Shown here: piece after piece, positions 1-64,000 of the stretch
How positions within the stretch are numbered: the first letter of the stretch is position 1
How the letters are laid out: each line of letters begins with the position of its first letter
NCBI GenBank assembly: GCA_017499595.2
Contig: CM039001.1
Location: forward strand, 868,001-932,000
Direction of reading: 5' to 3'
Origin: Psilocybe cubensis
Lineage: Eukaryota
Length of the DNA: 64,000 bases
Notes under the pieces: model-generated
What the model was told of the DNA's origin: nothing
Database searches by the model: none
Seen by the model: the letters and a program-made list of their open reading frames with translations, nothing else
Made by a program: the position numbers and the translations under genes

Positions 1-769
1 CTCTTGACGTGGCGACAGCTGGAATCGCACTGTTTTCGGACTCGGATGCGACTTGGTCTTTTGTGGAAGCTTGTTCTCGCTGCGCGTATTGTTTGCAGGA
101 GGTCCTTCTGATCCAGGCCTCATAATTCCGTCGGCTTTCTGAATTTCTCATTCAAGCTGTCGAAAACCGCTTCATGTGCTTATGGTGACGTTACTCTGTC
201 GATTCGCTTGGTTTATCTGTTACGATAGCGGCTCTGGTTGTTCTCCCGCCTTGCATCTTTCTTCGACGAAATGCGACTTGAATTCAATGTGATATCTTTA
301 TCTACTTACCGGGACATACAAACCCGCCCTAATAATCGCCAGGACTTAAGTTTAACTTTCAGAAATTCGGCATATGCTCCTGTGAAACCACCTTGTGCCT
401 ATTTGCTCCATAGGCTAATCTGAATCTGTGTGTCACTTGAGCCTGACTTTCACCATATGACCCCTGGCTAGGATCAGCACGTTTCTTCTTTACCTATCCA
501 TAGTATAGACCCAGTATCCTCGAAAGGTACATCCGTCCTAAGTATTCTCAATGTACGAGAGTTTCACAGGAATAGTCGGGGCTACATTGTCATATCCGAC
601 GGGCTATTTACGTTTATCATTTGTAATGGTGAGTCTGATGACAGGGTCATCAACGTTCAACTCTTATCATCGTTCCTGTGGCAGCTAATATAAGAGGCGT
701 AAAAATGAATCGATAACCTTCCTGCTCGTTGACCAGTGATCCGTTCATAAAACGCAACCCCTCAGTCAG

Positions 770-2674
770 ATGGTTGACTTAATCTCTCCCTCTATATCCT
801 CGAATTCAAGTATTCAAAAGCTCGTTTGCGAACCTTGTTGGAACCATTTATTCAATTTCGACTCTTTCCAAAAGGCACTGGCGACGCAGACGAATCCCCA
901 GCTCAGTAGATTTACATACAATCTGCAATGGGAGACTATTCGTGCATCCGCTTCAGCTGGGTGTAATTGGTGTAAACTTTTATCCAAACCGGCCAACGAA
1001 GCATCTGGAGAGGCGATTGTGAGCGTCTCATTCAGCACGGAGAACGCCGGATATACGCCTACTGGGGTGAAGATACTGACCCTTTCGTATGGCTCGAAAG
1101 ACTGCTTTGTGGCAGGCGAAACTGGATTCAGGCTGTACACCACTGCCGGTATGCTGAATTCATGACTAGTTTACTTATTGAACGACTCTTATATTTATTG
1201 TGTCGCGTGTTCAGACAACCCTGCTGCCCAGATTATTCTCCCTAGAGATCGCATTCTACAAATCAATACCCCGAACAGCTTCAAACTTGCAGTGGAATGC
1301 CTAAAAACTGCATGCAGACTCATGAGGAATGTCCCAAACACAAAGAATCGACTTTGCCAGACCGCGTCATTGACTGCTCAGACGTTGACCACCCAAGGAT
1401 TGTTGTAACTAAGAATGCGCCGGGTGTCTATGCTGCCTTGAGCTATGTGTGGGGTAAACAAACGTACCTCGCCACAACTGAAAACATAGATACCCTTATC
1501 AAACATGGCATTGACACGAAGAAAGCCCCAATCACCATTTTGAACGCTATATTATCCGCGCATAGCCTGGGTATTCCATATCTCTGGATCGACGCGTTTT
1601 GTATATTACAGGATTCCGACGAGGACAAAGGACGACAGATCGGGAAGATGAACGAGATATACACCAATGCATACTTCACCATCATAGCAGCCTGTTCGAA
1701 TGACGCCTTCGATGGATTTTTGCAAGATCGTCCTGCCCGTATTCCTTCGGCAAATATACCCTTTGTCTGTCCCGATGGACAAGTCGGGCACGTCTTCCTT
1801 GCTTCTACAGAGATGGTGGGCTACGATGTCACCCAGATGTATCACGATGAATTGGAGCCCGTAAGTTCTCGGGGATGGTGCATGCAAGAACGCGTCTTAT
1901 CCGAACGGAGCTTCGTGTTTGCCTCAGACACGTTGAAATATCAATGTCAGAGAGAAATCGTCAGCATAGGTGGTGCATTTTGCGAGCCCACCACGGGACC
2001 TTCCCTACCCAAGGCCTTCTCCGACGACGTCTCCAATTTAACACATGAAGAGAAGATAAGGGTCAGGCAATTCTGGCTGTACATAATATGGGAATATACC
2101 AGACTATGGAGGACCTGCTCTGGGAGGTGTCAATAGCAGGTGAAGGCCCTTTACCGAGACCAAAGGTTTACCGTGCACCATCGTGGTCATGGGCATCTGT
2201 CAACAGTCAGACGCAGATCCCAAATACAGAAAATAAACTCAAGCCGGGGGCACACGACGTAGGTCAGTGCAAATTGGTGCAGTGCGAGGTCATACCAGCG
2301 CACAAGGAGTCTCTTTTTGCAGCGGTCACATCAGCTTTTGTCAAACTCGAGACATTCCTGCACAAAGTGACGATAAGTTCCGGGGTTTACTCGGAATCCG
2401 AAAGCCAAAAGGTGTTTTTGGATGCAGAGGGAGACGAGGGCACTCAAGCGGGTCAACACATCGGCAATTTCGATCCGGACACAACAGAATATCTAGATAC
2501 TGACCAACTCTGGATTGTTCCAATTCTATGGGACCGAGGGGGCATAAGTGGGTCGATTCGTTGGCCATTGTTAAGGTTGATACAGAGTCTTTCCGACGAG
2601 TTGGGTTATTAAGGAGTGAAGGAGAAGCGAAATGGGTAGAAAGGGGAGAACGGCAGGTTATAAAATTAGTGTAA
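770..2674 (+). pseudogene. HET (heterokaryon incompatibility) domain gene, frameshifted
   Basis: HET motifs LPDRVIDC, YAALSYVWG, LGIPYLWIDAFCILQD, QIGKMNEIYTNAYFTIIAA, SRGWCMQERVLS, YRAPSWSWAS and C-terminal FRRVGLL...RQVIKLV* (stop 2672-2674). One intron at 1149-1214. The reading frame switches at ~1305, ~2105 and ~2550. Confidence 0.85.
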
Positions 2675-5600
2675 TGGAATTCGATAGCCTCACGAATGGT
2701 ACATTTGCAAAAGCTTGCAAGCTTATGATAACATGTGGGATAAGATTTCACAATGTTCGCCTTTTCAACGATTCCTGTAAAAGTATCAAGCTCCGAAAAG
2801 GGAAGAAGTTTTAGCATTTGCGACTCTTTCCTAATGTCTCTTGAAGGCTGGCACCCATCAAGGCGATTCAAATATTCAACAAAAAAGGGTTAATCATTAG
2901 CATTCATAAAAATCATGAAGAGTAAACAATTGTAACGCTTTATTGATTTTCAGGTCGTTGTCAAGCACATGCGTTTTTGGATGATGAATGGATGATGGTT
3001 AACAAAGCGTCAAAATCAAAAATGGTTGAACGCGTTAAAAACGCCCCCAACTTCCTTTTCCCACGTTACAAACTCCGCACCGGCAGACCCGTTGATTTCA
3101 CACTTGCCTAACTGGGCCCAGGCCTGGACCTCTATTTCCTGTTCCATTTCTATGATCAGTTTCAACGCAGCTAGGCGGCATTTTGACTCACACATATCGG
3201 CTTACAGAATTGGATTCAAAGCGTATCGTATCGTAAATACCAATAAAAACGGGGCATGTACTGACCAATTTGATATAAAATACCCGCAATTTCTGCCTGC
3301 AGGGTGTTCCTATACCACTTCTTTAAGCGGTACTTCAATTCCAAATAATATCTTATAGCTTTGTTTTAGTCCTGTCGAGAGCGCGCCTCGACCGCAAGAT
3401 AAGAAGATAGACCAACAAGCTGTGGAAACCACCCACATCATATGAACGGTCTGGTCGGCGGCTGTGTTTAACACTTGATTACTGCCAGCCATTCATTTTC
3501 TATTTTCAGCTTGGATGTCCATCCCAATAGCTCCACTCAATACAAATTTGATTCATAAGCCACTGTCAATGACTTAACATATCAGCCATCCCACGAATTT
3601 CTAGTGTTCAAACATAAACGACTTCACTGCATGAAAACCCCGGCTTCTTTCCCTCTCACACTCACCGTAAAGTAGATTTTAAAACAGCGCACGGGCACAC
3701 ACTTCCCATTTACATTCAATTTTCTCGCTCCACCGTGGCATTGATTGATCGACACAGGAAAACAGACAGACGCGATTGATCTCTTCCATTGGCCAGTCAA
3801 GCAACTGATATAGCGCCGGGTGCGGCACAAGCTTGCTTGCAACGCCATAGGCGCCCTGGATCCCGGCTTTTGCCGGCTCCCTTGAAGAAAATAATTGTCC
3901 ACTACAATCTCCAAAGATCTGATTCTTTGTTCTTCAGTCTGGAATCTAGAAGGCTTATATCGGATACACAAATACGAGGGAGAAGGAGTCATCAGCGCGA
4001 GGTAGGATTTAGATCTGTATTATCTGTATGGGTTTAGTAACGGTCCAGGCCCTCTACCCTCCCACACCAGTGCATTACGCTGTACTCAAACTGCACTGCG
4101 ATTGAAGCCAAAATTGATGCCAGTCAAACTTGATCGAATGGAGTCGCGTATAAGTTGAGAGGAGACCCAACGGAGCAAATATGCTTTAACCGTCAATACT
4201 ATGACATTGACAAGGATTCCGGCTACTTACGAACGAACGAGTCACGTATATGGCATGACGCTCTCGACATTTTTCGAAGGCCTATGCCGATGTATCTATG
4301 AGTATCTCGTTCTAAATCTAGTATCGTGGAATGTGCGGCACTATGACCGCTATATTCTGCGTCCGATGAGTTCGAGTTTGCGCTTGCATGGCAGTCCTTG
4401 TTTCACGTAGGAGGTCGATCTTCTCCGTCTCCAGACTTGTGGTCTGAGGGTTACATCGACGTATTTTACCTCTATGATACAGATCGATTCACCCCAGCAA
4501 TGCACTGGAGGATTAAAAATTGCCGACAAGAAAGTCTACCTTCACCCACAGGCACGGCTCAAATCGCACGTAGCGGCGTAAGTTTAGAGGACGCCCGCGG
4601 TTCCATCCAGGGATAGGGCATCCACCCTGCATATAGCACTCTTTGGCAGGATCTAGAGTCGAAAAAATAAGCATGTGTACGCCACTGCCGTCCCACCGCG
4701 CACCGTGGATAACACGGCGACTCTCCCTCGCCTCGAGGGTTTAAGGCGTGTCCTCTGACAGTGACAGCCAGCCATGAAAGGCCTTGCCTGGATTGCCAGA
4801 TTTAAAAAAATCCATTTGGAAGGTTGAAAAGCGCGAGAACAGGTTTCAGACAGAGTACGAGTGCCAGTAGTGGTGTACTGGACAACGAGCCAAGTATGAT
4901 AGGCCCATCGACTAGATGCCAAATAGGGTTTGGAGTTCCCGACTCGGGACATTGCATCTGTTGTACATAATTTCCTACCAGAAAGACAACCAGGCGCCAG
5001 CCAATGAGAGTGTTGTTGGTGGCCCGGCGAGAGAGGACCAGAGAAGAATGCAAACGGTCTAGATCGCCTGCAGCACAAGAAACCTACAGCAAGCTCTACA
5101 AATTGAATCACGTTTGGGACTATGTTAACGGGTGCTTTTTTGGTTTCATAATTGATATCGATTACATCGACTCGGACATCTAAGCGCGAGCACAGATGAG
5201 CGGAAGTGGTAATTTCCCAAATGGTTTTGCGCAACGTAAGCCAGGGAGTAGACCTTGGAGTGGTCGGCCGAGGTAGCCACGCGCACCGAGAGGTTACACC
5301 GAGATGGCTGCACCTTACTGGGCGCCACAGACCCAGAACGAAGAGAGATGTAGGGTGCGGATCGCGCTGGGCTGCACTCAAAGGCAAGCGAAAGCTGAGA
5401 TTGGCTGGGACAAAATAGACCTGACTGGAAGGATCACAAGACGCGTGTGCATGATGTGGGTATACACACAACATGCAATGAGCGCACGTAAAAATTTTAA
5501 TGAGGATATCGACTGGTCCAGAATTGGTGCTGCTGCGACGGAATCTGAAGATATTCTGGGCCTGGTAACGAGTGCCGCCGGGAGGTCAGATATCTTTCTA

Positions 5601-5840
5601 GTCGACGAAGGAGGTGCACTAGTAGTTGAATGGTATTTTAGATGGTCGTCGGACAGCTCGATGAGACGACATAAAAAAAAAGCAGAAGGAGAGCGCTAGT
5701 CGGGGGAGAGACGCGTTTGAGGAGAGAAAGAGGCGTTGGTGCGGCCAGAATGGTCTCGCCCCGGATAAGGTCACGATCAAAAATTGGCGGAACATTATAA
5801 AAATCAAAGTGGCTGTTGACAAAATCTTTCTCGTCAAGTC

Positions 5841-8078
5841 ATGGCCCGCATCCGCGATCGCTCTCCTTCCCCAGTCCCGTCCCCCACTTCTCTTCTCAAA
5901 AAGCTCAAGACAACCCATGTCTCCTCCTCTACTGACCCTTCCGCCCACAATCTCCCCACCCCGCCCAACGATATCAGCACAGAGTCCCTCATCAAGGTAA
6001 CAGACCCCACGCCACATTTTGCAAACGACCTCTTCGACCACAACAACATCGCCGCTCTCAACCAGTCTTATCTCGAGAGCGAGCCCTACAAATATGCTGT
6101 CGTCGACAAGCTCTTCCAGGACGACCTGCTGCGAAAGGTCAAGGACGAGTGTCTGAGCGAACTCAATTTCACAGAAAAGGAGACAGATATCTACAAGGTT
6201 TATCTTCTCGTCTTGTCCATGTTTCAAAGCTCAAGCTCACAGACCAACCCCAGGTCAATCAAACAGGCGATCTCGCTTCGCTCAACTTTCTCTCTCCAAC
6301 CCAAATTGCCCGGCTTCCAAATTTGCTTGCCCTGCGCGATGCGCTCTACTCACCTCAGTTCCGCAAGTTCTTGCGATCAGTCACAGGCTGCGGCCCTCTC
6401 TCCGGGCGCAAGCAAGACATGTCCGTCAACTCATACACCCGCGGATGCCATCTTCTGAACCACGACGATGTCATCGGAACCCGTCGTGTCTCATATATTC
6501 TGTATATGCCCCTTCCCCACTACCAGCTATGGCAGAAGGACTGGGGAGGCGCCCTTGAGCTCTACCCTACCAAAGTCAACGATGAAGGCCAGTTAGAGCC
6601 CCAATCTATCCCCTCAAAAAGTATCCCACCCAGCTGGAACCAGTTTATCTTTTTCGAGGTTCAGCCTGGGAAGAGTTTCCATTCCGTCGAAGAGGTCGTG
6701 GTAGGCGGCAGAGATGAGGATGGAAGGGAGCGTCTGAGCATCAGTGGATGGTTCCACGCTGCCCAAGAGGGTGAGGAGGGCTACGTTCCTCCTGCTCCAG
6801 ACGCTCCAGAGATCAAAAGTTCTCGAGAACAACTTGTGCGCATTTCCCTGTTTCCTTCCCACGTTTTCTCCCTTTCTCTAATGTGTATTCTCAGACTTCC
6901 ACCTCAACCGTATTCAAATCCTACCCCGAGCAAGACCCAGAGATCCTCCCCGACGTCACTCTCTCCGAAGATCACGTCGCCTTCCTCTCCGAGTTCCTCA
7001 ACCCCGTCTACCTGCAGCCACGCACAATGAAAGCCCTGGCCGCACGCTTCGTTGAAGAATCATCACTCGAGCTACACTCCTTCCTACACAACTCCCTCGC
7101 CGACGCTCTTGAGACCCGCCTGCGCGATCTCGACCTGCGCGATGGGCTCGGCGAAGACCGAGTGGGCTGCATCCCCGCACATACCTGCGGCACCACCGGC
7201 GGCTGGACAATCAAAGGCCCGCCCCATAAATGGCGCTACTGTGTGCTACGGCCACCCGTGGCGGGTGGCGCGACCGAGGCCGTGACGCCGCGCCACGCAT
7301 CTTCCTCCGCGGACGAGATCATGCGCAGTCTGCAGGACGAGCTCTTCGCGAGCGTCGCGTTCCGCGCGTGGCTGCATATCGTATCGCATCTTATGCCGAT
7401 GCAGTATGCGGCGGAGGCGAGGCGGTTTAGACCTGGTTTGGATTATACGCTGGCGACGAGCGAAGAGAGCGAGGCGAGGTTGGATGTGGTGCTGGGTTTG
7501 ACGCCGCCTGCGCGCGAGCTCGATTCGGATGAGGAGAGCGATCGGTTCGCGCAGCAGCAGCGCGGGTGGGCAAATTCAGAGTGGGGCGGCTGGGAGGTGA
7601 GTTTATCAGCGGTATAAACCTCGCTAGAGCGGATGCTGATTTTGGTGTTCTGATTTAGTGCTACATGGCCCCCCATAACGAAGAAGATGACCCAGCGATT
7701 TACCGCTCCAGCAACAAGAAGCACAAAGCTGCACCTCCCACAAAGGCAAGCAGCACACCAAAAGCCTCAAGTTCCAAGCTCGAAGGCTCGGTATCTGAAG
7801 AGGCACAGACCGCAACCGATGCCGACGCCGATGCGGAGGAGGTACCTCCCAGCGAGCAAATGGACGACGAAGAGGAGGATGAAGAGGAGGAAGACGGCAC
7901 ACTGCTGGCGGTGCAGCCGGGCTTCAACCGTCTATTGCTAGTACTGCGCGACGAGCGTGTGATGCGCTTTGTCAAATACGTTTCGGCGGCTGCGGAGGGG
8001 TCGCGGTGGGATATTTGCGGCGAGTACGAGGTTGGGGTTGTGCAAGAAGCGGAGGAGGACGGCGAAGAGAGTTCATGA
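5841..8078 (+). CDS. TPA1: Prolyl 3,4-dihydroxylase Tpa1/Ofd1/OGFOD1 (2OG-Fe(II) oxygenase)
   Basis: FTEKETDIYKVNQTGDL, GCHLLNHDDVIGTRRVSYILY, WGGALELY, SFHSVEEV, RLSISGWFH, RRFRPGLDYTLAT, WGGWECYM. Introns 6198-6253, 6836-6894 and 7597-7658 join the ORF segments in frame. Confidence 0.95.
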
Positions 8079-9107
8079 TTGCGCAGCTTTCTTTGCTCGT
8101 GACGAGACATTGGTTAACCGGTTCGTCTAATCCCTTTCATTCTGACTCTTCCTCGACCAGTTGCCGCATACGTGCTTACTTTTGGCGAATCTTTTTCATC
8201 GTTTTGTTTTCTAGGGTTATGATTTCTTTGACGCCGGAAACGAACCTCGTGTTGATGCTACCACACTGTCTATTTGTCCTCTGGGTTGTTAAGTTCTATT
8301 TCGGTGGTCTTCTTTTTTCTTCCCTACTTCGTTCTGGTGGTGCTACTGGGTGCAGTGCATATGGGTCGCTGCTATAGCGGTCCATTTGCATTCTTCCTAT
8401 TCTACTTCCCGCGCGGCGTCGATGAATCCTCATACACGCGTTATGTCCTTTGGCTATTCATAAGGTCTCCAAAACAACCTTCGGCTCCTCTTCTCCTATC
8501 AATATGGGGTAACCTATCGCCCCGCCTGCCACCTAATCCACCCTCCATCCGGTGTGTAAAATCTGACAGCCTGCCTTTCCGGCTCAATCCATACATGATC
8601 CAAACAACCTAAGTGCTTACCTACGTGTTCACAACACGACTTTTAATCCCATGCCTCCAAAAAATTATCTTCCCAGAACAAAAACCTAGCCCTCGCCTTT
8701 GCCATAACGTATGCTGTGCTAGTTAATTACTTGTAACACCTTTGTTTTCTTTCTCGATGTCGTTGTTTCTTTTTTTTTCTGGTCGGTGCTGTGGCGATTT
8801 CATATTTTTGTTTTTTCTTTCCTCTGATGCCATGTCATAAGTTCCCAAAATGTCTGTATGTATGTATGACGTCGATGCACATTCAATGATAAAAAATTGA
8901 AAACACGCGTGCGAAAAAGGAAAGGAAGTTGCCTGATATATCCTTGGTTTGAAATTGAGTGATTGATGAAGTGGGAACTTCAATGTGATGTCTGATGGTG
9001 ATACATCTTGACTTGTGGGTGTGCGGCGAAGACGTTAAATGTATGGTGTTGAAGGTATTATTGTAGTTATGCCATATAGGATGGGGTGTCTGGCAGCTGG
9101 TGGTGGG

Positions 9108-9500
9108 CACTAGGCGTTTAGACTATCATGGTCAGTCATCAAAGTCACGGTTGTCATCAAAGTCAGTAACTGCTCAGTAACCGTCAGTGACTGCTTCATG
9201 ACAGTCATGAACTTTCCCAATACTATGCCATTTAGGGCAGCGTTGGTGAACCAATGTCTCGTGATGGCACGTTGAATACTAATAATAATATAACTACTCG
9301 ATGCCCAAAAGTTGACTAGTCATGACCAGAATAGCCACGCGATGACGAGTTGTGGTTGATGGGGCACTTTTGGTAATACATTATCTCACTGGCTGAGCAT
9401 ATCATAATCTAATCGGAGCGAGAGGAATCTGCTCACGTAAATAATTGACTAGTCAATTGATGGGTCATTGACTAGTCAATGACTGGTCAATGACTTACCA
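9108..9500. repeat. Degenerate array of TGACTAGTCA-type palindromic repeats (possible decayed transposon end)
   Basis: Perfect palindromes aattgactagtcaatt (9443-9458) and gtcattgactagtcaatgac (9464-9483), a further ttgactagtca near 9312, and repeated gtcatcaaagtca. CACTA at 9108-9112. Confidence 0.5.
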
Positions 9501-11859
9501 TCGCTGACTTGGGATAATCAGTTAGGGTCATGGCTAGCCTCTCGGTTAATGGTTATTAATGAGACAGCTCGTGACTCTGCATCCTGAACACCATGCGATT
9601 CCAACGGTTTGCTATTGGTTTGTTGCGTAGGTGATGAAGGTCATTGGTAAAAGAAACGACTCGGAATATACCAGTTCAAGTAGAAACCTCAAGTCGGAAA
9701 CATGAACAAGGAACTAATTATCAACAATACAGTACGTTGAACATAAGTGACCCTAAATCAACTTTGGTCAAGGCTCTTGGATGTGGTCCATCACCGAGAT
9801 GAGGCTCCATCACTGAGATGAGGCCTTGAAAGAATCATTGGAATAAAAAATTTGGAATCAATTGCTGACAGAGTCCTTCCGTGTATTGACAAAGGTAATT
9901 AGAACGTGAAATAGCTTTTAATTACCCAACAACGCGATGATGTTTGTTTTCTTTGAATGGATACGCGAGACTTAGGGTGGTCAACTTCAAGTGGCGTATG
10001 GTGTGATGGACTTTCAATGTTGCGCACGGCGTTGGCGAACCGGAGAAACGCTAGTAGGAGAACGCCTTTGTCCGGCATCTGTATGGACGTCATGAAGGGA
10101 ATGAAGGGGAGTTTCGCGAACCAGGAACGGAAATACGTTGGGTAAGGTCCAGAAGCGACAACACCAAACGCATTGGAGAGGAGTGGTGAAGAGTAGACGA
10201 CCCTTTGAGCTATTTATGCTAGGGACAAGGCGGAAGTTGAGTGCATCGTGGGGGTACTAGGGAGCGAAAGCTATTCAGGGTCATCATATCATGGGGCGCC
10301 GTCAACATTTTTAGAACCCCGCAGGGACCCTGCCTCGTGTTCGCCTCGAGGCTCGCGATCACGTACATGCTCGAGGATCAATACCCCATAACAGTACCAA
10401 ACAACATCCGGCAGCGCTGAAGCGCGCGGCGGCATTACTCGACTATCTTTCCCTTTCACCTGTCATGATCAGAAATGCCATCTCTCTGTGATCACTGATT
10501 AATATAGCACTTTCTGTCTGTATACTTACTACTTACTGCTTCTTTCCTTTGTCCGCTATCTGTAGACCCACGGTCCACATGCCAGTGCCCATTTACCCGC
10601 CCTTCCTGTAGTTGGTAATGGGAATGATCATGGGTCCTTGGTCATCTGCACATTTGTGCACGGAGGATGAACCGTGATTTGTTATCCAATTTCCCAGCGC
10701 GCAGCGGCACCGGGCGAAGGGTGTTATCCCTCTGACCTCACCTCAGGCTCACCCTTACCAGCACCAGCGCGGACAGATCCTAAATGAGAACGATAAACGA
10801 GAAATGAGAAATGGAAAATGATGATGAACACCGGGAGGCGGGATCCGCTGATCATTTCAAAATTCAAATTCCATACGGTCATTCGACATTCCAGCGGTAT
10901 GTGCCTTGTATGTAGGATGTAGCCAGAGAGGCTTCTTCTACCGCTTTGAGCCCCCCGCGCTGATGGAGGTTGCTAGCTTGGACTCTGGAGCTCTCTCCTG
11001 TGAGAATCTGGATCCAAGCTGGTTATTATCCCGTTATCGCTCTGTCTCTCACCAAGTTGCGAGAGCAAAATTTAAAAGGAAAGAATTCAAAATGTAATAT
11101 GTATCGTCTATCCAGTCCGTCATCAGAGGCGCATCGCTATAATTTGATTATTTCTCAGCGCCGTCGCTCCTACTGCCAAGCGTTACAGAGATAGCAATAC
11201 CCAGATGGAGATATTTACCCAACCTTCCAATCCAAATACATTTACGCAAAAATACAATGCGTGCATCCGATCCCTTTCACCTGTCGCGACCTCTTTAGCG
11301 AGCAGAGCAGGCTCGGATCTATTTTTGGCCTTCGCAGAGAATCCTGCCGCAGAGAGCGTCCAAGCTCGTCCAGATTCCAGCCGCGTTTTAGGGTGCATTC
11401 CTCCTTATACTCCCTACATGTAGTACGCGCCGTCTACTCCAATGTAAATATATTCCTTAACCGAGTCCGTCCCGATACTATTCCGCTCGCGGCTCCCACT
11501 GGCAATCCCATCCGCATCGCTAAATTGTTACTTTTTGTCTTGACCTACAATCTAGATCGCTCGGTACTACACATGTTTAAAGCCTACGGACAAAGAAAAG
11601 AAGAACCCGGGGTGTGATATATCCCGTAGACACAAAGGCGCGAGTCTTCCAATTATGAATGAATACATACACAGTGAGAAATTGAATTTTGTTACCTGTA
11701 TGACATCGCAACGACTCGCGACATGTCCGCCGCTCCGAGTGCATTCATAGCTGTGAGCTGAGCACGGGTTGCATTGCATTGCACGTAGCGGCGCAGTTAA
11801 AGAGCCAGACTGTGTCATCCGTCGTCCGTCAACCCGTCAACCGTCAAGTGAGATGAATG

Positions 11860-12830
11860 AATGAAACCAAAAAAAAGAAAAAAAAGAACATACCTACCGT
11901 GCAAAATTCAAACACGCAATAACTCGAACCGAAAGAAATAACGAAAAAAAGAAACAAAAAAAAAACAGAGGGAGAGAAACGGAGGGAGAGAGAGAGAGAG
12001 AGAGAAAAGATAAATCATATTCAAGGCGCATAAACAAACGAGACGACTCCAAAGATTATAGAGACAGCATCGTAACAATACGTACTCTATAATATAACAA
12101 TATAATCGTCATGGGCATGGTACAACTATCTGTCTTTAAAAAAAACCGAGAAAAAGAAAAGATAAAATCAGGGGCATATGGAACAGAGAGGAGGGTGGCA
12201 TATGGATGGATGCGCGGGGAGTGGTGGATGTGGAAAATGCAAGCTATCACGATGGTGTTGGTGTTGGTGGTGATGGTGGTGGTACAAAGTTACAGTTTTT
12301 AAAAAAAAGAAAAAGAAAAGAAGAGTTCTGAATCGAGCCTCGGGCGATGCGATGTGCGCAGAGAGGAGTCCGTCGGGTTTCGTTAGTGTACAAGGTAAGC
12401 GGCTGAAAGGGAAAAAAATGAAAATTTGAAACTTGAAAATTGAAAATGAAGCAAGTAGGGATAAGAGGGATGGGCGGGCGTGAGATGGGGTGGAGGGCAA
12501 TGTGGATGAAAAAAAGAGACGCGTAATTAGGTTTGTACGCGGAAGACAAGGTGTATATATAAAGGGCAGTAAGCCATTGGAGGGGAAGAAAAAAAGGTGA
12601 ATGGAGAAGATGGTAACTGTACTAAAAAAACGAGAACAGAACAGAACAAAACGAGCACGAAGACGAGCACGAGAACAAAAAAAAGAGCAAACACAATAAG
12701 CACGACACGACGAACGGCGACGACAAACAGCAACAACAACAGCAACACCGATAACACCGCCAACAGGCATAAACAACATATGTAAAAGGCGAAGGGAAGG
12801 GAAGGGAAATATGAGAAAAACGTAGGGTTC
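11860..12830. repeat. Low-complexity purine-rich/microsatellite tract
   Basis: Poly-A runs and (GA)n, (GGT)n, (CAA)n and (GAAGG)n arrays. It lies downstream of the minus-strand gene ending at 13175, possibly its 3' UTR. Confidence 0.8.
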
Positions 12831-13174
12831 TAGAATTTATAGGGGTTGAATAACAATACGTATAAAATATAGAGACTCTAGGTCGATCCCTCCGATGGTT
12901 GTGGTATGTACGTGTGCGTGTGTGGTTGTGTCCGTGGGGGTTGGGGTTGGGCTGTCAGAGCTAGGCAGGCAGGCAGGCAGATTAGGGTAACGATTATCGA
13001 TCGGCGGCGGGTGGGTGGGTGGATTGACTGTGACGGCGGAAGTGCGGCGAGTCGTAGGATTCGTAGGATATTCGTAATGTGTACGGTAGAAGCAGTAGAC
13101 GGACGGTCATTATGCGTATGCAGCGGAGGGAGATATTGCTGGTAGACGGTGTTCAGTAACCCGCACCGTCTGTC

Positions 13175-14291
13175 CTACAAAATCGACCGGAGAGATCTCA
13201 AGCCTACATACATCACCAGCATCATCGACACCGCAGAGCCAACGACCACGACGAGGCCGAGCACCATCATATCGCGCGTCGAAATCTTCGCCTCGCCCGC
13301 ACCCGCCGCGACCGCCTGGTGGTGGTGCGGCTGCGCACGATGCGGGTGCCTGTACCCCAGACTCCTTGAGCGGTGCCGTGCACCCGCACCCGCGCCCACA
13401 ACCCCAGCACCCGTCGCGGTCGTCGTGGCCGCAGGGACGTACGCGGTGCTCGCCTCGGACGGCGTCGGACTGCGGATCCATTTGAAGCTCCCGAGGTACG
13501 CCAGCCCGCCTGCGATGACGCTGCCATTGCGCTGCGTCTTTGGCGGGCGCGGCGAGCGCGAGTGCCGCTGCCCCGCGCGCCGCTCGCAGCGCTCCTCCGC
13601 TTCGGTGCGGTACCGCGGCTTGCTGGTGCGCGCAGGAGGGGCACCGAAGAAGGACGACGAAGAGGAGAACATGCTGCTGTCCGCGGCGTAGGGGTTCGCG
13701 CGTGGTCGTGGGGTGCGCGAGCGCGTGTCGCCTGGTGGGCCAGGGCTCGCGGACCGTGAGCGATCGCTGAGCGCCTCGACGGTCTCGCCGTCCGATCCGA
13801 CGATCACCGTGGGCGTCTGTGCGCCGGGCCCGCCGTTGTAGTCGTCGTCGTCGTCATCCTCCTCGTCGGGGTTGTGGTCGCCAAAGTGGCGTAGAGGGCC
13901 ACCGCTGTACGCGCTGTGGGAGTTGGAGTAGGGATCGGGGAGGACCTGGCGCGGTGGTGGGTGGACAAAGTTTGGGTTGCGCCGGTGGAAGTAGCCCGTC
14001 TCGGGGATGACGAAGGACGGCTCGGACAAGATCGCGGGGGTGTAGGTGCGCGGGATGTGGACGCGCCGTTGAGGCTGCTGCTGTTGCTGCTGGGCCTGTG
14101 GGTTTGGGACGAGGGGGCTTATCGCTGGGGCGATGGCGGCATTTGCAGCTTGTGCCTGTGGATCAGTGGAAGTGGCGGCGTAGGCGGAGGAGGGCGGGGG
14201 CGTGGGTGGCGGGGACATGTACGAGTGCGCAGAGGCGCGAGATGAGCCTGCTGCGCCATCCTGCGCTTGTGCTTGTGCTTGTGCTTGCTGT

Positions 14292-14322
<31 letters not shown>

Positions 14323-14443
14323 CTGCTTCTTCTTCTTCCCTGGAGAGAACCTCTGGAGATGCAGACATGCAGAGACCGAGTTTATTGTGGCCCTTCATCG
14401 GATGCTTGCAAGAGCGACATCGAGGAGCCTTTCGCGAGGACAT
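13175..14443 (-). CDS. Uncharacterised intronless protein: N-terminal CxxC-GH-C zinc-knuckle, poly-Q/disordered middle, C-terminal transmembrane tail
   Basis: Long ORF with ATG at 14443 (MSSRKAPRCRSCKHPMKGHNKLGLC), a poly-Q/QA tract and a hydrophobic end MMVLGLVVVVGSAVSMMLVMYVGLRSLRSIL*. Confidence 0.8.
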
Positions 14444-15209
14444 TGCTAGTAAATCGGCAGAAAGACTAGTTGGGAGTTGACTGGAGAGGAATAAGGAACG
14501 GTGAATGCTAACAAATTGCAAATTGCCTCCTTGGATGTTATCGCCTTTTGCAGTCTCCCTTCATATCATCAATCTTTCACCTCTGTTGTAATATTATTAC
14601 TTGTCCTCCTCGCTGTTGGCATTGTTACCACAAAAGCGTCTCCATCCTCTTTTTTATTTTTTTTATCAAGGCTCTTTGTCTTTACAGGCATCGATAGCCA
14701 CAGGACGGCAAACAGATGCAGACAAATTAAGCCTTCACACGGGGGGCCACCTTCTAATTCATCTCCTGTCGAGCTCTCCACACACCATCATCAACGACTC
14801 GTCGGGTGTGCGCTCGACTCGACGCCCGCGAGCCCTCTGCCCACCCAGGCCAGGCGCACTCGATGTGCACGCTTTGACTTGTGTTATTATCGCCCTAAAT
14901 AGGCGGACAATGCGGGAAAACAAACTCGATCCCCTTTCGATATATATCCCCGTGCAGCTCTGTGCGAGCCTGAGAATTACAGTCTCGATCAAGCCAGAAT
15001 TCACACTGAGTAGCTGTGTCTTTAGCAGTAGAGCTTGAAGCAATACTATCGAGGATCAGTTTAGCACTGTAGATCCAAGTTGGCATCTGTGGTGGAGATA
15101 ATGATAGTAGACGATGGATGACATAACCCGTTCCAGACAAAAATAGTTCCGAAAACGGACACTGTGTTTCCCGAAACTTGCGTTCCACCACAACTCGTCC
15201 ATACAAAAT

Positions 15210-15862
15210 ATGTCGCAATACATCGACAGAAAAGAGGCCATGAAGTCCTACAGGCCCAAAGCAGGCGTAAGTCTCTTCATCCTCAACCATACCATGCCAT
15301 ATCCTAACTCACATCCCACTGTCCATGCGCACAGACAATGTCTCCCGGGCTCAAACGCGCACGCGAGCCCTACCGCGTCAAAAACGCCATCCTAGGCCTC
15401 TTCCTCGCCGCATTCTCAGTCGGCGTCTGGGCCTACTCCATCAGCGCCGTCAAACAGGACGTCTTTGACGATATCGACGAAGAGGCCGACGCGCTCGGGG
15501 CGACGGGGACAGGGACGGGGCTCGGTGTTGCGGTGTTGGCAAAGGCTACTGAGGGCAAGCATGCGGGTGCGGGTGCGGGTGCGGGTGCGGGTACCAGTAC
15601 AAGTGTTGATGCGAATGCGAATGCGAGTGTGAATGTGACGGGGACAGCCTCACCGACGTTCGCTGCGTCCCACGCAACATCTCCGCTACCGAACCCAGCC
15701 GCGTCGACAGTGCTCAGCGAAGTGTCCAAGTCCAAATCGAAAGGCCTGCTCACGCACCTCGACAGCCGACTACCCTGGCTGCTCGATCCGCAAAGCAAGA
15801 CGCTAGTATGGGGCGCGCCGCCCGTTGACAATGTGGGCAAGATGGTGTGGCGGTCGTCATGA
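15210..15862 (+). CDS. COA3: Cytochrome c oxidase assembly factor Coa3 family protein
   Basis: MSPGLKRAREPYRVKNAILGLFLAAFSVGVWAYSISAVKQDVFDD matches the Coa3/CCDC56 pattern. Exon 1 is 15210-15266, and intron 15267-15334 (GTAAGT...CAG) keeps the frame. Confidence 0.85.
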
Positions 15863-16318
15863 GTTGAGTCGAGTCGAGCGAACTAGTTGAATCAGGTGTC
15901 GAGTGACGGCTTGGATGGTGTGGTTGGTGGTGGAATGTGTGCTATAGATCCAAAAATAATCATGTACGAAAACATCGCTTTCATTTGCTCTCCTCTCCAT
16001 TACACCTGTTCATTCCTTACACTCGCACCAAAACAAACTTGAAAAAAAGAGAGAGAAAAAAAAACGATAGCATATTGCAACGACGAGGATAACAACGACA
16101 GCAAAAGAAAGAAAGAGAGAGAGACATAACCAACAAAGCAATAACTATATAGAAACACAGACAGCAGACCCAAAGTTCCCCACATACACTCCTAGAAAAG
16201 AGAAAGGAAAGAGAAAGAGAGACATAGACAGCAAAGCAAAGCAAAGCAAAGCAGACAGCGATCATCGATCCACCCCTCCTTCCTCTTTTCCAGGTAAACT
16301 CATATCTCGCATCTTGCA

Positions 16319-18549
16319 TCAACCAAGCCCCCAAATCCCCGCCTTCCGCACGCCCTCCACAAGCGCATCCACATTCCCCAACATCGTACCCAAAAGCTCC
16401 TTCTTCTCCTCCGTCGTCTTCCAACACCCGCCCTCCTGCTCGCGCCGCTTTTTCTCCTTCTCAACGGCGGTGGTGGTAAGACCAAGTGAAAGTTCCAGCT
16501 CCTTCTCCCTCTCCTTTTCAAGCTCATTTTGCCTACGTGCGATCACATCCTCTGAATAATGCTTCCCGAGCCCCGCAGCGCTCGACTGGTGCCTATGATG
16601 CCCATGTGTATACGCGCGCGCATTAGGCAACGGCGGCAAAGGCGGCGGCGTCCCCATCCCCATCCCACTCTCATCCCCACTTCTCCTTGAACGCATCTGC
16701 AAACTCGCACTCGCCGACAAACTCTTCTTGTGCCCACCCACAGTCGTCTTCGCCGTGGGCGTTGACACAAGCGCAGGCTGTGGCACCGGCGACGAGGACG
16801 ACGGTGCATTAGGCTTCGTCGGGCTAAGCGGCACATAGTCCACCTCCTTCCTCAACATCATCATGCTCCGTAGCTGCGGGAACCTGCCCCCAGCAGACGG
16901 AGATGCAGACGCCGACGCCGACGCAGATCCAGGTGAATCGGACAAAGGAGGCGACGTCGGTGGGGACGTGCTCCCCATCGCACTCTGCCTGTTCGTAATA
17001 GGCGTCAACATCCTCTTCGCAGACACCAACTTCGGCAGCAGCGCCGACCCCGACGTGGGCGAGGACGAGGACGACGAAGACACTTTCACGGGCGACGCGG
17101 CTTTGGATCTATGCGCGTGTGCCTTGCTAGGCGACGTGCCAAGCATCGACGACGCGTTCGTCGACGCCGACATGCTAGATGAGAACGAATGGTTCGAGCT
17201 CGAGCTGCCCGACGTCGAGCGGGACGCCGCAGACGAATTGGACGACGCGGACGTCGAGAGCGCAGCCGTCCCCCCCGTCTTGGCTGCATCCACATCCACA
17301 TGAGTCCCCGAAGGCGTCGGCGATGACGTAGCCGCAGACGACGTCGAAGTTGAGGGGAAGATCGACGAGCCGAAGCGAGAAGAGTTGGATGCGGAGGGCC
17401 GCATGGGCGTCGCGTTGAGATAGGGCTTGGGCTTGGGTTTTGCTGACCCTACTCCGGACGACGCGGACCCTGGCGGGCTGGCCAAGGAGCGTGCTGGCGT
17501 GGCGGGGGCTGTGGGCGGTGGCGTGGGCTGGGTCGATGTGAGCGACTCAAGCGACGGTGTCTCATCGAGGAGGTAGAAGTATAGGAATTCAAGGCATTTC
17601 ATGCTAGCAAAGTTATGAGTATAGGCGCAGATAGAGTGTATATGACAGCTAATCAGAAGCGTACCGGACTTCGCGCGGTGTGCCTGCGCGTTTGAGAATT
17701 TTGACGATTGATTGGACACCGTTGGCTTCTTCGAATGCGCGCAGGGCTTTCGAGGAGTCGACGAGGATGCATAGGAGCGTGTCGAGGACGATTGACGTCA
17801 GTGGGGGAGTTGTGCTTGGCATCGCTTGGGTTGGAGCCGGAGAGTCTGATGACGATGACGACGATGAAGATGAATTGACATGACGCGAGGCGAGGAGGAG
17901 GTCTAGCAGAATCTAGGACACGCGCTATGTGAGCTGGGAGAACCGCGAATGGAACGTGTGAGTGCCTCACCTCGAGAGCTGAGCGTCTGCCAAGATAGTG
18001 CTTGCTTGCCTCGTGGTTCAACACGACGCCCTGTATCAGCGAGAGCGATAGGGAAAGTTGGGCGACGAGTTCCTCTGCTTCTGAGGCACGGTTGTCTTTA
18101 CGGCGGCTGGTCAGTAGTCGGATGTAGAACATCAAAGTGGCACGCACCATCCGCCGACGACTTGCTCAACAAGGCCTCCAAACGCGCAGTCGCGGTGACT
18201 ATCCACGGCAAAAGATGCGAGGGTACTGCACGGCTGTTACACGAGGACAAAGATGCACGATGCATGCGACTCACTATTGCATTCAAAGGTATACTGCAGG
18301 GCCATGAACGCATCCTTGGCCTGCGCGTCGTTGGCGGTGTCGAAGCACGCCTGGGCGAGCTCTCGTTCGAGGCTCTGGAGGGCTTTCATCTTGGATTTAA
18401 GAGTGGAGCGCGAGGAGGCGAGCTATATGCGGATCGGATGAGCTATCTATCTACTCGGCGCTGGGGCAAAAGATGAACAAGGACCATACCTCGTCGAGGG
18501 CGCGCTGTAGACGGTCGCGCATGGGGTCGATAAGCTCTGCGAGTTGCAT
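16319..18549 (-). CDS. cdc14: Septation initiation network protein Cdc14 (S. pombe-type, not the phosphatase)
   Basis: Spliced product contains LIQGVVLNHEASKHYLGRR, LDTLLCILVDSSKALRAFEEANGVQSIVKILKRAGTPREVRMKCLEFLYFYLLDET and C-terminal KTTEEKKELLGTMLGNVDALVE. Large Ser/Pro-rich insertion. ATG at 18549 or 18522. Confidence 0.8.
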
Positions 18550-19023
18550 AGCGGAGAAAACGGGGGGACGGCAGAGGCAGACAGCGGGGAGGACTGGGAG
18601 GGATATGGGGGCAGGAAGGAGGACTAGAAGAGGCGTGAAGAATGTTTGCGCATTCTTCTATTTCTGGTTGGATTTGAAACGCGTTATTGTTGTTCAAAGG
18701 TGCACTCCCTCACGTGATCGAGTCAATCCCTTCTTTGTATTTGATTTTCAGCTGCCAACTCCGACGCTCATTTTGTCTTTCGGCCTCGCTGCCTGTCCTC
18801 CCCATCGTCAAATTCGCGCCTTGTTCCTGTCTGAGCACGCCTTGTCGTCGCTCTCAGCGATGGTCACCCATCCACGAGGCATTTTTCCTCTCACGACTAC
18901 CCGGCAACGGCAACGGGGCACGCCCAAGATAGGACTTGAACGGTCCGCCGCGGGCTAAATCTTATCTCCCTCTTTCTCTTTCTCTTAACACCACCAGCAT
19001 CCCGATTTTCAGACCCGTCCGCA

Positions 19024-20375
19024 ATGTCGCCCATCAGAACGGTGAGCAGCATGTTGGCCAGCGCCGCAAATTTCTAATTTGTATTCGTGCATAGCAATGG
19101 TCCCGTCTCATCCGTTTCGTCGCTGTAGAGACGTCCCGAGTGCACATCGGAGAACCGGTAGATGCTGGGCTAGATGGTACGCCCCGTGTACTTTATTGCA
19201 AATTCACCCTTTCCTCTGACGTACTAGCAAATTTGCAGTCGGCCTCGCTGCGTTGGAAGGGAGCACGATCAAAGCCCGTGAAATCATTGGTTCCGCGCTC
19301 GATCCAGCAGCCTCGGTCTCGAACAATGTTCTCACTGTGTCCAAGCTTCTCGCCCCGCTTTCCAACGAAGAGATCAAGGTCGTTCGCTGCTTGGGTCTGA
19401 ACTACTCTGACCATGCCGTACGTTCCATCTCTCCCTTTCCGACCACCCAATCTAAACTGACTCTGCTGTTTAATAGGCTGAAGCCAAAATGGCCAAACCT
19501 GCGTGCGTAATACCCAGCAATTCCTTCATTTCCAATTAATATCATCATCGTTAATCTCGTGCCGGCCTCTTCTACAGCTTCCCGATCTTATTCTATAAAC
19601 CCGTCACAGCCCTCGTCGGGCCCCTGGCTCAAGTGATCATCCCCCGCGTTTCACAGCCACCCAAAGACATTCTTCCAGATTACGAAGCAGAGCTCGTCAT
19701 CGTCATCGGAAAGGCCGCCAAAAACGTCCCGGAGGATAAAGCGCTCGATTACGTCCTCGGCTACACAGGCGCTAATGATGTCAGTGTGTCTGGGCACCGA
19801 CGCAAATATTCATTACTGACTTGTCTTGGCTTGCTTGTAGGTGTCGTTCCGCAAACACCAGCTTGCTGTCTCCCAATGGGGCTTCTCCAAGAGCTTTGGT
19901 GGGTCGTCTTTCTCCTTTTCAGCCATACTCTAGGCTAACCGTAATTTGGCAGACAACACCAACCCACTTGGCCCCTGCCTTGTCTCTAGCAAAATCATCA
20001 CCGACCCACAAAACGTGCTCCTCAAGTGCACCGTAAACGGACAGGTCCTCCAAGACGGCACCACCGCGTACGCCTTCTCCCCTTCTTCCCAATTCCGCCT
20101 CTAATTCCCACTGACCCATCATATCCCATTCATCCAGCGAACAAATTTTCACCGTCCGCCAAACAGTTGCCTTCCTCTCACAAGGCACTACCCTCGTGCC
20201 CGGCAGCATCATTCTGACAGGCACGCCCAAGGGCGTCGGCTTCGTCCGCAACCCGCCCGTGTACATCAAGGGAGGCGACAAAATGAGCGTGTGGCTTGGG
20301 AACGGAATTGGCACGCTCGCGAATGATGTCGTTGAAGAGAAGCCTGCGACTGGGAATTTGTTGGCGAGGTTGTAA
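19024..20375 (+). CDS. Fumarylacetoacetate hydrolase (FAH) family protein, FAHD-like
   Basis: VRCLGLNYSDHA, PILFYKP, PDYEAELVIVIGK, YVLGYTGANDVS, QWGFSKSFD, TLVPGSIILTGTPKGVG. Multiple short GT-AG introns. Confidence 0.92.
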
Positions 20376-20705
20376 ATAACAACGAAAGGAAACGAAAGGA
20401 AGAGAGGATCTAGATGGATGTGGTTTACTTGTATGTGTGAATTGGCATCATCTGTTTCTACCTTTTTTTTATTTGGACAAGGGTGTCCTAATGCATCCTT
20501 ATGGAGAATGATGTTTTATGATATTCAAGTTAAATGCTAGCGCAGATTATATGTATAGATGGCAGAACCTTTTATCCTGCTTTTATGGTCCATCCCGTTG
20601 CAGCTTGTAACAAAAGGGTAACACTTTACAGAACGACTAGGAATGTCCAGGTTTTTGAGAGATACAAGTACATACACACATACATACAACACTTCAAAGC
20701 CACCC

Positions 20706-23108
20706 TCAAGCACCCAACCCGCCAAACACAATCAACTTGGTATTCAAATACTCCTCAATCCCATGCCCGCCCTCTCTGCCCAGCCCGCTCTCCTTGATCC
20801 CGCCGAACGGAATCACAGCCTGACTGATAATCCCCGTGTTCGCACCGACCATGCCCACCTCAAGCCGCTCCGCCACGCGCCACACCCGCCCGACATCGCG
20901 CGAGAAAAAGTACCCCGCGAGCCCGACGTCCGTCGCGTTCGCGAGGCGGATGACCTCCTCCTCCGTCTCGAAGCTGCATAGCGCCGCGACGGGCCCGAAC
21001 GTCTCTTCTGTGTTGATCAGCGCGTCTGTTGGTACGTCCGAGAGCACGGTTGGGAGGAAGAATGTGTTGGGCCCTGAGGTGTCGGAGGAGGAGGGGGCGA
21101 GGACTTTGCCGCCTACGAGGACCTGTGCGCCTTTTTGTACCGCGTCGTTGACGTGCCGCTCGACTTTCTCGACGGCGCGCGCGTGGATTAGAGGTCCATG
21201 AGTTCTAGAATATCCAATTATACGAATTGACTTTATGAGAGAGGGATGAAGGACTTACACTCCCTCTTCGAGCCCGTTGCCCACTTTGAACTTGGCCACG
21301 CGGTCGGCGAGACGCGATGCAAAGTCGGCGTAGACAGAAGAGTGTACATAGATGCGGTTAGCGCAGACGCATGTTTGCCCGCTGCCTCTGAATTTGCAGA
21401 GGATGGCGGCTAGATTTTAACTAGGTTAGTAAAATATAAACTTTATCTTGCAAAATACAAACCTTCTACGGCTTCATCGATATTCGCATCGTCGAAAACG
21501 ATGAATGGCGCGTTTCCACCGGCTTCCAGCGAGACTCTACATGGTATAGAGGGTGAATACTAGAACTATGACGCGAATACACGCGTGCAAAAACTTACTT
21601 TTTCAATGTGGTCGAAGCCAAACCCGCGAGCAACTTTGCAACAGGCGTAGACCCGGTGAAGCTTACCTTCTTCACCGCCTTGTTCTCGCACATCTCTTTG
21701 CCGACTTCGATGACGTTCTTCTGCGTAGTGACGATGTTGATGACACCATCTGGAATCCCAGCCCTCTTTGAAAGCTATTGTAATCCAGTAAGTTAAACGG
21801 TTGTCAAGAACGCGTACAAGGCATTTACCTCAGCGAGTGCCAGAGCAGAGAAGGGTGTCTCGGGAGGGGGCTTGATGACTGCTGTACAGCCTGCAGCTAA
21901 TGCCGCACCTAATTTGCGGGTAATCATGGCCGACGGGAAGTTCCATGGGGTAAGAATCGACCTAGGTACTCGTCAAGACGGCGAATTGCATTCAAGTGAG
22001 CTAAAACATACACAACACCTAAAAGACATCAGAATGATTTTTGTATGGGAGTTGAAGACGCGTACCAATTGGCTGCTTGATTACTATATTGCGGTTTCCA
22101 GGTGTAGCTGCGGGTATTTGTTCTGTTTGAAGTGGATGAGAAGTTGGACTATCCAAATAATATTGAGCACCAACCTCCGTATGTACGGACGGCCTCCTCA
22201 GCTATTGCGGGAATCAGTATTGGAGATTTGTTTATTTTAGCCAGAAATAGTTATTTACCAAACCACTGGGATGTTTTGAGTAAGAAGACACGCGATCATG
22301 TTGAGAAATAAGCTCACCTCAAAGAAAGAGGCACTGTAGGTATTTTCGCCCTAACGTATGTAAGTCCTGACGCGTCTATTTGGAGAAGTGGATTATTTTT
22401 ACCTTCCCCTCTGCGAGAGTTTTGCCATTCTCAACGGTCTGGTGGAACGCGCCCTTAGTTACTCTCATGCATGACGTCAAAGTTATGGAAAGCGTACAAT
22501 CAGACGGCCGAGATCATCGTGGTGCTCCTGCATGAGTGCAAACAGCTTGAGGAGGAGATCATGGCGGTACTATTAAAATGAGGGAATGTGTTAACAATTC
22601 TCGAGTGAAGAACGATAGGTGAAGGATGCGTGCTTTGGCTGTGGTCCTGCTCCAGGATGGGAACGCTTTGGCTGCAGCTTCAATGGCTTCCTTGGTTTCG
22701 GCCAAGCCCATTTCCGGTACTGTCCCAAGCTCCTCATTGGTAGCAGGGTCTGAAGGGTATCCCTCAGTACTATGCACCTCCTGGAGTGCGACGGACTAGA
22801 AGGATGCGTGAACTCACTCGTAACAGTGATAGTATCCCCACTTTTTGCATTTACCCACTTTCCGTCGATCAAGGCTTGAAATTTAATCAAGCTGGGGTCT
22901 TTCAGGCCGAACTGGATACCAAAACACGAGCCATCAGTCGCCCGTGTTCAAAACGATAGCAGGCAAGTAGCAGACGAACCACTGATGGTTGTGAGCTTGC
23001 CATTCTTTGTAAACGGAGTTGGTAAAGATTGATGAGTTGCCCTGAAGCTACCAGAGACCGCCTCTGGAGAGGGTGCGAAGCAGAACGTAGAGGAATTGGC
23101 AAACGCAT
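20706..23108 (-). CDS. UGA2: Succinate-semialdehyde dehydrogenase (ALDH family), probable mitochondrial presequence
   Basis: [95 protein letters not shown]. Arg/Ser/Leu-rich N-terminus and many introns. Confidence 0.92.
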
Positions 23109-23914
23109 CCGGGCCAACTGATATTCTGAGCCGGGGCTCGTGAGGCAATTCAAAGGGCATTGAGACGTTCAGGAGGTTTGGGAATCAGTTCGGGTGCAAT
23201 ACCCGGCTATCGCGGCCCGCCATTCATTGAACTTTGAAAAAGTGTTGAAAGCGAACCAAACACGTTGCTTCAACTCAAACTACTTCATGCCGTGACAAAA
23301 TACTCAGAAACGGTCTCTAATAAACGCAAAGGAACGGGCAAATATTTGATACCATCCATTCGAGACCTTTTCAACGCTCCGCACTGCGGAACTTGCCTTA
23401 TAGGCGCCCTGAAGGTTGCTATTTTGTATATAACTTTATAGTTGTATATATGAACCGCTTTAATATGGCCATTGGAAGCACTATCCGGGGGGAAGGATGA
23501 TTTTTGAACATCTAGCTAGTAGCCTCCAATAAGCAAAGACTGAGTACTAATAGTTCGAGTCGGCGTAGCAGCGAGATTGAACCCACATTATTGATAATGT
23601 CCTTGGATAGATTGATTCCGAAAAGATTTAGTTGAATTGGACGAAATAAGCATTGAAAAAACCAAGCAACTTGAATTGAACTGGAAGAATTTCTAAGTGA
23701 TGTTCTATTTTTGGAATTTGGATCCATACGCAATCAACTTTGATTGGTCAGCATGGCGGAGACACTCAATCCAAACATTGAAAGTAAACAAACACTTGCA
23801 CGGCTTTGGATTGCACGCGCGCGTCCAACAGTTACAAATTACAACAGTCGAAGTTGATTTACTCAGCTTCAGGACCAACTTCTTGCATTGCTCGACGTCA
23901 TGGCCGGCGTTGGA

Positions 23915-24931
23915 ATGCAAAGGATCTTCATTTCGTCTTCGAAGCGGCTCTTTTTTCAGCATTCTTCAGTCACAAGTTGGCGCCTCAACGCCCATGTAGG
24001 TCGCCGTATTCTAGCAACCGCGACATATAACACCTCTGTGCCGCCACCCTCGCCAGCAGCATCTTCCTCTACCACAACTCCATCCTCTCCCACTCCTGCG
24101 CAAGCTGAAACACCTTACTTTCCTGATGTTAACGCGCCGGACGGGTCAACAGATTGGTCGAAGAGCTATTCTGGTTTGGGGGTTCAACCATTCCCAAAGG
24201 AGGCCGCGAAGATATTGCAGGCCCCTCTTGATCCCATGGACATCGAAATGAAGCCTGGTAAGCAATGTCATTCTTTGGTTTGATACACGGGATACGGGTT
24301 GGCTTACAATGCTGCTGCTATGTCTTCGCTTCAGATGGATTAATTTACCTCCCTGAAATTAAGTATCGCAGAATCTTGAACCAGGCTTTTGGACCGGGTG
24401 GATGGGGGCTTGCACCACGCAGTGAAACGAATGTTGGTCCGAAAATTGTCAGTCGAGAATACGGACTCGTTTGTCTTGGTCGGTTCGTAACTATGCCATA
24501 CCTCTTCAGGATTGTTGAATATCAACTGATACTTCGAAAAATTCTCTTTGTTAATAGGCTAGTTGCAATAGCGAGAGGAGAGCAGGAGTATTTTGACCCT
24601 TCTGGAGTATCTACAGCGTTAGAGGGATGCAAGAGCAATGCCCTTATGCGATGTTGTAAAGACTTGGGCATTGCCAGTGAGCTGTGGTATGTCCACTTTG
24701 CCTGCGTTGTATTTGCATTCAATTTTGATGGGTCGATCAGGGATCCCAGGTTCATCCGCGAATTCAAGGCAAAATTCTGCGTAGAAGTATTCGCTGAACA
24801 TCTGCCTACCAAGAAAAAGTAAGTCGTCGACTTTGTAACTTGTATCTTTTAAAGCAGCTCATTTTCTTCCCAGGAAGAAACTCTGGCGTCGCAAGGACCA
24901 ACCTAAGTTCGGATACCCTTATCAGGAGTAA
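23915..24931 (+). CDS. MGM101: Mitochondrial genome maintenance protein Mgm101 (Rad52-like)
   Basis: [81 protein letters not shown]-terminal presequence-like segment. Confidence 0.95.
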
Positions 24932-25060
24932 AGACCTACATTATCACCCTTATTTCATAGTTGTTATAATCTATGTTCTTGTATTCTTTGACACCATATT
25001 CATTGTATTTTGAAAAATACGATACCACTTAGATGGATATGGCAGCCGCGCGTCAGTCAC

Positions 25061-25068
25061 ATCACGTG
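25061..25068. promoter_or_regulatory. ATCACGTG E-box (bHLH site) upstream of the GCP5-like gene
   Basis: About 60 bp upstream of the ATG at 25128. The same 8-mer recurs in four other 5' intergenic regions (18711, 29507, 45217, 54845). Confidence 0.5.
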
Positions 25069-25127
25069 ACCCGTTATGCCCCATTCAATTCTCCACTCAG
25101 ACTGGCCAGTGTCATTTCTAGATTGTC

Positions 25128-28100
25128 ATGATACCCTCCAGTTCATCTAACTTGTCTGTCAAAAGCCAGCCTAATAGACCTCCCTCGAGCTTATTATCTA
25201 GACCGTCATCTAGAAATACTCTTCGTCCTTCCTCAAGCCTCGGGAATCGCCCACTCTCAAGCGCTTCAACACGACCAGGCTCCCGTTTCTCCCAACGGCC
25301 GAATTCACGACAAGCAAGATCACGTCTGATACCTCTCGCTCAGACCTTAGTTAATCAGGTGACGGGACTTGAGGTGAAGGAAAATGGAGGCGAGGGAGTT
25401 GCAGACGCGGATGATGATGACGATTTTCGCGAGGCTGTAGAATATGTTGTCCGAAGTCTGGAGACCTCTACAATCAATAAGGCTTCGGCGAGTGTGGACA
25501 TGAGTGTCATTGATCGTCAGATAAGTGGGTGAGTCAACTGGCTTGATCATGCTCAGACTTTCCTGATCATTGGTGATTTCTTTACCAAGGCTGGCTCTAA
25601 AGGCGCGAATTAATTCGCAAGATGCTTTTGGAGAGGCACTGCAGCTGGCCTACAAGAGGATAAAGGCAAATATCGAGGAAAGGGAAATGGACTTGGATCA
25701 AGATATCAAAGTCAGCCCAAATCATCCTCACCTTGACTTGGACTTAACTCACTCGTTCAGAGCTCGAGACTACCTGACCATCTTCAGTTTTTGGTTCGTC
25801 TATGCTCCGCGTCCTCTTTACTTTTTCTTAATGCTGTAGTCTAGTTGACTCTTGGAAAGCCACCTTCCCAAGTCACATTGGATAGAGCCGAAGTCTATCT
25901 TCAAGGCATCAAAAATCCTCCACCTCCCCCGCCAACGTTAACATGGAAAGACATCCTGGCTGAAGAGCCCTTTGAAGGTGAACACTGGGAAGGCGTATAT
26001 GGCTTGCCTGCTGGTGCAGTACGGTCGATGAGCAAACAAGATAGAGCAGATAGAGAGGAATGGGATAGTACACCATCGCTTTCCCCTCTTAACTCTGATG
26101 ATCTGGCACTAGATGACGAGGACGATTCGTTTTCATCTGCAGATTACGAGAGGTACACAGAGCCAGAATCAAGTCGCCCTTCATCCCCTGAACCTGTGGT
26201 ACCGCATGACAATGCCCCTAGGATTCCTCTGTACGAGCAGCGGAAGCAGTTTGAGGAACTTCGAGCTAGACAGTATTGGAGAGATGATTGGCACACTGAT
26301 GCTGATGTTAACGCCCCGTTTTCTATTGGAGATCCATCTACATTGGGTTAGTCTTTTGAAGTTACTTTCTTGGACTGCCCACTCATGTCCTCGCGTACAG
26401 GCCCTACTCTGAGCAAAGTGCTTGCTCGCGCTAGTGGGTCCCAGGACGCACACTCCATGCTACAACCAGAAGTATGTTGATGTGTATGCTTTGCTACTCG
26501 TCCCTTTGATTATAATAGCATTATATAGATGAAGCCGACATGGTCCGAGAGATTCTCATGGCACTGCAAGGTAATAACAATACAATCATCGAATGGAATG
26601 ATAATGCCTTTCGGGTGAGACCATTGACTGGATTATACGACCTCTTCTGAACATGCTTATTTACAGATGACTCCAAAAACACCCAGATTGGTTCACCTAA
26701 CACTGGCTTCCCAAGAGTCAATAATAACCTCTCTTGGAAATACGGCGACTACCGTGCATAACTTGAGGAGATTTGCCGCCGCAGTCTTTGCGCGATCCAT
26801 CTCAGGGAAGCAAATCGCGACCCGAAAAGCCACTGCGACGCGTACTTGCGAAGCCTTCGCTGATGCCATCGACGAGGTGGTACGTAGGTTTGATTCATGG
26901 TGCTCAGCCAAAGAAGAGGCTATATGCACTGCTTATATTGGTATGGACGAAGAACCGCTCATCGTCAGTTTGCTGGGCACAGAACGAGAGATCCGGGATC
27001 AATACGAGGCGACATTCGATGTTCTCCTTGAAGTTGTTCGGATGGTTTTCCAGATCCAACCCGGAGCAGACTTTTCATTATTTGATCAAAGGACACAAAC
27101 TAGACAGCCGGCAACGTTGACCGCGTTTTTACTTGATACGCTATTTTCGAATGTGCAACAACATATGGAAAGGCGCGATGCAGTGACGAGCGATAAGCTT
27201 ATGCGAGTGTTTATACGTACTGCTGAGCCTGTTTGGGGTATGGTTGGAAGATGGCTGAAAGATGGAATGGGTCTAGGATTAGGTGTTGGGACAAGCGGAA
27301 GAGTGGATATGGCCGATGAATTAGACGAGGAGTTCTTTATTGAGAGCAGTGGTGTTGGGGTGGGGATGATGGGCCTTGGTTTGTTGGATCCGGAGTTTTG
27401 GAAGGAGGGATATGCACTGCGGGAGGGCGCTGTATTTCATGGAGAGCTTGGTCCTGTGGATAACGAACAAGGCCAAATAACGTCTGGTCGAAAAGCTATT
27501 CCGTCATTTTTGGAACATGTTGCTGAATTGGTGTTGAGCACAGGCAAGGCAGTGGGCCTGATGAGGGCCCTTGGGGGACCGCTTTTTTCAAACGTTTTCA
27601 ACGACTGGAAGACATTTGCAGACCTCGTTGGATCCGAAAATCATAACCAAAGCGACAAGGATGGAGTTACCGAAGGGCATGGTGGTTTGTTTGCGGTTTC
27701 TGTGGATACTTTATCGCGTCTCATCTACGATGGTCTCTTGCCTCACTGTGAATCGACCGCCTCTAGCCTTGTGAAGGTTTTAGTTGATGATTGTGCTGTG
27801 TGGAAACATCTGGAATCCATCGAAGACCTTTTCCTGATGCGGAGAGGAGATGCTATGAGTCACTTTATCGATACTTTATTCGCGAAGATGGACTCGACGC
27901 AGCCTTGGAGCGACTTCCATTTCCTCAATACGGCCTTCAACGACGTGATAGACGCCAACCGGAACGCGGGAGTACCAGAATGGGTCAATGCTTCTTTAGT
28001 CCGCTTCGCATATCGAGGAAACAAGGAGAAGGATAGGGCTATCAAGCGTACGGTCAAGGCCATTGACGGGCTTATTGTGGAATATGCGGTGCCTTTTCCG

Positions 28101-29115
28101 TTAACATATATATTCCAACCAGCCACAATTCAGGGATATAGTGATATCTTCGTATTTTTGCTGCAGATACGCAGAGCCAAGAGTGTATTGGAGAGGATTT
28201 TGGTTCGGGACGATCAAGGGCGGGGGAAAAAGTTAAGGGAGGAGCTGAAGGTTTTCCATGCCATGCGAAGCAGACTGAGTTGGTTTATTAAGTGAGTTCG
28301 TGTTTTCCGTCAACAACTAATTTTTTTCTCATTTTGAGAGGCAGCACTTTATTAAACTTCCTTACTACATACGTGCGTTTTGGTTCAATTGCTTCCGATT
28401 TTTTTAAATCAAACTTCATGCCCTTAGGTCATTCATGCAGAAGTTTCACGATTTCGAGAGGCTTTTCGCAAGACAAAGTCTCTTGACGAGATGATCCAAC
28501 TGCATGATGAACAGTATGCCTTTCAAATTCGCACTGTTGAAGTTCAAAAATCTGACGGTCACCTGTAGTCTTGAAAAAATAAGAGGACGCTGTCTACTCA
28601 AACCAAATGTTTGCATATTAGTCTTTTCTGATAATTTGTGATTAACAGCTACCATACAGACCTCTGCCCTGCAAAGAGCTATACTTTCCATCCTGGACAT
28701 GTGTCTTCATTTTAGCGAAGGCTTTGTCGCATTTGCAGGTGATAACACTGCCACTCTGGATGTTTCTCGACAATCAGTCATCATGAAGAGACACCGCAGC
28801 CGACGCCAAAGACGCCAAAAACGAAATGTCATTGGGTTTTCTCAATATCTGCAAGATGAGGACGACAGTAGCTCGGATGAAGATATGGAAGGGGCTGAGC
28901 ACATCAATGACCCTCCTGAACCCTCTTTCTCAATGGCGGGTACCTCGGTGACCACTGAAGACGACTTTTATGCAGGGGTAGAACGTATGTCATCGGAGTT
29001 GGATGGCTTGGTACGATTCCTGCGCCGCGGTGTGGAAAGCTTGGCAGGAGGGAGTGGTGAAGCTGCGCCTGCTTTTGGGGTATTAGCTTTCTCATTAGAG
29101 GATTGGGATATGTAA
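25128..29115 (+). CDS. Gamma-tubulin complex component, Spc97/Spc98 family (GCP5-like)
   Basis: IDEADMVREILMALQG, TCEAFADAI, PSFLEHVAELVLSTGKAVGL, FLMRRGDAMSHF...WSDFHFLNTAF, YAVPFPLTYIF, YSDIFVFLLQIRRAK, LDEMIQLHDE. The GCP5 subtype is inferred from these motifs. Confidence 0.85.
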
Positions 29116-29621
29116 AATTCCGGCTTTGCCGAGATTAAATATACAGGCGGTGTCTTCACGGGTTGAAACAATGTGAGTTAGGCCTTGGGGTACGAACACA
29201 ATACGCAGAGACCCATCCCCCATTGATCTACATTACGAGAGTGCAGCATAGCCTGTCATGCGCCATTGGCATGTATAGTATGACCTGAACCGTTAGCATT
29301 TTCTACAAACGGCAGAACTCCGATGCGAAAAGAGCTGTAGCAAATACGACTTTTGCAAGATTCTTTTCTATTCTCTCAAGATCTCTCCGTTAATTTTACG
29401 GTCATTAGAGAGACTAAGAAAGCAATGATAAAGTGAACAAATTAACGTTGCGGGAATCGGACACCTTGACACCGCCGCTGATTTCCAAAAATAGATTATC
29501 GCGATACACGTGATGTCCTTAGAGACTGGAACTGCCATTGAGGAGCTTCTAAGCACTGGTTAAATCTAACACACGACCTCATCGCTACGTTCACAATTGC
29601 TTTCAAAACAACTCTTTTGAG

Positions 29622-32284
29622 ATGTCTGCTGGACAGTACCCTCAGATAGAGCAAGACTCTCTGGAACCACCCAGTGGTAACGAGCTTCCAACCTACGACG
29701 ATCTCGCTCAGCAGAACGGTCCTAATTCAAGGTATAAACATCCTATATTGTTATTGGTACATGGACAAAGAGTTTCTCACAATTAACCAAGATTTGGGAG
29801 ATGGAGAGGGTGGATAGAAAAAAGGTTCACCCCATTGTTTTTATCCGACTGACCACACTATCTTACTCCACCACAGAGCGGCAGAAAGGTATGCAGATCT
29901 TACCCAGGCAGAACGAGAGAGACGACGAGAACGTGGGTGGGGGAATGACACAGAGATTCCGGTCAGCAGAATACGCTAAGTCATTCCTAATTATTCTAAT
30001 GTGTTTCTATCAGGTCGTGGAGCCCATCCCCTCAATTACCAATTACCCTTTTGCACCAGGTGGACAAAGTCTGCCCCTGCACATCCAAACCGCTAGTTTA
30101 ACCGTACAAGATTCCCCTCCTATCTCTAGTGGCACACCTACCCATATACCCCTCCCTTTTGTCAGCCAAACCATCGAACCTACGCATCTCAAAATCAACC
30201 ACTTTGGTTCTCGCTTTTTACCACATACAACATCTCAAATTCGATGCGTCCTGCCTTTAATGACAGATAAAATTCTACTTATTGGCCATGATGATGGTCT
30301 CTCTGTACTTGATATGTTTCCGCAGGAATGGACTGAAAGTGGAGACATGACTACAAAAGGTCCTGACGAAGCTCAATGCCGGCCTGTGTGGCGAGGTGAA
30401 AGGTTAGATTATTTTACGGGTAGCACAGTTGGATTAACTTTGCTTACTTCATGAATCTAGTGTATATCAAATGACTATCCTTGAATCAGAGGATCGAGGA
30501 ACTGGAACCCCTCAAGGAGTTGTTTTGGCCGTAGTTGGCCCTTCCCAAGATGCCGTATCCGTAGGGAAGGACGTAGAAGCTTTACGGACAGCACGTATGT
30601 ACAATTTGGGTAGCTTGATCAGTCTCGCGAGATGGACAATTGCTCAGAAGGTGAGACAAACACTTACACCTTTACTGAAACAGTCGGCTCAAAAGGTTGG
30701 TTAGGGGGCGCAACCTTTGAATTTGCGCTATATGGGGATCACACAGGCTCCTAGCACACCATCAAAAAAGCACAAAGCTCATGGCAGTATAGCGCGTAAT
30801 CTTAAGGCATTATCAACCGGCAACCCTCCGTTGGAACCACCATCATCATATCAAACATTTCTATCCCCTACTGGAGCATCAGGACCCTCCCTTGCTAGAG
30901 GTCCGAGTTCTTTATCTGAACGCAGTTTCACGAATAGATCGGTGTCCGACCAATCTACTTGGGACGTCGTTGACGACCTGCCTCTACGGTGGGCTACGGA
31001 TTTTGTTCCGCTTGCCTCACCCGGTTCTCGACTAGTTGGCGTATCAGTATTAGGATATGCAACATGGAGCGATGAGAATCGTAAGGGAACTGGAGGTCAG
31101 CTTCTGGCTATCACGACGAAGAACAATATCCTTCTTTACGAGACTCCCAAAGGAGAAAGGGCGTACAGATTCGTCAAGGTCGACCATTTCGGGTTTTTTG
31201 ATTTATGTGTATTGGAATCTAATGCACGTTCTTTGAATAGGAATTCTATACGCCGTTACAACCACGGAATATTGCATTCATTCAACAGTCAGTGTCTGAA
31301 AGCAGAAGCCCGTTGGAAGAGAGAAGTCCAAGTCGCTTCCATTCTCACAAAAGGTCGGAAAGCGGTGGTGCAATCAAAGGTCTGGTCAATGGTGCTTCGT
31401 CGCCCATGCCTCTAAGCTACGGTACCCACCTCAGTCTTTTCGTCATCTTTGACAAAAAAGCGGGATGGATTCGGCTTGCAGACTCTGCAGTTGGTGAAGT
31501 AGAGCTAGGAGAAGACGGTGGACCCCAGCCTGCAGGCCTCCTCTACTCACGAGATACTTTTGCCTCCAATATCAGCGCAACTACCCTGCGGCAAAAAGCC
31601 AGGGTCTCTTTTGATATTCGCGAGTCTGCAGCAAAGTGGCTTTTGCCCATACGATGTACACTTCCTGTACCAGGTCAGGACGCTGCGAATATGCAGCCGG
31701 TTTATATCCTCACTCGAGGGAAACGGACGCATATTTTACCCTGCCCTTTGCCAACTCGCTCCTCTTCCATACCCCCACTACATGCTGTCTTCTGGAAAGT
31801 GCCTCCTAAACATGTCTCTGCGCGTCTTATTCCGGGTGGGCACGATCCTACGATGGAACCTCCAATGTTGCAACTAATTGCTTTTGGCGAAAATGGAGTC
31901 GAAATTCAAGAGATGGGTATATCATTTATGAGCTCCAAAGGGAAAGGCCGCGCATACCCTGAAGAGTCCCTATGGGCGGAAGAGGATCTCGGGGGTGAAA
32001 CTGGCTTTCTTAGTGTCGGCGGGAACTGGGACAGAGTGGAACAGATATATGGATCACAAGCCCTTTCAAGCGCATCTTCCATCTTTTCGGTGGATACTAT
32101 GGATTCTGCAGATATTCATGCACGCCTAAAGAAAGAGGAGGGTATCTATGGTTGGTGTCGGAAAGGCCTAGAGGATTGGAGAGTTTTCTGGGTTGGAGGA
32201 TCTAGTCATTATCAGGACTGCGAGCCGACTCGAGGTGCTTCACTTAACTATATGAATTCGACAGCGAGTAGCATGTACTTATAA
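29622..32284 (+). CDS. Conserved hypothetical protein, possible CNH-like beta-propeller
   Basis: Multi-exon ORF chain. N-terminal LPTYDDL...SRFGRWRGWIEKRAAERY, then HFGSRFLPH...ILLIGHDDGLSVLDMFP and YRFVKEFYTPL. The domain call is tentative. Confidence 0.75.
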
Positions 32285-32829
32285 GTTGTAAGTTATTCTT
32301 TGCTGTTGGACTTTGTTGTATGAATCCCAAATGTACTACACATCATGTACAAGCGCCTGTTAATCCTAATCATCGAACAATTTCTATCTACAACAAAATT
32401 GCTCATTGAAGTACGCCTTCAAAAATCAGCGTCTAACAAACTGAATGAGATTGGTTAGCGATCATTTGATTCGAAGGTTTATTGTCCATGTGATTGATTC
32501 TACACTTCGTTAGGTAGGAATAAAGTGGGGGAGAGATAGGGATATATGCATGAAAGCAAAAGTAATAAGTGATAATAATGTACATGAAAATCGTCAAAGA
32601 AAATATCAGAGGGGCTACAGCGGGGACGATGAAATGGTGTCGGGATAATGAGGGATGACGGGGTGTGTGTCGTGTGGTATCGTGCTTGATGTTGATGATA
32701 AATGATGTGGGAGGGTTCCGAAAACAGGTAAGCTGTCCGTGATGGTTAATGCAAAAAATGTAACAAAAAAGCAACATAAGAGAGAAGTTCAATTCATGAT
32801 CATTAAATAATGCCTGTCAAGTCGGAATG

Positions 32830-35800
32830 TTATCTGGTCGGTGGACGTGAAGAAGCTTTGGGATATGTTGCGCTTGTGTTGGCGCCACTACTGGGTGCAG
32901 CTGCATTCAAACGGCCCATAGAGGCAGATGGTGGTTTCCGAATGACAACAAACGATTTCTGGGGTTGAGGTGTGTTTTCCGTATTGAGTCCTCCAAGCTC
33001 TTCGTCTACAGCCGCTTTTCCCAAGTTCGGTGTAGATGCCTGACCGCCCGCCATACTATGCGGTCGGTTCCTTCTTAAGCGGTACCAGGGCTTCCTCTTC
33101 TTATGATTCTGCTCATCCCCCGAGTCGTCATCGTCATCCACATCGTTGTCACCGACGACAAATTTATGGGCAGCCATAGCCTCTGGTGGGCGCAAGAATG
33201 TGTCTTCTGAAACATGTGTTTGTCTCGGTCCAAGCGACGACTGGCCTAGGTCCTGTTGTTGCTGGAACACTCTCGACATTGACTGAGAAGATGCCGGTCC
33301 ACTGGGTAAATAATCGATAATGGCTGTTTGAGATTTGGTGCGCGTGTGAACAGGCATCATAGCGCCTGAGGGTAACCCATTGACACCGACGGCGACTTCT
33401 ACATTCGCAACCGAAAGAGGGATGTTCTCATCGCTATCCATACCCCTTTCATAGAACAATGGAGAACCACCAAGTGCAGATGTGCTTTGGTTTCCAACCG
33501 GTTGTACTTGGCTGTGTTGTCCAATAGATGGAAAGGTGTGGGTTGAGCCGGTGTTTATTGCATACGGTGTGTCGATATGAGCCCTGCCACCCCCAACGCG
33601 AGAAAATCCGCTCGTTGGAACGCTGTTAGACATATTTGATGAAGGAGAAGCCTTCGGTTGCGGGGTGTGACCTATCTGTGGTACATTGCTGACAGGTGTG
33701 TATCCCGACGCGGGTCGAGGGAATGGTTGCCAGGCTCCCATGATATAACCTTCATCCTCGCTATCCACAAGTTCTTCCTTATACGGCCTATTTGCATGCT
33801 CCGGTCTCAAAACGGATGGAGGTTGTGAATTGGCAGACCCCTTCCTTGACTCAGTGTTCAAGAATCTGGGTGGGGTGGATGTTCCATCGATAGGTTGAAT
33901 CCCTCCAACTGGCGGCATATATGACGACAAATCGGAGTCCCTAGTCTGAATTTGTGACGGGCTCGTGTTGTTCATTTTCCGTCTGTGCGAGTGGCGACGC
34001 CTACTATTTCTTCTGCTCCGTTTCCTTGACCCGCAGCATCCCAAAAGGCCACAGGCTCCCAATAAACCGCTGTCCACGACATGTCGACTGCGATCAAAAC
34101 CAACTCTTCCAACAATCCGAACAAGAGCCTCGAGAAGTTTTACCGCCAACATGAAGATAAGGGCAAGATAAACAAGGGCAAGGATAATCAAAATTCCATA
34201 TGCGACCCAACCCCCTGGACCGGGACCGATTGAAATCTAGAGAGTCAACATTCAATGGATATTGAATTTTTTAAAAGACAAGAGAAAGAATACGCACAGC
34301 CTGAGTTAAAATAACCAGCAAAACGGCGATAACAATTCTGGCAACGCAGAACAAAAAGCTAATCAGACCCATGCTTGCTCCACTACCCCATGGCAGCCAT
34401 ATACTCGTCACCAGAGCCGAGATCACTTCAACAACGAGAATGATGATGGCTTGAGCAGTGCCGCTTTTCTGACCTGCTCCAACTGTAACACCGAATGCAA
34501 TATTTGTAGCAAAGAATAAACTTGCAAAAAGCTGTGAACCATGCCGATAGTGGTTATATAATGGTCCTAAAGAGAGTAGTGTCTTTGTCTCGTCATAGAG
34601 TTTGTTGGTAGTAGTGAAAGTCACTCGAATAACCAGATGCGCAGGGACGAGAATCGAGAATATGACAAAGGAAAGCGCGGCCAGGACAATTGAAGAAGTA
34701 CCAACAACGTCCTTCAACGTCATTTGATAACAGGAAAACACCGTCACAGGCAAATGAAACAAGACAAGTATTCGAACAAGATTTCCATGTAGCACGCTTC
34801 CATGAAATGCTCCAAAGTCTGAGCGTAGACGCCACCAGGATCTGTGAGAGTTTATGCCACGCTCAGAAGAAACACCGGAGCTGGGTAAAGGTAATGAGAA
34901 TTTTGCGTTAGGAAATTTACCACTCGCTGATAGGCCAGGAGCTGAGCCAGTTAATGATTTGCTTTCATCAATTGCTGAAGGCAATGCAGCGTCCCCTAGT
35001 TCTTTGCTTCCGAAAGCCGGGCTGCGTGACCTGGTTAAACGGTTCATGCCGGTGCCATGTCCCTGTCCTCCTCCAGAACCACCAAACAGACCGACAGTAT
35101 AATCAATTACACATATGAGAATAGAGATGACTATAGCAGCTGCTATGATCCCGAGGAAGATAATCATGCAAGTTGGGAAAAGATCTTGGGGACGAATGCC
35201 AAGAGTGTAAGCAAACGATGAAATTCCATGGGTGGCGTCAGGTGGCAGGGAATAGATGACATTAGGAACTGATGGGTCAATGAAAATAGGGGATTGACTG
35301 TCTGAAAGCTGATCTGCAAAGCCATCTGGAGGAGAGTAGCGGCTTGTATTTAGTGGATCCCAGTGATGAGACTGTGACGATTGCGTCAAAGAGATATCTG
35401 CAGTGATAGAGGACGGTAAACGTGAGAGAATAAAAAGGGGCAGAGAAACAATTACTGTAAGAAAGAGTTGACCATGCGGTCTGGGTAAGTAGAGGGTCTG
35501 AGGCAAGATGTCATGAGGACGAAAATAGACCTGAGAGCTGGGAGTAACGTACAAACAAATTGAGGCCACTCTACTGCCACCATAGCCAGGATTGCACACC
35601 ACTGCGTATGAAAGATAACATCTCGCATGGAAGGTGTGCCTATTTTTTGTTAGTTAGATATCTTGTAGACTATTGTAAGAGCCTTACAAAAACGCATTAA
35701 TGCTGGGCTGGTAGCAAGGCGCTCTCCACTGATAGCACTTGCCAAAATATAGCCAGCACTTTGTGCACGAGACCATAACCCTCGACCAGGGCGGGTTATC

Positions 35801-36496
35801 CCCCTGTTCCAAGCAGATACGATTCTGGCGATCCCGACTACAATCCAGTAAGCTATTGCAAGCCCAACGGTTGACCAAAAGATGATTTTTGCGTTCCCAT
35901 AAGGCGAGTTGACCCTTGGATTCAGTGGAGTGATCAGCATATCAAGACAGAGAAGTTCCTTGCCAAAAGGATCGACAGCACGTAGACGCGTAATTAATGT
36001 AGTAAGTTCCCGGTCCCGACCCCAAGGGATGGTTGACGAAAATGCGAAGGGTCCAGAGGCGATCGGGCAGAAAGTGCCATCCAATGAAGTCAGTTCGGGA
36101 AGGGGGCTTTGAGGTCGCATATTCTGGCATAGATAAGAGCTGTTCGACCACGCATTGAGCGTAAGAACAGATGAGGTGGTGAACAGAGTGGCTACAAAGT
36201 GGCATCAGAAATAGAGTCATGCATTAATCGCAGAACATACCTAAACTCCCGCTCCGATTTGTAGAGCCTACAATATCCTGCGGACTGTTTCCGATGACCG
36301 TGAGGTTTAGATATCTTCCAAATTCTTCATTCTGGAGAACCTGTCCGTAGACAGTGTTGACATCAAACTTTTGGGAACTTGAGCTCTGAGAATCATCGAA
36401 GCAATCTTGGATAGGTATAGATATGGGGTCTGCGATGACAGAAGGTATCAGTACAAAGGTGATATAAAGCAAGACTGGGGGTAGATAGACCCTCAT
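32830..36496 (-). CDS. TRP-like (Flc/Pkd2 family) polytopic membrane protein
   Basis: Signal peptide MRVYLPPVLLYITFVLIPSVIA, a Cys-containing luminal N-domain (FCPIASGPF), QWCAILAMVAVEWPQFVYP, multiple TM helices (LSLGPLYNHYR, GAGQKSGTAQ) and a long disordered C-tail. Confidence 0.8.
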
Positions 36497-36635
36497 CGTA
36501 GCACACGACGACGAGCCCTCCACGGTGCGTGCCGGACGAAACAAACTTTGGACAAGGGCAAGTGACGCCGAAATTGAACTCGTGTGATTACATCATACAA
36601 CCAATGTCAAGTGCTCGGTGTTCGCCCATCACGGC

Positions 36636-38847
36636 ATGTTACTCCGTCGTGTATACACTCGTTCCCTCAACAGTCGCGCTTTTCATGATTTGAGAACATA
36701 TCAGGATGATCCACGGTGGCCGGGATGGCAAGTAATTATTGGAATAGAAACACATGCGCAGATAAAGTCCCGTCGAAAGCTTTTCTCAGGTACCTTTTTT
36801 ACCAGTTTGTACATTTTTTGTCTGATACCTGCTTGCAACAGACACATTCACTCCGGAGGGTGATGAGCTTCCAAACACCAAAGTATCACCATTCGATGCA
36901 GCATTTCCTGGAACTCTTCCTGTTAGTTCCATCTTGGAAATAAGCAAACAGGAAACACTCAATTGTTTGTAGAAAGTCAATCCAAAATGTGTCGACTTGG
37001 CCATTCGTACCGCGCTGGCTTTGAGAAGCAAAATATCTATGCGCTCATCCTTCGACAGAAAGCATTACTTCTACTCAGACCAGCCATTGGGTTATCAAAT
37101 CACTCAACAATACTGTGAGTATGTTTGATTTCAGTATCGTTGAGGCCTTGGTATTAATTGGTCCAAATATCTTACCAGCTCCAATTGCAACGCATGGGGT
37201 ATTGGAACTAGAAATGCCCAGAGCAGCACCAATCAAAGTTCGCATCAAGCAGATTCAATTGGAACAAGTGCGTACTGACGTCTTTAATGCAACTCAAGTG
37301 TTAATTGCAGTTTCAGGACACTGCAAAATCGACGTTTAATCCGCGTTTGCAGAAATCATATATCGATCTCAATAGAGCTGGTGCAGGCCTCATGGAGATT
37401 GTCTCAGAACCCGACCTACGGTAAATCGTGTCCCGGCTTCTTATATTTTCTTTGTTTACATTCCTCAGTTCTCCAGAAGAAGCTGGTGCTTATGTTCGCA
37501 CCTTGCAATCTGTTCTTCGCGCTGTGGGATCAAGCGACGGAAATATGGAACAAGTACGGTAATTCCACCTGTTGTTCTATATCTTTCAACATTTATATGT
37601 AAACAGGGATCACTTCGTTGCGATGTTAATGTCTCAGTGAATAGGAAAGGCGAAGTTCCTGGGACCCGTTGCGAGATTAAAAATTTGAATAGTGTGAAAT
37701 ACATGATGGCAGCTATTGGTATGGTGTTTCTTTTTGTTCGATGCTTGACACTCATTCGTCATATAGTTCACGAAATTAAACGACAAACCCAATTTCTTGA
37801 CACCAACCCCGGAGCTACTGTCCCACAGGAAACTCGTGGTTTCAACGAAAATACATTCGAAACATACCGGCTTCGATCCAAAGAGGATGCTCCAGACTAT
37901 AGATACATGCCGGATCCGAATTTGGGCGTCCTAGTACTGAGTCAGGTACTAGCCTTGAACTTCGCATGTTGTTTTAACTGCTGACATATATTACCGGGAC
38001 CCTCGCAGGCCCGGATTGACGATATAAAAACAAATTTGCCGTCCCTGCCTTGGGATATTCGCTCGCGGCTAGTATCTAAATATCCGTCACTAAATGCAAA
38101 GGAAAAGAGCCTGAATGTGCTTATTAATGTCAACAGTGGCAAAGAAATCGGATTCGATGGTGAAAATAGCGGCGGTGCGGTTGAATACTTCGAGGAGTTG
38201 TGTCAGACGCCTGTTACAGGCGGAAGCAGACCAACCGTGCGAGATCCTGTGGTGTTATTGAATTGGTGCGAGCCGTTGTCCTAAATAAGTAAAATAACTA
38301 CCTCTGATACTCTTCTAGGCTGACACACGAACTACTTGGACAATTAGCTTCACGAAAGGAAACATTTAGCGATAACCCGCTTTCAGCCAGTCAATTCGGG
38401 GAACTTGTTGACTTAGTCCAGGATGGTACTATCACTGGTAAACTTTATCTTGCAACCCCGTGTCTATTTTGCAATCTCTTACTGCGCGCAAAATATCCCA
38501 CAGGTACTTCCGGAAAGCACCTTTTACGCCACATGCTTGCCAACCCGTCCTCTCGCCGTCCCAGAGAAATTGCCACAGAACTCCAACTAGTTGCCTTAAC
38601 CTCAACTTCTAGTTCACAGTCTACAACCTCGTCTGACTCTTCGGTCATTTCTGAACTCGAAGATTTGTGTCGCTCAGCTGTATCCAATTTACCGTGCGAA
38701 GTGGCTGCTCTTCGGGCTGGAAATAAAAATGTGCTGAATAAAATTGTTGGGTATGTAATGAAGAAAAGCAGGGGTCGGGCAGATGCTACCGCAACTCGGG
38801 AATTGGTGGAGAAAATGGTTATGCAGGATGGCTGCAAATTAACGTGA
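36636..38847 (+). CDS. PET112: Mitochondrial Glu-tRNA(Gln) amidotransferase subunit B
   Basis: [126 protein letters not shown]. Confidence 0.95.
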
Positions 38848-40488
38848 TTCCACTACTACATTCTTCTGGATACAGTTGTGACCCTGTACAAATGTGCATC
38901 ATCGAGTACGTTACAGGTCTGGGTTTGTGTAGACGCCGTGTTGACATTACCACAGACACTTATTATTATTTAACGTTTCGATTTCAATACCCATACTACA
39001 GTTGGCATTCACTTTCTTACGGAGCGATTTACCTACTTTCAGGCCATCTCAGAGACCCGTGCGTACCCATCGGTGCCGTGAACGAACAACGCAAGAAAGG
39101 ATTACCACCGCCGCTACCTAGCCAAACTCGGTTAGCTAACGTCAGTAACTTTATTTAATCCCCCACCCCCTTTCTTTTTGTTCCCGTAGACTGTGATGCT
39201 TGCTGGTGCAGGAACCCACATCAGGAATTTCCACTAGGAGAGCCGTTTGGCGACCCTTCTTTTCCACCGCCATGTTTCGGGAAGGGTTTTGACTCTATCA
39301 GACTTTTGACTCATTCTTTCTTCTGCATACTTACGCTCACAGGTTACCTTGAATTCGCGGAGATCCCCTTCCCTTTAACTATCCTCTTCTCGTGGCGTTT
39401 TCTGGAGTGTCCAACGTGTACTTACTTGTCCACAAGTAAATACCCATCGGCTGGATGGGGGTGTCAGGGGTAATTCTCATTCCGTGTGTAGCATTTAAAG
39501 CTTGACCACCCATCTTAACGGCAGATGCAGATCTTTGAGATTTTGTTTCTTATACTCATTTGCCTTATATAGGCACGGGAAGCAAAGCTTCAGAATACAT
39601 CTTGAGAGTATGGGCTACTGAAACAGCCAGATAAATACGTGAATTTTTCAGTAATTGGGACATGCCAGACTTCGATTAGAAACTAACCGCGTTCTTGGAG
39701 GTGCGCATGCGTCGCGGCACGGCGGGGCAAGGTAGGGATGCTTACTTTTTCAAACATGCTGCGCTTCATTCAATTGCTTCAAAGCCTGTAACCATCTACT
39801 ACGCCTGGCGCGTGAAGATAGATGCTAAGAATTTGCATATGCAGATCTTCTGTGGTGATTGATGTCAACGGATGATGCCATTTAATTTCAATCCTCAACA
39901 ATCGCCATCCACTTGAACAGTCTTTAACGTGGATCGTATCTGCCCACCTACTAGATTCAACGTCAATGCTAATTGAATGGATTATGGCGACTTTAATTAA
40001 TTAATAAGTCGTGAAGAAGGCAGTGGCGATTTGAGCGGCTTCCATGCTACGACTCTCGACACTTTCGAGGGATGCCTCATTTTCCTGTAAGCGGTGCCGC
40101 GCGGTTCCGGTGCGAAGCTGAGCCTTCTGTTAGTATAAATTTTACTTGAGAATATATCTAATTCAGTAATAATGTATTGGAACAGTAACTAAATTCATGT
40201 AGTGACGTAGTCTCGCATCCGGAAACCCTGTTGTACAAGTGAAATAGAGGGGGAAATGCTGTCAGGTAGCGATACAGTCGGAAGGAAGGTGAAGAGAGTA
40301 AAAAAGATGAAAATTACAAAGGACTTATAAACGGTCATAGGATCCTTCTGGTGATAAGTATCAAGATAGAACCAGTGTGCAGAGGTAGAAAGTCAAACAA
40401 CAGAACAGAGAATAGATACAGAGTATTACAGAGTTCAATCCATGATGTCCGTGAATCCCAAATCTGTAGAAAAGAAATCCGTTTTCCA

Positions 40489-41610
40489 CTACGAAAAGGC
40501 TAACCCTGCCCAGGTCGTAACTGCTCCTATAACCGCCGCGCCAGCAGCAGATTTGAGTGTAGAACCGCCCTGACCGGCTGCAACCTTTGCCTTTGCACTT
40601 AGATATGCCTTTCGATTTTCCTTTTCTATTTTCTTGAAAAGCTCATCTACCGCACTTTCATTACGTCCAAGAATAACAAGTGCTTGTGGATCGTTTTCGT
40701 CGTCGCTCATACTTATGGCTGTAGAGAACTTGAGCGAAGTGGCCTTTGCCACTACGTCCGCTACATCTGCCTTTGGGATGATGTAGATGGTGGCAGCGGC
40801 ACCATCGGATAGTTTGGATACGAAAATATCGCGTTCTGCTGCACTCATAGTGCGGCCAAGTGGTTGGGGTTGCCGTACAACATTTGGTGGGCGGTGGCTT
40901 GACAGGCTCTCGGTGGTGGTTAAGTGCGAAGGATCGCTGATATAGGAAAGGTCCGCGGAAATGATTTCCTCCTCTTTGGTCGGTGGAGTGGAGCTGGAAG
41001 TGAAACTGGAAGCGGGCGTAGGTGGAATGAGTGTACCTGGCATTGTAGCTCGAGGACCTTTCGACTTGTCCCGGACCGGCGAAGGGGTTGCAATGGTCTC
41101 CTGCCATCTTACTATCCGAGCTGTTTTGCCACTTTCTGCGTCACTTTCTTCATCCCGGTCACCAAATATCCCTGGTTCAAGTAGGCGCGCTACAATTTCG
41201 CTCGAACTTGTTGAAAGAGAGAGGAGGCTGTCGCTCTGGTTAACTGGTGGTTGTGCAGAGAGGCGACGGCGATTGCGGATGAATGTTTTTGCCTCTTCTT
41301 CACTTTCGCGCTCTAGGGCGCGTCCAGGAGATGCGATTGCCATAGATTCCAACGCGTCTGATAAATGCCTCTCCAGTGTGTTCCCCCTATTTTCCGCCCC
41401 CTGTGCTCTCGTCGGCGATTCCGTGAAGGGACATCCAGACCGTGGATGTCCCGCCCTCGGTCGTTTACATTTTGAACATTGGGGCACCTTGCGTGGTGTT
41501 GCAGATGGTGTCGTGCTCTCAAGGTCGTCAACTGTCAACGCGCTGTTTTTGCTACCTACTGAAGGTGAATTCTGGACTGAGCGCGACGCGGATCTAAGAG
41601 CATATGGCAT
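40489..41610 (-). CDS. Uncharacterised intronless protein: CxxC-GH-C zinc-knuckle, disordered middle, C-terminal transmembrane tail
   Basis: 373-aa ATG-started ORF containing RKVPQCSKCKRPRAGHPRSGCP and ending SAAGAAVIGAVTTWAGLAFS*. Confidence 0.85.
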   Translation of the reverse strand: MPYALRSASRSVQNSPSVGSKNSALTVDDLESTTPSATPRKVPQCSKCKRPRAGHPRSGCPFTESPTRAQGAENRGNTLERHLSDALESMAIASPGRALERESEEEAKTFIRNRRRLSAQPPVNQSDSLLSLSTSSSEIVARLLEPGIFGDRDEESDAESGKTARIVRWQETIATPSPVRDKSKGPRATMPGTLIPPTPASSFTSSSTPPTKEEEIISADLSYISDPSHLTTTESLSSHRPPNVVRQPQPLGRTMSAAERDIFVSKLSDGAAATIYIIPKADVADVVAKATSLKFSTAISMSDDENDPQALVILGRNESAVDELFKKIEKENRKAYLSAKAKVAAGQGGSTLKSAAGAAVIGAVTTWAGLAFS

Positions 41611-43195
41611 AGTATCGGTTCACGGCTCGAGTTTTCAGGCGTATTGCGGGCTTGATTTATAGAGACTGAGGTTAGGCTTGATAGTCGGATCCTTGAGAAT
41701 GCGACTTTTAAAATTGGGCAGTGGCCTTTTATGGGTTGAATTATAACAAAAGGTTTGGGTTGGCGACGGGATCAATCGCGTCCTTGTCACTCACATTCGC
41801 TTCAGGTTTCTAGGCCAGATTGGAGCCACTGTCTTTGTGCTCGAAATACCTTGGTGCCACTGAAAGCAGTAAGGGACGTAAATTGTGTTGTGTAGTATTA
41901 TAGCAATAAATTTCAAGGACTCAGGATGAGTCAACAAATTCACGTTCCGGTTTCTCACACAACCGGTTTCGGTGTGCCACCGTATTGTCAAACTTGGTCA
42001 AACCTTAAAGGCTCCTCAAAAGTCGAAATCGTCTCGAAGGTCATGTTCAAGCCTGACACTCTTTTTCCAGATTATTCAGAGTAATCCGAAGCTCGTATAA
42101 GGGAGGCCCTTTGAGCCATCCAATCACACACTCAACGCTGGTCGCTGCCTGTTTCATTCGAACCAATATCCATATATTATACATCATCTTTTGAACACAT
42201 TGTGGCCTCTCATTTCATTGAAATTACCTGTTAACAATGGAACAAGCCTTGTGACTCGATGCAGATTCTGCCTGGGCTCTAGCTCGGAAACATTCATGTA
42301 CTTATCTCACAAGATTCTGAGGCCAGTCCCGAATAGGCAGTAACATTACCATTGGTGGCAACCTCGCAAGTTGAACACGCAATGACTTGGAATGAGTTCA
42401 TCAAACAATGACTTGGGAGTAAGAAACCTTGAACATTGTGTAAACGTTATAGCGTTTAGAGATAAGCATGTAGAGTTGCAACACTGGTCGATGTGTAGGC
42501 AACCAGTGGATATTATGAGCGACGTCAAGTATAGCATCCAGCAATAAAAACATTGGCTAAAAATGAAGGTCTCAATACGATATTCCATTATATGCCCCGT
42601 GTTGTATGGAGGCGCCAATCACTAACAATTAATGCATGGAAAAGACCAAAAAAAGTGACATCATAGGATATTTTCAACTCTCAGCTATTCGCCAGCAAAG
42701 CTATATTTTAATTAAATGGCTCAGAAAGATGAAACCGTAAACATGCACTTATCGTTTATGACTGTAGCCTGATACAGACAATCTGATACCAAGTTCGAGT
42801 CAAAGAAAGGAAGCAAAATACAAAGAAAATGATCACAAATTCGGCAGTAACCGATTCTCCAAAGTGATGGCTAACGGACATGACACGGTCAAGAATTGGT
42901 CAAGAAGTCCGTTCCAACCTGCTACATAGTTTGTACCACTAATCATGTCCCATTCACAAGAAGTCTATCCTTAAGGTAAGAAATAAAGTCGTTTCCGCGT
43001 TATCAAATGGAACATTAACTGCGCGTAGGCTCAGGGGGCGCAATCGGGTTATCACCCTGTTTCTGTTACTTCGACCACCGACTATTTCACGCTCTTTTCC
43101 AGAAACCTACCGCTTAAAGCACCCATACACATAATTGATACCCTCATACACTTATTCCATTCTCTCAGCTTTTAAGCTGTGGGTTATACCTTGCG

Positions 43196-44872
43196 ATGAA
43201 GAACTTTGTAACTCGGAAAACCTCGCATGGCTTACTGAAACGGTGCGTGCCAACTTCACCTCATCGTTCTGTCAGTTTATAAAACGTTGCCAGACATTCA
43301 GATACCCAACTTGCTGAGAGGGCTGATGAAAATTGTGAACCAGCAGATCCTGCCAACACCGTAACTGACAGGTTGAACACATTGCTTCAGAATTCGGGCG
43401 ATGGCTATGTCCTGAGCTTATGTCCATCTCAGACTTACATGATACAAGCGCCTATCCTATTCGCACATCCCAACCAAGAGATAAGCACCCTTGGTTACCC
43501 CAGAGATAACACAAGAGCTGTAATCTCCGTCGCAGGGCCTGTAATGAACGGGCAAGGTCATACAACGGCGGTCGATGGAACGTGCAGTACTTGTTCAGGG
43601 GTCAAGCTGAGGAATGTTCAAGTAAGAAGCTTCACTAATGAAAAACCTCATTTCTTATATTTTATTATGTTGATTCTGACATCTAGATTGACGGTGCCAG
43701 GCGAGGAGCTGCCCCTACGAACGGCGGCGGAAATATTGAAATGGGGGGAGGCAACTCAAACCAATTAATCGAATTCGTACATTCTTGGGATCCAAGAAGT
43801 TGGACTTGTCTCCACATTGCAGAAGGTCCCTTAAGCTGTAGTGGGGTCACCATTCAAAACAACGATATTGGTCCTTGTGGTTCAGATGCCTTTCAAGAAT
43901 GGGCCGACGGGATCAGTGTTAGCTGCCGGGATTCTGTAGTCCGCAATAACATGATTCAAGATCCTACTGATGGAGGTATCGTCGTATTTGGGTCCCCTGG
44001 GACACAGGTCTACAACAATACCATCTGGATTCTTAATGTACGTCGCATTCGTCGTGCTTTACCGGGAAGTGGAAAAGTCTAATCTGTGTCAGGCAACATT
44101 GTTAGGCGGGATCAACCTTGTTGATTATGACCCTTGGAATGGGGATTTCACGAGTACAGTTGTTCGCGATAATGTCATTTTGGGTGGTTTCGCGACAGAT
44201 GAGCCAGATAATGATACCAAGGGAAACAATGCTGAGAATGCTATCATCAAGTTGGTCGTTTTTCGATATTTTTTGTACGCGTAACTCAATCTATGGCTTT
44301 GAAGGATTGGAATAGCTATTGGGCCGAAGACCTGGTTCGGCGATAGATACGGCAATAACGTGGTCAAGAATGGGGTCGTACAAAACAACAAATTGTCTGG
44401 GGCTTTCAGCTACGGGATAGCCGCTACATCTGCCACCAATTTTACAATCCAAGGAAATGCGATGTTTGGAAATACTTCATTCATTGGTGCTCGTGGCCCC
44501 CTTTGCACGGACAGTGATGTAGTCCCTACACCAGGTCCCTTTATTTTGGACCCGACTACAACGACGGATATGTCTGTACAATCTGACTTTCAGCACAGCA
44601 ATGAAGCCGATGCCTTCACCTGTGTTCTTCCTCCCAATGGAGGCGACTTCTGGCCTTTTGGTCTCAACCCTTCCAACTCTTCTACCTCTGCAGGCACCAA
44701 TGGCACCAAACCCACTTCTGGAAACACCGCTGGGGTTGCAATAGGAGTCATTGTAGCAGTGATCGCAACTGCCATCATAACATGGTTTGCTCGGAAAAAA
44801 ATTATCGCTCATCGGGAAGCCGCCCATCATTTCAAAGCTACAAAACAAACGGAGTACAACCAGAAAATTTAA
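43196..44872 (+). CDS. Right-handed beta-helix (pectin-lyase-fold) protein with C-terminal TM anchor
   Basis: Beta-helix-type repeats VTIQNNDIGPCGS, WADGISVSCRDSVVRNNMIQDPTDGGIVVFGSPGTQVYNNTI, VVRDNVILG. TM segment GVAIGVIVAVIATAIITWFARKK. The 5' end is uncertain because no clear signal peptide was seen. Confidence 0.8.
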
Positions 44873-45433
44873 ATGTCCTGAATTTCTTGACCTCCTAACA
44901 TTCTTTTCAACTCTTGTCGTTAACTTTACTTATCAAATAGACTTCGCCCAGATAGATTTTAATACCCACTGAACGGACAATTTTGTTTACTACATCACGG
45001 CCTGTCCTGCTGTAATTACTTGCTCCCCGACTACAGGTTACAACAGTAGCACTACTTTGTACCAAATTTATCTGTACAGGTTTCTGTATAGAATATATTC
45101 TGCCTGAATTTCAACACATAATTCACAGAAAAAGGTTTACTGCGCTGGTCTTTGAAACCCATTAAAAGTTTGAAGAATTGCTGGATCGTGGCAGCAAATT
45201 TGTGATAATAAAAGTGATCACGTGTCTAGGATGGCACTGTACATTCTGGCTGACGAGTGGATTTTGGACGAAGACCTTTTGGGTTCTCACATTGACCGAC
45301 TCAGCGACAGTGGCAATTTCAGAAACATTGCCCTTGTCTTTTTCTAAGTCTCTATATCTCTATTTTATTCTAAGGCTCCATCCACCTCAGATTGGAATCG
45401 CCCTTGTACTCGACTTGGTTCCAAGTTTCAAGT

Positions 45434-48177
<2,744 letters not shown>

Positions 48178-49862
48178 TGAAGACAAAAACCCCGCAAGAC
48201 ATGTACCCTCTTTTCTCCTTTCAAAGGAGTCTGTGCGCCTCCGCAAACTATGGACATTGCCTTGACCAAGCTCTCCCGTCTTCTTTACCACGGTACTTGG
48301 TTTATTTATCTCTTCGTTTTTAACAGGGATCTTCGCCACACTGGAGCTTGGTACTTCCAACTCTTCATGGAGCTTGTGTCATCTGTTCAAGGTGATGATT
48401 GGTCTTCCTCACTCTCCCAATTTTTGTGATATCTTTTTTGGGTTCGTACAATAACTTCTACCATATTACTCCTTGTATTTTCTCTTCTCGTATACACCGA
48501 GAAAAATAAACTGTATATTATCATAGAGTATATTACAACCAATTATGCTCCCAACAGCGGTATGCGCGCGTTTTCAACATCGTCGGTTGTTTTCTACAAA
48601 TATCCCATAAATCTTTTGAGGTCCCTGTGGAAGGACTTCACCTCGTTCCGGGGGACTATTAAAGTGGGCTTGTGTATTCTGTCACTCAGTATTCACGGAA
48701 TTTCAAGGCATTGCGAAATACTAGCGAACGTTTAAATCTTATGTCAAGATCTAGGCGACTCCGAGTAATTAACGCCTAAATCTATTCAGGCTCTCGGGTC
48801 GATGACTCGAATACTATTTGTTAAGCATTATCCTTCCGAAGTATGGGTCGATCATTGAACAATTTTCCGAATTGGAACAAAATGGCTGGTTTTCGTATGA
48901 AGGTTTGCTATAAATGTCAATTTGTAGGCTACCCTATAAAAACCGGACTACCAATGAATATGTAAATGGGGGGAGGGCAATCAGTTACTCAAGGTTCATT
49001 CGGGGTTGAAGTCGGGGATGTTCTGTGGCTTGGGCTGGGTAGCGGTTTCATCAAGGAGTACAACCGCCAGACAGCCGCCATCCTTCTAGACGGGGGTGAT
49101 AGGAGGGGCACTATGGACACCTTTCGCTGAAAAACGTTCCGAACCCTTAACAATGAACATGCTGAGGGAAAAACGTTATCGGTCTGGACTCTTATGTCTT
49201 GACTCAAACACTTCAGACCCGACACCTAAATATATATAACCATTGATGAAGAATTAGAGAAGATTTTTTAATACAGTAAACTTTGGCAAACGTCCCACTT
49301 GATTACGACCGTGATTTAAGAACGAGGGTCAGCGGGTTTCCGCTATATGCCATTTGCTTAAAGTTAGTTTAATAGTAATAATAGATTGCAACGTAGGCAC
49401 ATGTATATGGCGCATGAAACAATCAACGTCGTTTTGGTCGGTCGAAGATATAATGGAATTGATGACAACACGTCATAAGCTTGTTTAAGGTTCAATTGTA
49501 CAGAGTGTAGACACGGCCTTATTTCCAATGCATGATAGAGGACCACGACCTGAAGCTTGAAGCGTCACTAATAGACCATCTGGGTCACACGTATACGCGA
49601 GGAATGTAGGTATTAGTTATCATAGTCTGAGGTTCTCCCAACAAAATGGACGCAAAGGAAGAGATATTGACTACACCAGGTAAATCAGTATGTCGATTAA
49701 TTATATCTGCCACTTCGATCCCACATTCCACAGTCCTCCGGATTATACCGCGCAAATTTGAATCTTTCAGTGTTGCTGAGAAAAGGGCCTTAATTGAATC
49801 CCTATTTTTGCTAGCAAACAAAGAATCCTCACAGGTCATTGAGGGTATTGTCGAACATTCAT

Positions 49863-50885
49863 TCATTCTCTCGGACTTCTACGTGAATGATGGTCGTATG
49901 AACGGCTTTCTTCGTCCAAATGTTTCGAACGTCTGGGAGGGTAGCTTTCGTCTCCATGAGGACTATGGCGTGAACGTCCTCGCATTGGAGATCGGCTCCT
50001 CCTTTCTCTGCTCGGTGAGTGCCGTCTACTACTTCGGTCTTGTTCTTCAGATGCAGATGGCGGACGTCCTAGACTGTTTAGCAAGTCCTCCACGCCCTTC
50101 AAGGCAGACGACTTCGCTTTTTTAGCCCTTTTCCTTTCTTTTCTTGCACGTCTTTCCTCGGGTGTCTCGTCCTTGTGTTTCCCTTTCGATTTAGACTTCT
50201 TGTCCTTTTTGAGAGCTTTTTTCTCCCGTCTTTGGGCAATCAAATAATCTCTCATGGGATCCTCTGGATCTATTGATGCCCCTGTCATTGCTGAAGAATC
50301 TGATTCTTCCCCTGCATCTAATTGATTTTCAGACGAGTGCGAAGCAGGTATACATGATTGTTCATACCTTCAATTAACTGAGGTCGTGCGTTCAGGCTTT
50401 GGTCCTCTGGATCCACAAATTCTCCATCCTCATTCTTTATCTTGGGTTGCTTGTAGTTCTTAACGTGGTCCACTCGAAGGGTTCTATCAAGAACTTTGGC
50501 CCCGTTGAGATTGTCAACGGCAAGTATAGTTGACCTCTGATCTTCGTACATAAGAAAGGCAAACCCTTTGCGGGCCCCCGTGTCCTTGTCTCGAGGCATA
50601 TTCACGTCAAGAACTTCACCAAATCTGCAATAAATGAGTAGAGGGTTGATTCGATATGTACAAAATATACATACTGGGAAAATATTGTGATGACATCGCC
50701 TTCGGTAAGGTCATAATTGAGACCGCCAACGAAGATATAGGCAGAATCTTTGTACTCATCGTGCCATGACGCGCCGCTAAGCCCTAGATCTAGTTCAGCC
50801 TGGTTAATTTTGTTTATTTCTTTGACGACGCTGGGTTAACTGGATCAGTATTCGGTGCAGCGACATTGTAGAGAACGTACTTCAT
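49863..50885 (-). CDS. IST3: RES complex RRM protein Ist3/Snu17/RBMX2
   Basis: MNVVKEINKIN..., SWHDEYKDSAYIFVGGLNYDLTEGDVITIFSQ, KGFAFLMYEDQRSTILAVDNLNG, RTLRVDHV and a K/R/S-rich tail. The first coding exon is only ATGAA (50881-50885). Confidence 0.93.
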
Positions 50886-50983
50886 GATTGGGATGTGAAT
50901 GAGCTAATGAAAGGCGTATTTTCCCACGGCTACTTGAATGCCTTGTGAAGCACAAAATTTTTGGAAGTCTGCTAGTGGACACA

Positions 50984-53145
50984 ATGTCTTCATTTTCATT
51001 GCCGCCTATTCATGACAATCCTGACGGTGGATGGGGCCCTTCCACTTCCAACTTCCCAGACCAGTTCAAGTTCAAGGATATTCCTTATGCTCCTTACTCG
51101 AAGAGCGACAAGCTTGGTCGCTTTGCCGATTGGAATGATCTATCGTCCGATAATCGTCAAAACGTAGCTGGCTTGCCAGCCACCCAAAATGTTCGTGGAG
51201 GAGGTCCTGGTGGTCGTCGTGGCGACAGGAATCAGGCCTTTGGTAGCGGTACAGCCAGTGCTTTTGCTTACTTCCACGTCGAGGATGAATCGTCATTTTC
51301 GCTTGTCGACAACAAGGCTGCACCCGCTCGTCGTGGTACTGGATTCAGCCGTGGGCGTGGAGGAGTGCGTGGTACCGCCAACTATAGTAATGTCAGAGGT
51401 AGTGGTAGAGGTGGACGAGGTGGAGCCGCTTTCCGTGGTGGTGCCAATCAACGCAATGCCCCGAACCAAAGACGAGGCTGGAGAGATTGGGAAAAGGTAT
51501 ATTCATTTCTCTCTTCTTCATAACTTTATCTCACAAGTAACTGGTCAAGAACAACCGCGCTAGAGAATCTTCAGTCGTTATATCTCCTCAATGGAATATG
51601 CTGGAGGAGGTTGAATTCCATCGTCTAGCGAAGTTGAGACTTGAAATCGACGAACCCGAAGAATTGTAAGCACATCGTCATCCTTCGACCAATGCTTAAG
51701 CTGATATTGGTTTACAGGGATTCCTATGGACGTCTCTTCGCATACGATAAATCTTACGACCGCGTGACTACAAAAACCGAGAAACCACTCCAATTGGTGG
51801 ATCGTATCAAATACAACACTACTACTTCTGATGATCCCGTCATCCAACAAGTGAGTATTAATAAAATTATTTTTCCAATATCATTATCTGATTTCCCTTG
51901 CAGCTTGCTAGCTCTGGAATTGCTAAAGTGTATACCACCGATGCTATTCTCAGTGTGTTGATGTGCGCACCCAGATCCGTGTATCCATGGGACATTGTTA
52001 TAGTTCGCGAGGGAGATAGCTTGTTCCTGGACAAGCGTGATGGTGGTCCATTTGACACAGTCACTGTAAATGAAAATGCTGCAGATCCTCCCCAGGATCC
52101 TACCCCACCCAACCCCAACAATCCCACCGAAAAGGCCGCTATCCCTGAAACGGCGTCCATCAATTCTGCTACTTCGTTATCTCTAGAAGCTACCTATATT
52201 AACCAAAATTTCGGATTCCAATCTGTAATCGAAACGGCCCCTCCGCCTCCTGTGGATTTCGCTAACCCGAACCCCTTCTATGGTCCGGAAGAAACTGAGC
52301 CCCTTGCCTCTTGCGGATACCGATACAGGCTCTTCGACCTTGGAATCACCGAAGACGAAGATATCAAAATCTGTGTTCGCACGGAGGTTGATGCGTACAT
52401 CCCCGGCCAAGGAAATCCTCGCGAAGGCCAGGGATTAGTCACCATTCGGGCTCTCAATGAATTCGATCCTCGAGCCCAAGGCGCAGGTGGCGCCCCGGAC
52501 TGGCGCTCAAAGTTGGATTCCCAACGTGGTGCTGTTGTTGCAACCGAGATGAAGAATAACAGTTGTAAACTTGCTAAATGGACAGTTCAGAGTGTCCTGG
52601 CAGGAGCTGAGCTCATGAAAATTGGGTATGTCAATATTCATTTATTTCATTCATTCGCCGTCACTACTCTTCCCGGAAATTCTGGCCTTTGATGATTCCC
52701 ACGTATTTTGATGACTCGCCGCCAACTCTCGTTTCAAACATCAAATCCCCAGATGTAGCTGTATTTTACTAACTTATTCTCTTTTTTTTGTAATCTAGAT
52801 ACATTTCGCGAGCGAACCCCCGTGACAACACTCGACATGTCATCCTGAGCACTGCCTCCATGCGGCCAACTGATTTCGCAGCGCAGCTGAATGTTTCCTT
52901 GGCCAATGGATGGGGTATAGTCCGAACGGTCACCGATATGTGCATGAAAATGCCTGAAGGGAAATACGTATTGGTGAAGGACCCTAACAAGGTTTGTTCC
53001 TCGACACTTGTTCCCTATTGCTGTGAATGCTGATCATTGAAATGGCACTTTTTGATAGCCCGTAATCCGTTTGTACGCTGTACCCATGTCAACTTTCACT
53101 GGTGATGATGAGGAAGTAGCTGAAGTGGCTTCGGAAGAAGAGTAG
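50984..53145 (+). CDS. eIF3d: Eukaryotic translation initiation factor 3 subunit D
   Basis: [113 protein letters not shown]. Confidence 0.96.
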
Positions 53146-53209
53146 CTCTGATGCACTTCAGGGAAATACTGCAACATCGTATTCCTTTTGACATGTATTT
53201 GTGTATTCG

Positions 53210-54557
53210 TCAATTTTCTGACGCTAGCAACGTTTCAATCGCAGCTTCTACATTTGGGCTGAATAAAGTAGATAGTTAGCCGAAGTACTTCGATCAAAAT
53301 ATGCCTGACAGGAAAGTACCTTCGCTGGAGCACACCAATCACCACCTCTCGCTCTATTGTAGGAAACATGCCCACCGCTGTAGATATCTCTGCATCTGTT
53401 GGGATACGTAGGCCCACTCTAGCACTTCCGGTTCTTTCAACCAAGTCCCCCACCCATTCAGTGAGTCCCTCTGAGGGCAATCCTTGGTTTGTGGTAGTTG
53501 TTGTCGGGAGAGGTATCCTCGGCGTGGTTGACCTTCGACGTCTAGCGGTCGTAATTACTTCTTCATTCAGCCGGATACCTTGACGATTCTGTGACCCATC
53601 ACCTCGAGACCCGTCTGGAAGAGCGCGATTGGATCTTCTAGGAGGGTGAAGTGAACCGATAACGGGAGACAAATATCTCCTGGAAAACTGTACCACTGAT
53701 GGAGGTAGGCGGTAGGTATTGAAGCCTGCTAAATCTGAACGGTATAATTGACCGGTCAACAGTCCAATGATCGCTACCACAGCTGAACTTGGTAGTCGGC
53801 TTATTGCCATCTAGCAGACGTGTTTCATAATAAGATGCCAGTTGACTTGAGACAGTGATGCACAGAAATACCTGAAGGGCTAAAAGATAGCTGAAACTTT
53901 TATTGGTGAATGTCCATCCAAAAACTTTAAACATGTAGCTCGGGGGAACGATTCGGGAGTATTGGTACAAGATGCAAAAAATAAGAGCAGACGGTCCTGT
54001 CGCAAACTTGTTGATGCCCACTCGATTGAAGAGCATGAGAGTCACAAATTCCAATAGTGTTGCTAGCAACAAAGACATGAACACGAACGACTGCCAAATC
54101 TTTAGTACTTGATCATAAGAGTCAATGGCTACCCACTGCATATTTGACACTCCCGAACTGACGCTCGATATGTATCCCGACATTATAAAGGAGTAGAACC
54201 GCCAAGAGGAGGTCGCTTGAATTCGAGAAAGCCAAGTGGTGGATAAACAAGCGCCAATACTAAAATGTCTGAATAAAACTCGCTGCGGTTCTCGAGCGAG
54301 GATGGGATCGCTCTTACCTGGTGATAGGTTGATATATGTGGCACAAACTAGACATGTATAAGAGGAGCTCATAGAGATCTAGGCTATCAGTCTGACTTAC
54401 TTGGAGATGAAGATAGTGCTTCAAATCGAATATTCCAAAACATACAGATGAGGTGGCAGAGAAAATGATGAGACCTTTTAGCATCATTTAAGCATGGGTT
54501 ATCAAACGAAAACTCATGGAAAGAACCTTTGGTCACGGATGCATTCTCAAAAGACAT
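53210..54557 (-). CDS. DSC2: Dsc2/UBAC2-like rhomboid pseudoprotease with C-terminal UBA domain
   Basis: MSFENASVTKGL start, IERQFGSVKYAS-like segment, GPSALIFCILYQYSRIVP, LLALQMAISRLP, GLLTGQLYRSD. UBA-like end EISTAVGMFPTIEREVVIGVLQRSPNVEAAIETLL. Confidence 0.8.
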
Positions 54558-56050
54558 TGTTTGAGTTTTGAGGACGAATAATGAGGTTACCTCCTACGGG
54601 CGTGAGAGTGCTGGTGTGTGCTGACTACAAACGAGGCCCCTAACGTCCGGTAAGTAGAAGTTTGAGAGTAATTGAACTAGTTTGCAAATTTATAGCTGGT
54701 TTAGGAGGATGATAGAAAGGACATGTATGAAGTGTTGGAGTCGCAAGAGAACAAGAGACAACGAAGATTTGTCGCTGAGTCCTTTTGATAAGTGAGGGGT
54801 TGCGTTGAGCAAGAGTTACTGTCGGCAGTTGGACCTTGGTCGCGATCACGTGTCCAGCCTTAACTCCCTTTTTTGGATCTCCTCAAGGCTCAAGATCACG
54901 CAGAACCACCAGACAACCATTCCTGCCTTGTACAAGCTCTAATTAGCGCTCTTTGCGCTATGCTTAAGATTACTAGCTTTCTAATTACTTGATGATATGT
55001 CAAAGCACCGATGATGATTATCTGGATGGAAATTGAGCCAATCTTTTGTAGTTCCTAAGCTCTCTGTGCTTGCTCCCTGCCAGTTGTCCCGGGGTTCCTC
55101 TTCGACATGACGCCTGATGTTTAGTTTTTTAAAAAATTCACAGTGTTAGCAAAGTATTATTTCTGTCACATTCCCGACCACACCCATTGTGCTCGATGGC
55201 TTTTCAGTATCCCATACCATGGTCCTGATGTAGCTCTGGTGCAGTTAAGACATCGTGTGAGGAGGCCACGGGTTTATGTTCAAGAGAGTAATGCATAACA
55301 TGTCCCAGCTACCACGTTCGGGAACATATCAAATTCGCTCTGTCATTTGACAGCAAAAAAGTATGAGCCAAAGACACGGCGCATGGCCACCTGGCTAAGT
55401 CGTCCTTGACGTTGTGTGGGTATTCAACGTTCCTCTAGTGGTTCCTGGAACCTTGTGTTAGCTATATGTGCGCCATTGAACTAGAAAAGCCTTGCTTGAT
55501 CAATTTTACTGGCGTTCGACGTAACAAATGCAGAAAAATGGAATAATTTGGAATTGGAGCAAATATGTCCCTGATATGAAGCAAAATTGGAGATGAGGGA
55601 TTTCGTGAGCGCGCAGCTTATTCAACACGCGAGCATTACACTGGCAGATGGGAAAGGTTGTAACATTACTTTACATGAAGCAATGAAGAGCGAGTTCAAC
55701 AACATATTGATCCGGATCCAGTAATGCCCAATCAAGTACAAATAGTGGAACTTTTCCAGCTCCGCCGTGAATAGAATACAAGCCGGACGGCCCGATCCGA
55801 ACATTCTCCACGCCCCAACATCATATCATCGTGCTTTACACGCCCACCACCCTTCCCTGACGCGCCAAAGTTTTCCCGCGTTTCTTAAAAGCCCAATCTT
55901 ACACTCTGGCCAGATCCCAAGTGTCGAACTCGTTGGTTTGTCCTTCGGACATCTGACCATCAAACCTTGTGGCGACGGTGACCTATCCCGAACCATCCGG
56001 CTTCTTTGTAGAACCAACTTATCAGTCATCCCAAAGAAATCAAAATCAAG

Positions 56051-57807
56051 ATGAGCCTCACTACTCAATCTGTTCCCAACTTTGAGGAAGCCGCAGCAGT
56101 TGCTTCAGAGTTTATAACTAGTAAGTTTCAATATCGCAGGTGCTTTATTCTGAGACACTCCTTTCGGGGTTGTACACTTTGTGGATCTTTGTGTACAAAC
56201 TGCTTGATGGATTAATCCATCAGCAGGTTTCTTGACCATTGTGCCCGACAACGGCTCAAAAAGTTACCTCATCAAAGCGATCATATCATCTGTGTCCTTA
56301 TTGGGCATTAATTTCTATTTCGATCCAGGTTTGGATAATCTTCCACAAGAAGTCCAACATCTTCTGCATGAAATTAAGCTCAAAGAACAACGCTGCCAAG
56401 GTTTCAGACTTTTCCAAATATTCAAATTAGAGAATTTACTAATTCATTTATCCTCTTTACTAGAATTACTGCAAGATATTTCCAAAGACCAATCTAAATA
56501 TATTAAGGCAGCGCTGAAGCAAAGCTCGGCACCTTCGACCCCAACGGCTAATTCAACTAGTAAAAGTCGTACTGCATCCCCCATAACATCAATGCCGACA
56601 AATTCGCATTCAAAGGCTCATTTGCCTGCCCGCATTACCTCTGCTTATGCTGAAATAGATGTGCTTACCAATGAAAAGGTGGAAATCGCACAACGAATCA
56701 TGAATCTTTTGACGCGCACCCGAGCCCGACTTGACTCTGACCTGGCGAAAGTGCGCACGCTTCAAGGAGAACCCGCAGTGGATATCCGTTCTTCCTATGT
56801 CACCGCGACAAACCAACTCCGGTCTGCGTCTCCTTATGGCGTCAAACGACAAGATGTTTCCATTGGTCTTAGCCCCGTCATCCAAATTGGAGACAACTTG
56901 CGTAACGCAGTGAACGCGGCACAACCTGACAACGTCATATCTATATCATCTGCTTCAGGTCCCTCGTACACGAAGAGTGAGTACATTTTTGGTGAACCAT
57001 TATGCATTCCGGTGCATCAGGTTCAGTTAAAAAATCACGCTAACTTTCATCTCGTCTGCTATTTCAAGAACGCCGTCTAAATACTAATACATCCATCAAA
57101 TTGCCCAGTCCCGCCCCTGTTACAATACCACAACATTCATCGTCGACGTCGAGGTCTCGGCATTCGCGGCAGGCTCAAGCAGCACGAGTCCAGCAGCAGG
57201 AAGAAGAAGATCCCGATGCAGATGCGGAGGGAGAAGAGGACCTCGAAGGAGACGCCGATGAAGAAGATTTGACATTATACTGTTTCTGCCACAAGCAAAG
57301 TTACGGCGATGTGAGTTAACAAATCAGGGCGTTGTTGCCAATGCGCCTGTCCATCTTCGTGGCACACGCAACATATGTTAATCGTACAATTTTCAGATGA
57401 TTGGATGTGACAATCCGGACTGTCCGTACCAATGGGTGAGTGATATTTTCAACTGTCTAATCTTGATTTCTTTGGAGTCTTTCCTTGCATTTGGACGGTG
57501 TATTTCTTCGTTCAGTTTTCCATTGTGACTGTCAGAAAAATTACCTCCAATTGCCATGAGTCACGATCACGGCTATCGAGGAATAGGTGAAGCTACATTA
57601 ACCTGTAGACGTCCAGGGAATACGTGTATCCGCTTTCATGTTCCCTTTCTCTTTCTCTGATTCAGAACGGAAGCTAATCTTCATAACACCCAGTTCCATA
57701 TTACCTGTGTCGGCGTCAAGACTCCACTTCCCGACAAGTGGTATTGTCCAGAGTGCCTTAAGAATAAGGGCATGGGCACAGAAAAGCGCAAAGGTCGGAA
57801 GAAATAG
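56051..57807 (+). CDS. ING-family PHD finger chromatin protein (Yng2/Pho23-like)
   Basis: N-terminal ING domain (LDNLPQEVQHLLHEIK, LTNEKVEIAQR...RARLDSDL). PHD finger [46 protein letters not shown]. Confidence 0.92.
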
Positions 57808-59189
57808 ATAACTTTCTTAACAATCCCCCGAGCATATCTCGACAAGGACGCTTCTCACATTCCGTAGCTTTCCATGCTATCATGACATACGACCCCCTTT
57901 TCTGATCTCTATACACGCAGCTTCATGTAATCTGCCAAACCTTAATTTTCCAAGTTGTTTGTGAATTGGTTATACCAATGTACAAACTACGCTCTTGAGT
58001 TGGTACCTATTTATAGGCCAAATTGCACGAACTGCTATTATCAAAGGAATCCAGGATGCACGACGTACGGAGACGGTTCCGTTGCTACCACACGCCGATT
58101 TGGACTCTCCGAACTTATCATTGTAGTGCCGAATCAGGAGAGATTTCTATTTCCCGATTGCGAGCGCTCCAGTAAAGAATACAGTCTGAGAATGGGTACT
58201 GATTTCGGTGAGTGCACTCCAACGGATAGCCCGAGATAATGTTTTTATTTGTGCGGCTTGCATCGCCCTCGTCTCTGCACATTTCTTCTTTCGGAGGGAA
58301 GTAAGATTCCTGATAACCTTGGCACACCTGAGTACTTTGGCCTCAATTGCCTGTTCAGGAATGACTGCGACACGTAACAATACAGCCACTGGTGTTTATA
58401 ATGCTTCTGACAATGCCTTGCACATTGCTTCTGGATTGTAGCACAGGAAGACTCTATTCCAAGGCTCAGTGACACATCTGAGAGACGAGTACCGATTATC
58501 TATCTATTTTTGAAACGGCTAAAAATAATCTTGAGTGCCTTCGCCGCCGTTACTGTCCGGGTACAGGACTTGCAGATTGTAGAGGACCGAATGATCAATG
58601 GAAGGGGTAGCAAACTCTATTTGTCGTTACAGCATCAAGTCGCATTCTACAAATTGACATGCGTGACATGCCCCTGTATCATAAGAAAGATTAGCGCTCT
58701 TTTTTGTGGGTTTATCACCACTTTCCACGCGGATGGATAAACGCCGACAGTTGAAGATGTTGGAATAATCTATTATCTTGGATTCTCGTAAGTAGTAGTC
58801 GTACATGTAAACATGCAACTTTTTAATTTCTTTTAGGTTACATGCAATTATTTCACGTCAAATCGATGAATATATGCGTTATATGTACATTTACACAACA
58901 TACAGAAGTCAGCAGAAGTCAAAGTGGGCGCTGCTCGAATTTACTAGGGTTGTCAACACTGTACGCTACTGTTTTTGTGGGCTCATTTCAGAATCTACGA
59001 ATGTAGTAGGGAAAACGCATGGGAGATAAGAACTCGGGGTAGACATCTGCCTACTGTTCCACACGTAGTATTTATGGCTCATTCATGGTGTGGATCAACG
59101 TTACCAACTTCATTTAACACTAGTGTCACATTTGGCAAGTTAACTGCACACTGCTTGTCTCCGATTTAATTTTCATTCAGGCTGTGTAT

Positions 59190-60110
59190 GTAGTAACCAC
59201 CGGTGGCCATGTTTCGGCGCTTATATAGTCTCCGAAGCAAAGTCATTGGGAGCGCCTGAGATTCCTAGAGATACAGAATTTGAACACACAAAAACTGAAT
59301 ATTGAACTTTTAGGCACAGGTACTGGACTTTCTTTGGACATCAAATTCAGATAGAGAGCAAAAACTTGTAATCTATCGTATTTTTCTGTTGAAAAATTTT
59401 AAACCAAACCTGGTTTAATACCTCACGACAGAGGGGCGCCTCGGTCACGCAGAATTAAGTTTATATCTCAGTTCTTCACTAAATAAATACGTAGATGGTA
59501 TACCTACAGATTGTTGACTCGTTGATAAAAAAAGACGAAGCATAAGAGCCTGAGCAGGGTTCTGTTCTTGCTTAATGACAGGCCTGTGAGATGACTTCTC
59601 ATTTAGTGATAGTTCGATGCCTCTAATGACCTGCATTTGGTGCCCACCAACCTTCTATTAACCCCGTATACACTCGTCAGAGAATTTGAGAATGATGTGG
59701 ATTAGTAATATTAGTGACTATCTTTCGGTGTCGATTTGTTAGGTCTCCTGACTCTGATTTTCGTACATTTGGTTATTCGGATTGCAAGTTTGACCATCTA
59801 GCCGAAGTATAGGGGATTGGTTATCGTGAAAACTCCAAAAGAATGTCGTAGCAGTTAGAGATTGCACATCACATCCAACGAAAAAGCGATCGATCAAATA
59901 AGCGCGCAGGCGCGGCAGCCAGTGGTCATCTGGACCCCCACTTCATTGAACTAGACCTATACCAGAAGGCATCGTAAGTGTGTTTTTTCGTAATTTCGTT
60001 ATAACCCAGCGCTAAAACATATATCTGTAAATGCACGTATCCTATCACAGATTGTTAAAAACGAGACGTGGCCAAGACGGTGAAAGCGTTTTTAACCGGT
60101 GACCACTACG
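59190..60110. mobile_element. Possible decayed TIR element (pogo/Tc1-mariner-like ends)
   Basis: Left end gtagtaaccaccggt-ggccatgtttcg compared with the reverse complement of the right end, gtagtggtcaccggt...tggccacgtctcg. Mismatches are transitions, and the right copy has a ~20-nt insertion. No transposase ORF was recognised. Confidence 0.3.
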
Positions 60111-61561
60111 AAGATTTGGAAGGCTGAATGAGCAACTTTCTAACCAATTAGAAAGCGCGAGAGGTTTTGCATTAAAGTGTAAGATTCGGCCAAAATATGT
60201 AATGATTGGCCAAGATAGTGACCAAATAGTCCTTTTTTGCTGACTATTTGGTCAGGTTTGTCAGTTACGTGATCTTTGCCTTCGTCCATACGCTTCGAGG
60301 TCCCAGGCAGCACCCTCGGAGTACTAGTGTCGGAGAACTCAAGACATGCATTCTGTCAAGCACCCGGACCATTTGTGGATCATGATATCTTGAATCGTTG
60401 GCAAATATATTGCAAAGATAACAAGTGTACCCAGCTTTGAAAGCCCAGTTGTTAGTTGAGTGCTCTGTCCTTTCTCTAAGACATATGCCGATCTTGCAGT
60501 CGTTCCTTCCAGCGCACCATTTATGGCGAATGAAGTGCTCTGTCTACCAACCCGCTATATTCAACACCTATTCTGTTTTCTCAGTTAATATGTTCGGAAG
60601 TAATCAACACAACGTGAACCACCGCAAAATCGCTTCCTGCGACGAATCCCAAACACCATGTCATGTTTTCCGAGCAACAGTCTATTACGAGAATGGTCGA
60701 CACAAGCAATAATGACTACTTCCGCCCACAAGTCATATACTTGTAACGTGGTACAGCCAGCGCCAAATTCATCCCGATTACTCACTGCGCTGATAAAGTG
60801 TGTGTTTTTCGGTTCTATTCTTGGCGATCCTACAAGCTGTAGACTTTCTAGGATTTTTTTTTCGCTTATTTTGCTCCAGTTTGGTCCTATTTAGATGCCC
60901 GATCTCATTAGGCTCCTTGTCATCATGTCTATATCACTGTCTTTCGCAATGTTGCTTTGTTTCTAAGCCACGAAGCTAATACCCATCTGTATAGCATAGT
61001 AAATAGACATACGCATCACAAAGAAATCTGGACCGGGACAGAAATTAGAGTGCGATCCTTTCTCACTTCGGCAAAGGAACTATAAAAGGGACGTATGGTC
61101 GGCCAGGGAGGGGGACACATGCTTACGAGACACCCAGGCGCACTGGTGACTGTGTAGTCAACAGAGCAACTCTTATTTTTCACTCTCACGCCAACGTCCC
61201 GTAATTTGCCTACAATGCAACAAGGAAGCATCGGGAAGCGAGGTGCCAGGGGTAAAATATTTGTTTTATACTCCTGGGACGGCTAGTGATCCCGTCCTTC
61301 AGTAAATGTCATGTATTTATCCGCTAAATTCCGTAGCGAGTTTATGAAGGACGACCCTAGGATCGACGTCACCACTTGCGCAATGCAGGTCCCCTTCAAA
61401 AAAACATCAAAAAGCCTAACCCGAACAGACCCACCACGCTTCAATGTTCAGCGGGAATGCTAGCTTTTAATTGAAAGCAGATAACCCTTGGATTGGAGTC
61501 TAGAATCAGCATGGTTTGTATTATCTCAAGAATTTGCCAAGGCGTTTAAAGCAGGGTGACT

Positions 61562-62508
61562 CAGGACCCCTGGCAATAGGCCCAGAGGACGTTCCGTCGG
61601 ACGGACAAAATTTTTGAAAATCGACCCCTTCGGACGTTCCGAAACCGGACAGAAATCCTAGATTTTGAGCAAAATGTCGTTCCAAAAATCCGGACAGAAA
61701 AGTTGCAGGACCGCCGAGGTTCTTCCTAAAACCGGACAAAATATCAGATAAAACAAATGACAAAACTTGTCAACCGAACGATAGTGTAGAGGTAAGCAGT
61801 GTGGTCAGTTTCTGCTCTTCGATTCAGTAATATGCTGGTACTTCAAGTCTCGTTGAAACTTTTTTATTTTTCTCTTAATAACAACTTGAGTTGAGGGTTG
61901 TCGCTTCGCACGGCGATACGAGTCCTTGATGCCCTTTGCGCCGTACATTTTAAGTGCAAGACCCACCAAAACTGCCTTGCTCAATGTATCTGAATTTGCA
62001 CACCTGCCTTCCTGCAAGTTACTCACCCTCCTCTATCATAAACCCTCATCTGTCACTGCAGCAGGTTTTGAAGTTCATGCGCAAGATATTTCGCTTTACG
62101 AGACATTGGTTGAGGGAGTAGGGAGCATCAAAAAAGCGATGAAAATGTTTGCAAAGCGAAACCTAGATAGTAGTACATAGCTTTTTTTGCATCGCATACT
62201 CATTTTATGGTTTTGTATTGTACTAGGCAGGTTTTTTTTTATTACAGTGATTCTTAACATTGTTCTGAAGCGTCCCATTTGCGACTGAACTCAGCTGAAC
62301 GCGCGCAGCGACGAAAAAATCGATTTTTAGGCATGTCCGGACACAAATGGGGCCTCCCGAGGGTTGTTCCCGATTTCCGGACAAATTTTTGAAAAAATTG
62401 GTAGGTCGTTCTATATCCGGACAGAAATTTTGAAAATCGCGACGGACAAAAAACCCAGAAATCGACCTTTTTCGGGAACGTCCTCTGGGCCTATTGCCAG
62501 GGGTCCTG
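61562..62508. mobile_element. Non-autonomous DNA transposon (947 bp), 34-bp perfect TIRs, 6-bp TSD
   Basis: TIR caggacccctggcaataggcccagaggacgttcc at 61562-61595, inverted at 62475-62508. GTGACT is duplicated at 61556-61561 and 62509-62514. Subterminal CGGACA repeats and an internal ORF remnant at 61926-62180. Confidence 0.92.
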
Positions 62509-64000
62509 GTGACTCGCTAATCGACCGGTGGTTGTAAGCCCTGGCATTAAGACCCGTATGAAAGGATGTTCAAGGCTGTATGTAGCCTCATGGGCCTTGA
62601 GCCTTCCGTGCCTGTATGCAAGTTTCAGTGGACAGATAACGCCAAAAAGTGCCCCAAGACGATACAGAAGAAAATATACAGGATAATAAGGTTCAATAAG
62701 AGGGGCGGGGAGGGGGCCGAAGCTGCGGCGAGCCCTCTAAGCACCGACCGAAGTTCATTGCAAAACGTTCAAGGTCATCCAGGTCACCAGTTCGAATGTT
62801 CTCGATTCTTGAGCATGAGTCAGCACAAGTTAATTGACGCACGGACAGTCGGAGCTGGGGGGCTGTAGTTTCAAGTATAGCAGATAAACAAGCTCATTGA
62901 ACTCGGAGCATGTACAAAGCAAAGAAAGCCTATTTGTATTATATTACTTACAGAGTGTTATCAAAGAAGGAAGTCAGTATTCCGAGTGGTTGATGAAAGG
63001 TGTTTAAACTGTATAGCAATTGACTAAAATCATACGGGCCATGCCATGCGCGTAACCAAGTTTTTCTATCCCACAAATCTCCACGTTATATCCCGACCGG
63101 TAAGTAGACACGCTCGTGACGGCATGTCGCGTCAAAGGGCGAACAGAGCCGCCCCTTGCCTCAATTATGGGCTCAAGAGTTGCCTAAGTCCGTCATGATG
63201 CGCCTATATGGGCGTCACCCCATAGTGTACATAACCAGGCCAGTATTTTAGTTTGCCGGTATCGAGGAATATCGAACAGAGTATCGGCAAATTCAACATA
63301 ATTCCATAAAGATAGTCCTGCAATTGAGATCATCATGTTTCTCAATGATTTGCGTTGTTAAGCGTGATGCGAGGGCGAAAAAGTTGGTAGGGTCGCAGTT
63401 TTGTTGATTGGACTACGTTATCTTATTGTTATCTAGAAATATTGAAGTGGCCATGTCGTCCGCGTTCTGAATTTTGCACAAGTTGATCAAGTATCATTCT
63501 TGAGCAGGAAAGTTCCTGTGGCGGTCAATCACTGGACACTCAACAAAGTGTCCACTTCGATGGCGGCATCGAGAGAGGGTTCTAGCGTATTATTGGCCAA
63601 TCTCCCGTTATATGGTCTGATAATGTGTCGCCATATCTGTGTCATGCGAGTTGGGCGGTTGCGAATAGTAAAGTTTTGGACCGATAAATAGATTGCGAGT
63701 CATCTACAAGTAGTACCAGCCTTGACGGTTCCGCTTGAAAGGGTTAGTCGCAACGGAAATACGTCATACCGACAGCATCTGACTGTGCTTGCAGTCGTTC
63801 TGGATATCAGATGTCTCGACTACTGCGCCTACAACTCTCGGAAGGATTCGGTCCCAAGAACGCTGTAAACAAGTATCTCAGGATCAGCCGTCATCCTCGA
63901 ACACAGGGTAACGGATGGATGAATGAATGATCACATAGCATTTCTCCTGTGTTCCCTAGAGACTTGTGTCTTCCCGAGGCTATGACCTTCAGAATTTATG

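What the first reader, a model, noticed from the sequence alone, without database searches (positions are those of the whole stretch)
13175..41610. Two unrelated-looking intronless genes share a zinc-knuckle plus tail-anchor architecture: candidate undescribed membrane-tethered CCHC protein family
Seen: ORF 13175-14443(-) has RKAPRCRSCKHPMKGHNKLGLC and ORF 40489-41610(-) has RKVPQCSKCKRPRAGHPRSG-C, giving consensus RKxPxCxxCKxPxxGHxxxG(x)C with 11 identical positions in ~22. Both genes are single-exon in a region where nearly all other genes have introns. Both have long S/P/T-rich disordered middles and end in one hydrophobic helix at the extreme C-terminus. I see no similarity outside the knuckle. 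Established: C-terminal single helices define tail-anchored proteins, and nucleic-acid-binding plus C-terminal TM designs exist at the inner nuclear membrane (S. pombe Bqt4, mammalian MAJIN). Inference: these are ancient paralogues that tether a Zn-knuckle (DNA/RNA or protein binding) to a membrane, possibly derived from a retrocopy or a transposon domain.
Basis: partly seen in the sequence, partly recalled or inferred. Interest (0 to 1): 0.7.

Follow-up and report, generated by a model that had tools for sequence, protein, structure and literature searches.

The report
Mushroom zinc-knuckle proteins with hydrophobic tails
Two real single-exon mushroom genes belong to an unnamed family that joins a small, positively charged zinc-knuckle-like motif to a hydrophobic C-terminal tail, a layout that could tie DNA or RNA to a membrane, though neither the location nor the target has been tested.

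Summary
Both ORFs and the shared motif are real. The motif is C-x2-C-x6-H-x4/5-C, not the retroviral CCHC spacing, and has no Pfam match. Its Gly/Ala tail is near-universal but only weakly hydrophobic. Gene A (13175-14443) is a small family (9 sequences) linked to B in four other genomes, is transcribed, and ends in a stronger hydrophobic helix. Paralogy is likely: B orthologues carry A-type knuckles, a Fomitiporia paralogue is intermediate, and three of this genome's four knuckle genes lie within 137 kb, pointing to local duplication rather than retrocopy. The knuckle does not always come with a tail (Amanita two-knuckle proteins, a fourth gene here). Best reading: tail-anchored ER/nuclear-envelope proteins presenting a basic knuckle to nucleic acid (about 0.35). 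B also has an RVxF-type PP1-docking match, kept in Agaricales but in only 29 of 93 divergent members. No function was tested. New variant of a known design; interest 0.45.

The parts
13175..14443 (-). Gene A, single ORF, 422 aa (P0001)
   Evidence: orthologues; RNA pieces; 11 of 14 listed strain differences synonymous
14369..14434 (-). A: basic knuckle, residues 4-25, C9-x2-C12-x6-H19-x5-C25
   Evidence: C/C/H/C pattern in 8 of 8 A sequences that have an N-terminus; His-to-Cys spacing 2-5; 7 K/R and no D/E in residues 1-26
13958..14047 (-). A: family-specific conserved block, residues 133-162 (SEPSFxIPETGYFH-type motif)
   Evidence: nine-sequence alignment; no Pfam match
13787..13816 (-). A: second conserved block, residues 210-219 (TPTVIxGSDG-type)
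13211..13267 (-). A: C-terminal hydrophobic helix, residues 393-411, followed by 11 residues with net charge +2
   Evidence: KD 2.52; summed biological-scale value -0.95
12328..13174 (-). A: transcribed 3' flank (probable long 3' UTR)
   Evidence: run X1 piece 12328-13432; contigs do not show strand or ends
40489..41610 (-). Gene B, single ORF, 373 aa (P0002)
   Evidence: 104 homologues; synteny
41431..41499 (-). B: TPRK site and basic knuckle, residues 38-60, C45-x2-C48-x6-H55-x4-C60
   Evidence: C45, C48, G54, H55, C60 invariant in 30 of 30; C45 156/156, C48 156/156, H55 160/160, C60 159/160 of ungapped rows among 185
41257..41277 (-). B: basic cluster, residues 112-118 (NLS-like or RRxS kinase-site-like; label by inference)
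   Evidence: R115 28/30, R116 24/30, S118 21/30; 77 of 105
41092..41118 (-). B: Trp motif, residues 165-173; fits the RVxF consensus here, core [IVLM]xxW is more widely kept
   Evidence: consensus from PMC6406801
41002..41043 (-). B: conserved MPGTL-type linear motif, residues 190-203, meaning unknown
   Evidence: 98 of 105
40579..40842 (-). B: folded alpha-beta-alpha-beta-beta-alpha domain and long helix, residues 257-344
   Evidence: pLDDT 87-96 over the core; no clear fold match
40492..40551 (-). B: Gly/Ala-rich C-terminal hydrophobic tail, residues 354-373, no charged residue after it
   Evidence: 105 of 105; 91 of 97 divergent members

Best explanation
A and B are members of one Agaricomycetes family whose ancestral layout is: basic zinc knuckle, disordered linker with short motifs, small alpha/beta domain, C-terminal hydrophobic tail. 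B keeps the whole layout. A arose by local duplication, has largely lost the domain, and gained its own conserved block and a different tail. Most likely working: the tail inserts after translation into the ER/nuclear-envelope system (weak hydrophobicity and no basic residues after it point to the EMC route for B), the knuckle binds one zinc through C/C/H/C and grips DNA or RNA with its basic face, and the linker carries phosphorylation and docking sites that switch the grip. Shown: genes, conservation, fold confidence, tails, linkage, transcription of A. Inferred: zinc binding (about 0.85), paralogy (0.8), membrane insertion (A 0.8, B 0.6), nucleic-acid ligand (0.55), nuclear-envelope location (0.4).
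For: C/C/H/C essentially invariant in B and present in 8 of 8 A N-termini; knuckles carry 7 K/R and no acidic residue. Tail in 105 of 105 B hits, 91 of 97 divergent domain-bearing representatives and 8 of 8 full-length A sequences (the ninth, P0111, lacks a C-terminal tail and comes from a 965-base contig). B-bodied proteins at B's syntenic position carry A-like knuckles (L011, L013). The second unit of Fomitiporia model P0229 has an A-like knuckle, a clear B-domain homologue (probability 93%, E 2.8e-7) and a strongly hydrophobic tail (KD 3.25). A and B orthologues lie on contigs of equal length in 4 of 4 named genomes that gave an A hit. A fourth knuckle gene, found by genome-wide search, lies 109 kb from B (chance about 1%). 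Sorting rule for weakly hydrophobic tails: PMC10200711, passages. Design precedent: Bqt4, PMC6379675, two passages.
Against: No experiment or structure shows a ligand or a location. B tails score unfavourably on a summed biological hydrophobicity scale (mean +2.6, query +3.1; crude, no position terms), as do five of eight A tails (+1.4 to +4.2). The knuckle occurs without a tail in five Amanita proteins, in Botryobasidium P0209 and in the fourth gene here. Unplaced short ORFs have knuckles as close to A as B's is or closer (P0226: 14 of 17 identical to A against 9 of 17 for B), so the knuckle alone does not prove paralogy. The trace of B's domain in A rests mainly on one orthologue and a region picked by eye (P0107, probability 13%, E 0.002). 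Linkage in related genomes reflects one ancestral event, not five. Transcription of B was not tested.
Confidence: 0.35

Rival explanations
1. Membrane-tethered scaffold: the tail anchors the protein (ER, mitochondrial outer membrane, lipid droplet or peroxisome) and the knuckle and alpha/beta domain bind proteins, not nucleic acid.
For: Many short conserved linear motifs in the linker; the N-terminal half of the knuckle resembles LIM-type protein-binding fingers (PINCH LIM, E 0.0016 summed over two partial matches); A tails end with basic residues (+1 or +2 in 7 of 8), a feature of mitochondrial tails in PMC10200711.
Against: The knuckle is strongly basic with no acidic residue; the fourth gene pairs it with an AT-hook-like basic N-terminus (label recalled); B has a conserved basic cluster.
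Confidence: 0.25
2. B is a membrane-targeting subunit of protein phosphatase 1: its Trp motif is an RVxF docking site that brings PP1 to the membrane and to whatever the knuckle holds. Compatible with the best explanation as an added step.
For: Residues 165-169 fit [K/R]x(0-1)[V/I]x[F/W] (PMC6406801, passages); 94 of 105 close homologues match against 20.8 expected from shuffles; 29 of 93 divergent representatives match in the linker against 4.9; P0105, which lacks the Trp motif, has a strict match elsewhere, and P0106 a near match; precedent for a tail-anchored RVxF protein in PMC12313075 (passages).
Against: The 105 are related, so they count as few events. In 61 of 93 divergent representatives neither consensus form is met, while [IVLM]xxW is kept in 51 of 93 (13.1 expected), with a further hydrophobic residue four places on, which reads as an amphipathic helix rather than an extended docking strand. 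No match in the three Polyporales or the Fomitiporia sequence checked, nor in 9 of 9 A sequences.
Confidence: 0.2
3. B's tail is not a membrane anchor but a glycine-zipper helix that packs against a partner or a copy of itself; B is a soluble, probably nuclear protein, and A gained a true anchor separately, so the shared architecture is only apparent.
For: Tail 57% Gly+Ala with near-invariant Gly, Leu and Ala positions, more sequence constraint than a plain anchor needs; the two tails share no sequence; tail-less relatives exist.
Against: The segment is uncharged, about 20 residues long, at the extreme end, and preceded by basic residues (mean 2.4 K/R in the 10 residues before it); divergent members keep hydrophobicity while losing the sequence (KD up to 2.4); weakly hydrophobic tail anchors are a known class.
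Confidence: 0.15
4. A and B are not paralogues: a small mobile knuckle, perhaps from transposon proteins, was recruited twice into unrelated tail-bearing proteins.
For: Family profiles align only at the knuckle; similar knuckles end several unplaced short ORFs and P0233, whose preceding stretch recalls pogo-type transposase ends (recalled, no database match); MULE transposases can end in a zinc knuckle (PMC3441728, passage).
Against: Tight linkage, the Fomitiporia intermediate, A-like knuckles in B orthologues and the weak domain trace; ESM feature search with A returns the same three basidiomycete clusters as B (0.81-0.83, lead only); no transposase domain in A, B or 29 knuckle-bearing relatives scanned.
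Confidence: 0.15

Closest known systems
Bqt4 (S. pombe) / MtgA (A. nidulans), tail-anchored inner-nuclear-membrane proteins; MAJIN (recalled only)
   Same: N-terminal binding module, long disordered middle, single C-terminal helix (Bqt4's C-terminal helix sets its location: PMC6379675, two passages).
   Different: No KilA-N match in A or B; a small Cys/His knuckle instead; an extra alpha/beta domain next to the tail in B; location untested. A likeness of design, not membership.
Retroviral-type zinc knuckle zf-CCHC (PF00098) and transposase C-terminal knuckles
   Same: Four Cys/Cys/His/Cys ligands, Gly before His, basic flanks.
   Different: Six residues between the second Cys and His instead of four (canonical spacing recalled), a conserved Pro in the loop, variable His-to-Cys spacing (1-9 across relatives); no Pfam match for 13 of 13 knuckle segments.
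Treble-clef fingers: LIM (PINCH) and ribosomal uS14
   Same: The CxxCxxP opening; A has C-x2-C-x12-C spacing like uS14.
   Different: Scores weak (E 0.0016 from two partial matches; E 0.41); no second CxxC pair or second zinc site.
Membrane-bound PP1-interacting proteins with an RVxF motif (LAP1B and AKAP149 seen in a search listing; LpPIP seen as passages)
   Same: RVxF-type motif in a disordered region of a protein with a C-terminal hydrophobic tail (B only).
   Different: No sequence relation tested or expected; motif not kept in most divergent members; binding untested.
PG1857-type protein of unknown function, PDB 2guk
   Same: Best fold match to B's domain: Z 6.9, rmsd 2.1 over 60 residues; Foldseek E 0.053.
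   Different: 5-11% identity; Z below the level at which the tool separates relatives from a common small beta-alpha-beta-beta arrangement; a designed mini-protein scores 6.0.

Membership tests
zf-CCHC retroviral-type zinc knuckle (PF00098) | C-x2-C-x4-H-x4-C spacing (recalled) | tested here: not met
   C-x2-C-x6-H-x5-C in A, C-x2-C-x6-H-x4-C in B
zf-CCHC retroviral-type zinc knuckle (PF00098) | Pfam profile match | tested here: not met
   No zf-CCHC model listed for the two proteins, 30 B orthologues or 13 knuckle segments
Zinc-binding knuckle (broad sense) | Four conserved Cys/His ligands | tested here: met
   AlphaFold pLDDT 79 over residues 41-60 of B
Zinc-binding knuckle (broad sense) | Binds zinc | not testable with these tools
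   needs metal analysis
Tail-anchored membrane proteins | Single hydrophobic helix near the C-terminus, short tail after it (gene A) | tested here: met
   KD 2.52, 11 residues after; best window of the whole protein. Two orthologues have a longer, two-part hydrophobic end.
Tail-anchored membrane proteins | Single hydrophobic helix near the C-terminus (gene B) | tested here: inconclusive
   Position right in 105 of 105, but KD mean 1.67 and unfavourable summed biological scale; no TM predictor was on hand
Tail-anchored membrane proteins | Membrane insertion with cytosolic or nucleoplasmic N-terminus | not testable with these tools
   needs fractionation and topology assays
Bqt4/MtgA family | KilA-N/APSES-type N-terminal domain | tested here: not met
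   No Pfam match; the genome's two KilA-N matches lie elsewhere
PP1-interacting proteins | RVxF consensus in a disordered region (gene B itself) | tested here: met
   residues 165-169; pLDDT under 50 there
PP1-interacting proteins | Motif conserved across the family | tested here: inconclusive
   94 of 105 close homologues, 29 of 93 divergent representatives
PP1-interacting proteins | Binds PP1 through the motif | not tested
   The genome's PP1-like gene is split into short exons, so no whole PP1 chain was on hand for a complex model
KH domain | KH fold with GxxG loop | tested here: inconclusive
   Weak Foldseek rows (best E 0.048, rmsd about 9; E 0.14); no GxxG between helices in the B alignment
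LIM / uS14 treble-clef fingers | Second Cys pair or second zinc site | tested here: not met
   sequences
Retrocopy | An intron-bearing parent gene | tested here: inconclusive
   All four knuckle genes found in the genome are single open frames, as are B relatives; exon-wise search could miss a split parent; poly(A) remnants and target-site duplications were not looked for
Domesticated transposon protein | Transposase, gag or integrase domain, or repeated copies | tested here: not met
   No such Pfam match; B has one full-length match in the genome, A two

The most novel reading that the evidence does not exclude
Mushroom-forming fungi have a lineage-specific nuclear-envelope tether: a tail-anchored protein that holds chromatin or RNA through an unclassified C-x2-C-x6-H-xn-C knuckle, is switched by a CDK-type site beside the knuckle, recruits PP1 through an RVxF motif in Agaricales, and has an undescribed alpha/beta domain; duplicates such as A re-route the same knuckle with a different tail.
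Probability: 0.12. Interest if true: 0.8.

Novelty: new variant of a known kind. Interest (0 to 1): 0.45.

Why it matters
Membrane tethers for chromatin or RNA are fast-evolving and hard to find by homology. A family conserved across at least four orders of mushroom-forming fungi, absent from Pfam, with an invariant metal-ligand pattern, a new small domain and a terminal hydrophobic helix is a concrete, testable candidate for such a tether. The knuckle also defines an unclassified motif that recurs outside this family. If B proves soluble or a generic scaffold, the finding is still a new protein family but of modest interest.

Tried and rejected
Pfam: no match over a cut-off for A, B, 30 B orthologues or 13 knuckle segments. 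ESM Atlas: only unnamed basidiomycete clusters; structure rows all TM 0.30 or less by query. Fold searches of full-length B and of the domain alone: no Foldseek match at E 0.001, best Z 6.1 and 6.9; absence of a match does not show a new fold. Homodimer model of B's domain: no answer, score 0.00, no evidence either way. Search of the own genome with B's tail found only B (one candidate scored), so a link to Bqt4-like tails could not be tested; the two KilA-N matches showed no such tail in the stretches held. A hidden frameshift in A relative to the P. cyanescens orthologue: not supported, one frame aligns end to end. Run search: no holder on record as RNA; two guessed RNA runs proved spliced; the DNA run had no cover over 11161-15066, which proves nothing. 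Profile comparison of 30 B sequences with Amanita and A domain regions was not significant; only the 187-sequence profile gave weak signals. Paper searches with no hit: tail-anchored + zinc knuckle + fungi; Agaricomycetes + tail-anchored + zinc finger; six locus tags of family members; Laccaria id in the one supplementary file held for PMC10282164 (other supplements of that paper, and JGI ids that differ from the tag searched, may hold the family). PMC8380732 was not held. Earlier scan notes: none by sequence or words, one unrelated by place. No tree was built: 25 columns are too few.
Full report
Observation. The shared motif is there, with 11 identities by direct count; BLASTP of the pair gives one significant stretch, 12 of 27 identical, E 1e-4. 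The spacing is C-x2-C-x6-H-x5-C in A and C-x2-C-x6-H-x4-C in B, which differs from the retroviral knuckle (C-x2-C-x4-H-x4-C, recalled), and no zinc-finger model in Pfam matches. The window is on contig C4 of a 46.6 Mb, 21-contig genome; the nearest named homologues are from Psilocybe cyanescens (75% for B, 44% for A). Neighbours are ordinary fungal genes: Ofd1-like, COA3, aldehyde dehydrogenase, Mgm101, a gamma-tubulin complex protein, GatB, poly(A) polymerase, eIF3d, ING (16 of 30 ORFs scanned matched).

Are they real genes? For A, RNA run X1, which shows GT..AG and CT..AC joints in neighbouring genes, gives unspliced pieces over 12328-13432 and 13621-14255; X2, of the same study, covers 13814-14255. 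That is 893 of 1269 coding bases; the tables were cut, so the knuckle-coding 5' end was not seen covered. Of the 14 listed differences between X1 and the window inside the ORF, 11 are synonymous third-position changes (40 of 253 rows were shown).

Family B. Named members come from Agaricales and Boletales, Polyporales and Hymenochaetales. In an alignment of 185 sequences C45 and C48 are present in 156 of 156 ungapped rows, H55 in 160 of 160 and C60 in 159 of 160. The 29 of 105 hits without a knuckle are shorter and begin downstream of it or inside it, as truncated gene calls would. In 29 metagenome loci one open frame spans the match in 27 (seven touch a contig end, and short contigs could be transcripts); in the longer loci the neighbours match exon by exon while B does not, and the neighbourhood is shared with the window (GatB, TRP-like and poly(A) polymerase genes in L010, L011, L013, L016, L021, L023). 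AlphaFold gives a confident alpha-beta-alpha-beta-beta-alpha unit at 257-344 (pLDDT 87-96 in the core). Its best structural neighbour is a protein of unknown function, 2guk, at Z 6.9, rmsd 2.1 over 60 residues, within the range the tool calls common; KH rows are weak. The linker holds conserved short motifs: TP(x)RK just before the knuckle (72 of 105), a basic cluster (77 of 105), a Trp motif, MPGTL (98 of 105) and R[ST]MS (99 of 105). The tail is the most hydrophobic 19-mer and ends within 5 residues of the C-terminus in 105 of 105, but is weak (KD mean 1.67), 57% Gly+Ala, and unfavourable on a summed biological scale.

Family A. Three searches gave nine sequences: A, a paralogue on contig C11 (237 aa, one open frame, hydrophobic C-terminus) and seven from other sources, the named ones being Psilocybe, Agrocybe, Gymnopilus and Galerina. 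The search scored only 8000 word-sharing candidates, so the range may be wider. They share the knuckle, a 30-residue block around 133-162, a second short block and a hydrophobic end. C/C/H/C is found in 8 of 8 with an N-terminus, with 2 to 5 residues between His and the last Cys. Tails vary: KD 2.5-2.7 in the three Psilocybe-type proteins, 1.6-2.0 in the other five.

Are A and B paralogues? Family profiles align only at the knuckle (probability 95%, E 2.4e-8), and the knuckle alone is not diagnostic: an unplaced 52-residue ORF matches A's at 14 of 17 positions against 9 of 17 for B. Four other lines favour paralogy. First, proteins with a B body at B's syntenic position carry A-like knuckles (L011, L013). 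Second, Fomitiporia gene model P0229 contains two knuckle units, probably two adjacent genes run together (its DNA was not seen); the second has an A-like knuckle, a homologue of B's domain (probability 93%, E 2.8e-7) and a strongly hydrophobic tail. Third, A's closest orthologue P0107 has 29 residues that align with strand 1, helix 2 and strand 2 of the domain (E 0.002, 0 of 40 shuffles; probability 13%; region chosen by eye); this is weak, and in A itself the stretch is degraded. Fourth, position: A and B orthologues lie on contigs of identical length in 4 of 4 named genomes, with near locus tags in two, and a fourth knuckle gene found by genome-wide search lies 109 kb beyond B on the same strand; the chance that one of the two genes outside the window falls so near is about 1%. 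A damaged B-like copy lies just upstream of B in locus L008. Local duplication of an already intronless gene fits better than retroposition.

Does the knuckle always come with a tail? A 13-sequence knuckle profile against 1.84 billion representatives gave 163 hits at E 0.001; of the 150 listed, my local profiles class 109 as B-type, 2 as A-type and 39 as other. Among 97 with B's domain, 91 have a terminal hydrophobic segment. But five Amanita proteins have two knuckles, a probable divergent domain (E 0.008) and no tail; Botryobasidium P0209 and the fourth gene here (184 aa, single copy) have none either. Several of the others are unnamed, unplaced ORFs; one recalls the end of a pogo-type transposase, from memory only, with no Pfam support.

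Mechanism. Shown: conserved ligand pattern, basic surface (7 K/R, no D/E), folded domain, terminal hydrophobic segment. From established knowledge: tail-anchored proteins with weakly hydrophobic helices go to the ER through the EMC or to mitochondria, and positive charge after the helix disfavours the EMC (PMC10200711, passages); B has no charge there, which points to the ER/nuclear-envelope system. Bqt4 shows that a C-terminal helix can fix a chromosome-binding protein at the inner nuclear membrane (PMC6379675, two passages). Inferred: B presents a nucleic-acid-binding knuckle from that membrane, regulated at the adjacent TPRK site (CDK-type consensus, recalled). I give this 0.35. A protein-binding scaffold (0.25), a soluble protein with a glycine-zipper tail (0.15) and independent recruitment of the knuckle (0.15) remain open.

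A lead that weakened on testing. B residues 165-169 fit the PP1-docking RVxF consensus (PMC6406801, passages), and 94 of 105 close homologues match against 20.8 expected. Among 93 divergent representatives only 29 match in the linker (4.9 expected), whereas [IVLM]xxW is kept in 51 (13.1 expected). The older element looks like an amphipathic helix; PP1 docking may be an Agaricales feature or a coincidence (0.2). Binding was not modelled, since no whole PP1 chain was available.

Novelty. No Pfam family, no named Atlas cluster, and no paper in three searches or in the one supplement held for a review of fruiting-body genes (PMC10282164; passages and supplement search); the library lacks most subscription papers. 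The design is known, the parts are not: a new variant of a known kind. Interest 0.45: a solid, testable new family with no functional evidence yet.

Noticed in passing
L054:5035-5589(-) = G000:C4:1018034-1018588: Fourth knuckle gene, 184 aa, single open frame and single copy: AT-hook-like basic N-terminus (label recalled), C-x2-C-x6-H-x9-C knuckle like the second knuckle of the Amanita proteins, no hydrophobic tail, no Pfam match.
   Followed up: partly
L002:1393-2106(+) = G000:C11:1302983-1303696: Shorter paralogue of A (237 aa). DNA just downstream matches pieces on C4 and C9 at 86-94%, a patchwork that suggests recent fragment duplication.
   Followed up: partly
P0150, P0157, P0162, P0193, P0196 (Amanita): Tail-less family with two knuckles and a probable divergent copy of B's domain carrying a long insertion.
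   Followed up: partly
window 13001-14000: Gene A lies in the most GC-rich kilobase of the window (0.67); third-position GC is 0.75-0.90 over codons 121-400 against 0.45 in B, with poly-Q/A expansions absent from the P. cyanescens orthologue.
   Followed up: no
window 12328-13432: The RNA strain differs from the window by 30 substitutions and 29 gap letters here, mostly in the 3' flank, far more than in the gene at 5945-8777 (none in the listed X1 pieces): a divergent allele.
   Followed up: no
window 14444-14500: A pyrimidine tract ending in TAG two bases before A's ATG looks like a 3' splice site, so a 5' UTR intron is possible; not seen among the listed joints.
   Followed up: no
window 21197-21259: An AT..AC joint in both RNA runs, with seven other letters between the sides, in a minus-strand gene region whose other joints read CT..AC; may be an alignment artefact or a micro-exon.
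   Followed up: no
L008:1-560(+): A second, damaged B-like copy with an in-frame stop lies directly upstream of the intact B homologue.
   Followed up: partly
P0206, P0220, P0226, P0230, P0235, P0239, P0233: Unnamed ORFs of unknown organisms, six of 46-62 aa ending at or just after a very similar knuckle; perhaps last exons of larger, possibly transposon-related genes.
   Followed up: partly
window 29738-34236: Several long ORFs near B (29738-32284 on +, 32830-34236 on -) have no Pfam match yet are conserved and syntenic in distant loci.
   Followed up: no
L058:997-1986(+) = G000:C1 near 3020188: PP1-family phosphatase with a long Ser/Pro-rich N-terminal extension starting Met-Gly, Ppz-like by recall.
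   Followed up: no
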